Origin: Styela clava
Lineage: Eukaryota
DNA: 64,000 bases
Reading direction: 5' to 3'
Assembly: GCF_964204865.1 (NCBI RefSeq)
Contig: NC_135254.1
Location: 11,160,001-11,224,000, forward strand
Translations under genes and position numbers: made by a program
Shown here: in pieces, positions 1-64,000 of the stretch
Position numbering within the stretch: position 1 is the first letter of the stretch
Layout of the letters: each line of letters begins with the position of its first letter
Notes under the pieces: model-generated
Told to the model about the DNA's origin: nothing
What the model saw: the letters and a program-made list of their open reading frames with translations, nothing else
Database searches by the model: none

Positions 1-767
1 AGATAAGATATATAGGTCATTAATCTAAATAGTCGTTAATTGGGGTAAATAGTTTACTTGATTTTTTTATCCCACGTGAAATTCCCAGAAGGACATTGTC
101 ATTATAGTGAGTTACTTCTAATTTATGAAATTTTGATTTTTTGGAATAATAGGGTGACATCATTTTGTTTCGCCGACTTAATATTAATAAAATGTCTACA
201 ATCTACATTAATTATGTTTATATTACCCGGTGTCTCCAAAGCATCACTTGTATTTATTTCATTTATGGTAGGTCTTGCACTGTTTTTAAATCTTAATCGA
301 ATTTTTAATATTATGTATATTTATTCTCACCTGATACATCCTAGAATAGTAATCTTTACAATGTTTTCCATACTCTGACAAATAGAGTATATAGTCACGA
401 AAATATAGTTTTTACAGGTAACCCAATGAAATCGCTATTGCTAAACTTTTTAAGTATAGTCTACTACGCAGTCTTCAAACGCGCTACTGGAATGACTAAA
501 CTTTCCGATAAAGGTTTGCTCTTTTCACTGCGTCTGCGGAATTTTTATGCCAGTATTATTTCCAAAAATGTCTGCGATTTGGGAAGTGCTTCCTCTTGGT
601 TGTTTCCTTATGCGTGCGTTGATTTGAATTGCTTTTACGTCTCGTGCTCATCACTATCAGACGACATTTCATCGTTGTATCGTGGAAAATTTGCTTCAAC
701 CGAACATTCATGAACTTGACTTGTGTTTCCTTGTCGAAGACCCAATATTGGAAGCAATTTTAGGTAG

Positions 768-929
768 GCTACTCCCAAAGTATGTGAACCAGGATAGAGT
801 TAGGCTATAATTTTAGGTAATAAAACTAAAATAAAAATGGAATAAAATTATGGCCTAACCCTGACCTCGTTGGTAAACATACTACGTTCCGGTGCCCACC
901 ATCTTGGTTCACATACTTCGGTAGTACCC
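768..929. mobile_element. Hairpin MITE of the ...AAGTATGTG(A/C)ACCAAGATGG... family
   Basis: Imperfect terminal inverted repeats ggctactcccaaagtatgtgaacca / tggttcacatacttcggtagtaccc; related copies near 8505, 23946, 60954. Confidence 0.65.
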
Positions 930-1121
930 AATTTTACCATTGAATTTCACATTTGATACAGTGATAAAATAGGCATAGGTGCAGGTTTTTATGAAATGTT
1001 CAGGCAGCAATTTTGCTTGAAGTGTTCGTTGAAGTAATAATGGTATGAGCGTGCTGACATACATTGATAAATATGTAATGCGACGCAATCGCGTTTCTGT
1101 ATCTTTACCACAGATTTACAC

Positions 1122-1450
1122 CAGGGGTGACCAAACTGCTTTCGACCGGGATCGACTAAAATCTTTAAAATAGCTCGCAATCAACTGATCGTTAATCATG
1201 ATCGACTGATTCCTGCCTAATTTTTAGTCGTAAGTTTTGAAAAACTCTCCCCCAACTTTGCCTGGTATCTATGTAAATAATATATTTGTGTTAGTGTGCA
1301 GCAAGACTCTTGAATTCCTTCGAACTGTAGATGTATATCGTATTTTGCACATGTACAGTACTGTATCCATCCTTCCGCCTTGAAGCACACAACAGGCGCT
1401 GGTATGAAATTAACCAACATCAGACGAGATCGACGTGTTGGCCACCCCTG
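1122..1450. mobile_element. Non-autonomous hAT-type MITE
   Basis: Termini CAGGGGTGACCAA / TTGGCCACCCCTG; exact 8-bp TSD ATTTACAC at 1114-1121 and 1451-1458. Confidence 0.85.
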
Positions 1451-1696
1451 ATTTACACCAATAAGTGCTTTGCATATTGATATATACTAGACGCTATGCT
1501 ACTTCCGAAACGAGAAGCTGCTTATTGATCGTATGTTGCTTTGTCTGTTTTAGCATCCAGCTTCAATGTTAAGAAATAACGAAAGGATTCAAAGATATAT
1601 GTATTGACTTTCATTTCGATATTCGACACCGACGAATCGAGCATTCATTTATTAGATGAGATTGGTTTGTGTAAAATAGTTTACTATAAGAAAGTA

Positions 1697-3344
1697 TCAG
1701 AAAAATATAAAAAACACGATTGCAACAAATACAATCAACAGTGTTCCTAATCGAAAAATAACTTGTTTCTCTATTTTTCTCTGTAGTCCGCAGTCGTATT
1801 TCCACGTTTTATTCATATATTTACGAATTATTTCACTTCTGACATTTTCAATTGGGAAAGGTTTATGGGGAATTTCAACGTTAAGAAATTCACACAGTGG
1901 TTTCCAGCCATCTTTCACGTTGTAGACTAAAAGTTTTTGACTTGGGCATATCGATTTAACATACAAATTATGCTGACGATATCTTGACCTAATAGGAATA
2001 ATAATATAACAATATTAAAGTCAGGTATTTCAATTTAATTGGGGTTTTATAAACAACAGTATGAGCAAACTTAGTTTTGGGGTCTATTGTTGTTAAACAT
2101 ATAAGTGTAAAATTAGTATAGTATTTATAACCTGCTTGAAACCAATCAATTTATATCGGTATGTTGGAAATTATCTGTCGTAAATCATAAAACTTGACGA
2201 TAGTAATAACTAATAATCACCTTAAAAACGTTTCCCGAGGCTTGCCAAACATTCGAGGAACACCAAGATAAGGTGGAATGAAAGCATTCTCCAATTGATG
2301 GAACTCGCGACGTAGAGGACCGGCAAATAATAGATGAAAAAGGTACAACACCATTTCATTCGTTCTTAAACAAGAGAATAGAGTTCAGAAGGACACGAAA
2401 GCCAATGCAAAATATTTTACCTACAATCTCGTCAAAATCCTATCCTGAACAATGCTGGAACTATAAAACGGCTACCGTATCTGTGGACTTTTTCAGAACA
2501 ACAACAAGTTGAAGAAGAAAACCGACAACAATTCAACAAAGCTATCCAGAGGTCGATTTCGTGTCCAAAAAGTAATGTATACACAAATATTAGTCTGATA
2601 GCGAGTTCATCACGTTATTGCAGATTCACCATGGGTACGGAAGGAGTTTGATCGTGGATAGCATGTAGCGATAAACCAAGAGTAAAAGTAAATTGCACAT
2701 CACTCACGGAGCAAACTTGTTGGTAACTTCAAAATGGTTTTTCATGCTTTCATACCATTCGTCTTCGCTTGATCTCACAGTTAGGATAACCTGCAGAATT
2801 TTTAAATATTTTAGCTGTCGACGCTTATATGTCAAAGTCCGTTTCTAGGCCATTGATTTATTTACCTTTGCGTCTGGAAACGCTTCCATTATATTCTCCC
2901 AAACCGCTGCTGCAGGCCAATCCATCACTGCATCGACATTCCCTAGAATCCGTTGGTAATCTTGTATTGTAGCGGTATTGTCTAAAATCTATAATGTACG
3001 TTTTAATGTAGTTTTCCGAGTTCACGAATAAAAACTATAGAGTCCAATTCCCACCTATACTTATTGTAGTAGTTATAATGGAATAAGATTTTTTTATTAA
3101 TATTCAAATCTTCTCATTACTTTAGCTTTATTTTTAAACGTTTCATTTCCTTTTTATCCACGTCAACGCACATAAATCCCAAAACTTGATTGTTGATAAA
3201 AATGAAAATATATACCTTGTCCCATAATTCTTTGTCATAATGAAATTGTTCGAATACATCGTGAACATTGTAGCCAATAATTCTCAGTGCTTCGGCAATG
3301 GTTTTCGTACCGGTTTTACCTAAGCCAGCGCATATTATCTTCAT
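1697..3344 (-). CDS. P-loop sulfotransferase-family protein (Sulfotransfer_4-like) with C-terminal transmembrane anchor; 5 exons (approx. 3344-3216, 2988-2866, 2791-2709, 2364-2221, 1988-1697)
   Basis: Exons join in frame through GT-AG introns: MKIICAGLGKTGTKT (P-loop-like), DAVMDWPAA...FPDAKVILTVRS..EW, HNLYVKSICPSQKLLVYNVKDGWKPLCEFL..P..PFP..N, ending in hydrophobic LGTLLIVFVAIVFFIFF. Confidence 0.85.
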
Positions 3345-5199
3345 TATGCAATAAATATAAAAACTTTGAAAAGTATGAAGGAGATAACGTATATTCAATG
3401 CTAGACGAAAGATATAATTAATTTGCAAAATGAGCCTAGAAATTGATCCCTTTATTTTACAAAAACGTAGCATAATTATTCAATATTCTCAAAATGTTAA
3501 TTAATAAAACCATGGTGAACCATTTCATATCAAGGTGAGCAGTCTCGGTAAATTTCGTCGTATTTTCATGCTTGGTTCGAACATTTCCCTACCATTTCAA
3601 TTGAACAATACACAAGTCATTATTTTGCGCTCATGAACTTGTACGACTCGTAGCGACAACAGTGGACTCAAAGTGCATTATTGCAGTGACTTGAAAACGA
3701 AGGAACAAACTAGTTGGCAGACTTCCGTCATTATCGAAGGCGTAACGACTAACGAGCAAGCTCTGAGTCAGCACCCATTGGTTCAAAAAACATCACCTTT
3801 GCTGTTCTCCGCTACTAGACAACAATAAATTTAGTTCACCTGGCGAACTATCTTATGCAACAAAATTACGGGTATGTCTGGTTTAGTGATCTGTATAGTT
3901 AAATTACAAGTTAAGATTAACAGATTAACAATGACACATATAACCAATTGAACAACACCGTATTTAGCAGCGCTAACTATCGTAATATAAATTTGAATAT
4001 CTTTCTGTCATTGGAATAGACTATATTGCTAGCCGTTCTATCACAGATTTGTATATTTGCGTTGCCCAAGTATCTGTGGCATAATCCAACATATCTGTCG
4101 CTCCGTCAGCCCGATAGTTAACAGTGGATCAATAAATACTTTATCTCAATTTCATTCTACACTATATGCGAGTAATTCTTCTTGGCTTTGAGTAAGTGAT
4201 ACGAAGAAGTGCACTGGAGTGTAACAATTCATTCACTGCCCTGTCCTATTGTAAATAAAAGGACGTGCGTAGCGTGTGTAAAGGCAAATTATACATGAAC
4301 AGCCTAAACTACAAACCAGGCGGAAGAAAATTGTCAAGTGGAAGAAATAACCATTTAGCCTATATTTAACCGCGTATTAACTTTACCATATTAGACGCAT
4401 ATTCTCAACAAAATTGCCTAGAATATAAACGAAGTTAAGACAGGTTTAAACGAAATCTGACAACATAGTACAAAATTAGGATTTGCCCCGTATTACTTTA
4501 AGTAATGTAAAACATCATAGCCTGCGGTATACAATACCTTGTACATACATATGTGACTATCTATGCCTTCATTCGCCAACCTCCTAAGGCTAGCAAAATG
4601 TACGAACTGTGCACAAGCGACTGCGTGTGTTGGTGGCAATCAACTTGGTCGAGAAAAATTATATAACACCCGTGCGCTGCGAGTGCCAAAAAAATGTTTC
4701 GAGATTCAAAAAATATTCCCCTGAAGATGATGAACTATTTCGTTGTCTTGTCGAAAATTGGTGCCTAATTTTAGAAGCCGATATTTGCTGAATTCACATT
4801 CTTTACAGCTTTCTGTAGGATTACTTCAGTTTCCTCTACATTGTGAAAATTAATATGGAGAAGCAAAGAAATTGATATTATCTTCTAACGCCGCCAATTG
4901 CAGTCGAAAGTCTTTGTAATAGTAAAGACCCACCTTCATAATCACACATTTCGGAAAAATTAGGGTCAGTTTTGCAAAGAAAACGAGACGATGGCGACTC
5001 CAATATACGAATAAACACGCAATGGAGACTAAAATCGAGATGATAGCCTTGCACGTCTAGAACCAAAATCCTTCAACATGGTCAGGTACAGAGAAGCGAA
5101 CAATCGCTCCGGTTGCCTGGAATTGCATTGGAAACAATGTCCAGGAGCGCATCAGTCGCTTCAAATACTACCCAACATGACAACCATTCCAGTAAGGCC

Positions 5200-5360
5200 A
5201 TAATTTTATTCCGATTTTAGTTCTATTACGAGATCTGGGACTGTTTGTGTTAGCCTGGTGACTATACGTCCAAAGGCTTCCGTCCCTTTACACAACTCGA
5301 TGTAAAGTAGGCAAACAAAATTAGTTACCTCCATATTGGTAGACCCACTTCTGGAGCGCC
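5200..5360. repeat. Interspersed repeat (MITE-like); copies at about 39476-39650 and 62776-62976
   Basis: Shared core tttagttctattacga...gggactgt(c/t)tgtgttagcc...gtaaagtaggc(g/a)aacaaaattagttacctccatattg...cacttctgg. Confidence 0.75.
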
Positions 5361-6710
5361 TTGCATTTATATACCTTGTAAGAAACAAACGTTCAGGCAA
5401 GGCCAGAATGGCTAACGGCATGTAAACAAACGATGCATAAAAATAGCTAGACAATAAGTCTTTGGTAAATTTCCGCAGCAGCATAAACACGAATTTATGC
5501 ACAAAAGCAATTATAGCAAATGTGATGATGACTAGTCACCCATGCGCCAATACAACAATTCAAGGCTACAAACCTAGACTAGTCCGTCGATCCAGTCTAA
5601 AGACTACATGGAAACATTGAATTCTCTTTATTTTTCTAATAATAAAATGACATTGGTTAAAATCAACACAAGCAGCAGCAAAAATAAAAGTGTACAATTG
5701 GTTACTTGTCACTGGATAGCAGAAGAATTATATTTGGCACAAAGATATGTACCAAGACTGGATAGAACAAGTCTTCAAGTCACCTGACAAATTTAGTTTG
5801 GAACATTGATTATCCTTAACTTCATTAATACCACTACATTACAGAACTTCATGCAATAATGGTGTTGGTTCATCGCAGAATGAATATTATTAACTACACT
5901 TGCAGCATAATATATGATTCAACATTATAACCTGATCTAGAATTGGTAGACACCAGACACGGTGGGAAATTTTTTTTTTTTTTATGCAATTTTGCTTCCA
6001 TACTTTTCCCATCAAAGAGAAATTGCCTGGTTTCTGTTTTACTACCTGAAAACCTTATTTTCAGTCACAGACAAGGATTTTTACCTTTTTGTGCATGAAT
6101 ACGAATCAAAATAAAAGTACTTTTGTGCTCTAATAAGTACTTGTGAATTCTAACTTTTGTATTGGTTGTATACTAAATACCTTCAACTCTAAAGCCTTTG
6201 GTTTGTTTTTGCCATAAAAAGTGGAATACCATTAAACTGGTAAAATACACATTAGACTCGAATATGTGTAGTTTGAATGATGAACAGGGGGCCACAAGTT
6301 AAATAAAATAATACATGGTATCCTGTAAAACTGAAGATGGGCAAAAGTATATAGTAGAAAAGTATATAAGATAGATACAATTAGAAAAAAACAATGGTCT
6401 ATAAAACTGCTATAAGTGTGTACCCAATGCTTGCAGGTGCTGTGAGGAGGCAGTAATAAAAATGGCTTCTACTATTTAGAACCACACATTCAGTTGACAC
6501 AGTCCGGCAGTCGTTATTACATTCACAAAACTTGACAGATCTACTAGGAATACTTTAGTTATGGAGCATGGGCAATGTTCAAAAAAGATTGGCAAAAAAT
6601 TTCACTACTAAATTCATGTTCTAGATCTTTGGTTTTCAACAACTATTCCTCTAAACCCAAGGGTTCCACCAGTACCGTCCATGGTTTCTGCAAGTTTCTA
6701 TTCGAATCAC

Positions 6711-6847
6711 GGTGTCTCCAGAATGTTGTGTCCCACTTCTCCCATGTGTCCCACTAGTCGCTAATACCGCCGATTGTTTCGCCTTAGGCACATATTATGG
6801 TTGGTGGGGCACGTTGAACAAGTGGGACACGACATTTTAGAAACACC
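6711..6847. mobile_element. Small inverted-repeat MITE inside a decayed hAT-like MITE (about 6630-7080)
   Basis: ggtgtctccagaatgttgtgtcccactt pairs imperfectly with aagtgggacacgacattttagaaacacc; outer remnant ends ggttttcaaca / tgttgaaaacc. Confidence 0.55.
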
Positions 6848-8045
6848 CTTCAAATCAGAGTCTATTTTAATATGTGTATATTGTTTAACTATAATCATAT
6901 ACCTAATAAGTACGCCACTTGCAGATTTTTTCGTTTCGTCGGTATTAGGTTTGCTATTGTATATATTTATAGCTTAGGCAATTTATATAATAAAAAACAA
7001 TTAAACTATTGCGCAAGGGTACCTCGAGCCCCTGGAATGTTATTTGGTGGTTCTGCTTCACCAAAAATGTTGAAAACCACAATTTTAGGTACTAGATAAA
7101 ACAATTTAATAACTTAATACATTAACATGTGGATTTAGTGATTTCAACTTTTCATAATGAAAAAAAACTCCATTCACATCAATATATCATTAAAAAATCT
7201 GAATGAAACAAATTAAAAAATTTAACTGACGATTCGAACTTCCTTTACTTTAGTAACCATGATCACATAACAGAACTTTATTAAAAAATGACATACCCTA
7301 AATGATTTCTCTTGCCAAAAACAGTACAATGTTCACAATTTAGGTATAATACGCTCATCATTGAACATGGTTGATATATAAAGACAACAGATTTACTTTC
7401 CTCAAGGAAATTTTATTTCAATGCTTTCGGACTAATATCAAAAATAGAAAGTTCCATGACCAAATGTAGCCATTGTGCGCAGTCTTTTTCAAGTCAATAA
7501 TGCATTGAAATAATGTTTCATTATTTTAAATAGACACCGCACGACCTAAGACTATAAGTTTTCATTTATGTTCCCAATGAAATTTACTAATGGTCTGTAA
7601 TAATTGTGCACAACCGGTTTCCTTTGCAGTATATATTAGGACTAAAATGTAACTTTAATCTTACAGACTAAATAAAAATTCCAATGGCAGTGATCTAACT
7701 GTTAAAAAGTAAAACTAAAAGGAAGGAAAACTAAGGAAAGCTTTAAGACTGTACGCTGAGGCAGGGAATTGAGCGACACAGCTCAGCCCCTTTCGTTCCA
7801 GTTATTAAAAGTCTGGAAAATAGTTTCCAGAGAGACTGTACTATTTCAAATGACAATTATCTGTTAAATTGAGCATACCAGCCATAAAAGATACATGTAA
7901 TGAATAGATTTAGTTTGAACTTCAACTAATCTGAGCGTGAACTGGTTCGGTCGCAAAATTTACCATCACATGAGGAATTCATGTTAAATATGCACTCCTA
8001 GCATGATTCTCCTTGATTTGTGTTAACAATCATCATTCTTTCCAT

Positions 8046-11000
8046 TCAATACTTTTTCATCGACTCTAAATCTCTTGCAGTATAGCCTTCCCATTCAATA
8101 AGGTATTCAAACCGCTCTTTCCCATCATTGTCAAACCTTATGCGTTTCCCAAGCACCCTGAATCTCTCTCCACATTTGACTCTATCTTCTGCACCAAAGT
8201 ATTGAGCCATCGCATCTCTGAGCGATTTGACATCATCTGTGCTTCCAGAAGAACTGAATAACAACATAGATTTAGTGTAATTTACAACAATATGATGGTT
8301 AATTTTCGTTTACGAGAGAATATAAATATCTAATGCGAGATAATAATAATTATAAATTTTTCTGCTGCACAATATCATGACAAGAAGACACTGTTACAAA
8401 AATACATACAACTGCTATACTAGATATGCGCAAGCAGCGCAAAGCATAACACATTAGGTAAGATATTATCCATTTGCATCATAGCATAACAGGTCAAAAC
8501 ATCTACGTGAAAGATGAATTTTAGTGCACCTAGATGCCGCATAGCCATAGCCTGTACCCAAACCTGGTACACATACTATGTTCAGGATGTGCGCCATCTT
8601 GGTGCACATACTTCTGGAGTTCTCTAGTCTAGTGTTAGTGATCAGAAAAACCATACCAAGATGAAGCAGCATCATTCAAGAAAGATGAGTTAGATCCCCA
8701 TAATTTGGAAATAGAAGATCCACCTTCTGAGTTTTTACCAGAACTTGTTGAAACATCAGAATTCTGGAAAAACACAAATAAAATTCAGACAATCTTATTT
8801 GAGTACATAGTGCGGCCCCGGTATCTTCAAGGAATTTACCCAATCATGTTTGAATCGCAGATCTACAGACTAAAAATCTTTCCATATATTCCATATACAG
8901 ATCCAAAAAATTATTCTATTATTAATTGATAAGAACTTATGTTATAATGGGTTTCAATATTAAAAGGCATCGTACTTTATTAGAGAATACCCAATTGTAT
9001 GAATGCCAACCATTTTCGGCAAATACATGATTAAAACTAGGAATAAAAATTTGAATACAATAAAATGATTTAAAAATTTTTATATAATTGAATAAGATAT
9101 TTATTAAACGCATAGAACCTTGCGTTTTCTTCGCTTGGATGGAGGACCAGGCCATGAAGCTTTGGACGAGTTAAGTGAAGAATTTGACAAGCTTCTTTTA
9201 AGACCCTCTGATTTAGAACGCCGGCCTGGTCTACCTTTCTTGGGTGGTGGAGGCATACTACCATCACTAGAACAAAACAAAAAATCATATATGATTAGAA
9301 ACTCTGAAAAGATGTATACTGGATATAAGGGCAATGAAATAATTTGCAAGATAGCAGTAGCTCATTGTTTATTAAGGCTATGAAAAGTGATTCAAGAGTC
9401 TTATATATTTCTGTCGAATTATGATGTCTGACGAAGTATGAACTTGATCACACGAAAAGTTACAGTTTATGTGCAGAAAGACTTTTGAATCACTCAAAAT
9501 AGTTACTGTTGTTACAGCATCCTTGCATTATATGTATCAGATCCACCGATGGAAAGGCACAAAAGAAGGATAGATAGTTAGTCCCACAGCTATGCTGATA
9601 TAATTATAGATATAATAGTCAATATAGTGAATTCTATACATCTTTTCAAGAACTTGAACAAAAATGTCAGAAATGAACTACAGGTAGTTGTAAGTATGCC
9701 TCGAAAAATAAAAAAAATTTAAATGAAAACTGAATTTTCTTCAACGAATAAAATAAAATGAAGTTTCAATCGTTTATTCGATATTGTCCACATACAATGT
9801 GTATCTCTTAATACACTAGGTATCAGTTTCGGTTGAGTTTTGCTGATGAATCTAAAAAACCCTATACATACAATGAGTATGATTGCATTCAATACCTTTC
9901 AAATCTTTCAAACAAATTATCTCTGGCAGAATCTACTGGTGATGCTACGTTGAATAAACCACTTTTCACAAGATCTTTCACTGGACTTCTGACAGATGCC
10001 TGAAAAATATTTGCTTTTGAATAAAGAAATATCATCCAAAGCATAATAAAGCACTACCTGATACAACAATATGTGCACTCGCATGATCATTTTTTGACAA
10101 GAAAAAGGATTCAAAGAGTGCCTTATGTTTTTACTGGAGGTCAATGACAATGTGATGGATTGTGTATGCTTTCGGTAATGACTACAAAATTGTCACATCT
10201 GCATCTGTCATCAGTATTTGTCACATTATAACATTGGTCTCACTATTGAATTTATTAGTGTCATCTTACTTAGAAATTGCATAGCCATAGAAATTTCAAA
10301 CATGAAAAAAAAAGTAGATATTTTGACGCTGAATACACAAAAATTTCTGATAGCTTTGGCTACATGGGTACTTCCATAACTCATATCATAACCATCCTCC
10401 TACCTGTGCATTAGAACGAGGAGAAACCGGAACACCTGGTTGACAAGGTCCATTCTTTTTCAGCGGAGTCGGTGAGTCACTAATCACAAATAGTAAAGAT
10501 AGAAAATAACGTTATTATATTCTAAGTGAAATATAACCAAACGAACAAATTATTTCCATATTCATCATCAGTCAAAAACAAAAATTAATTCTACTGAGGA
10601 ACATTCATGATTTACATAAAGAAGAAAAAAAAGAATAAAGGCCAACTGTTTCCTTTATGACCTACTCATATGCGTTTTGCTCTGAATAAGGCCTGGGCAA
10701 GCAGCCACTACTGAATAAGAAGCTTGAAAGAACTTTATATTCAGCATTGCCCATTTAATTTATTTATCCTCAGTGAGCCATTGGATCTGAGATTTGCAAT
10801 ACCATCACACCTAAGTCTAATGCTTTAATATTAGGCCGCAATATCATCAGCAACATCATACATTTAAGTAAAAGACATATCAGAGTTACAAAAAAAATTA
10901 TGGTAGATGAATTTTCCATTTGGATCAAACATATAAAAATAAAAACAAGGTTGCAAAACTTACAACCAGCGCTCACAGAGCTTGAAACAATATTTTTACC

Positions 11001-14000
11001 TCAGTGCACCGGAACCATGTTTCAGGTCTAATGTTTCAAAAGTGTCATCATTAATTTCCAAACCGGCTGGTAAAGATATTGAAGGAGGAAGAGGTGGAGA
11101 ACGATTCCTGAGACCCCAAAGTACTTTGGTTTTCTTGCATTCGGTACTGCTCTGAAATCTGTGTAACAGAAATCAGTGGTGAAAAACTACTATTACAACC
11201 TTGATTCTAATAGCAAGATGACCAACGAAGTCTTAATCTTTAGAAGGGATGAACAAATCGGATATGAAATATCGAATTTATTCTAAATTCGGAGCAAATT
11301 TATGTTAAAGTTACATAGCGACAATCACATCTAAAACAGCATAAATATAATTGTTTTCTCTGTGTTGTTTGTTACCAGTTGAGATATCTTTTGTTAGTTC
11401 TGACAGCTCAAAATCTCGAATTTTTGTTATAAGAACGTTCCAAATTATTCTTAAATTCAAAAATTTACTATGGAATAACGAATATAATGAATGTCGACTG
11501 AATTCGAATATTCGATTCATTTTGGACATTCCTGATCACGACATATCGAAGATTTTATTATTTTTTTTAAAAAAATACCTTGTTTTATAATGTTGAAGAG
11601 TGTCGTTAACTTTTTGTCTTAAATGAGATCTGGTAGCTACATCTTTTGCCATCTGTAAATACAACATACCTTTTTATTTATGACAAGAACATGTTGAATT
11701 AATTTAACAAAATACATAACACTCAGTGAAATATTCTAGACTAGCTCTCATTTCCTACAGTTTGTTGTTCTAGAGACGTATTCTGGTAAATTTTATTTAC
11801 TAACATTTTTACTGAAATATCATGTAAAATAGTGAACAAAAATGCTCTACTGACCTAAATAGTTTTTAAGTTGAAATTAAAAAGTTGAGTAAAATTTAGC
11901 ATTTATTAAACTCAAATTAAGATAGACAAACAAGTTCAAGAATACTGAATTATTTGAATAGTCCAAGATAGTTAATTACTATATTTTGTATACAAAAAAA
12001 AATCACATACACTGCCCAATCTCAGTGATTCCATATGTTTATTGAAGAATGTAATCATACTGTCGACATCGTAATATTTAACCTTCTTAGCGATTGTTAT
12101 GTTGTACAGAACCAAATGAATAACATCAACCCTGCGAAAAAAAAAACATTAAATAACTCATTAAATTCAATAAATAACAATATAATACAGAAAAATGATT
12201 CAACCTATCCAACTTAACAACGAACTACAACCTTTAAAATCTCTTCTGAAAAATAAATTAGCTATTAGGCCATTAAATAGCCTAACTAATGAGGCCAAAT
12301 AGTCTTTATTTGAATATTCTTACCATTTCATAGGTAGACGCTTTATATACTCATTGCCATTGTTGCATACTGCACACACGAACAAGTAATATCTATCACC
12401 ATATAAGATTGGAGACTCAAGACATTGAAGACAAGCTGTTCAACAAGACAGGAAGGAAACAAATAACAGATAATACAAATTAATTCTATTAAGAGTCATG
12501 TTTCAAATTTAGGATATCGTCATGTGAACCAATTTCATTATTTCTTATTTAGATTTAATAAACTTATTCAAATATTACAGTATAAAAAATCAAGCTTGCC
12601 ATAAAAAATTACCACAAGTAAAGTGGGTTACTTACTAGTACAGACATAAGAAAATTGCACCTATCTTAGAATTAGAAATAATGTCATTTAATATATCATT
12701 TTTATCTTACAATTGATTCTTGATCTCCACATTAAAAAAAAGATAGATGACATCAAAATTTCGTTTATTTCAAGGTACAAGAACAGATACTCTGTTCAAA
12801 ATGTTGAAAAATATTGCCATAAGATTCAAACTTATATTTCGAACAGAATTACAACAAAAACAATATAAATTTCAGAAAAGGATTGTTTTCTACTTTTATA
12901 TTCAATTCACTATTTGACATAAGCAACGTAAAATAATACCTTCATGAAACCATTGATCACACCTTGCACACTGAAGCATTTTTAAATACCAATCTCCTGG
13001 GCCACCACAGTAACAATATTTCTGAAAAAAAATAAACCAAACATTTTAACTATAAAATATTGAATATATTCTGAATATAGTGAAGCCTAAATCTATTTGC
13101 CTAAATCATATTCATATATTTATAGATATTAACCGTTATAACTCTTAAAACCGAAAGTTTACATAGTTTTGATCGGTATCCCCCCAGCCATCAGCTAGAT
13201 AGAGACCTGTTTGTTATGGCCAGAAATGTGATTCCAAACTATTTTTAAAGTTGAGAATGTGGCTTAATATAACTGCTGTACTTCCAAATATATTTATTCA
13301 AATATATTCATTCATTTATTCACCCTGGGCTAATAAAACAAAAATTCATTGTACATTTCTATTACCTTTTTCAATAGTAAAGGTATGTCACTTGAGCGGG
13401 CAATTATATAAAATGAGAATATAAAATAAAGAATCAGGAGTCACCTCTTCTTCATTAATTTTATGATTCTTATTCCAAGTGAGGGAGTTTATGTCATATG
13501 GAAAAACACACTTCATCTGCTTCATCATTTCTGAAACAATAAAAAAATGCTTTGAAAAATGTCTGTCATGAAGGATATGCATACAATCAGCACAAAAGAA
13601 GTACAGTCAGGAATTTGAATTTTTCAAAAATGATTGTTTCTCACATATCTGTGGCTATTTGTAAAGAATACAATACAATGTAAGAGTATATTATATTTGA
13701 TAATATATAAAAATAGCAATTGCTAAACAAATTATAGGCCTATAGGCAATGAATTTTTAAAACAGTATTGAAAATGAATGGCAAAAGAAATCATACCTCC
13801 AGCTCCATGCTTTATAGCTCCCCCATTTCTTACGCAAGCTGAAAATACACAATTTCTACATTGCCATGGCACTTCTTCATCTTTTAATACAGTAGAATCA
13901 ATATGAGGCAAATGGCATTCCTGATGATAACCTGAAATTTTTTAATATAATCGTACTGTAATATAGTGAGTAGTGACAATACAATTCATAGCGATGCAAC

Positions 14001-15879
14001 ATAATTAGATACAAAAAATGGATGTTGGATTCAGTTGCTAGCTCTTCCAAAGCAAGCAATTAATACGCCGAATTGCTGTGTGGTTCAAGCATGTAACGAT
14101 ATAAGTCACTCATACATTATGTGCTTACATGCAGAATTCATTCATACAGATTGCAGTTGACGTATATTTGGGATGGATAAAAATTCTGAAATGTCAAAAT
14201 CCCTCATATTTAGATTATTTTTCGCATAATTTTTACAAACATTGTTTTACATCAGAGACGGAGACGTTCAACAAACAGCTTTCGGGCCACAGTATGTTTC
14301 ATGTAACATATTCACATGGCTTATAACATAGTATTCCACTAATTTAATAATGCATTTAATAATGCTTTTCCTTATATGTGACAGCCAAACTTTGTTTGTT
14401 AATAATAAGGCGAGTGTTGCAAGTTTGTAAAGTTAGAATGTAAGAAGCAACATGAAGAAATTTGATTACAAAAAGCAGAAGTGTAATACAATAGTCATTG
14501 AAATAGTTCAATGTTCAATACAACCAAGATGTGATGCAATGCAACACTATTGTATAAAAACTTTGCTTTGTACTTAGCTAATGGACTGTTAGAAGATTTG
14601 GTTACCCATGAAGGCAACAAGATATTGATAAATATTGACAAGAATCATTTGATTGGCTAAAAATGTCTGGCATATTTGTCAATATAAGTAAACACAGATT
14701 GGTTACAAATAAAATAACTCTAACCTTGTCCGCATTTATCACATAAAACAATTTCATTCGGTGGATCAGAAGCTCCATCTCTACATAAAACACAAGTAAC
14801 ATCTGACAATTCATCTTCATCTTCCTCTTTAACAATTTTACCATCTTTTGCATCAGAATCTTCAGATAAATTAATATGATGCAAGTCTTTGAAATAAACC
14901 CAGAATTTGGAATCATCCTCAAATTTCATTTCACATTGCAGACCATGATCATATACCTATAAGAAATGTGAATAATCGAAGAATAAAGCATACCATAGTA
15001 CCAGTATACCTTATAGTAAAATGCAATTACCCTTTATCTAAACAGTTTAACCCGAACTGTGTAATATCTATGGACTAATTTTCATAAAAAATAGACCTAA
15101 AATTTAAAATTATTAGGTATAAATAAAAAAAAATTAATTTATAGTCAAATCATATACGATGAGTTTAAATTTCATTTACGGTAAATTATAATTTTCCCAG
15201 AATTGTTCACCCCTGTAAAATAAAGAATTTCAATTAAATAAGTTTCAAGTCAAAAGAATATGAAATTACGTAATAAAAACTTTCTTACATCACATATTGT
15301 GCCGAGATAATAAAGTCCATCTGACCACCTCGCTAAAACTTCCTGACCAGTTTTGTATTGCCCAAACATTTTACGATAAACATTATGTGCGGAATTTGCA
15401 TGCATACGAGAGCTATATCCTTCGATTTCTCTTTTGTTTTGCAATTTTTGGTCGGATTTCTGATCAGGATGTTTAATTTTTTCTTCAATAGCTTTGAGAT
15501 TTCCCTTGAAGTTAGTTTTTTTAGGCGATGGTTCATTTTTATGAAATCCGTTTAAAACCATATGAGGTGATGATGAGCATTGAGCAAGTTGCCCAGATGA
15601 ACCAAATGATTTTATCTTCGAATATGCTTCAGTGACAGTTTTATCTGTTTGGTTTACAGTCTCTGACAATCCATTCATAACTGGTAACACAATTTTTGCT
15701 TTGCATGGGCTGAGCGATCCCAATTTTCTTTTTGAAATTTTCGTTGGTGATGCAGGTTCTTCCATACCGTCATTTACTTTATGCAAAGACGCCAATGCAT
15801 GCCCATGCTTCGAAATAGAAGCCGTTGCAGTCAAAGGCTGAGATGCAGTACTATGAGAGGTATTTTTATTACGTACCAT
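8046..15879 (-). CDS. Polycomb-like protein (PHF1/MTF2/PHF19 homolog): Tudor, PHD1, PHD2, EH winged helix, C-terminal chromo-like domain; about 14 coding exons
   Basis: In-frame exons: 15879-15289 and 14956-14725 (Tudor [24 protein letters not shown]; PHD1 [16 protein letters not shown]), 13931-13797 (YHQECH..WQCRNC), 13530-13445, 13021-12940 ([26 protein letters not shown]), 12435-12324, 12131-12011, 11652-11579, 11158-11000 ([10 protein letters not shown]), further exons near 10440, 9940, 9190, 8700, and last exon about 8253-8046 ([27 protein letters not shown]). A probable non-coding 5' exon ends near 19320. Confidence 0.93.
8505..8622. mobile_element. Decayed hairpin MITE in the last intron of the Polycomb-like gene
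   Basis: Contains tgtgcgccatcttggtgcacatacttc, identical to the 3' arm of the 23946-24035 copy. Confidence 0.65.
11245..11533. mobile_element. MITE family with AGGGATG(T/A)(C/A)CAAA termini; related copy at about 55300-55650 and a partial copy near 57484
   Basis: agggatgaacaaatcgg / ttttggacattcctg ends with internal cgaatattcg-like motifs; similar ends cagggatgtccaaaacg / ttttggccatttctg at 55300-55650. Confidence 0.5.
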
Positions 15880-16307
15880 ACTGCAAACAATTATTTGTTA
15901 TATTCTGTATGAAAGAAAGAAAATTAGGATTCGCAACAAATGGCCTAGTGGAAAACAAGAGAGCAATACTTAAATGGACATAAAGGTACAATTATGAATT
16001 ACATTGAGCAAATCTGAACAATAAAGTGCTGGGTGCAAAACATATTAGTACAGGCATTTCAGTATGAGTACACTAGAGCCCCCTGAAATTGCACACGCGC
16101 GAAATCCATTTTGCACTCCGAAAAATATGTGATTACCCAACAGTATATCTGACAGTCCGAAAGGTAGTGGAATGAAACAGCCACCAAGAAATAGTGCTGA
16201 CTAGTTCTAACTTCTTATACGTCAAACTGATCTTTCGGCTTCATGAACACAGCAAAATGAACCAAACCAAAATATCACACACAATAAGTCTGAAGTGTTA
16301 TAATATA

Positions 16308-17454
16308 CCGTATTTATTCGATTATAACGCGCAAAATTTTGAACTGAATTTTAGGCAAAAATCAATGCTGCGCGTTATACACGAGGTCTGAGAAATGCGG
16401 TATTGAAAATGTGGTTTTAAACATCTGAAACGTGCGTGCGCTCGCGCAAGCACATTCCAATGCAGGACGATTTCGTGCAAGCACACGCGACAGCTCAGCG
16501 TGCGTTTGACATTCGTGCAAGCGTTCGATTTCGTGCAAGCACACGCACATGCGACAGCTCAGCATGCGTTTGACATTCCCGCTGCGTTGAGAATATTTAT
16601 TTGCCATTATCGTACTGTACTGTAGATACCCATTATATATTACCCATTATCTATTATGGCAAGACAAAAACGTTCTGCATATAGGGCTGCATTCAAACTG
16701 GAGGTTGTTGATTATGCGGAAACTCATGGAAATAGAAAAGCTTCTAGAGAATTCAAGAGAATTCAATGTACCAGAGACAAATGTCAGAGATTGGAGAAAG
16801 CAGAAAGTTGTTCTAAAAGATATGAACAAAACAAAGAAAGCGCGGCGAGGGAGACAAGCCCGGTACCCAGAGTTGGAGAAGGAGCTTTATGATTGGATAG
16901 TTGATCAAAGATCTAGTGGGTACATGCGTACATCGTCACTTCGCTCCATATTAGACTCCGTGCACAAAAGATTTGCAAAGATTCAACCTTTAAAGCATCT
17001 AATGGTTGGGCACAAAAGTTTATGAGAAGGCATGGACTTGCACTACGCCAGAAAACAAAAATTGCACAAAATTGGATTTAGAAGTTAAGTTTTTTAAAGA
17101 CGGGCATTAGCAATAGTATGGATGGTACAGAAGACGACTTGTTGTGGGATTCAAAATCAGGGTCAGAAGAAGAGGTTGAAAGTGATGTTCCCGCCGATTG
17201 GGACACTGATTTAAACATGACCCAAACAGAAATCGAACAGTTGTTTGGTGAATCAGAGACTGAATCCGATTTTGAAGAGTTTTGAATTACTGTGTGCTTT
17301 TAATAAATTTTTGTTCATGCTGTGAGTTGTTACCTTATGTGCTTACCAGTAGTTAGTAGAGAAAAAATAAAAAAAAGAATTTTATACCAATTTTCATTCA
17401 AAATTTAAAGGTGCGCGTTATACACGAGTGCGCGTTATAATTGAATAAATACGG
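16308..17454 (+). mobile_element. Internally deleted pogo/Tigger (Tc1-mariner superfamily) DNA transposon
   Basis: 26-bp TIRs CCGTATTTATTCGATTATAACGCGCA / TGCGCGTTATAATTGAATAAATACGG with TA on both sides. Transposase remnants: Brinker-type DBD (MARQKRSAYRAAFKLEVVDYAE, from 16656), CENP-B-type HTH (YPELEKELYDWI) and C-terminal FLKTGISNSMDGTEDDLLW. The DDE core is missing. Confidence 0.9.
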
Positions 17455-17734
17455 TACATTCTCTTAATTTGGAGATGCTTGGGAGATTGTTTGAAATCAT
17501 GGTGACTACAGGCACAGTATATTCAGATATTCCAGTACGGCACAGTTCAGCAGTTCTTTGATTCAAGAATTGGCACCACAATGAAAAACATCTATTATAA
17601 CAGTGCATGCAAACCCCTCCTTTACGGAAAAAGGTGAGCCTCGACATCGGCGCAAATCGATTAACCAAAGGCGCAATAACGCAATTCTAAAAACTTCACC
17701 CTCGGATTCTTTGGAAATAAATAATCCGATTCAC

Positions 17735-18381
17735 AGACCAGTCTGGATTTCATGGCCTTTTCGAACTAGAAATCGGGCATGCAATCAGAAATTCCCGCGT
17801 GCCAATAAGAATTTCTGGCGTGCAATTATAGCTCACGGCGTGCAAAACAACTGCGCCCGCTAAACTGATTTCGACCTAAGATACCTCTCAATACATCCGC
17901 GTAAAAATAAGTTGGATCATAGCAAAAATGGACGTTTGACCTTTGACCCCCAAACCATCATTTCTATATTTTGTCACTAATTTTGAGAGTGTTTGTGCGA
18001 CTTTAGATACCGGTACTGTTCAGTACATCCGTGTAAAATTATTGTATTAAAAATACGCTGAATCAGAGCCATAACTGGCCAGCGTCGGTGAGGAGGCGAT
18101 TTTTCTCACGGGATTCCTATCATTCAACACGATATGGTGATTTTTGCTTCGCATTTTTCGATCAGGCCAAATCTTGCAAGCAAGTATTAGTCGACAATTG
18201 AAAAGTTATAATTTTTTGGCATCTTTATATTACTAGATTATTGATTTAAAAACTATTTAAACCGATTTACATTGGTGAGCAATTGCAAATTTTCGGCGTG
18301 CAAAATTGAATTCGCTCGCGTGCATTTTTGTGGAGCGCTAGCGCCCTCGGGCGTGCATCTGCCATGGAATCCAGTCTGGTT
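17735..18381. mobile_element. Non-autonomous inverted-repeat element rich in GCGTGCA motifs; related fragment at 16071-16135
   Basis: gaccagtctggatttcatggc pairs with gccatggaatccagtctggtt; 16087-16123 is an imperfect inverted copy of 18291-18327. Confidence 0.5.
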
Positions 18382-20814
18382 TACAGAGGGAACAAAAAAT
18401 TTTAGTAGCATTCGAGAATTTTTAAACAAGATTTTGATCACATGAAATCATATAAAGTAACAGTATAAGTTTATTTTGACTCCATATTCTGCATAAAAGA
18501 CCATAAAACAATTGCTGAATTGATAAAAACAAATAAATAAAACTGATTACAGAATCCTGGAATCAGGCAAACAAAACTTTAATAAGGAGGTTCAAAATGT
18601 CCGATTCTCAACGTGAAGGCAGCCACATGTCACAGCCGATTTAAATTATTATCAAGACAAGAATTTCGAATCTTACGCATCTGAAGTCAGGAAATTGTCT
18701 GGTTCTGCTATACTTCCACGTTCAGACATTTCAGAGACAGAGCATGTTTATTGAGCCAAATGTTGGGACAGCTGGACAGATTGGAAAACTGAGGACTGAT
18801 AACTTTGGTGTGAGGGATTTATATTTGAGAATCAAACTTTAAGGCCTACGGTACAGTATGATAAGTATATTTTGATTTTCCCGCAAAAAAAAAAATTACA
18901 CACAAAACACAAACAATGCACACAGAGAAAATTGGAAAAATCAGGTAAACTGGCAAAACATTTATAACTGTATAAAGATTTAGGCTAATACATGTGAATA
19001 CTGAAATATAGGCTACAGTACATGCGCCAGTTTACCCACATTCAACACACAAATATCAGAAAATATATTCAAAATAAAATAGAAAAAGTTTATTTCGACT
19101 CCATAATAATCTAACCCATTAGGCCTACTGCATTATATTAAAATGAGGTTATTATTATCATCAGTTATATTATTATAATATTTTATACCGTACATATCTG
19201 CAGACTGCATATCATACCAGCATGAGAATGTACGGTAGGTACCGGTACGGTACCGTGTGGTACCACTGTATCCTGGTATCGGTTTCTCATTTGCTTCGAC
19301 TGCTCGATGCTTCGGAAATACCTGTATATACAATTTAATCAGTGTAAAATCTGAGAAAACATGTAAATCCCAAAAGCTAAAACTGACAAAACCTTCCAAA
19401 GCAAAACAATGCTCTGCTCGCCACCTCCCGCGCGTTGTAGTCTCGAAGACAGCCTGACAATACATGTAAATTCAAGAGAAAGTTGCAGGGATTTGATAGG
19501 ATTCTCCACATTATGCCTTTACGGTCTAAAATACGAAATCTAGAAAGAAAAAATATTATACCAGTTTATTTTACCAGTCTACTTCATCTGTCCGAGAATG
19601 TAATAAAATCATTTGCAAATTGACATCCGCTACAATCATTGTTTAGGCCTTTGCAAATTTATAAAGCCTGCTCAATTGGCACTCTTCGATCAAAATATTA
19701 CTCATTATTCTAAAAAAAAATTTTCACAGTTCATTTATTTTTTTTCAAATTATCTTTGTTTGGTATATATCACGATAATACGGACACTTTGGTTATTCTG
19801 AAAAGGCTGTTATCGGCCATGATGTACCGCATGTGCCCCAAGCCGGTCCCCAATGTACGTAAATTACCGACAGGAGATTGTTATTTATTTCAAGTATTTT
19901 CGAAGAAGCAATAAAAAGACAAAATCGAAATATTGTGCGTCCCACTTTAAATCACCTCAAGTTTTTGCACACGGTAGGCCTACAACCAGCTAACTAATCC
20001 CATCCTATATATTAGGAAACAGCTGATTTGGAAACGACTGTTGCATATCATACAGATCGAACAACTCGGAAATAATTTCAAAATAATGATCCTTATCTTT
20101 CGATGTGAGTCAATGGCGCATAACCTGCGTTCAAGATTGTTTTATCTTAGTAAATATCGTTGCAAGATGCAATGAATTCAATTTGCAACGCTAGTTTTAG
20201 GTGTCACATGAGTTTTAAGGAAGCAAGCTCGTGGGCAATGGTACGATGCGCACCTTCGTTATTTAAACTTCCCAGGAACAAGGCTCCTATTAAGTAGATG
20301 TGTATGGAAATACAGCTATTAACGAACGAGAAATGTCTATCTACCCCATTTATTACACTCGAGGTGATGGTGGTACCGGTGTAGGATTTTGAAACGCAAC
20401 GTGGATTTCTGCTGGAAATTGATATGTACCTAGAAGTCGGTGCTTATTTTCTTCAATAAAATTTATTGAAAAAAAAAATTATATTACTGTTGTAAATATG
20501 TCATTTTTTTAATAAATTCACAATCGCGATCAGACTAATCCAAAATTCATCTTCGTTCTAATCAGATTACGGTACGTTTTGCACATTGTGTAAATAGCTT
20601 TTTATAAACCGAGAGTTCAATAAAAAAAAAGAATCTGTGACAATTTATGTATTTATTCATGTGTTGGATTGGGTGACTCAGATGACCGTAAATGGTCGTA
20701 TTGTTACCTCCCAGTCATACCAAATACTTTTGTTTTACTTATATTATGTGTATTCTGGTTGACGAAATAATAAATTCTCTCGCTCTCTCTACTCACTCGG
20801 TGCTGCCTTTCTTT

Positions 20815-21065
20815 AGAATGCCGTTCCCATGGCTACCTCACTTGACGGGGGCCGGGAGTCCGATTTTTGCATGTTATGAGTGTTGTTGTTGCTGTGAATT
20901 TCTCGATGTTTGACTTTTATTTTCTTCTGATTACCCTAGACTTAATCACAGGTGTCACTGCTTGATAACCAGTATTGGTACTTCCCGCCCCCCTCCACCA
21001 TGTAATAATATTTTTACGTTTTTTTTTTGTACAAAATGTATTTACATGATGGTGAAAAAAAATAG
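20815..21065 (+). repeat. 3' end of a retroelement (LINE or SINE); second copy at about 53750-54042
   Basis: Shared atg(c/t)cgttcccatgg(c/t)tac...ctgacgg...ggtgtc(a/g)ctgct..taaccagt.ttggt...ggtgaaaaaa; the second copy ends aataaa(ttactga)2, a short-repeat tail as in L2/CR1-type elements. Confidence 0.55.
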
Positions 21066-22298
21066 GATACCGATTGTTGAGTGCACAGGCACCTAACCAT
21101 TTGCTGCGGTAAGATGGTCCACCAGAATGCAGACCCATGGAACGATAAACTGGTGCTGTTTAACTATCGCGGTACTGCCTTTGGACTGCTAACTGCACTA
21201 GAGTCTGTGGTTTGCCGAATGAATAACTTCTTTATTATTACGCAAAATAAATTGCCTGATGGATCTGCATATTTAGGGTTGCCATACCGTCCGGAAAATT
21301 CCGGACATGTCCGGAATTTAGGGTTAAATTTTACGTCCGGGAGGAATTTTAAAAAATGCTCAAATGTCCGGAATCCGGAATTTTACTGCATCTGCAATCG
21401 TACTGTGCACACTGCTAATACTATGAGGTTGTGTGGAATTATGATGTAACAGAGCGTTTTCCTTATCAATGATGTTTACCACTTAGAACTTTCTGAATAT
21501 TATTCGCTGACTGTTTTACCCGTTTAGTTGAGCAGCTGCAAGTGTATTTGATAGCAATTAGTTCCATGTTAAGTTAGCAGAATACAAAAGTTTTATACCA
21601 CGAAGCTTTACTTGTGGATTTTTTTATTTGAATAAGAAGCTAGTCAGGAATTCGGGATCGAAAGTGCTAGTCCCTGAAGCCATTTGGTTCAGTTAGTCTG
21701 GTGGTAAATTACTTTGTTTTCTAGAGTACTTCTGTTTTACTCAAAAAGATTTTCCCTGATTCTAATGTAACGAGGAAGTTTAGTAGTGGCCGCATAAAGA
21801 CAGAAAAAGTTGTTACTAGCTTACTTGCGCAATATTCTATTGATGCTGTTCTGAAAAGTTTTGAAGAAAACGATATCGCAACGATTTTGGCGTTGCAATG
21901 AACTGAAATTATTTCCTACAATTATTCAATATTTTGACTGGAGGAAAGGTGGTTTGCAATCAAAATTGATTGAGTTTACGAACAAGGCAAACTAGACTGC
22001 CGACACAATTGCCACTTATGTAATAGACACCTTAGAAGAAATGATGCTTTTGAAAAAATGTGTGGCATTTACAGGAGACAACTGTAAATGCCCCATTGAG
22101 GAGAATTTGATCTCCAGAAAAATATGCATGGTCAGAAGAGTAAATTTGTAGTGACTTGACTTACAAGCGTGCCTGTAATTTGTTTTAAGCATGTAATTGC
22201 TGTTCTTCCATTTTCCACTCTGAAGTTGAGATTTATTTAGAGCTATATTTAGAGAATGCTTACCCGCCTGGTGTGAGATTCTGCTTGTGACTGAAGAC

Positions 22299-23890
22299 TA
22301 GGCTTGCACGTAATTTACGGAATTATTTCGAGTTACGGAAGCGAAGTTACGAATTACGTAAAGTCGTAATTATTGGTCGAGTGCTTTCGCGATTGCAACG
22401 AGCTCTCTTCAGAGCAGTCAATTCCGTCAATTGTAAAAACTTAAGTGTAAGTAAAAGAAGTCAGAGTTCCGGTATTCGCAGCCGTTTTTCTCTCTCTGTA
22501 AGGCAGATGGAGAAGGCATAACGCGTCATCTACTAACCTATTATCAACTTATCTAGGATGGCCAATGTTCATATCAACCGTAGATAAGGAATAGAATGGT
22601 GTTGAGACCGATGGACGTCAACACACCTGGTTTCAACTTCTTCGGGTGAAATGACTAAAGAATGTAAGAGATCAACTTATAAAACATGGTCTATTTGTAA
22701 ATGCCATAATAATTAATGTCGCGCTTATCAAACAGCAATATAAAGACGGAAGAGAAATTGCGTAATGAACCAACGCAACTTAGTCTTTTCGGCATCGGTA
22801 AAGCGATTGAGACGGCAGAGAAACAACAATACGACGGGATTTCCCGTGTTTATTCTGCGCGAGATCCATTTTCTATTACAAAATCTTGATGTTCTGTTAC
22901 CGATTTTATCTTTATATATCTGTCCGGTCTTGGCATTGCTCAATATTTTTTTTTCACAATGCCTCGCAATATGTCGGCCAAATATGATTACCTGTCTTTA
23001 CCAAATGCGGCAACTTATTTTGATTTATCGTCGACTCGAATTCCACCGGCACTCGACCAAACTTGTGTCAATCTTGGCAAATAGGATTGTCGACTTGAGT
23101 TAGAAAAATAAATTAATATTTTCATGAGTGCAAAATAAATGTCACAAAATGCATTGTTTTGCGATATAACTTTGTATTTTCGGAGAAGGCATGTCATATA
23201 AGTACGGTATTTTGAATAATGCGCAAATAATTAATATTTGATCTAAATTTATCGCAAATAATGTTATAACTTTTAGGCCGCGAAATGAATTAATGTAAAA
23301 TGAAGCATGGAATTCGGAATATCGTCAATAAGTCGGCATCATTATTTATTATAAAATGCTGACTAAGTAGTAAAGTCGGATATTGTAAATTGTAAAAAAA
23401 ACGGTGAAATAACAAGTCTTCGTCGCGAGGCAAGCGAAAGTATAATCAAACGAGAAAATACGCTTGTAGTTGATTAATAAATTAGCAACCCGGAATTTTT
23501 ATTTAATACGAAAGTCGTATTAATACGTTAATACGATTTTAAAAAGTGAACTATCGTTTCTTAAATATATTACCAGTGTTGGTAGTGATAAAATTGATCG
23601 CATAAAATTTGATGATAAAGTTGATAAAGGAAAATCAAGGCTAATACAAATCAGAATAAAATTATTTTGAATTCACTCCTTGATATTTGTCTTTAACATC
23701 TGCCGCCGGCGTGTAGTACTGCCGGGAATATGAAAACCAAACTTCGATGTCCCATTCGGAATAGAAGTGGATTAAATTGGTTGTTATGGTAGGTTTAAAT
23801 GTGTGAAAAAAATTCGCAATTACGGGGTCATTACGTAATCGATTTGGCCGTAATTACGGAATTGATTTTTGTCAATTACGTGCAAGCCTA
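22299..23890. mobile_element. Non-autonomous hAT-type element nested in the 21274-24089 element
   Basis: TIR TAGGCTTGCACGTAATT / AATTACGTGCAAGCCTA; exact 8-bp TSD CTGAAGAC at 22291-22298 and 23891-23898; subterminal TTACG repeats. Confidence 0.9.
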
Positions 23891-23945
23891 CTGAAGACAA
23901 TACTTCTCATTTCGATAGCGCATATATATGGTCTCCTGAAAATAC

Positions 23946-24035
23946 GGAGCTCCTGAAGTATGTGCACTAAGATGGCGCACAACCTGAACATAGTATAGGT
24001 TGTGCGCCATCTTGGTGCACATACTTCGGTAGCGC
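23946..24035. mobile_element. Near-perfect hairpin MITE
   Basis: gaagtatgtgcactaagatggcgcacaacct...aggttgtgcgccatcttggtgcacatacttc forms an approx. 31-bp stem with one mismatch. Confidence 0.75.
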
Positions 24036-24338
24036 CGAAAATATTCATGCACTGTCCGGAATTTTGCTTTGTCAAATATGGTAACCCTAATATATATAAA
24101 CAACCAAATGTAAACCTAATTGATATATTCATAAAAATTATGGAGTGAACGACTGGGGTTGAATAGCAACTATACCACAATAGCTTCCACAACCCCCCAT
24201 CATGAACTTTCAACTCTTGCTGACATGCCCAAATAAGTTTTGAGGACATCAAGCCAATCACATTCAGCTGACAGTGACATTGTGGTGAACTTTGCCAGCA
24301 GTATGAATGATGTATCCCACATGCTATACACATTTTGG

Positions 24339-27300
24339 TCACGTTCCAGGTTCGGATTCTTTCTTATATCTTTTCCAATATTTTTTGACTTGATCATGAG
24401 CAAATCTGTTGACCACCATGTATCGCTTGCCTTCATTCTGCCACACTAAAGCCTGCAATTCCTGATAATTGAAAAAATTCACATTCATCATTATAATTGG
24501 TCAGGTCAAACCCCACAGAAATAGCGCCTTGGTACAATACAAATTTGCTATGGATCAATTTGCAACTTACAATTACAACAAAACATACTTACTTGTGCAT
24601 AGTCTCGTAGAACTTCAAAATCATGTTGAGTTAAAAATTGATTATATAAAACACCTTCCTGATATATCAATCTGTCTCTTTCCATTTCCCATAACCTGAT
24701 TTGATCTTCTAAGGTTGGCGCAAGAATTGGTGTCTGAAGATTTATACTAGATTAATTGGTTGCACTTTGAAAAAAAATAACAATTTGAGAGTGAATTAAT
24801 ATGATAGAAATATCTCATGCATCAATCAGTGGAGAGAAAGAGTTGCAAAAATATTGCTGACAAAAAAGTTTGGTTGCATTTGTCCAGGTCCACAACCATG
24901 TTTATTTATTGAAATATTTCATATGAATATGTTTTTTGCTGTTTGAATAACAGAATGAATTTAGAGTACAGAGTAGTTTATTTAATACAGTATGATGTAA
25001 ATCAATAAAACTTACATTTTTCAACATGTCTGGATGAGCATTAGCTCTAATATAATGAAGAATCTGTTCTGCACTTATACCATTTGCTATCGCAATTTGA
25101 ACACTTTCCCTTGTTAATTGACCAACACATACATTTGGAAATCTAAAAAACCGACAATACTATTAAATGTCGATAAGTCGATAATGTTAACAAATTTTAG
25201 AAGCTAAAATCCTACCTGTACAACAAGTCACAAAATAAAGATAATATTGCATATTGTAAATCTGAACCTAAAAACAAAGATATAGGATAATAACAATCAA
25301 AATGAGTTGCACAGAGAAAAAGCTTGGGATCCATCTTTCCTTAAAAAGCTGGCAATCATAGATTAAAAAAAACTTCAATCATTGCTTTGGTATGTCAATG
25401 TTTAATTCCTGATTTATAAGATTGAATGTTAGTTTATGAGAACAATATAAGTGTACATTATTAAAAGAGTATTTTAGATTCTTTAATGCCATTGCCAGCC
25501 TACCTGTATAGGCATATACTCTATAATTGGTTTCTGCAACAATGAAGCCTTTTTGGTTTGAACTGACTGACGTTTGAGAAAGTCCATTAGCAAGATTTAC
25601 TGCAAGGCGCGTTGGGTAAAATCTTCTTGATGTTCTCTAAACAACAAGTTTTTGTATAGTGGTAACAAAAAATTGAAATTACAAAGATTTCATCTATAAA
25701 ATTAATCATACTTTTCTCTGAAATACAAGCCCCATTTCTCGCAAATGTTGTAGACATTGAAGTACATGATCATCTCTGCCATCTGTCGGTAAATCCTGCA
25801 AATATGTAAGATGAACATCAATGTCTGCTTGAAGGACCCTATTTTAAATTCAACTTTGTGGCTACTTGAAGGTATTAAAGGGTATTGCTTTATGTGTGGT
25901 TGGCGTGTAAGATCTGGTCGTGGTCTGCAGCAGAATTTATAGCACACAGTTCAATTTAATGCCTAAAACAGTAAATTATAGTTTGTTACAAACCATTTCT
26001 AGTGTAGTGAAACTCAATTCAAATAGAAATCGTAGGATAGGAACAAGATTCATCCCCCTCTCCCTGATCCATTTCAAATATTCAAGGATAAAGAACCACA
26101 CCTAAATGCAAATTCAATAAATTATAAGAACGAAAATAACACTTTTATAGATGTAACTTAGAATAAGTTAAATATGCTATTCAATTTGTCACCTGAGATG
26201 GTGTGTCCATTAATAAAAATTGAAATCCTTTGGCAGTTATGAATGGAGCTTCCTTGCCATCATCATCACACATTCTATAACCAAAACAAACAAACAATTG
26301 ACACACAATATTATCAAGTTTTTGAATCTTAAACAACCTTCTTCAATTGACAAGTACGAGTTCCAACAGGTTTCTCAATTTTATAGCACTGCGCTAGATC
26401 GGCAAGAGCTATGCTGGACTTGGTAATCAAAAGTGTACTAGATGTAGGCAGAGGGGATAGTTTATGAAGTCAACTGGGCACTCGTCAGTTTATGAATAGA
26501 TAATAGGTTGTATGATCCAAAGAAGTCTTCTTGCTATAAAAGATCAAACTCCAATTTAGCCATTTAGGATACAAGCAACAACGATATACCTCATCAAACC
26601 AGATTGTAGCATTAATTCTTTTATGTCGCCGCTAACTGCTGCAGATTGTGATCCAACGAGGTAATGTAAAATAACTTCCCATCTTTCAGAAGCATATTTA
26701 TCCAATGCTTCAGCGTCTTTTCTATGTTTATCAGGGCCAAGATTTGTTGTTGTTGACCAGACCTGACCACTGAAAAATTCATCATATACGACATAAGAAT
26801 GAGTTGCTATCAGCATTCAGCATATACTTTCGAAAAATTTGATAGCCTATAACAATAAATACATCTAGAAATATCACCAATTCTAATATTTAACTGAAAA
26901 TATTGCAACTAGGTGCAACTTTGTACATATATAAGTATTGGGGACGGGTGGGTTTCATATCAAACATCCTGGCTGCATCTGAATTCCTATTGCAATGGCT
27001 ACTGTGTATTTTACATTTTAATTCGATGATCTTGAATCAAATGATCAAGCAACATGAAAGAAAAAAATCATAAATGACGAGTAAATAGCCTATATATTAT
27101 ATAAACGTTAGTTACACTTACCCTCCAATCAATGCCTTTTTCAAATTATTTCGAAAAGTTGAACTCAAATTATAAGCCGGCAATCCACCTTGTAATGATA
27201 TTTGCACCCAGACTCTTAAATCACATAGCACCGTAACTGCCTCTTTGTGGTCACTGGAAATGAGAAATATTTAATTGACCAAACACATGGCAGTTGGCAC

Positions 27301-28268
27301 ACTCGATGAGCTTATTCATCGGTGGTTTCTCAAATCTGCGAAAAGCTTAAAAAACACTCAAAATGTTGTTATATTGAAAGTAAAATGAATAATGTTTATA
27401 AAGCTACAACACATATCATTAAAATGAATTAGGCCCCAATATTAATTTTTAAAACTTTTTTTTGGATATATCCAACAAAACATTTATAACATTATAAAAA
27501 AATTGGTGCTTTTTAATTGAATATAAATAAATATATTGCCTAAAACTTGATAAACTAAAAATATAAATAGCTTTAAAACTTACTCCATTGCATCTTTTGT
27601 AACCCAGGATGAAGCAGCTTGCATTGAGATTGGTTGTTCAACAAAGAGGATCCTCATAACATAATGTTTCGCCAAGTCTGGAAGTTCTCTGGTATAGGTA
27701 TAGGTAGTATGGTATTTTCGTAGTATAGAATTCAAACTGAGCAGAATTGTTAACAAAACACAGTCATGCTACTGATATTCATATTAAATAAACATATTAG
27801 CATCATACATTAAAGATCCTGGGGTCAAAACCCATGCCCACCACCTCAGTCAACAAGCTGACAAACCTAAAATTCCAGTATTTTCAAAAATAGTAGCTCT
27901 GTACACACAAGTGGCTGCTCAACAACAGCCTTGTTCACATCCAGACAATGGAAATGTGAAAACAACTCATAAAAAATATAATTCCTATTATTATACGGTT
28001 TATTCACTACTGTCTGAAGGCAACATTCCCTGATTCCAGAGGATTAAATTTGCATTATAGTCTACGTTTGTTTCTAATTTCAACAATAAAAATACCGTAC
28101 AATTTTACAATCCAGATACCGTAATAATAATTTGGTCAGCGGAACCTACCTGAAAACTGCCATACAAGTCGCCGGGTGTTCATACAAGGAATCCAGAATT
28201 GCCGGAGGTAATCCAGACAAATATTGGTGTAGATTTTTACATTCCAACTTTGACCTAAGCGATGACAT
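24339..28268 (-). CDS. GTF2H4: General transcription factor IIH subunit 4 (TFIIH p52/Tfb2); 12 exons
   Basis: Colinear with p52: [140 protein letters not shown]; stop TGA at 24341-24339. Confidence 0.97.
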
Positions 28269-29863
28269 TGTGATTAAAACTAAACTCTATTAGTTTATTG
28301 GTTTAAATAAAAACAAAAGATAGGTAGAAGTAGTTCGGCTAGCCTACTTAGTCTTAGTGACACAGGGTTATAATTGCACTTATTCAGTTATTGGGCCCAA
28401 TAAATGACATTTCGGTATTAGAAAAGCTATTAACCGGTTTCTTAAACCTCTTCCTGTCTTCTGTGATACAAGAAAGTAGCAACGCCAACACACATGCCTG
28501 CATGACGGCAATTCACGAAAGTCGCTTTTGCTGTTCTAAACATATTTCCGTAGTGATTCCAGTATCAGATTATAACTTCCCTAATTGGTAGATATACCAA
28601 TTATTATACAGCGAATTTGGCATATCAGTGCACGAGAAAAAGGAATAGGCTAGTATGCGCAGAAGATGTATAATTTAAATTGCTAAAGCTGTTTCACGCG
28701 AATGTTGGTCAAGATGCAGTTTTAAGTATTTCGCGGCGTCTGGAGCTGCCGCAAAACCATGCCGGTATTCCCAAACCATGGCGCTATGGCCATACTCAAT
28801 CATGGTTAACTGACTCAATACTCATGGCGAGCACGAGTGGCGACTGACTTTTTAGCTGCCACATACCAATGGCAAATTTGAAACCAATGACGGGTGAAAT
28901 TTTGCTGCTGTAACCACAGTAGGGTTGGGACCCCGGGAAATCCCGATCCCGTAATCCCGGGAATTGGACTGTTTTTGTCAATCCCGATCCCGCAATTATT
29001 GTCTAAAAATCCCGGGATTTTAAGGCATTGTTATCTACATATAAATATTCTCACAAATGGTAGGTTATACCATTTTATTTAAAAGTAAAAATTTATTTGA
29101 AAAGTAAAATCGAGAAGGTTAACTATCGTCTTCATATATATCCACATTCCTGCGTCAAAATGATAATATTTCCAGCTTAAAATTTGTACAGTTAATTTAC
29201 AAGCGGTGACAAGAAATAGCAAAGCCGACCCTAAAGTTAAAGTCGGGAAAAAATCCTGAATTCAACCCGATATTCGACAATTCGTTACAATTATTCGATG
29301 AAAATATACTATTTTGACCACCTTCGCAATCTTTAATTACGCACGCCAGTAATCTGGCGAAACGCATGGTAGTCCAAACACAGATGCAATGAAACTTAAT
29401 AAAACCTTTATAAATTTAGAAATAAAATAAATAAAAAAATAATAAATAAATAAAATTGCACTACTTCACGAAAGCGGGGTGGAAATACAGTTATTTGCCA
29501 CTTTCATTTCTATCTCAACTGCGACAATAACACTATTGAATGATTTCGGCAATGGGAGAAACATATTGATCAGCGGTGCGTCTGAAGACCCCTTATTACT
29601 CGTGCGGCCTCACAATGTGAGGTGCCCCGATAACGCTCTCGTTTACAATGTAAGAAAACAAATCTAATATCGGTAACTATTAACCATTTGTTCGCGTTTG
29701 ACTATCGCACTCTTTATGATAAATATGTAAATCCTATCCTATCCTAAGCATTAATGCCAAGATGGCGGCGATCAAATTTTCCGCGGTGCGACAACGCGAA
29801 ACGAAGGAAAAGATCGTTACATGTTTTTCCAGTTCAGTGAAAAACATCCATATTACATATACA

Positions 29864-30698
29864 TAGGGTTACCATATTTTTTTGACTTCAAAGCAGGACG
29901 CCTCCAAAGACACGACCTCTTAGCTGTGATCCTGTAACTTTACAGTTTCCGATATTACCACATAGGCCTACATTTAAAGCCGGCTGTCCGATTGACCATA
30001 TTGTCACCGAGAGTTCATGGGCATATTCTCTGTCTAAATATCGGGTTCAGTTGAAAAATACAAAGGAATAGACGCTAACGAAACGAATGATCCGAATTTA
30101 GAATTTTTTATGTACAGAAAAAGTAATAGAGAATATGGGTGACCGTACATTTGCACCATGTTAGTCGTTGATTTGCACTCGTATGTCCGCGGGTTCAATC
30201 TATATGAGGGTGCTGGTTTGGGTCAGTATGGGTTCAAATAAATGACAAATATCCGTGAAAAAAAAATTCCATAGGTTCAATAGTATACGGGTGCAATTGT
30301 CATGGGTTCAAATGTAATGGTGCCGAATAATGAAATAGTCTGCCGTTTTCAAGCATTGAGATTTACTTATTCGCCCAAGCATGCTTTTCTGTAGAGACGT
30401 TGTTCAATGTTACATTCACGTGAACGTCCGGACAGGACCAATGAGATTGGATTTTACTTGTGATAAGTTCGCCAACAATGTTAGCGGGAAACAACGAAAC
30501 AAACGAAATAACGTATTCACCCTCAGTAAGTAAGCTAGCGTTGCGCTAAACAGCAACAATAGTAACGAGGGCATGTTCGTGTATTATGCTGGTTAGCTGA
30601 ACGCCAGAGCGGGACTTTTGGCTGACTTGTCGGGACGGCGGGACAAGATGCTAAAAAGAGGGGCTGTTGCGCCTGAAGCGGGACGTATGGTGAGCCTA
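29864..30698. mobile_element. Non-autonomous hAT-type element (TAGGG termini)
   Basis: TAGGGTTACCATA / TATGGTGAGCCTA; exact 8-bp TSD CATATACA at 29856-29863 and 30699-30706; subterminal GCGGGAC repeats. Confidence 0.85.
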
Positions 30699-30723
30699 CA
30701 TATACAGTACCGGTACTGTACTG

Positions 30724-32178
30724 CAGGGGTTCTCAAACTTTTGGCGTTGCGGAGCCCTTGAAAAGGTTGACTATTATTCACGGAGCCCCAAAATAAATGT
30801 TAAAATTGTTACTTTCTGATTAATATTCCTGAGTAAGTTAAACGTACTTTACTCAATTTAAATACTAAACACTTTTAATAGGGTTAATACAAGTCATAAA
30901 TAAATCTAAATTTCAAAGATAAATTGTATATACTAAAGCTATAAATTTGACACATGACAAACATATTAATAAATTAGGGGTCGAATCTTTTCCCCTCTTG
31001 ACAATTTTGAAAGACTTAAAAGGCTGCTAATAACGTGCGCGATTGCATTTTGTTACAATCGCCGATTGTTTTCGTCAGCATGGCGTGTTTTTGAACCTCA
31101 AACATCTTTACGCCGGTGTTTATTCTCCCTAAATAAAAAATTTCCTTCGGCATATGCATGTATTGTTCCACAATGACGATGATAATTGCTTTTTCTTTCT
31201 CGTGGGGAATTATGAGTTCAATGTGAAAAACATGTTACCATATTATAATCATCGACGACGAAATGCTAAAAATAATAGTTAATAAAGAGGTAAATCTGCA
31301 ATTCAAATTTCTTGATTAAAAAGCGGCCTTCTAAAATATTAAACTAAAACTTAATATGGAAGATAACACTATAAGTTTTGTTTCAGCAGACTCACGTCAG
31401 AATAAAAACGCTGTTATAGACATCGAAAATCATAAAATTTGGTGTTATGTTAGGTTTTCGGTTATTCATCGTAGTAACTGCGAAATTGAAACACAGTCAT
31501 TTAATTATGCGTGCGATGTACCATTTTTCCTTTCTGAAACTACCGACAGAGCCGCATGCACTAAAATAAATTTCTATCGTTCGTATTTTGCCAAGACCTT
31601 GTGATTTTTCAAACGGCGACATCTTGCTTAAAAATAATCTCGAGTGCGAAAGAACAAATAAAGTTTAACAAATCCCAAAATCGCAAAAATACGACTCCAT
31701 TTTATTTATAGTTAGCAGTTTATCACGCAGTTTATGTTATTTTAGACTAGTATTTTATCATTTTAGTAATCCTAATAGTAATTTCGAATCGAATGTGAGT
31801 AACGATGAGCACAAATAAATTATTACGACAAGACCCTTTAGATGCTCGCATCGGTCATGAATTGAATATTTTACGCAACAGAGATCTCGTTATCCGTTTT
31901 TTTTGAATCGTCAAGAATGTTGCGCGTAAATTTCCGATTTCAATTTTGAACCTCCTCCCTCTTAAGAATCCTGGCTGCGCTCCTGCTTATAAATAATGTC
32001 ATTTTTTAATTCCGCCCCTTTGCCATATTTCGAGGCTATATTTGTCAAATTTCATCAAAGCTAGTATTGCTTCTAGGAACAGTTTTAAATTAGCCAAGTC
32101 AGTATTTTGAAAAGTAATCGAATAGCTCGCGGAGCCCCTGGGTTACTCTCGCGGAGCGGAGCACTTTGAGAACCTATG
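30724..32178. mobile_element. Non-autonomous hAT (Charlie-like) element
   Basis: CAGGGGTTCTCAAA / TTTGAGAACCTATG; exact 8-bp TSD CTGTACTG; subterminal CGGAGCCCC motifs. Confidence 0.85.
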
Positions 32179-32770
32179 CTGTACTGTATAGAAACTTCTG
32201 GTAAAATCTAGGATGACCTTTGACTCTAACTTAACAGTAGCAATGATTGCTTCCGAGTCGGCCTGTTGCACGGTTTGCGCGAAACTCTATTATAGCTGTC
32301 TTGTGTCTGCTGGTCTGAGTGTTGCATCAGCATTCCATTTTGCAGAAAGATTTGGTTGCCGAAGGCTTACAGTGCATTTCTTTCGTAATGTCAATCACCA
32401 GGCATGAAATATAGCTCGAAAAAATGAATCTTGTTCACAAAACCTCATGCCAAATGTAGTCTAAACACTGAAACAGAGTTGTTATAAGTGAAAACAAGAA
32501 AATGTCAATTGCTAGATAGACAATGGGACCCCAAAGATATAACTCTTCAAGTACAAAATGTTATAATAGTACGACTGTACGGACGTACGGTAATATTACT
32601 AACCTATAACTGCAAAAACTGTATAACATTGAATTTGATAAATATCTGAATAGGCTATATCACTGTATCATGTTACCGTACCGGTATGGAGTTCTGAAAA
32701 TAAACTAACTAGGCTATATGATTACAGGATTTAGGCTAAATTGTCGAATGTATGAACTAGACCAGTCTGC

Positions 32771-33086
32771 CAGTGGTTCTCAAACTTTTTAAGCCTTTGT
32801 CGATTCTCGCTCCCCACTTTAAAAATAACCAGCTAGCAATAAGCTGCAAATAACAGATACGGTATTAAGGCGAAAAGATGTTTTATTCGAAAAACAACTC
32901 GGAAATACGTCTGTAGGTTGATGGAACGTGAATAGTGAAATAAATGAAAAGTTTTGACATGTAAATATCCAAAATAAAGCAGGCAAGATCAAATCTAACA
33001 AATATTTTCATTTTTAATTATTTCACCCCCTCAAAAACTTATCACGCCCCCATTGTGGGGCGCGCCCCACTGTTTGAGAACCACTG
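32771..33086. mobile_element. hAT (Charlie-like) MITE
   Basis: Perfect TIR CAGTGGTTCTCAAAC / GTTTGAGAACCACTG; ACCAGTC lies near both ends but the left copy is offset by 3 nt. Confidence 0.8.
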
Positions 33087-33587
33087 AACCAGTCAATTCA
33101 TGGATTTGTAAATGATTTATGTTTTAAATTAACAATACCTGAATATTGGTATTTATTGTGCATTAGGGCATAGTTTTCCGATTCCTAGATCTCCCAATAT
33201 TTGGTTCATTAAAACAAAATTCTGAAATCTATTTGTATCTGAAACGAGGGCCTCTTGCACAATGGCAGATGCGTCAGATTGTGTCACATAATATAAAACA
33301 ATCTTGATGTGCATTGGCCATCACATGAACAAAATTGCTTCTTTTGCCTAAAACTACAGAATGCTACAAACAGTAAATTTTTTTCTTTTGGTAAATCGGA
33401 TTATTTTTTTCAAAAGAATCCAATGGTTACGTTTCTAGATTGTGATTTCTTTTAGTTTATTGCTCAGTGCCAGTTTGCTAATTTGTGTCGATATGGAAGC
33501 CTAAACTGTCTCGTTAAGGGGGCTATTCTCAAAATAGGACAACTTGTCGTACTGTTCTAATGTGAAATTAATTTTATTTATTTAAAC

Positions 33588-33948
33588 CAGGGATGTGCAA
33601 TCTTTATTACAGGAGGGCCAGATACAAGTAACTATGTGAAGCCGTGGGTCGCACCTTCATTTAGGATGGTCTTTCCATTAGTTTCAGGCACAAAAAATTA
33701 TACTTCCATTATTATATAAAAATTATAACAATATGTATTATGCAACAGGATTTTACTAGCTAGTTTTGCTAATATGACAATGCCACTCAGGTACTGGTAT
33801 AGGCTTTGCGACGCCAATGGATTGAAATTGCTCGCACGTATTAGATTAACTAAACTAAAAACTCGTTTTGCGGGCACACTATTCAAAATTGGTACTTCTC
33901 CACGGGCTGCACAATTTTTTCTTGCGGGTCGCAGTTTGCACACGCCTG
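33588..33948. mobile_element. hAT-type MITE just upstream of the kinase CDS
   Basis: CAGGGATGTGCAA / TTGCACACGCCTG; exact 8-bp TSD ATTTAAAC. Confidence 0.85.
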
Positions 33949-34153
33949 ATTTAAACTAAGAAAAAAACGATCAGCTTTTTCTGATGTACCAATCCTTACT
34001 GAGGTGATCAGTTGATTGGTATCCTAGTTGGTAAGAGTATATTTCGGTATTTCTCAATGTAATGATGTAGCATAGGATCTACACGGAAATAATAGAATAA
34101 AACTGTTTTAGTATTAATCATTAACATTTTGCATTCTATTTAAAGCAACACCA

Positions 34154-36319
34154 ATGATAACATCTAAACCTCAATCTATTCCCAAATCTACTTTAAATTC
34201 AACCAATCGTCCAAATTTGCAAACGAACCAGAGCAAAGAGAAGCAGTCCGTAGAAACGTTCGACAATAACTTTGAGAATGGCGACATTCTCTTGTGTCTA
34301 AATCCCGTTGAGGATTTGAGCAATCAAAATTTCTTGTCCCAATCAAGGGAAAAGAAAAAGGTGATTTTCAAGAACCCAATCATCCAAGATGATTCCATCA
34401 AGTCAGAAAATCCAAAGAAGCGTTCTAAATCTAAGAAACAGCCACAGGTGACAACAGAGGTTGTAAACAGAAGCAAAAAAAGCTTGCTGAAAGTTTCCGT
34501 GCCCTATCATTTTGACAATGGCTTGAATGTCACATGGAGGTATACATCTACGAGATGGGCTGAAAGACTCGAGCATCTCTCTCAATTGGCACCAGGTGCA
34601 ATTAAAGTTGTGCAGTCAAAATCTTCGAACGATGCTTCTGCTTTTTACTGTGAGAATCAAAGCCATTTTATTCTGGGTAATGGGCCAGATTTCAGCACCT
34701 CCATGTTGGGAATTCTGAATAAAACCACAGAAGTTCTGATAAAGAAAATCAATGTGAAACGTGTTCCATTGCTGCTAAATGAGGTACATGTTAAATCTCT
34801 TGTTTCCTTGCCAAAATCGCCTCACATTGCTCATATTTATTTTATCGTGAAGGATAAAACGCATTTCTATGTAGTGAGAGAGTTGGGAGAGAATTCATTG
34901 AGGTATGTGATGAGAATGAGGCAGTATCTTTTCGACTCAACCAAACAACCATTGGAGTACAAACAACTTTGTCACTCTATTGCAAAATCACTTGCAGTGC
35001 TACATGGTAGTGACGTTGTTCATATGGCAATTAAACCTGAAAATGTTTTTGTTACCAACTCAGGAAATGCTATATTATCTGACTATGGCATGCATTCCAG
35101 ATCTGAAACGAAGAAGCAACAATTGTCTAACGGTAGTGGATCCCTTTGCTGGCTTCCTAGTGAGGCATTAGGAAAGGTAGACAAACCACAGTATAACAAG
35201 GCATCTGATATCGCTCCGCTTGGCATGTTGTTTTACTATATAATTACTGAAGGTAAGCATCCATTTGGTGATCCAGAAAGTGCTGCAGATACCTGTATGA
35301 ACAACATTCTACATGGGCAGTACAATTTGAAACTGATTACGGATCCACTTGCTCATCACTTGATACAAAATATGATTTACAAAGAACCAGAAAAAAGGTT
35401 TTCGATAGATAAGATTCTCAGTCATCCATATTTTTGGTCCGATTCCGAGAAAAATGTTTTTGTTAAATACCTGGTTAAGATTGTTGCTTTTGTATTGAAT
35501 GATGATATTTGCGACAAAAAAGCTAATGGTGTTCTACAAAAAATTAGGCTTGAAGGATCGCATGTGATACAGAATTTTGTTGAAATTGGAAGTTGTTTGG
35601 AAATTCCTTCAAAATTGAAAAATAATTTGACTGCAATATTACAATATGTCTTCGAATTTTCTAAGAGCAAAACCCATGACCTCAAAGAGAATGATATTTT
35701 CAGAGATTTTTGCAACATGTACCCAGGATTGTTGCTTGATTACTATTCAGAAATTACCATTGAAGATATGACAAATATGGTTGACAGTGTCAAAAGAGCT
35801 GCTGTGGAAAAGGTCAATCAATATCCAGATTTTATAGATTTGCGTACTTTGAAATCGACTTTGTCAGCTGACAGTGGTGTTGTATCTCCAAGTATGGATG
35901 TCCCAGTTGCAAAAGGAAATGGAAAAGAAAGAAATATAGGAGAATACTATGATATTGACACATTTTCATTTGATAGCAAACGCACCAGGAATCGCAACTA
36001 TTCTGATTGTTGTACATCAACTACTACTGATGATGGAATTGATCTTCTTTCTCCAATGTCTGGAAGTTTTACAGACGAAAACATGTTTTCATCTCCGGTT
36101 AAAATATTTCCAAATAATTCTCATGAATACAGCGACAAATGGAAATCATCAAATCATAGCATTATTAGCCCAGGAAGTTCTATAGACAACCATTACGAAT
36201 TCGATGGATTGGGATATTCAAATAGTGTGCCAGATTGTCGTGAGGAAACAAGTATGAAGAGTAAACGATTTTTAGCATCATTTATGCCTTTATGGACAGA
36301 TATGGATGAATTAGACTGA
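34154..36319 (+). CDS. IRE1/RNase L-like pseudokinase with degenerate KEN-like region, 721 aa, intronless CDS
   Basis: Kinase fold: LGNGPDFS, EVLIKK, HMAIKPENV, LSDYG, GSLCWLPSE, SDIAPLGMLFYYIITEGKHPFG, PEKRFSIDKILSHPYFWS. G-x-HPFG and HP(F/Y)FW are IRE1/RNase L hallmarks. No signal peptide, TM segment or ankyrin repeats visible. Splice-acceptor-like tttaaag 8 nt before the ATG. Confidence 0.85.
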   Translation: MITSKPQSIPKSTLNSTNRPNLQTNQSKEKQSVETFDNNFENGDILLCLNPVEDLSNQNFLSQSREKKKVIFKNPIIQDDSIKSENPKKRSKSKKQPQVTTEVVNRSKKSLLKVSVPYHFDNGLNVTWRYTSTRWAERLEHLSQLAPGAIKVVQSKSSNDASAFYCENQSHFILGNGPDFSTSMLGILNKTTEVLIKKINVKRVPLLLNEVHVKSLVSLPKSPHIAHIYFIVKDKTHFYVVRELGENSLRYVMRMRQYLFDSTKQPLEYKQLCHSIAKSLAVLHGSDVVHMAIKPENVFVTNSGNAILSDYGMHSRSETKKQQLSNGSGSLCWLPSEALGKVDKPQYNKASDIAPLGMLFYYIITEGKHPFGDPESAADTCMNNILHGQYNLKLITDPLAHHLIQNMIYKEPEKRFSIDKILSHPYFWSDSEKNVFVKYLVKIVAFVLNDDICDKKANGVLQKIRLEGSHVIQNFVEIGSCLEIPSKLKNNLTAILQYVFEFSKSKTHDLKENDIFRDFCNMYPGLLLDYYSEITIEDMTNMVDSVKRAAVEKVNQYPDFIDLRTLKSTLSADSGVVSPSMDVPVAKGNGKERNIGEYYDIDTFSFDSKRTRNRNYSDCCTSTTTDDGIDLLSPMSGSFTDENMFSSPVKIFPNNSHEYSDKWKSSNHSIISPGSSIDNHYEFDGLGYSNSVPDCREETSMKSKRFLASFMPLWTDMDELD

Positions 36320-37271
36320 ACCAGTCATTTATGTTATTGAAAATGATTCATTTACTAAACTAATGTGAATATGTTCTATGTTTTGATAAGGGGAAGACTG
36401 GGAAACATGACAAGCTGTAGTTCAATACTTTCACTTCTAAAATACAGTTTATATTCATTCTTTTGTTCCATATGCACTACATTTCATGCCATGCTGCTTT
36501 ATACCAGAAGCAGAAAAAATGTATTGAATTGTTTTTCAAAAAAATTTACAATCACAATTGAAACTTACAACTTGGAAATCCAACTTGATTGTTGAGAATA
36601 TTAAAAATCAGCAAATACGAGTTATGTGTTCCATAATATCATCACACGATACATTTATGATTTTATGTTATTATTCAGTTTTCTAATGCCAAATTTTCAC
36701 TAAAAGTAATTTCATATAGTTCATTGATATTACAATTGAGGGAATATTGTAAATCGTTAAAATCGGTGTTCATGTATTGTGGTGTGAATAAGATGTAACA
36801 CTTGAAATATAAAATATCTAATTTTTAAATTTGTCATTTATTCAATTTTCGCCATCCTAATCTAAATAGATATTATGCCATATTTTTCCAAAGAATGTTA
36901 TGATTTACCCACGATCAGGCCATAATTATGCTCCCAAATTTTGATCTTGTTTGCTATTGAATATGGAGTTGTAACTTGTAATACTCATATTATAGTCATT
37001 TTTGAAACCCAAATAAATGCTATAAGCTATGTGATATTTGTTTTAGGAAGTATGTAACCAAATTATTGTGCCATATTGTTCAATTTGCTACTACCAAATT
37101 TTTTAGCAGTTTTGATTACATTTCATATGTTTTGGTATTGGTGTGTGCTAGCTATACTATGGTGTTTTGACAAAATATAGCAACTTGTGCATGACCATCA
37201 TCTTTGTCTAAATATTCTAGATATTCGAACAATTGTTAGGCATGTAGTTTTACTTAATTATAGCTAAAAAC

Positions 37272-39887
37272 ATGGGGATTTATATCAACAAAGTTGGCCT
37301 TCTGTCTCAAAGATGGAATATAGCTAATAAACGGATGCTGTTGCTGCATTTGCTTCAGAATAGATGGTCATATACATCTTTGCACTTAAGAAGTTCTTGC
37401 CTCTCGGCAGCACCGGCATTAACTTCATGTGAGAAGGTCTTGTATCTTCCAGATAATGATACAAATATACCTAGGGAAAAGACAAGGAAAATATTGCCAG
37501 CTGAGCAATATCCTTCAGAATTGCAAAAATCAGATAAAGTAATATATATCGGGAATTATAAATTAATAACTCTACCCTGTGATATGGGAACAAGAGTTAA
37601 GGACCTGTTGCCTTTGACAAAACCCCATCTAGACAATAAACTTTCCACCTCTACCAATGAAGAAGTGCTTATTAGCTTTGCCAAAATTGCTTATCAAATA
37701 CTCAATGATGAGAATAGAAAAGATGAACATATTCAATGGATATCTGTGAAATCAAAGCGACTAATAAGCAGATCAGATAAAAATAAAAGTAAGAATTTCA
37801 TAATACATTATTAATTGATTTTACCAACATTTCTGGTGTATATTGATTAGATAAATACAACCGTAATACTATAATGCCGTGTCACCTATAGATTGTTTTT
37901 ATATTATTGATTACCTATCATAAAAAGATATACAATTTTGGTGCCTTTGGGCTATTTATCCTATAGACTTTTGCACAATTTCTTTTTTGTGAATATAAAC
38001 AGGTAATGATAATAAAGTTGTTGAACCGGCAGACAACCCCAAGCAGAAGATAAGAAATTTGCACACAAAATTACGCGAACAGGTATCGTAATGCTATTTC
38101 ATTTGATTTTCAAAATTCAAAACACTGCTGGGTAATGATATGTGGAAGATTAATTTTCAGTACTATTATAATCATGAAATGGTATAATTTCATGGAAAAA
38201 TAATAATGTAATTTTAAAATTTATACAATAGCATGCATCTGAAACAAAAAAAGACTTTTCCTATACTCGTCATAGAGTGGGAACAGAACGACATAACTTA
38301 CGATTAATCTGCTATTCTATTCCCTGGATAAAAGTTTATGAATCTTATCGTATAGTACTTCCAATAGTTGAACTTCCATTCATAAAATTGTGTGTTATAT
38401 TGTTCAATTCAATTCAGCTACCAATGTCGTTAACAAGAGGAAGTTCTTGGCATGACTTTAGTATTTACACACCTTCTATTGAGCTGTTAATCACAACACC
38501 GAGAAGACAAAATAACCAGTTTGTATTTCGGTAAGTCGCAGGTGACAATGACACAAAATATTTCTCATTTGAGTGTACAATCAGCTTATTTCTGGTACAT
38601 CTAAATTTTGCTCTGTTTTGCAGTGGTCTTTCTTCATATAAAAGAATAGCTCGGTGCTTCAGATTTATATGTCGGTTTTGCCTTCGAAGTCCCAGATTAG
38701 AAGTTTTACACATGTCCAGTTATGAAGAAAGGAAAACAATTGAAGTCCGATGGAGAGTAGTTGGACTGCCATTTTATTTTCAATTATTTTATTTTTTCTT
38801 ACCATCGGGTATCGCCACTAATCTTGTAAGGTAGGTCTTGTTTATTCTATTGTGCTAAAACGATTATTCATATTTATTATCTCAGTTAAGAGGAAAGTCT
38901 ATTGAACTTTGACCTCTTGTTTAGTCACCAGTCGATCATTCCAAATGTGTGAACTTGGAACTGCGAATGGTGGAGAGAGTCTCAACCAATCAATAGTCCA
39001 GCAATGACAAGCATTTTCCTAATGCGTTTCATTACAAATTTAGATAATGTTAAAACTGTTTTAACTGAATCGTGTTACTTTATGATTTGGGAAGTCTGTA
39101 AATATTATTTGATTGTGTGCGTTTCTAGACATTTGATTCAAATATATTGTCAAATCCAGAACAAATTTCCAAATCAACCTTCCTATAAATTAACTCCCAT
39201 GCAAATAAAAATATTTTCCCCGAGAACAGAATCAAAATTTTTCATTCATATAACATCATTTTATTTCTACATCAGATATTATGATTATATGTCAGTTCTA
39301 TATGTCAATGACTCAGGAAAAGTTTGGAGACATGATGTTAGCAAGGTAAGAATGAACTAACAGGTGTATTTCTCAATGTATTGGAATTAGAACATTTGTA
39401 ATATAGATCAAAATTGAAGCAACCATGTTTTCATCCTATCATAAAATGACAATGCCTTGTGCTTTGAATGAGATTGGGTACTCCCGTAGTATGTGTCCAC
39501 TTTTCCTTATTTTAGTTCTATTGCGAGTTCAGGGACTGTCTGTGTTAGCCAAGTGAATAAACCCCCTGCCGATATGCCCTCACACAAGTTGATGTAGTAA
39601 AGTAGGCGAACAAAATTAGTTACCTCCATATTGCTACATACACTTCTGGCGCATAAGGAGCAATTTGGCGTTGCCTGCCTAAATAGATGGTGGGGCTAGA
39701 GATTTCAACCCGGCCGGCGATCATAGTGAAGCCCAACGCGTTAACCAATAATTTGTCATTTTTATACCCGTAGATGAGAAGATCGTCAACTGAATCGCTG
39801 GCGTCATGGCTCCCCGCACTTCGAAAAAGACTCCAAGCAGCTTCACCAGTTATGACGACTATTGCGAGAAAAAAGTTTCCTGATTAA
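37272..39887 (+). CDS. C6orf136: C6orf136 homolog (DUF2358-like); 6 exons (37272-37788, 38003-38082, approx. 38418-38530, 38624-38830, 39276-39345, 39774-39887)
   Basis: In-frame exons LHTKLREQLP..HDFSIYT, GLSSY..RLEVLHMS..IEVRWRVVGLP, RYYDYMSVLYVNDSGKVWRHDVSK resemble human C6orf136 (LRQELP..HDYSLY..RLEVLQL..ARWRLVGLP..RTYDAYSTFYLNSSG, from memory). Confidence 0.8.
39476..39650. repeat. Copy of the 5200/62776 MITE-like family in the last C6orf136 intron
   Basis: gggtactcccgtagtatgtg start plus the shared core sequence. Confidence 0.7.
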
Positions 39888-40142
39888 CTCCGAAAATAGC
39901 GATACTGATCATTTTTGTTCTCTTCGAACTCAATAGCACTTTTATTCAACATGACATGCCCCTATAAAGTACCTTTACAAGTTCCTGCTGTTCTAATTTT
40001 TATTGAATATTTATCAACTTCAATCAAGATTGAAAATGCAAAAATAAAATTTAAAGAATTGCATCATTTACTATAGTATTGTGAAGTCAGCGTTGAAGAA
40101 AAAAGTTACATGAGCATCGATATGGCAGCTCAGTAAACTAAA

Positions 40143-49531: not shown

Positions 49532-52500
49532 ATGGAAGTGGAGATTAACAGTGATGAAGATGAAGTTGTAATTCCAAAGTCTACGTCATCTCAAAAGTTG
49601 ATTGTACCGAATGGGATTGAACGTTGTGCCAAAAATAATAATGATGTTGAAATGTCGAAGAATCATAGAAATAAAAAAACCATAATTGAAGATAAAGAAA
49701 GAAATAACGCGGTTGAAAATTTGGAAGATGTCTACATTATACCACCACCATCTGGAAATAATGTTGAACTTGAGTTATACAATTTAGATTCTAAAAAACT
49801 GAAGATCAGTAATTCAATGTTGGATCAAAATAATGACTTACGTATTAATAAGTTTACTGCTTTTAGAAAAAACAATTCTTTCCCTCTTTCTGCCGATTCA
49901 AACGGACCTTTTGGACAGCTTAGTAAATCAGAAAATTTTCAAATTCCATTACAAAATGGTGTAGTAAAAAGACTCTTACCCCCGATTAAAAAAGTAGCCA
50001 ATAAAAAGCACAGAACACTTTCAGACACTGATATTATTTCTTATGATTTCGAAAGTATGCCGAATAAATCACTATCTACCATCGACGGATCACCTGCGAA
50101 AAGTTTATCAATAGAACAAACAGGTAATTACTCAATTCATTTATATTACGTTTACTGTATAATCAATTTCTGAAAATAAATTTGTGTTTTCTTTCTTCAC
50201 ATCACATTTGATTTGATTTGAAGACTTTCAAATTTGAAAATCTTTATTTTTTTTCAGTAAAATTACTGATTCTAACTTTTTGTCTTTGAAATATATCCTA
50301 ACTAAGTTAGAATTTGTTACTATTCCTTATTAAATATTTACATTATTATGACATACTAGTATTGACATTGAGTTGTGTCACACATGATGAATACTATGCT
50401 ATGCCGGTATTACATATTTCGAGGTCTATGGATCTGGGCCTTGAGGGGGGGCATAATCAAGGCCCCTCACTAGGTGCCATTCGTAATGCTTGCACTTATT
50501 TAACATAAACTGACTTTTTTGGTTTAATAATTCGTTGACTCTAATACATAATGCTTTCATTTAATAATTGATGGAAATATGTTAAAAGCAGGGGCAGTAT
50601 TGAGAATCTTTGAAAAGGCAGTCAAAAATGATCAATTTTCAGAACGACTGTATGTTTTCCATCGTTCAAAGACTGATGTATTTCATTGTATAGCCTATTC
50701 AAAAAATTTTATATAAAATTATGTATATTTTGAAATTTCCGATTACAATTTTTTAGCAGATGAAATGGCTGTGAAGTTCCAAGTAGGAGGAGATGATGAT
50801 GATGATGATGAGTTATCTGATGAAGAAACATTTGATACAAGTACATCCTCTGATCATGAATCTGAGCAACAATCTTCAACATCTTCCTGTTCAGAAGATG
50901 AAGAAGTAGAAATGGTAGGTACAGGATGATTAAAGTGGGAAAATAGAAACTGATAACTAATATATTCAATTGTTAGTTAAATAGTGATTTTGACTTTGAA
51001 GATTGCATTGCATTTTGTTTGATAAATTTTTCAAATTTCTAGTAAATAATTGTATTGTAAAAAAGCTTTGGGCTCATAAACTAATCAATTTTCAAATCCT
51101 ATTTCCTTATATCATAAAATTTTATTTGCACTTCATTATTATGATGGCGACATTGTGTCGAAATGATATACAAAGACAAATCAAAATAAAATTTTTTCTT
51201 AGTTGTCTCATATAACGGTAGTTCTGATTGGTGTGTCGCAGAATATCAATCCATTCCCTACAAATTATTCAATACCGTATCCGCCGGCACTAAAAATTCT
51301 CATTAAATGTTAATATTTATTAAAAATAAATTAGCGTATCCGAGTACCAGTATCTTATTTAATTAAAACTATTTCTTGTCGTAATTTAATAATATCAATA
51401 AATTTAAACTTTTTTACCAATGCATTGACGACGTCTTCAAATGCTTTGAAGTTTGTGAGTAAGTCAAATGTCAGTTTGAAAGTTTGGAACGTCTGCCGTA
51501 TTATATTTCCCTTTTTGAAAATTTAATGTGAATTTTGTAACTTTGTACTTCAATCAATCTGCATAATATATATATATATATAAATATCTCTTTAACAAGT
51601 GGTTTTTTCATTTCCTGCCCAACAAAATATAACAACGAGTTCACTCATTCTTATATTATTAAACAATATTCATCAGTCATGACCATAATACATTATTCAT
51701 TCGGCTGTTTAATATAGAATTAAATTGCATATGCATTCGGTATAATCTTCATACACTAATGAAATTAATTCCTGATGTTATAATACAAGGAATTGGTTCT
51801 CCTGTTCAATTCATGTTTTATTATTACCTGTATTCTGTGACTAGCATATGCTGATGTATATGGCAAATGAATGATTTGTTTTCTATATTGACATGTACCG
51901 TAGTTATAGATTTGGGGGAAATTATACAGACAGTTGCGTGATTTTAAGGCTTGCATACCCCGCATTGATACCCTAGCCAGCTCGTGACCTCATCCATAGT
52001 AGCGAAAGATTAATTAAAATAGGATTACATTAGGATAGGATAGGATTTACATCAGCGCTTTTCAACCAGGGGTCCTCGGCCCACTAGTGGGCCGATGAGT
52101 ATTTCGTTGCGGGCCGCGAATTCGTTGCCAAATTATTCGTAATTTTCTATATTTTGTGGTAAAATTGGAATTATTTGGACTTTTAATAGGATAGCAATAC
52201 ATTTCTAAAGAGGATCTCAATCGATACCAGGATAATACTGCTTTCATTTTTCCATATGTATGAAAATACGAATCAATTACGAATTTAATTATGATCGGGC
52301 AGTTTACCACAAATTTTATGTCCGCAGATTGCAGCGATATTTTAGAATAATATTACTTTCATTTTTTCGTAAGTCATGAGTTAAGTTGAACAAAATTTAA
52401 TTAATAACAGGTACAGCATTTTAAATGCTGGTATCGGTCATGGATTCGAATATTTTTTATCTACAGAAAATCATCCTAATAAAATTTGATACTTTTAACT

Positions 52501-55500
52501 ATCATTATCAAATATATTTGTAAAAAAGCAGGAAAAAGTATAAATTATTTTTGGGTATCATAACAATTACGGCTTCACATAATTTTCACCGTTCCGACGT
52601 AACGGAAATTAATGGGTAAATAGGAAGCCTTGCAGGGGCTTGGCGTCAATTCCCAATACGAAACTGTGCAAAATTGTCGCAACCATACGCGACACACGCT
52701 CGCACAGCAGATAACAATCAAGGTATCGATTTTATTTCCTCACCATTACAATGGATGTTTCCCTGACCTTTGACCCCAGAAAAATTCTTCCTATACTTTA
52801 CTATGGCAAAATTTTATATGCTGTTTTGAGAGTATTTTGGATAGTTGGTGAATATAAACTGGTGCACCTGTTCTTCGGTTTCTAACCGATATTCTATCAA
52901 ATGTTGATTTTCTATTTTCTCAATTATTGTTATAACTTGTCGATTTTAATCGGTAAGTATGTTGATAGGTATTTGTCTGTATGTATGTTAGATGCACGCG
53001 ATATCTCACGAAAGCGAGATTGAATCTGCTCCAGATTTTGCACGTGCATTCATCTTATCTCGGACCAGCAGCCTATTGATTTTGGGCAAATTATGTCACA
53101 TAATTAGCGAGTTAATAATTAATTAGTGATGGGACACAAGGTGTCACTATGGAGTAAGAGCGCTGTTTTGGGGGATCCCCTAACTTTCGATCGATAAGTC
53201 TTCGGTCTCTGACCGATATTCTCGTTTTATATATTGATAAACCGTATAACTCGCCTTACACATTTTTGAACCATGTAGGCCTACCAATTGCTTTTATAGA
53301 TAATTTATTTCGTAAGACTAAGAGTCTTCATAAGAACATATAGACGGAGCTATAAACTCATAAAGCTCAAAATCCATTTATTACTGCTGTTGATTAATGA
53401 TATTTAAATTGTCTTCTATTTGATTGATCAAATATTATTCTTTAGAAACCGGTTTGGCTATGTATTGCATACGCTAGGTAGGTTGGTGAGCTATCTTAAT
53501 AATAACTCTTATCCGGCCCGGAGTAGTTTTGTGCGTTTTTTTCTCTGTAATATTTTCTTACCTGTTATTCATGTTATCTTGCTTTTTAACTTATTGGATT
53601 GCTTTTGCATTTAATTCTCAATTCTTCTTGGGCCCTGTAATGACTCCAGCACCAGAAAACCTCGCCCCTATATTACCTCATTCTCTATTTGAAGGTGAAC
53701 TAAACAATGTCCTTGGTTACCGGCACCGTACTCTGTGCGGCCATATCTTTGAAATGTCGTTCCCATGGTTACATAACTGACGGTGCTCGGAGTCTAGTGT
53801 TGTACATATTTGGTTTGACTTTTGCTGTCTTTTTTTCTTCATGATATAATGTTTGACTTCTTTCTCTCTTCTGTTTATATTTCTGTTAGACTAATTCGCG
53901 GGTGTCGCTGCTCGTTAACCAGTTTTGGTTTCTCGCGATTCCTTTCGCCCTGAGATGCCGTATTTAAATGCCTTTATTATATTTATTTGCATGAAGTGTT
54001 TTTTTTTTCGGTTTGGTGAAAAAATAAATTACTGATTACTGATGTTTACAACCATGCTTGAATTCCAATTGGTACGTCATTATTGACTTACTGCTGATTA
54101 GCCATTGTTACGGAAATAAACATAGTTATCGATTGTTGGGGGAATATCTATATCGGGAGGAATTTTTTAAAAGCTTTCCCTCAAAGTGGCTATTATTTGA
54201 AAATTTGCCGAAGAAGTATTCGAATATCTTGATATTTGATTCCTTTTGAACAACCCTGCCCCGACCTCTGAAAAAAAAACGTTAATAAAGGTTCTCCGCA
54301 AAGTAAAACTCTCAATGTAAGTAGGCCGCAATATAAAAAGATTGAGAAGCACTGATTTACATATTTATCAGCCTCCTGTTCAGATGGAATTAGTTATTTG
54401 TTTCAGATGCATGAACTTGATGGTGGAGAATGCTTTACCGACCAGCGGTGGTTACCGGAACCATCCTACGACAGCGAGGACACCAGCAATCCTCTTGCAA
54501 ATAATTCCTCCACAGAATTCGAACTTACGAATCTACTTAGGGTAATCAGCGATGCGGTGGCCAGTGCAATTCTAACGTTCTAATGTTTAGCATGATGCAT
54601 CTCATCGTCGATTAGTAGGAACATTGATAAACTTTAAAACTTAAAGTGTATAATATAGCCTGTTTGGAGATGAGTATGATGTGTATTACTGTATTTAAAA
54701 ATAAAGGATGATGTATTTTTTATGAACTCATGATTGTGATTTTTCAGTAAAGAAAGTCGTTTCTGTTCAAGTGTTAAAATGTCACCTTCAGTCTCATTCT
54801 GGAAAATGCTACTTCATTGATTATTTGAGATAAATCCTTTGTTTAATACCCTCTTGCCTTCATTAATGCAAATCATTAATGCAATACTCGCTATGCAATA
54901 ATCCTTTCAATCATTAATGCAAGATATTGAGTGTCTACTGCATGCATGTGGCTTTGACAGCATTGTTATATTTGGTTTTATTATGAATTGCATAATGTTT
55001 GAATTTGATATAGACTTATCTTATGTTGAGGTTTGAATATTATATCATTCAGTCAGTTTACAGTCTTACAGAGTTCGTAGGCGAGAACTAAATATTCATG
55101 TGAAGTGCCAGTTGAACTCTTAGATCACAAACTGCTTTTGACAAGATAAACAAAAGCAAAAAAAATAGGTTTTATATTTAGGTGAATCTTTTCAATATAA
55201 ACAAGGAATCATATTAGTAATGTTATTTGACATGATGATGCTAGCGGAAAAATGGCGAATATTCTTTATGTGTAATGCAAAACTTTCCAAATGCCGATTC
55301 AGGGATGTCCAAAACGAATAAAATATTCAAATACATTAGAAATTCATCATATGTGATGTAGTAAATTTTTGAATTTAGTAATAATTTAAAACATATTTAT
55401 TTAAAAATTAGGGATTTTGAGTTGTCAGACAAGTAGAACAAAACACACGATATCTCAATTGGTAAGAAACAACACAGAAAAAACAATGACCTTTTAGATT

Positions 55501-58500
55501 TGATCAACATTAAGATATAGTTTTTATGTAATTTTCCACATCAAATTTAGCCAATGTAGAATGTATGCCAATTTAGAATGTATTCAACATTTCATATTCA
55601 AAAATATTTTCTCTGAATGTATTTGAAATATTCGGTTTTGGCCATTTCTGACCGATATATTTCATTGCTCAAAAAAAGATTGTTTATTCATTCGTTCAGT
55701 CATTATTAATGTTTTTTCATTATTTAATAATGATACTATGTCTAGTAATCAGAAATAAGTAAAGCTACGACTAGATTATAATTTATCGATAGTTTGGTAA
55801 CTACTGGTCTGAATTCAGGCAGGTTCAGGAATCTAAATTAATGCCAGTTTAAAATTTATTTTTATAATAGCCTTCCTTATTAAATAATTGGTGCTTTTTG
55901 ACAGTTTGATTGATTGATAAGTTTTAACCTTTTTCTCAGGCAGGTTCAGGAATCTAAATTAATGCCAGTTTAAAATTTATTTTTATAATAGCCTACCTTA
56001 AATAATTGGTTTTTATTGACAGTTTGATTGATAAGTTTTATCCTTTTTCTCCTTTTCTGTTAATAAAATTTAAAGATTTTATAAAAAACACAAATGCATC
56101 TTTCATTCAGTTTCTGTCATTGTAGAACAATTTTGAAATGATAAGAGAAGTTCTAATCTCTAAAACTCCCATCAAATATTAACAGATCTCATAATACAAT
56201 TTTTTTAAATTTTTACAGAACACCTTGAATATTTCTGAAAATCTCCAAACAAAACTTCTCAAAGTTTTAAAATTGGAAGAAATAAGAAGCAAGAGCCCGA
56301 CGGCATCAGTTGCTTCAGCTCCAGTGTTCCCGAATAAAAAACGACTTTCATTAAGCGATGACGAAGATAACATAAGTGTAGTGTCAGATTCTAAGGTCAG
56401 TCAATGATTCAAAATATTATTGTTTGAAGGACTTAGTTGGGCCTTTCTAAGCTGAATTTCTTTGATACTGTTTTAATAACTTGATATTTTTGATTAAATT
56501 TACTTTATTTTCGTATCAGGTTATCAGAATACGCTCTGGATCAAGTAAAAATCGAGGAGGGGTGTCACGTAATTTATTGACCCCTGAAGATCGAAAGTCG
56601 CGCAAAAAATCAGCTTCTAGCGATATAGAATTTATGGCAAAACAAAAGGATGCTGATCTCTCACCACGCAGTGCTCTTGGTGATGAAATATTGGATTATG
56701 ATGATGAAATATCAGAAACACCCTCAACTAGATCAACCGGAATTTTACCTGCTTTATCTTCACATGGTGTGAGAGAAAGGTAATTTGATGAAAATATTTT
56801 TTAGTAATTTTTTGAATTTTTAAACAGCATCCATTACTGTGGAGAATCAATGCTCTGTAAAGGCATGTAATGTCAAAAACAGGTTAGTTTGTTATCTCCA
56901 GACAATTTACTTTCGCTAGTCTTGTCAAGTTCACTGCCCAATCATTTGTTAAAAATTTCAATTGACCTTTGGGTTTTCAATTTAATTTGGCTCAAAAGCC
57001 TTTCACAATATTTTTGGTAGAACAACATACTTGGCATGGGTCTACCATAACAGTTCGCCTATCATCAATGTATTAAGCTAGAACTTTAGTTGATAAAACT
57101 ATGCACCAAAATGTAATTTTCCTCTTAAATAGAGAAGAGCGTCACTCTTAATAATTAATGCTGTCTGATTGCATATCCGGAATAAATTATTCAACTAATC
57201 CAGTTTTGTTCCAACTTTGTAACGTCACACCCTTTATAAAAGCATAGAATTATTTAGTGTTTTGTTAATTGGTATTGGGAAAGTACTTTCTCTCATGTGG
57301 TCCATTTTCATTTTCAATATGGGGATTTCATTCATCTGTAATTTTGTTGGGGTCATAAATTTACTTCCCATTTCGGCCAATTTCAGTCGGTTCGCCCAAT
57401 CTTAAACGACCCGAAAATTGACTGTACCATATATAATGTGTGGCTCAGTGATTAGATTGTTTATTACCATTATCATGTCTATGCCAGACATGGCCAAAAC
57501 TGAATATTTCACTATTACGAATACATTGTCAGAAAATATTTTTGAATATGGAATATTGAATACATTTCAATTTGTGGGGAAAATTACATAAATATGTACA
57601 CAATCTAATCTTTTTTTACATCTTGTTTTTTTTGTGCCACAACTAGCTGTATAGCAGAGGGCGTTGATAAGTAAAATATGCCATTTTATATTTATTTTTA
57701 TGGTATTAATAAATCAGCATTGTCAATATGGGTCCAAAAAACATATTTGTGAAAATTTTTCAATGGGTTATGTTTATTAATAAAGCTAGTAGGTGATGGT
57801 AAATGCAATATTATACACCCCAGCCTTGTTAGGAGTAAACTTTTTGAACTACAATAAAATATACTAGGCCTATAATGTATATAAATATTGCAATTCGAAT
57901 ACTATTTATTATATAATGCGACAATTATCTATTGAAATACTGTATATCAGAAAACTACCGGTATTCTTCAGCCCTCAGAATTTTGTTATTACAATTTATT
58001 TCATAATTATGCTGTAGAATTCTGTAGAAAAACAATTTAAAACAGTGTATGTTTGTATTGGTGCGACGGGAATCTCCACTATTAACCAAAACCAAATATT
58101 CAATGTTATTCTTGAAGCTTTCATAACAAAGAAATCGGATTTAATGAAAGACGCAACAATGAGATGGAAATTCATTTAGGTCATGTCTCGTAAAATGGCG
58201 TTTTTTTGATCAGTTCTATTCAGTCTGTTTCTCCCATTTTAACAATGGACATTGAAAGTTGTGTTCTGTTGGCTTGTGCTTCATTCAATGTTTCGTACAT
58301 ATTATGTTTAGGAAAAGAATAAATTGGTTGACGGTTGACGCACACAACAACGATCAATCCATTATCAATTGGCTAAATTAGATAACACGTATCAAGTGAC
58401 CATACGTTTCATTAAGTCAGTAGTAGTAGTTCTCATACTTTCAAGATCCATGGCTCCCTTCCAAACACTCTCATCCTTTGTGAACACCTGAACTTCTATG

Positions 58501-61500
58501 AAAATACTAAGTTTATAGCTTATTGCTTTTTCATTAGTTATTTTATGTGGCGTGCTTAATTTTAATAAAAATAATAAATAATAAATGTATTACAGTCAAA
58601 GAATTTACCCAATATTTTATAAAAGTAGACATGAAATGTTGCATTATATTCCTAATTTGGTCATGTCGATTTGGAAATCCTTGTCAACAATACATATACA
58701 AATCCAATCAATTGCTATACATATTATTTTTTCCTAAATGAAGTACCCTACATTTATTTAGATATTTCTATGTTGAAAGTGGCATAAAAATAACCAAAAT
58801 CTATTTTATGTCATAGCTTAGAAGATATTTCTTGCCTAGGAAGTATTACTCTATAGGTGTGATGCAGACAAACCAATCCAATTAATTGGAAAATTTTCAA
58901 ATTTATTGGTAAATATGATTCCAATACCCCGCAGACACAGTTTACAAAATCAGTATATAAAAACTTGCATGATTTATCAGCTCAACCAATGAGTATTGTC
59001 ATTAGTCTGCAAACACTCCACACCCTAGGATCAAACATTTTATTTCATTATTTATTGCCTTCTAAGATTTGTTTGGTAACTGTTTTCATAGTTCCTATGT
59101 ATTAAGGTATTGTTTAAATGTTTGTTATATACACAAATGAAAGCTTGTCTGTGACGTTGGTACAGCTTGTAGAGGGGAAAAGTGCTTGGTTATAAACTTA
59201 TAACGGGTTATATCATAGTTGATAAATTTGTATAATATACATCAAAAGATGGCCTATTTTTATAAGAAATTGATGTTTTTCATTGATTTTGTGAAGTCTT
59301 ATTCGATTTATTTTGGGAAATGATTATTTATTTAAATAGTTCGTGGACAAAAAATTATGCCTATTTCGGTGTTATAAATAAAAAAGGTGAAATAAAATTT
59401 CCCTTTTTCAATTTGATAAATATAATAGCCTACTAAGTGAAACCGAGAGTTATAGTACAATCATGCTTGGCAAAAGACATTCCATGACATAGATATATAG
59501 CAACCCATTGTCATCTCTGTGTGACCGGCGAAACATAACACTTTTCATAAAATCATTTATATTCAACTGTGTCATCATCATAATGTTTTGTTGGTTGCCA
59601 GACAATAGACAAATTGTATTGTTCTTGGTCTTATCTACACAAGTAACCTCCGACCGGTTTCATTCTTCTATTATTGCGTCCATCCCATCTACATAATTAT
59701 GGAATCTCAGCTGATCTGATATGAAGAAATAAGTGTTTTTTTGATGTTGATGAACATTAATAATAGCTGTTTATGTGAGGAGAAATGGTCATGGGTTCCA
59801 TTCAATACCTAATCATCAATAAAATTCTTCATGATCATTGGTTTATGTACACTAAGTGCACATGCTAAATTGTTTTTATGGTGCGAAAATTGCCTTTCTC
59901 TGCAACTGACTCATATTATTTCAATTGAAGCGGGATCATTTTTTTTATCCCAATATGTTTGACTGACGGCTTTCGTCACTGTATTATAAAACAGGCACAT
60001 GGCCTCCATGCCCATATATTGTGAGCAATGCTCTTTTTTTTCAATTACTGTTTTTTTTTTATTCTTTGGTGTTTGGTGTCATCATCATATCATAATGTTT
60101 CATTTCAGTACTTATCAATGATAGGTATTACTGTCATCAAGTAGTGAATCTATGCTTTACTTTATATTTCAGGAATTTTCTTGTGGGAAATTTAACGAAA
60201 CATGGATCACTACTTGGAGCTGACGAATTGAACAGATATTTTCCTGATCGTATGCTGAGGTTGTTTGTTGGTAAGGAGGTCGATCATTTCATTCATAGTC
60301 AAACAATGTTCCTGAATAGTTTATCATTGATATCATGCTATTCCGGTTCTCTTACCTTGTTCTATACAATTAAGTAATTGTGGCATTCAATTGCGCAACA
60401 CTCAGTATAGTCTTAAGTGTCCAAATAAGGTTTCAGTATACTTAAAAATCTGTTATCTTCTCTGAGAAAAATGCATCGTACAAGTTTTACTGTAATATAT
60501 CCTAATTAATAACTATTTATGTGAATTAACATAAAAGTGATGTTTCTAGTTCTGCCATATTATGTATGCAATTATGCAATATTATATCAGATTTTCAATC
60601 TTCTTTCAAACAAGGATGTTGCTTTCAAATTACATGTGTGCGTACACTCTCAGTCATATCCAAAAAATGTCTTAATAATGGAACAAATTTCTTAAACAAA
60701 ATTTGAGTATCTGCATGTTACATTCTCCCAGGAACATGGAATATGCAAAGAAAAGGCGTTCCAAGAAATTTGAATGATTTTTTATTACCTCAGCACGAAG
60801 AATATTTGCAAGATATGTATGTAATTGGAGTGCAGGAAGCCACACAAGATTTGTAAGTCCTAAGATGGTATCGTTTTTTTTGACTCGTATGATTTAAAGA
60901 ATGTAATGACAACCAAATATAACATTTCAGTAAAAAAATTGTATATTATTCTCGGACCTCCAGAAGTATGCGCACCAAGATGGCGCACAACCTGAACCTA
61001 GTAGGTGTGTACCGGTAAGGATTCAGGTTGTGCGACCTATTCGTGCGCATACTTCTGGAACACCTTATTCTCACTAAAATATTATTCAATAATTAAAATA
61101 CTTAGATTAATCGGAGTAGGTCTGTTGAGTTTGTTAAATTCTTTGAACTGATGGCATTCGTATTCAGTGTGATGCTGAGCAAGCGTAAGTTCAATACAGG
61201 AGACCACGCCACGCCTATTGTGTCAATTCCTATACAAATATCTCTTGGCAATATATTATTACGATTCATAGCTTGTGGCAGAGCTGAAGTTTTTCTTAGA
61301 ATTGTACAGTCTTGATGACATCCCATCAAGTTCACTTGGTATTGAATAGTCTTTTGAAAACCTGTGTGATTTTAACCTTCAGTATGTTTGTCGTTACCTC
61401 ACTGTTGTCACAGTAATGTGCTACTTGCACTTTTGTCAAGATTTTTTCAAGTACCTGCTCATGTGTTCGAGAGTTCTCATTTAAAAGCGCTGTTGCTTTG

Positions 61501-64000
61501 TTGTCAGATATAATTAACAATTACGAAGCATTCCTGTTCGATCACAATGATTTTTTATTAGCATGAGGGTTAAATGAGAATTTTCTTTAAATATAGTTTT
61601 AACTCGACATCATCGAGTAATTTGTCAACATGGCATTAACAAGAAAATTTCTGAGATATAAATCATCATAAAATAGCACATATGCAAGCTAAAACATATA
61701 ATATTTCATATATTATTTTCGGATTTTAAAATATATTTAAATTTTATGTATAGGCATTCACTTACCACTTACAGTGTTTCCCAACCTGGGCATACTTTTT
61801 ATACATACCCTAAATTGTTTATGTATCTAATTTCAGGAAAAAGTGGGAAATAAAATTGCAAGAAACACTTGGTCCAAATCATGTGTTGGCACATGCAGTA
61901 TCACACGGTGTTTTACATATGTCTATATTTATAAGACGAGATCTAATATGGTTTTGTTCACGTAAGTGTCATGGCTCTTGTCACAGATGTGGCTTTATAT
62001 TCAAAATAAATATAACACATATTGCAAAATGATTAAATCATCGTTACTGGAATTTTGATATTGTAGCAAAATATTTTACTGTCATAGAAACACAAGTTCA
62101 GTGATATATATTCGCAATTCAGTATACAAATATAAAAAATATGCTGTGACCAAATATTGCTTGTGATGGTCTCTTTTTTTCATTGCATTATCCCAGCCCA
62201 GTTGGCTTTACTAGTTGGGTAGACTGTGGAATCATGTATGTCTGCTGGTTTGTGTAACCTAACCCACTATATTACCTGGGAGAATTAGAAATCGTTTGGT
62301 ATGCTAGTCCATATTTCTGCATCAATGTGGCTTCTGTACTTTTTGCTGTGATTAAATACAGAAGTATTGAATTTGGAAAAATTCTTAGATAATGGATCTT
62401 TTCTTTTTTCATTTGTCTAGTCATTTCATTATGCTTTGTTCCAAGCCTCAAGTTTTTTTTTACAACAGCATTCGAAGAAGATCGTGTGACAACAAGAATG
62501 GTTTCACAAATCAAAACGAAAGGAGCGGTTGCAATATCTTTTCAATTTTTCGGTACATCAATGATATTTATAACATCACACTTTCATTGTAAGTTTTCAT
62601 TTTGAATACCAGTGAGAAATAATGTTGCTTCTCTTCAATAGCTAATTGTTAGGTATCACACTTGCACAAGCAGGATGAAGCATATTTCAATGAGTGCTCA
62701 AAGCAATATTCTCATTACATAAGGAGCTGTGGGGGTTGATTCTAAGCAAATCACATATTACCGTAGTAGTATTAAGGGTTATCCTGTAGTGTGTGGGTTA
62801 GGGTTAGTCCATAATTTTCTTTCGATTTTCCTTATTTAGTTCTATTACAAGTTTGGGGACTGTCTGTGTTAGCCAAGTGAATATACCATAGGTTCCAGTC
62901 CCTTTACACAACATGATGTAAAGTAGGCGAACAAAATCAGTTAGCTCCACATTGGTACGCACACTTCTGAAGCACTGTATATAGTATATTATATACATGA
63001 AAACTGTTATTTTGAGAAATATTAATGGAAGATTATAGAACAGACATGATATGTTGTAAATTATGTTTTCACTACACTTTGAAAATAGCCGATTATTTTA
63101 GATTTACTGTCAAAACACCATTTGGCCTGAAATTCAACTTTGTTTTATATGTATATTTAGCTTGCCAGATTTCCAAATTCAGATTTGAAAATATGAAATT
63201 GAAATATAAATTGATCTCAATATGAAAATATCCTATTATTTTAGATTTACTGTTAAAACATCATTTGGCCTGAAATTCAACTTTGTTTAATATATTTATT
63301 TAGCTTGCCAGATTTCCAAATTCAGATTCGAAAATATGAAATTGAAATATAAATTAATCTCAATATATACTCTGTTGAGTATGATCTGTTGTGGTATAAA
63401 TTCAATATTCCATATTTAAAAGTGGTATTATAAAATGTATTCAAATCAGTGCATTATTCAGTATTGACCATCTGTATAATGATGCTCGATTATGGATTTG
63501 GGATTATTATATATACATGTTTATTACAGCTGGTGAAACGAGGGTGAAAGAACGCATCGAAGATTATAACAGAATAAAAGAAAGAATTAAATTACCTAGA
63601 AAATTAAAATGGGATACTTATAAAAGTTCACAAGATGACGTTACAACAAGGTAAATCTAAGTAGAATAGTTCAAAATTTAAAACTCTTTATATAGAATGC
63701 TTTTAAAAAAAAAGAATTCCCAATTATTCTGTGGAAAAAGGCATTTTTGTCACTTGTTTTTGAACAAGTTATGGTTGCTCTTACTTTATGAAATCTTGTT
63801 TAATATGACCAAGCATAGCATAGAATATATATGGCCTGCACTGTACAAGACTTGTTCTTGATTAGTTAGTCCTTGAATTATCTTCAATTTCGTTTTTACT
63901 TCCAAGATTTGATTGTACGTTTTGGTTTGGAGATTTGAATTTTCGAGTCAGTCAACCTCATGAAATAATGCACCAAGAAGTTAACAATCCAGATAATTAT
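49532..64000 (+). CDS. INPP5E: Inositol polyphosphate 5-phosphatase E, 3' incomplete; exons 49532-50123, 50757/50760-50914, 56219-56395, 56520-56779, 60173-60270, 60732-60852, 61837-61961, 62469-62588, 63530-63650, 63907 onward
   Basis: Phase-compatible exons. [109 protein letters not shown] closely match INPP5E. Linkage of the N-terminal exons is inferred from phase. Confidence 0.93.
52925..53230 (+). mobile_element. Helentron-associated (HINE/DINE-1-like) element
   Basis: gtctgtatgtatgt microsatellite near the 5' end and a 3' hairpin cggtctctgaccg followed by atattctcgttt; a duplicate of the 3' end sits at about 52873-52895. Confidence 0.45.
54354..54580 (-). mobile_element. Diverged SINE copy in INPP5E intron 2, antisense to the gene
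   Basis: gatttacatatttatc, gcatgaacttgatggtggag, ccagcaatcctct and ttcgaac..gtaat..gcggtggc..ctaacg align with the 41388-44174 SINE. Confidence 0.8.
55815..56050. repeat. Tandem duplication, 2 units of about 120 bp
   Basis: caggcaggttcaggaatctaaattaatgccagtttaaaatttatttttataatagcct... occurs twice head to tail. Confidence 0.9.
60954..61064. mobile_element. Hairpin MITE copy
   Basis: ccagaagtatgcgcaccaagatggcgcacaacctgaa...ttcaggttgtgcg...gtgcgcatacttctgg. Confidence 0.75.
62776..62976. repeat. Copy of the 5200/39476 MITE-like family
   Basis: Shared core; includes gggttagggttag near the 5' end. Confidence 0.7.
63081..63366. repeat. Tandem duplication, 2 units of 143 bp
   Basis: Units start at 63081 and 63224 (gaaaata..ttattttagatttactgt.aaaaca.catttggcctgaaattcaac...) with few mismatches. 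Confidence 0.92.

What the first reader, a model, noticed from the sequence alone, without database searches (positions are those of the whole stretch)
8046..64000. Candidate proto-MHC block: recognisable genes map to the human MHC or its paralogous regions
Seen: Polycomb-like, GTF2H4, an RNase L/IRE1-like kinase, C6orf136, PGLS, a kinesin-like gene and INPP5E within about 56 kb. Established: human GTF2H4 and C6orf136 lie in the MHC (6p21.33) and PHF1 in the extended class II region, next to the kinesin KIFC1. PHF19 and INPP5E lie at 9q33-34, PGLS at 19p13 and RNASEL at 1q25, the classical MHC-paralogous regions. Inference: this is a retained piece of the pre-duplication proto-MHC linkage group in an invertebrate, and it includes an innate-immunity-like gene. 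Any orthology of the kinesin to KIFC1 is not shown.
Basis: partly seen in the sequence, partly recalled or inferred. Interest (0 to 1): 0.8.

Follow-up and report, generated by a model that had tools for sequence, protein, structure and literature searches.

The report
Sea-squirt chromosome matching the MHC paralogon
The listed genes are real, and this sea-squirt (Styela clava) chromosome descends largely from the ancestral chromosome that gave vertebrates the MHC region and its three sister regions, but this is chromosome-wide conserved linkage of a known kind, not a compact or immune "proto-MHC" block.

Summary
All seven genes are present. Five can be assigned to human counterparts: Polycomb-like (PHF1/PHF19/MTF2), GTF2H4, C6orf136-like (DUF2358), PGLS and INPP5E. 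All five map to 6p21.3, 9q33-34 or 19p13. An Lhx2/9 gene lies 54 kb beyond the window end.

The window is on a 24.9-Mb chromosome, C5, of Styela clava. Of seven detectable single-locus markers I chose, five lie on C5: PRRC2 (2.0 Mb), PBX (7.5), BRD (12.8), Notch (15.5) and ATAT1 (23.6). C5 is 6.6% of the genome, so P is about 2e-5. CSNK2B and VPS52 lie on other chromosomes. The linkage-group claim therefore holds.

The anchors spread over the whole chromosome, as on amphioxus chromosome 7, and some retained ancestral linkage groups are already published for ascidians. The 56-kb window is not a compacted block. Three MHC-resident orthologs within 31 kb is about what chance gives once or more along C5.

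The "RNase L/IRE1-like" ORF is an orphan IRE1-like pseudokinase with no detectable KEN domain. It comes from a large dispersed family, so it says nothing about RNASEL. The kinesin is an intronless degenerate N-terminal-motor gene, not KIFC1.

The scan holds other synteny notes on this genome. My look-ups found none on this claim.

The parts
8046..15897 (-). Polycomb-like gene (PHF1/MTF2/PHF19 family). Exons seen: 15253-15897 (N-terminus and start of Tudor), 14723-14956 (start of PHD), 13735-13941 (PHD), 8049-8309 (Mtf2_C tail)
   Evidence: Pfam Mtf2_C E=4e-16 (59 bits, cut-off 27); Tudor_2 and PHD partial hits
24551..27768 (-). GTF2H4 (TFIIH p52/Tfb2) gene. Exons 27583-27768, 26559-26816, 25382-25636, 24905-25159, 24551-24751
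   Evidence: All five exons hit Pfam Tfb2 or Tfb2_C, E 4e-9 to 3.5e-15, in collinear profile order
34154..36319 (+). Intronless 721-aa IRE1-like pseudokinase ORF. HRD motif reads HMA. It keeps the HPYFWS kinase/KEN junction motif, followed by a tail that cannot be assigned
   Evidence: Pkinase E=5.5e-28; best solved relatives are IRE1 kinase domains at 79 bits; the only close relative in the word search is itself; no KEN by Pfam, phmmer or hhalign; sequence read
38232..39357 (+). C6orf136-like (DUF2358) gene. Central exon 38535-38831; probable flanking exons in 38232-38531 and 38953-39357
   Evidence: Pfam DUF2358 E=6e-7, 30.1 bits, cut-off 24.3, on the central exon. The flanking exons are inferred from reading the sequence only
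40272..41345 (-). PGLS (6-phosphogluconolactonase) gene, three exons
   Evidence: Glucosamine_iso; NCBIfam TIGR01198 pgl at 60, 46 and 49 bits on collinear profile parts, deaminase models only 15 bits
41770..43698 (-). hAT-type transposase remnant in three frames (Spin-doc zinc finger, DUF4371, hAT dimerisation domain). Not part of the conserved gene set
   Evidence: Pfam hits
46463..48472 (+). Intronless 669-aa pseudo-kinesin with an N-terminal degenerate motor and a coiled coil. 99% identical to a Styela clava protein named KIN-7L
   Evidence: Only Microtub_bd, below its cut-off; best solved relatives are OSM-3, KIF1A, KIF3C and CENP-E, with kinesin-14 Ncd weaker; P-loop and switch II altered; word search
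49532..64000 (+). INPP5E gene running off the window end. Phosphatase-domain exons at 60096-60374, 60707-60853, 61814-62029, 62393-62602, 63400-63651 and 63866-64000. The 5' exons (49532-50170, 56195-56780) are probable only
   Evidence: Human INPP5E (2xsw) is the sole or far best solved match: 62.5 bits, and 50 bits against 21 or less for other 5-phosphatases; Exo_endo_phos2 partial hits

Best explanation
The window is an ordinary stretch of Styela clava chromosome C5. Much of that chromosome descends from the single pre-duplication chordate chromosome whose four vertebrate copies carry the MHC (6p21.3) and its paralogous regions (1q, 9q33-34, 19p13). Old single-copy genes stayed on this chromosome while their order was scrambled, so a run of neighbouring conserved genes here tends to have human counterparts in the MHC paralogon. 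Lineage-specific genes have been inserted between them: an IRE1-like pseudokinase, a pseudo-kinesin and transposon remnants. Nothing shows that the 56-kb cluster is held together by function or that it has an immune role. Shown here: the gene identities and the chromosome-wide marker enrichment. Inferred: the history of retention plus scrambling, and the human map positions, which come from established knowledge and from the cited papers.
For: - Gene identities.
- Window position: C5:11160001-11224000.
- Markers on C5: PRRC2/BAT2_N at 2.03 Mb, PBX/PBC at 7.48 Mb, BRD/BET at 12.79 Mb, Notch at 15.49 Mb (EGF repeats, three LNR modules, transmembrane segment and RAM-like motif read), ATAT1 at 23.63 Mb.
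- Markers off C5: CSNK2B on C3 and VPS52 on C17.
- Five of 7 markers on 6.6% of the genome gives P=2.4e-5.
- Lhx2/9 lies 54-60 kb beyond the window end; its best solved match is human LHX9 at 82 bits.
- Amphioxus shows the same pattern. One chromosome matches human 1, 6, 9 and 19, with 55 MHC-related orthologs scattered along it (PMC13012124). The five assignable window genes fall inside the four human blocks that paper delimits, judged from my own knowledge of human map positions.
- Ascidians are already reported to keep some chordate linkage groups while gene order is scrambled (PMC12448946; PMC8809688).
Against: - Three orthologs of genes resident in the human MHC (PHF1, GTF2H4, C6orf136) lie within 31 kb. 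GTF2H4 and C6orf136 are also near neighbours in a conserved vertebrate block (PMC10845735), so a trace of ancient local order is not excluded.
- Only 7 markers and about 160 kb of flank could be examined.
- GATM (human 15q21), an intronless SNRPD1-like gene (18q11) and a probable IRE1 gene lie close by. C5 is therefore not a pure copy of one linkage group.
- Orthology was judged from family-specific domains and best solved matches, not from gene trees.
Confidence: 0.78

Rival explanations
1. A real conserved microsyntenic core. The adjacency of GTF2H4 and C6orf136 (and perhaps Polycomb-like) survives from the pre-vertebrate gene order of the MHC class I framework, kept together by shared regulation or by slow breakage.
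For: The two genes are 10.8 kb apart here with only a lineage-specific ORF between them. In duck and human they sit in one framework block, DDR1-S100A16-GTF2H4-DHX16-C6ORF136-ATAT1 (PMC10845735). Ciona keeps tenascin next to Notch (PMC1578592), so small remnants of this kind do occur in tunicates.
Against: ATAT1, the next gene in the vertebrate block, is 12.4 Mb away. No DHX16 or DDR1 was seen in the window. By my rough estimate, three or more MHC-resident genes among five has P about 0.011 per window, and C5 holds about 389 windows, so one or more such windows is expected by chance. No other species could be examined.
Confidence: 0.14
2. Pure coincidence in a fully scrambled tunicate genome, with no retained linkage group at all.
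For: Tunicate genomes are known for heavy rearrangement (PMC8809688; PMC12448946).
Against: Five of seven chosen markers are on the same chromosome, P=2.4e-5. Lhx2/9 is also nearby.
Confidence: 0.03
3. A functional proto-MHC with an innate-immune member. The IRE1-like ORF would be a forerunner of RNase L, sitting where RNASEL's ancestor sat.
For: The kinase domain is closest to IRE1 and keeps the HPYFWS junction motif. Like RNase L it looks like a pseudokinase, with HRD read as HMA. A probable IRE1 gene lies 234 kb away on the same chromosome.
Against: No ankyrin or KEN domain is detectable. The word search found no close relative other than itself, and the distant hits (24-30% identity) cover only part of the protein. 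The ORF is intronless and belongs to a dispersed expansion: 46 KEN matches on at least 12 contigs, and about 35 family genes per earlier notes s1-814204 and s1-810831. Its position therefore carries no orthology signal. The single-sequence structure model was unusable, pLDDT 35.
Confidence: 0.03

Closest known systems
Amphioxus proto-MHC chromosome (Asymmetron chromosome 7 / Branchiostoma; PMC13012124; Abi-Rached 2002 and Castro 2004 as cited there)
   Same: One invertebrate-chordate chromosome carries orthologs of genes from human 1q, 6p21, 9q33-34 and 19p13. The MHC-related orthologs are scattered along it and there are no class I/II genes.
   Different: This is a tunicate. Linkage is less complete (CSNK2B and VPS52 are elsewhere) and genes of other origin are mixed in. 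Only a handful of markers were tested, not hundreds of orthologs.
Chordate / bilaterian ancestral linkage groups in ascidians (PMC12448946 for Styela clava, Botryllus and Ciona; PMC8809688 for Ciona)
   Same: Partial retention of ancestral chromosome-scale linkage, with loss of gene order.
   Different: In the passages I read, those papers paint the groups globally and do not name the Styela chromosome that matches the MHC paralogon. I only searched their text for a few terms. Here that chromosome is identified with named anchors.
Vertebrate MHC class I framework 'D-P block' (DDR1-S100A16-GTF2H4-DHX16-C6ORF136-ATAT1-..., PMC10845735)
   Same: GTF2H4 and C6orf136 are close neighbours here as well.
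   Different: The other block members are absent from the window, and ATAT1 is 12.4 Mb away.
Ciona tenascin-Notch adjacency (PMC1578592)
   Same: A small remnant of MHC-paralogon linkage in a tunicate.
   Different: That is a different gene pair. Tenascin was not located here.

Membership tests
Proto-MHC / MHC-paralogon ancestral linkage group | Neighbouring genes are orthologs of genes in human 6p21.3 or in its 1q, 9q33-34 and 19p13 paralogous blocks | tested here: met
   Polycomb-like, GTF2H4, C6orf136-like, PGLS, INPP5E and Lhx2/9. Human positions come from established knowledge and from the block limits given in PMC13012124.
Proto-MHC / MHC-paralogon ancestral linkage group | Classical anchor families (NOTCH, PBX, BRD, PRRC2/BAT2, RXR, C3/4/5, PSMB, tenascin) on the same chromosome | tested here: met
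   NOTCH, PBX, BRD and PRRC2 are all on C5. The ANATO (C3-type) search was blank and says nothing. RXR, PSMB and tenascin were not tested.
Proto-MHC / MHC-paralogon ancestral linkage group | Enrichment on the chromosome beyond chance | tested here: met
   Five of 7 detectable markers on 6.6% of the genome, P=2.4e-5. Most of the marker list was written down before the searches (note); the LNR model was added afterwards.
Compact 'en bloc' proto-MHC | MHC-related orthologs concentrated in one short region | tested here: not met
   Anchors lie at 2.0, 7.5, 12.8, 15.5 and 23.6 Mb of a 24.9-Mb chromosome. CSNK2B is on C3 and VPS52 on C17.
Compact 'en bloc' proto-MHC | Immune, stress or antigen-processing genes inside the block | tested here: not met
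   None were found among the window's ORFs. The IRE1-like ORF has no shown immune role.
RNase L | N-terminal ankyrin repeats, pseudokinase, C-terminal KEN ribonuclease | tested here: not met
   No Ank or Ribonuc_2-5A hit in the 733-codon frame. The ORF is not among the 46 genomic KEN matches at E<=1. The tail has no solved relative. hhalign aligns only the junction motif.
IRE1 | Luminal sensor, membrane span, active kinase, KEN domain | tested here: not met
   Only the kinase domain matches. The N-terminal 185 residues hit no family. The catalytic HRD reads HMA.
KIFC1 / kinesin-14 | C-terminal motor domain with intact nucleotide motifs; closest to kinesin-14 | tested here: not met
   The motor occupies the N-terminal part of the ORF, roughly residues 4-323 of the 673-codon frame. 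The best matches are kinesin-2, -3 and -7, with Ncd weaker. The P-loop and switch II are altered.
INPP5E | 5-phosphatase domain closest to INPP5E and not to OCRL, INPP5B, SHIP or synaptojanin | tested here: met
   2xsw scores 62.5 and 50 bits; the others score 21 bits or less.
C6orf136 (DUF2358) | DUF2358 domain | tested here: met
   30.1 bits against a cut-off of 24.3 on one exon. That C6orf136 is the only human DUF2358 gene is from memory and was not tested.

The most novel reading that the evidence does not exclude
The close linkage of GTF2H4 and C6orf136 (with Polycomb-like 9 kb further on) is a surviving piece of the pre-duplication gene order of the MHC class I framework. If so, part of the local order of the vertebrate MHC framework would predate vertebrates, although amphioxus shows only scattered orthologs.
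Probability: 0.13. Interest if true: 0.55.

Novelty: new member of a known kind. Interest (0 to 1): 0.3.

Why it matters
It names the Styela clava chromosome that corresponds to the MHC paralogon and gives usable anchors for it: PRRC2, PBX, the window genes, Lhx2/9, BRD, Notch and ATAT1. It suggests that in the sister group of vertebrates the MHC-related genes are still spread over a whole chromosome. That is in line with the view that compaction of the MHC happened on the vertebrate stem. It also warns against reading immune meaning into such windows. The one "immune-like" gene here belongs to a large lineage-specific IRE1-like expansion, which is the more interesting lead.

Tried and rejected
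- **Protein atlas.** It was closed for new sequences.
- **Flanks.** About 160 kb of flank plus 10 kb at the Notch locus was read, not the planned plus or minus 200 kb.
- **Blank marker searches.** NOD, the ABL F-actin-binding domain and ANATO found nothing. These are short or intron-split domains and the blanks say nothing.
- **Supplementary tables.** None were held for PMC13012124 or PMC8040251, so gene-by-gene linkage-group assignments could not be looked up.
- **KEN domain in the kinase ORF.** Pfam, phmmer against solved structures and hhalign against two IRE1 proteins all failed. A single-sequence AlphaFold model was useless at pLDDT 35, so no fold search was run.
- **KIFC1 orthology.** Rejected, because the motor is N-terminal.
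- **RNASEL orthology.** Rejected as evidence for synteny.
- **Large protein search.** The search of protein representatives was not used, because the main claim does not rest on it.
Full report
**What the window is.** The sequence has about 35% G+C, no N runs, and short exons on both strands. It is G000:C5:11160001-11224000, on a contig of 24,897,793 bases in a 377-Mb assembly. The pseudo-kinesin ORF is 99% identical to a Styela clava protein, and earlier follow-ups of this scan also name S. clava. Multi-exon genes were tested exon by exon.

**Checking the observation.** All seven genes are there.
- Polycomb-like (- strand, 8046-15897): a last exon with Mtf2_C (E=4e-16), plus PHD and Tudor pieces.
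- GTF2H4 (- strand, 24551-27768): five exons hit Tfb2/Tfb2_C in collinear order.
- A 721-aa intronless ORF (34154-36319, +) has a protein kinase domain whose best solved relatives are IRE1 kinase domains.
- An exon at 38535-38831 (+) hits DUF2358, the C6orf136 family, over the cut-off.
- PGLS (- strand, 40272-41345): three exons hit the 6-phosphogluconolactonase model TIGR01198, and the deaminase models only weakly.
- A broken hAT transposase follows at 41770-43698.
- The 669-aa intronless ORF at 46463-48472 is a degenerate kinesin.
- INPP5E exons run from about 60.1 kb to the window end. Human INPP5E (2xsw) is the only or far best solved match, at 62.5 bits and at 50 bits against 21 or less for other 5-phosphatases.
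- No other conserved gene, tRNA or Rfam RNA was found in the window.

**Which genes carry synteny information.** Five do: Polycomb-like, GTF2H4, C6orf136-like, PGLS and INPP5E. Their families are single-copy or form one ohnolog family. From established knowledge, their human members lie at 6p21.32-33 (PHF1, GTF2H4, C6orf136), 9q33.2 and 1p22.1 (PHF19, MTF2), 19p13.11 (PGLS) and 9q34.3 (INPP5E). By my knowledge of their map positions, these fall inside, or for PHF19 at the edge of, the four human blocks that PMC13012124 delimits.

Two genes carry none.
- The kinase ORF has no close relative but itself in the word search. Its HRD motif reads HMA.
- It has no ankyrin hit and no KEN hit, and it is not among 46 genomic KEN matches at E<=1.
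- Its tail has no solved relative, and hhalign aligns only the HPYFWS junction.
- It belongs to a large dispersed family (earlier notes s1-814204 and s1-810831), so its position says nothing about RNASEL at 1q25.
- The kinesin has an N-terminal motor with altered P-loop and switch II. It matches kinesin-2, -3 and -7 better than kinesin-14, so KIFC1 orthology is rejected.
- Both ORFs are intronless and look lineage-specific.

Before searching, I wrote down most of a list of family-specific markers (note) and then located them in the whole assembly. The LNR and ANATO models were added afterwards.

| Marker (Pfam family) | Position |
|---|---|
| PRRC2 (BAT2_N) | C5, 2.03 Mb |
| PBX (PBC) | C5, 7.48 Mb |
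| BRD2/3/4 (BET) | C5, 12.79 Mb |
| Notch (LNR) | C5, 15.49 Mb |
| ATAT1 (Mec-17) | C5, 23.63 Mb |
| CSNK2B (CK_II_beta) | C3 |
| VPS52 | C17 |

- The Notch locus was confirmed by reading calcium-binding EGF repeats, three LNR modules, a membrane span and a RAM-like GQLWRPEGF motif.
- NOD, the ABL tail and ANATO gave no hit anywhere and are uninformative.
- Five of seven markers on 6.6% of the genome gives P=2.4e-5.
- In the flanks, an Lhx2/9 gene lies 54-60 kb beyond the window end (LIM1, LIM2, homeobox; best solved match human LHX9 at 82 bits). Human LHX2 and LHX9 map to 9q33 and 1q31, from knowledge.
- Unchecked earlier notes place a factor-B-type protease 3.0 Mb and NOS1AP 8.2 Mb further along C5. 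These are leads only.

The linkage-group claim survives its own refutation test.

**Why it is not a "block".**
- The anchors span 2.0-23.6 Mb of a 24.9-Mb chromosome, and two MHC-resident orthologs are on other chromosomes.
- ATAT1, next to C6orf136 in the vertebrate framework block DDR1-S100A16-GTF2H4-DHX16-C6ORF136-ATAT1 (PMC10845735), is 12.4 Mb away.
- This is the amphioxus picture. One chromosome matches human 1, 6, 9 and 19, and its 55 MHC-related orthologs are scattered over its length. The authors conclude that compaction came later (PMC13012124).
- Partial retention of chordate linkage groups with scrambled order is already reported for S. clava, Botryllus and Ciona (PMC12448946; PMC8809688). 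A tenascin-Notch remnant is known in Ciona (PMC1578592).
- Genes of other human locations sit close by. GATM lies 22-24 kb before the window (104 bits to human AGAT; human 15q21). An intronless SNRPD1-like gene lies 4.6 kb after it (human 18q11). A probable IRE1 gene, a 1268-aa open frame with a full KEN match, lies 234 kb after it.
- Human 15q has been proposed as an extra MHC-paralogous fragment (abstract of PMC1215479), so GATM may not be an exception.

**Is the local density special?** Three orthologs of MHC-resident genes lie within 31 kb. I took the amphioxus proportion, 47 of 432 orthologs, as the background. Three or more of five then has P about 0.011 per window, and C5 holds about 389 windows of this size. 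One or more such windows is therefore expected by chance. This is a rough inference, not a test. The GTF2H4-C6orf136 adjacency remains the one detail that could be an ancient remnant. I give that about 13-14%.

**Verdict.** It is a tunicate instance of a known kind of chromosome-scale synteny. Interest is modest.

**Limits.**
- No gene trees were built.
- The human map positions rest on established knowledge.

Noticed in passing
G000 genome-wide. Clusters at C3:5.77-5.91 Mb, C8:3.90-3.96 and 16.8-18.5 Mb, C1:30.97-31.14 Mb and C6:17.8-21.2 Mb; also C5:10.21 and 13.13 Mb: The KEN ribonuclease domain (PF06479) has 46 matches, 43 of them over the cut-off. Most lie inside stop-free frames of 370-515 aa, often in tandem arrays. 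This is a large expansion of IRE1/RNase L-type genes; vertebrates have three. Earlier scan notes count about 35 such genes.
   Followed up: partly
G000:C5:11457697-11458074 (-), about 234 kb beyond the window end: This is the best KEN match in the genome (144 bits, full length), inside a 1268-aa open frame without stops. It is probably the canonical IRE1 gene, apparently intronless, on the same chromosome as the window's IRE1-like pseudokinase.
   Followed up: no
L002 = G000:C2:18600763-18604080 (match at C2:18602263-18602580): A 318-bp stretch is 70% identical to the 3' tail of the window's kinase ORF. It sits in a 111-aa ORF with no kinase part and looks like a fragmentary copy.
   Followed up: partly
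L017 3604-9390 and L011 3-302 (C5:11277604-11284302, +): An Lhx2/9 (apterous-type) LIM-homeobox gene with two LIM exons and a split homeobox. Its best solved match is the human LHX9 homeodomain.
   Followed up: yes
L008 4598-5008 (-) (C5:11228598-11229008): An intronless SNRPD1-like gene (LSM domain plus an RG-repeat tail), just past the 3' part of INPP5E. It may be a retrocopy or may simply be the intronless functional gene.
   Followed up: partly
L015 5729-8203 (-) (C5:11135729-11138203): A glycine amidinotransferase (GATM) gene, 104 bits to human AGAT on one exon.
   Followed up: partly
G000:C3:9263176-9263727 (+): CSNK2B (casein kinase II beta) matches the whole 182-position profile in one 227-aa open frame. 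It is intronless here and lies off the MHC-paralogon chromosome.
   Followed up: no
window 41770-43698 (-): A hAT-family transposase remnant split over three reading frames (Spin-doc zinc finger, DUF4371, hAT dimerisation domain), between PGLS and the pseudo-kinesin. A similar element lies at L012 1913-3894.
   Followed up: partly
window 1700-3479 (-): A Sulfotransfer_4 family gene upstream of the finding. FReD-like, astacin, C-type-lectin-like and rhodopsin-type receptor exons lie in the flanks (L005, L007, L013, L014, L009, L016).
   Followed up: partly
G000:C10:16981211-16981309 (+): A lone Notch/LNR module outside the Notch gene. It could belong to a pappalysin-type or other LNR protein.
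   Followed up: no

What the first reader, a model, noticed from the sequence alone, without database searches (positions are those of the whole stretch)
34154..36319. Soluble RNase L/IRE1-like protein with apparently dead kinase and dead KEN nuclease
Seen: catalytic loop HMAIKPEN (aa about 290; HRD Asp replaced by Ala), DYG for DFG, atypical Gly loop, with the VxIK lysine kept. After HPYFWS a shortened KEN-like region (LTAILQYVFEF..FCNMYPGLL) lacks the R-N-x-x-x-H motif of IRE1/RNase L. No luminal/TM domain (so not canonical IRE1) and no ankyrin repeats (so not canonical RNase L). Established: RNase L itself is a pseudokinase-KEN protein, and OAS genes exist in invertebrates including tunicates without a recognised RNase L partner. 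Inference: a scaffold, decoy or dominant-negative regulator of a kinase-KEN ribonuclease pathway; the MHC-paralogon neighbours favour the RNASEL lineage over ERN1/2. The long intact ORF suggests selection.
Basis: partly seen in the sequence, partly recalled or inferred. Interest (0 to 1): 0.75.

Follow-up and report, generated by a model that had tools for sequence, protein, structure and literature searches.

The report
Doubly dead IRE1-like scaffold gene
This sea-squirt gene encodes a relative of the stress and antiviral enzymes IRE1 and RNase L that has lost the catalytic residues of both its kinase and its RNA-cutting domain, yet is expressed and conserved across tunicates, so it probably acts as a docking or regulatory protein.

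Summary
Window 34154-36319 (+) is an intact 721-codon single-exon ORF. Its kinase domain (aa 174-428) is closest to IRE1 but reads HMA for HRD and DYG for DFG. The region after HPYFW is a degenerate KEN domain without Y/R/N/H. Pfam's KEN model and single-sequence searches miss it. A profile built only from its orthologues aligns in one stretch through the IRE1 KEN domain (E 3.6e-42). A domain-only AlphaFold model ranks Ire1 and RNase L KEN domains first and second of 48,161 chains.

The gene is real. Transcript-like contigs from three studies cover it, and one begins with a spliced leader joined 8 nt before the ATG. Listed polymorphisms give pN/pS near 0.2.

It is the single orthologue here of an unnamed tunicate family (Phallusia CAB3261554.1, "LOC100177124"). 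All members lack the catalytic Asp and the RNase motif. They share a KVxF (PP1-type) motif and a C-terminal TDxDELD peptide. Two family lines (Phallusia; unassigned JGI contigs) carry N-terminal ankyrin repeats; this one does not.

It most likely works as a non-enzymatic adaptor. The RNASEL-lineage argument is not supported: canonical IRE1 lies 261 kb away, and trees place the family among soluble kinase-KEN proteins. An earlier scan note described another member of this genome's kinase-KEN expansion.

The parts
34144..34145 (+). AG acceptor for spliced-leader trans-splicing; the mature mRNA starts at 34146, 8 nt before the ATG
   Evidence: The run X9 contig fits from 34143 and carries 8 loose letters GTATAATT before it. 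GTATAATTAAG followed by GT occurs 57 times forward in the genome, 42 of them in a same-strand tandem array on C4. One copy reads ...ctgtataattaag|gtaagt. A pyrimidine-rich tract precedes the AG.
34154..36319 (+). Single-exon ORF, 721 aa plus stop
34355..34369 (+). KKVIF (aa 68-72): candidate PP1-docking RVxF-type motif in the disordered N-terminal region
   Evidence: The motif sits at the same alignment column in 4 of 4 full-length family members: KKVIF, KHVHF, KSVHF, KQVSF. Binding was not tested.
34673..35437 (+). Pseudokinase domain, aa 174-428
   Evidence: Pfam Pkinase E 5.4e-28. The best PDB sequences are IRE1, E 1.6e-21. AF2 gives pLDDT mostly above 90.
34742..34744 (+). K197, the VAIK-type lysine, retained
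35021..35044 (+). Catalytic loop HMAIKPEN: the catalytic Asp is replaced by Ala and the Asn is kept
   Evidence: All family sequences that cover this loop lack the Asp: HMA x3, HKS, HRN.
35081..35089 (+). DYG in place of DFG; the metal-binding Asp is kept
35438..35788 (+). Degenerate KEN-like helical domain, aa 429-545
   Evidence: Family-only profile against IRE1, one stretch through the KEN domain. hhalign probability 88.9%. AF2 plus VIA: Ire1 Z 7.4 and RNase L Z 5.6 are ranks 1 and 2 of 48,161 chains. The whole model aligns to human IRE1 563-958.
35627..35677 (+). Helix corresponding to the RNase active-site helix (LTAILQYVFEFSKSKTH); the R, N and H positions are substituted
35696..35746 (+). 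IFRDFCNMYPGLLLDYY, the only well-conserved KEN motif (F..F...[FY]P.LL..Y)
36290..36316 (+). C-terminal peptide LWTDMDELD
   Evidence: Conserved at the extreme C-terminus in 5 sequences: ours, P0012, P0013, P0162, P0164. It is 90% identical to P0012 over the last 10 residues. The pattern has no second true copy in the genome.
36320..36652 (+). 3' UTR as far as the longest transcript-like contig reaches; ATTAAA at 36600

Best explanation
This is a real, expressed, spliced-leader trans-spliced, intronless gene. It encodes a non-catalytic member of the IRE1-like kinase-KEN superfamily. It is this genome's single orthologue of an unnamed family known so far from tunicates (Phallusia CAB3261554.1 'LOC100177124', a Ciona savignyi fragment) and from unassigned marine contigs. 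In that family the loss of the kinase catalytic Asp and of the KEN RNase residues is shared by all members, so it is old.

Shown: the pseudokinase keeps the ATP-contacting Lys, the catalytic-loop Asn and the DxG Asp, and it is the most constrained part. The KEN-like domain keeps the fold but little sequence. Two short motifs in the disordered flanks are conserved: KVxF before the kinase, and [W/Y/L]TD[M/I/L][D/N]ELD at the very C-terminus.

Inferred: the protein works as an adaptor, not as an enzyme. The pseudokinase/KEN module would act as a (possibly nucleotide-bound) dimerisation or docking surface for an active kinase-KEN relative (IRE1 or one of the many soluble paralogues). The flanking motifs would recruit partners. 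The KVxF motif suggests protein phosphatase 1, which would make the protein a negative regulator of a phosphorylation-gated RNase.
For: Identity and family. An exhaustive HMMER search gives orthologue-level hits P0012 (46% identity), P0013 (35%, aligned over query 8-392), P0014 and P0015, all far above the next kinases. This genome holds one clear orthologue of P0013 (E 5.5e-74; the next hit is 1.4e-17).

Dead sites. All family sequences that cover the loop read HMA, HKS or HRN, and none has RNxxxH.

KEN homology. The family-only profile aligns to IRE1 in one stretch through the KEN domain, E 3.6e-42. hhalign gives 88.9%, E 2.4e-6. VIA puts Ire1 and RNase L KEN domains at ranks 1 and 2 of 48,161 chains. 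The whole model scores Z 30 against IRE1 563-958, against 26.5 or less for kinase-only hits.

Expression. Contigs from 3 studies cover the ORF at depth 41-175, against 0-9 on unique flanks. There is a spliced-leader junction 8 nt before the ATG.

Constraint. Of the listed SNPs, 12 are synonymous and 9 are not, with none of the 9 in the kinase domain. One indel is in frame (12 nt). Binomial p = 0.0002.

Regional identity to P0012: kinase 50%, KEN-like 16%, last ten residues 90%.

KVxF lies at one alignment column in 4 of 4 full-length members. The chance of any such motif in a shuffled 140-aa segment is 0.15-0.23 per protein.
Against: No binding, nucleotide or activity data exist. RVxF-type motifs are short and common. 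The alpha-C Glu is not conserved in the family (K in Phallusia, R in C. savignyi), so nucleotide binding is uncertain. The KEN-like domain is the least conserved part (15-16% identity) and carries 5 of the 9 listed non-synonymous SNPs, so it may be a relaxed spacer and not a docking surface. Foldseek on the domain-only model gave no hit at E<=0.001; the best was Ire1 at E 1.1. The VIA Z values of 7.4 and 5.6 are modest, and the AF2 alignments included true KEN domains. The SNP list is incomplete for runs X5 and X9. The runs are only guessed to be RNA. No heterodimer partner has been identified.
Confidence: 0.6

Rival explanations
1. The protein is a heterodimerising decoy or dominant-negative partner of active kinase-KEN RNases. 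It acts purely by occupying the dimer interface, and the KVxF motif is not a phosphatase site.
For: The kinase-KEN fold is retained and superposes on IRE1 over about 345 residues. The genome holds at least 42 KEN matches, including canonical IRE1, that could be partners. The pseudokinase domain is strongly constrained.
Against: The KEN-like domain evolves fast. In IRE1 the KEN domain forms part of the RNase-active dimer (recalled). This reading does not explain the two conserved flank motifs. No co-evolving partner was found.
Confidence: 0.2
2. The protein is a degenerate tunicate counterpart of RNase L, that is, an ankyrin-pseudokinase-KEN sensor of 2-5A or another nucleotide messenger that has lost nuclease activity.
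For: Two family lines, P0013 (Phallusia) and P0015/P0162 (unassigned JGI contigs), carry N-terminal ankyrin repeats followed by the pseudokinase and the KEN-like domain. The RNase L KEN domain is rank 2 of 48,161 chains.
Against: This ORF has no ankyrin repeats, and its mRNA is trans-spliced 8 nt before the ATG. In P0013 the repeats (Pfam 12-102) lie about 650 residues before the kinase. RNase L is not among the best 60 PDB matches of the family profile, while IRE1 scores E 3.6e-42. No OAS1_C match was found in the genome (inconclusive).
Confidence: 0.06
3. The protein is still an enzyme: an atypical kinase that works without the HRD Asp, or an RNase that uses other residues.
For: Lys197, Asn297 and Asp310 are kept. 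Some kinases with altered catalytic loops keep weak activity (recalled; HER3 has HRN, as P0015 does).
Against: In 3 family members the base position is Ala, which cannot act as a base. The alpha-C Glu is not conserved. No family member has R, N or H at the RNase positions, and P0012 lacks part of that helix.
Confidence: 0.07
4. The gene is neutral or decaying: an intronless retrocopy that happens to be open.
For: It is intronless. The KEN-like domain is poorly conserved. A frameshifted partial copy of its tail exists on C2.
Against: Orthologues with the same dead sites and end motifs occur in distant ascidians. pN/pS is about 0.2. The one listed indel is in frame. Transcript-like contigs carry a spliced leader.
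Confidence: 0.03

Closest known systems
IRE1 (ERN1/ERN2; yeast Ire1), cytosolic kinase-KEN module
   Same: Closest solved relatives by sequence: E 1.6e-21 for the single sequence and 3.6e-42 for the family profile. Closest by structure: Z about 30, 343-359 residues aligned, human IRE1 563-958. It shares the GxHPFG and HPxFW motifs and the F..F...FP.LL..Y motif of the KEN domain.
   Different: No luminal sensor and no transmembrane segment. HRD reads HMA. The KEN Y/R/N/H positions read L/F/E/S. It lies outside the canonical IRE1 clade in both trees. The genome has its own canonical IRE1 261 kb away.
RNase L (RNASEL)
   Same: Soluble pseudokinase followed by a KEN fold. The RNase L KEN domain is rank 2 in the domain-only fold search, Z 5.6. 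Two family lines have N-terminal ankyrin repeats.
   Different: This protein has no ankyrin repeats. The KEN catalytic residues are absent, whereas RNase L is an active nuclease. RNase L is not among the best 60 sequence matches. No OAS was found in this genome.
Soluble kinase-KEN proteins of deuterostomes: this genome's 42 KEN matches, amphioxus XP_078677147.1, teleost 'IRE1-like' proteins, Ptychodera GT4-conflict-kinase-KEN proteins
   Same: Same kinase-KEN core without a luminal or transmembrane part. In both trees the family groups with these, with unstarred support of 89-93. Many copies in this genome are also intronless.
   Different: Most of these keep HRD, DFG and LLRFIRNxxxH. They are lineage-specific expansions, while this gene is single-copy here and conserved across ascidians.
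Pseudokinase partners of active paralogues (STRAD, KSR, HER3, FAM20A; recalled)
   Same: A catalytically impaired kinase fold retained under selection beside active relatives. This is what the protein most likely works like.
   Different: No partner is known here. This protein also carries a second dead enzymatic domain.
PP1-interacting proteins with an RVxF docking motif (e.g. Nek2 KVHF, spinophilin KIHF; recalled)
   Same: [KR]-x(0,1)-[VI]-x-[FW] in a disordered region, conserved at one alignment column in 4 of 4 full-length family members.
   Different: The evidence is a motif match only; binding was not tested.

Membership tests
Canonical IRE1 | N-terminal luminal sensor domain and a transmembrane segment | tested here: not met
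   Pfam finds only the kinase. The maximum 19-residue hydrophobicity is 1.47. The mRNA is trans-spliced 8 nt before the ATG.
Canonical IRE1 | Active kinase motifs (HRD Asp, DFG) | tested here: not met
   HMAIKPEN and DYG.
Canonical IRE1 | KEN RNase residues Y, R, N, H (R-N-x-x-x-H) | tested here: not met
   L/F/E/S in alignment A4 and in the HMM alignment to murine IRE1. The alternative MAFFT register also lacks R and N.
RNase L | N-terminal ankyrin repeats that bind 2-5A, directly before the pseudokinase | tested here: not met
   No Ank hit in this ORF and no ankyrin exon in the window by tblastn. P0013 and P0015 have about 3 repeats far upstream. 2-5A binding is not testable here.
RNase L | Catalytically active KEN domain | tested here: not met
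RNase L | OAS partner in the same genome | tested here: inconclusive
   PF10421 gave 0 matches, but the search is exon by exon and no control genome rang.
RNase L | Phylogenetic grouping with vertebrate RNase L | not testable with these tools
   No RNase L sequence was available as a stored protein. RNase L is absent from the best 60 PDB matches.
Kinase-KEN (IRE1/RNase L) superfamily | IRE1-type kinase domain ending in HPxFW | tested here: met
   The best PDB matches are all IRE1. In the kinase-only tree the family falls with the kinase-KEN rows against 7 outgroup kinases, support 92.
Kinase-KEN (IRE1/RNase L) superfamily | KEN (PF06479) domain after the kinase | tested here: met
   Homology and fold are met by the family-only profile, hhalign and the fold search. 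The Pfam model itself does not hit, single-sequence phmmer does not hit, and the own-genome PF06479 scan did not list this ORF.
Tunicate 'LOC100177124' pseudokinase family (unnamed) | No catalytic Asp, DYG-type motif, degenerate KEN, KVxF before the kinase, C-terminal TDxDELD | tested here: met
   The family is monophyletic with support 100 in both trees.
PP1-interacting proteins | Functional RVxF docking motif that binds the PP1 catalytic subunit | not testable with these tools
   The motif is present and positionally conserved. Binding is unknown.

The most novel reading that the evidence does not exclude
The family is the first conserved, doubly inactivated member of the IRE1/RNase L superfamily. 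It acts as a dedicated brake on phosphorylation-gated kinase-KEN RNases. It docks on an active relative (IRE1 or an immune-type soluble paralogue) through its pseudokinase/KEN module, and it brings PP1 through the KVxF motif. The C-terminal TDxDELD peptide targets or tethers the complex.
Probability: 0.15. Interest if true: 0.8.

Novelty: new variant of a known kind. Interest (0 to 1): 0.5.

Why it matters
IRE1 and RNase L are the two studied members of the kinase-KEN family, and both are active RNases. A family in which both domains are dead, yet which is kept as one expressed copy across ascidians, points to non-catalytic regulation in this family. That would parallel pseudokinase partners in other kinase families.

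The gene sits in a genome with dozens of soluble kinase-KEN genes whose biology is unstudied. It offers a tractable entry point, because Ciona and Phallusia have orthologues and genetic tools.

The conserved KVxF and C-terminal motifs give direct, cheap hypotheses to test. If the protein proves to have no partners, it is only an uncharacterised lineage-restricted pseudokinase.

Tried and rejected
Pfam on the ORF gave no KEN hit at E<=1. phmmer of the C-terminal 132 aa against PDB gave 3 weak hits, none of them KEN. An HMM of this genome's paralogue KEN regions scored the region at only 17.1 bits, against a best shuffle of 6.1, and most of that score came from the HPYFW-proximal helix. Foldseek on the domain-only model gave 0 hits at E<=0.001; rank 1 was Ire1 at E 1.1.

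The search for homologous proteins (word index) found only the protein itself and distant kinases: 11 hits among 8000 scored candidates. The orthologues came only from the exhaustive search.

The ESM Atlas on the N-terminal 470 aa of P0013 returned generic ankyrin clusters only. tblastn of P0013 and P0015 on the window found no ankyrin or helical-module exon. A 114-aa stretch of the P0013 helical module found nothing significant in the genome; the best E was 0.096. The whole-P0013 genome search scored only 33 of 303 candidates, all on the kinase part. Absence of that module is therefore likely but not proven.

The OAS1_C search gave 0 matches and is inconclusive. The C-terminal peptide pattern found only this gene and one TDVDEFD look-alike.

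Literature. Four full-text searches found no paper on this family, on LOC100177124 or on a dead KEN protein. Of PMC3710099 I read passages only. It reports KEN expansions in Oikopleura and monocots and gives the KEN active site as 'mostly conserved (95%)'. All other papers were seen as search listings only. No supplements were consulted.

RNase L could not be placed in a tree. dN/dS between species could not be computed because no orthologue DNA was available. The trees are 'quick' IQ-TREE runs. The family's exact position is not starred, and no AU test was run.

I considered and rejected a recent duplicate of the neighbouring IRE1. The family stem is long (0.8-1.06), the family lies outside the starred IRE1 clade, and it has orthologues in other ascidians.
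Full report
WHAT IS THERE. Window 34154-36319 (+) is one open frame of 721 codons from ATG to TGA. It lies in a 377-Mb eukaryotic genome, and the window is G000:C5:11160001-11224000. Pfam sees only a protein kinase domain, aa 174-427, E 5.4e-28. It sees no ankyrin, no luminal domain and no PF06479 even at E<=1. No 19-residue window approaches transmembrane hydrophobicity; the maximum is 1.47.

IS THE C-TERMINAL PART A KEN DOMAIN? Simple searches say nothing. phmmer of aa 429-560 against PDB gave 3 weak hits, none of them KEN. A local HMM of this genome's KEN regions gave 17.1 bits, against at most 6.1 for 500 shuffles, and most of that came from the first helix. Three stronger tests agree that it is one.

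(i) A profile built only from the dead family (alignment A2, 8 sequences, no true KEN protein) hits mammalian IRE1 at E 3.6e-42. It does so in one continuous stretch, profile 650-1009 against 4pl3 residues 34-408. The stretch runs through the KEN domain to ...[22 protein letters not shown] and puts the family's 'llkliqkCvqe' under LLRAMRNKKHH. Kinases without a KEN domain stop near profile position 903-925.

(ii) hhalign compared the family's post-HPYFW region (5 sequences) with 48 true KEN regions. It gave probability 88.9% and E 2.4e-6 in the same register.

(iii) AlphaFold2 of aa 150-585 (53-row alignment; pLDDT 86.9, pTM 0.85) gives seven helices after the kinase at pLDDT 76-89. All top Foldseek hits are IRE1 kinase-RNase structures, E about 1e-19, with 391-448 alignment columns. 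VIA aligns 343-359 residues, model 1..392-395 to human IRE1 563..958, at Z about 30. Kinase-only hits stop at model residue about 280 with Z of 26.5 or less.

A domain-only model (aa 424-560; pLDDT 84.3) found nothing significant by Foldseek; rank 1 was yeast Ire1, E 1.1, TMq 0.45. In the Foldseek-independent VIA scan of 48,161 chains, only two chains reached Z>=5. They were Ire1 (3fbv_A, Z 7.4, 106 residues, chain 977-1099) and RNase L (4o1o_A, Z 5.6, chain 580-722), both over their KEN domains.

Two caveats apply. These Z values are modest for a helical domain, and both AF2 alignments contained true KEN sequences. The ESM Atlas also ranks kinase+Ribonuc_2-5A clusters first (0.99), which is a lead only.

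The RNase residues are gone. In A4 and in the HMM alignment, Y/R/N/H read L/F/E/S. The alternative MAFFT register with a 4-residue insert reads K-S-K-T-H-D. That register also lacks R and N and is not conserved in the orthologues.

IT IS A MEMBER OF A CONSERVED FAMILY. The word-index search found only the protein itself. The exhaustive HMMER search of 1.84 billion representatives found relatives far above all other kinases:
- P0012: 653 aa, a Logan contig, 46% identity.
- P0013: 1419 aa, 35% identity, aligned over query 8-392.
- P0014: 299 aa, 42% identity.
- P0015: 1080 aa.
- P0025: 340 aa.

P0013 is Phallusia mammillata CAB3261554.1, 'uncharacterized protein LOC100177124'. P0014 is a Ciona savignyi fragment. 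P0015 and P0025, with cluster mates P0162 and P0164, are unnamed JGI/Tara sequences. This genome has one clear counterpart of P0013 (E 5.5e-74; the next hit is 1.4e-17), and our protein has no close paralogue.

Every family sequence that covers the catalytic loop lacks the Asp (HMA in three, HKS, HRN). The DxG motif reads DYG, DYH or DFG. None has RNxxxH. The double inactivation is therefore ancestral to the family and not a recent accident.

Four other features stand out in the family alignment.
- The VAIK Lys, the loop Asn and the DxG Asp are kept.
- The alpha-C Glu is not conserved (K in Phallusia, R in C. savignyi).
- A [KR]x(0,1)[VI]x[FW] motif (ours KKVIF, aa 68-72) sits at the same column in 4 of 4 full-length members, inside otherwise unalignable low-complexity sequence. 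Shuffled 140-aa segments contain any such motif 15-23% of the time.
- All 5 sequences with a complete C-terminus end in [W/Y/L]TD[M/I/L][D/N]ELD. That pattern has no second true copy in the genome.

Identity of our protein to P0012 is 50% in the kinase, 16% in the KEN-like part and 90% in the last ten residues.

P0013 and P0015/P0162 carry about three N-terminal ankyrin repeats and a roughly 400-aa helical module. Our ORF and P0012 do not. No such exon was found in the window, and none reached significance in the genome (best E 0.096; one search scored only kinase-region candidates).

IS IT EXPRESSED AND CONSTRAINED? Thirteen runs hold the stretch. Nine small ones from three studies are guessed to be RNA. 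Laying X1, X5, X9 and the DNA-like X10 gave the following.
- X1 has one colinear 2640-nt contig, 34013-36652, at depth 41, against 3-9 on unique flanks.
- X5 has one contig, 34010-36265, at depth 64.
- X9 has contigs 34143-34504 and 34506-35354, at depth 120-175.
- X10 is flat at about 55 across unique sequence, as DNA should be.
- No joint falls inside the ORF, so the ORF is a single exon.

The X9 contig begins with 8 letters that do not fit the genome (GTATAATT), followed by aag at 34143-34145. I searched the genome for that 11-mer followed by GT. It occurs 57 times forward (11 reverse; controls 16 and 24). Forty-two of the forward copies form a same-strand tandem array on C4:23.296-23.483 Mb, often 831 nt apart. 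One copy reads ...ctgtataattaag|gtaagt. This is what a spliced-leader RNA gene array looks like. The mRNA is therefore trans-spliced at the AG of 34144-34145, 8 nt before the ATG. That shows transcription, and it shows that this mRNA has no upstream coding exon.

Of the 21 variants listed inside the ORF, 12 are synonymous and 9 are not, with 443 synonymous and 1720 non-synonymous sites (pN/pS about 0.19; binomial p 0.0002). For X1, whose 19 differences are all listed, the ORF counts are 8 and 8 (p 0.008). None of the 9 non-synonymous changes lies in the kinase domain, and 5 lie in the KEN-like part. The one listed indel in the ORF is 12 nt, which is in frame. The variant table was truncated: 6 of X5's 25 differences and 10 of X9's 15 are not shown.

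WHERE DOES IT SIT IN THE SUPERFAMILY? PF06479 has 42 matches in this genome. The best is a 1268-codon open frame with luminal, transmembrane, kinase and KEN parts, which is canonical IRE1. It lies at C5:11457697-11458074 (-), about 261 kb downstream of our ORF. The rest are mostly intronless 400-500-aa soluble kinase-KEN ORFs. Some have dead kinases but intact RNRxxH (L006, L008), and some have degenerate KEN motifs (L012, L014). Our ORF is not among the 42.

Two trees were built.
- A kinase+KEN tree (53 rows, 356 columns, quick IQ-TREE) makes the family one group (SH-aLRT 100, stem 1.06). It places the family with soluble kinase-KEN proteins, with unstarred support of 92-93. These are amphioxus P0111, Ptychodera GT4-conflict-kinase-KEN proteins P0041 and P0052, and teleost 'IRE1-like' proteins P0021, P0023 and P0030 (names). 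The family lies apart from a starred canonical IRE1 clade that contains this genome's IRE1.
- A kinase-only tree of 72 rows gives the same picture, with seven clear outgroup kinases on the other side of a branch with support 92. Twelve rows that I had labelled 'non-KEN' fell inside the superfamily, so my regular-expression labels were imperfect.

No RNase L sequence could be included. The ankyrin repeats in two family lines are the only point in its favour. PF10421 (OAS1_C) gave no match here, which is inconclusive.

HOW IT MOST LIKELY WORKS. Shown: the fold is kept, the catalytic residues of both domains are lost in all members, selection acts mainly on the pseudokinase and on two short flank motifs, the gene is single-copy, and it is expressed. 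Inferred: the protein is a non-enzymatic adaptor. The kinase-KEN module of IRE1 and RNase L acts through dimerisation (established for both; recalled). A dead copy is therefore a natural docking partner for an active relative. The KVxF motif is of the type that docks protein phosphatase 1 (recalled consensus). The acidic C-terminal peptide with an aromatic or hydrophobic residue could be another docking site; LIR-like is a guess. I put the identity claims near 0.9, the general adaptor reading near 0.6, and the specific 'PP1-recruiting brake on kinase-KEN RNases' at about 0.15.

WHAT IS KNOWN. Anantharaman et al. 2013 (PMC3710099; passages read) place KEN in the HEPN superfamily. They note expansions of solo KEN domains in Oikopleura and monocots, and they give the active site as conserved in about 95% of KEN domains. 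Four full-text searches found nothing on this family, on LOC100177124 or on a doubly dead kinase-KEN protein. The proteins exist in databases as 'uncharacterized'.

It calls the organism Styela clava and calls the family large and unstudied. I did not check the species name. The expansion I saw for myself.

VERDICT.

Noticed in passing
G000:C4:23296314-23483191 (locus L026 = one unit): A tandem array of at least 42 same-strand copies of ...ctgtataattaag|gtaagt, often 831 nt apart. It looks like the spliced-leader RNA gene cluster of this genome.
   Followed up: partly
G000:C5:11457697-11458074 (-), loci L001/L011: Canonical IRE1 (luminal, transmembrane, kinase and KEN parts) reads as one 1268-codon open frame, apparently intronless over that span. 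It lies about 261 kb downstream of the finding on the same contig.
   Followed up: partly
G000, 42 places listed (C1, C2, C3, C6, C8 and others); loci L002-L020: A large expansion of mostly intronless soluble kinase-KEN ORFs of 400-500 aa. L006 and L008 have degenerate kinase motifs but intact RNRxxH. L012 (QK for RN) and L014 (RH) have degenerate KEN motifs. C3:5.77-5.91 Mb holds a cluster of short KEN-only frames.
   Followed up: partly
L021 5004-5317 (G000:C2:18602233-18602546): A partial copy of the tail of this gene (aa 608-707, 45-56% identity), broken by a frameshift. It has no kinase part nearby within 10 kb and is probably a dead fragment.
   Followed up: partly
window 35354: The run X9 contig leaves the ORF at 35354 and continues for 255 letters that lie nowhere in the 6-kb stretch. 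It may be an assembly chimera or an alternative 3' structure. It is unexplained.
   Followed up: no
window 31001-32200, 32800-33200, 33600-34000: In the DNA-like run X10 these stretches have depths in the thousands to tens of thousands, against about 55 for unique sequence. The 3 kb upstream of the gene is therefore mostly repeats.
   Followed up: no
proteins P0041, P0052 (Ptychodera flava), P0088 (teleost): Relatives of the kinase-KEN core are fused to a 'GT4-conflict' glycosyltransferase domain or to CARD. This fits an immune or conflict role for the soluble branch of the superfamily.
   Followed up: no
window 34310: Run X5 carries a 12-nt in-frame deletion in the N-terminal disordered region, relative to the reference and to X1, X9 and X10.
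   Followed up: no
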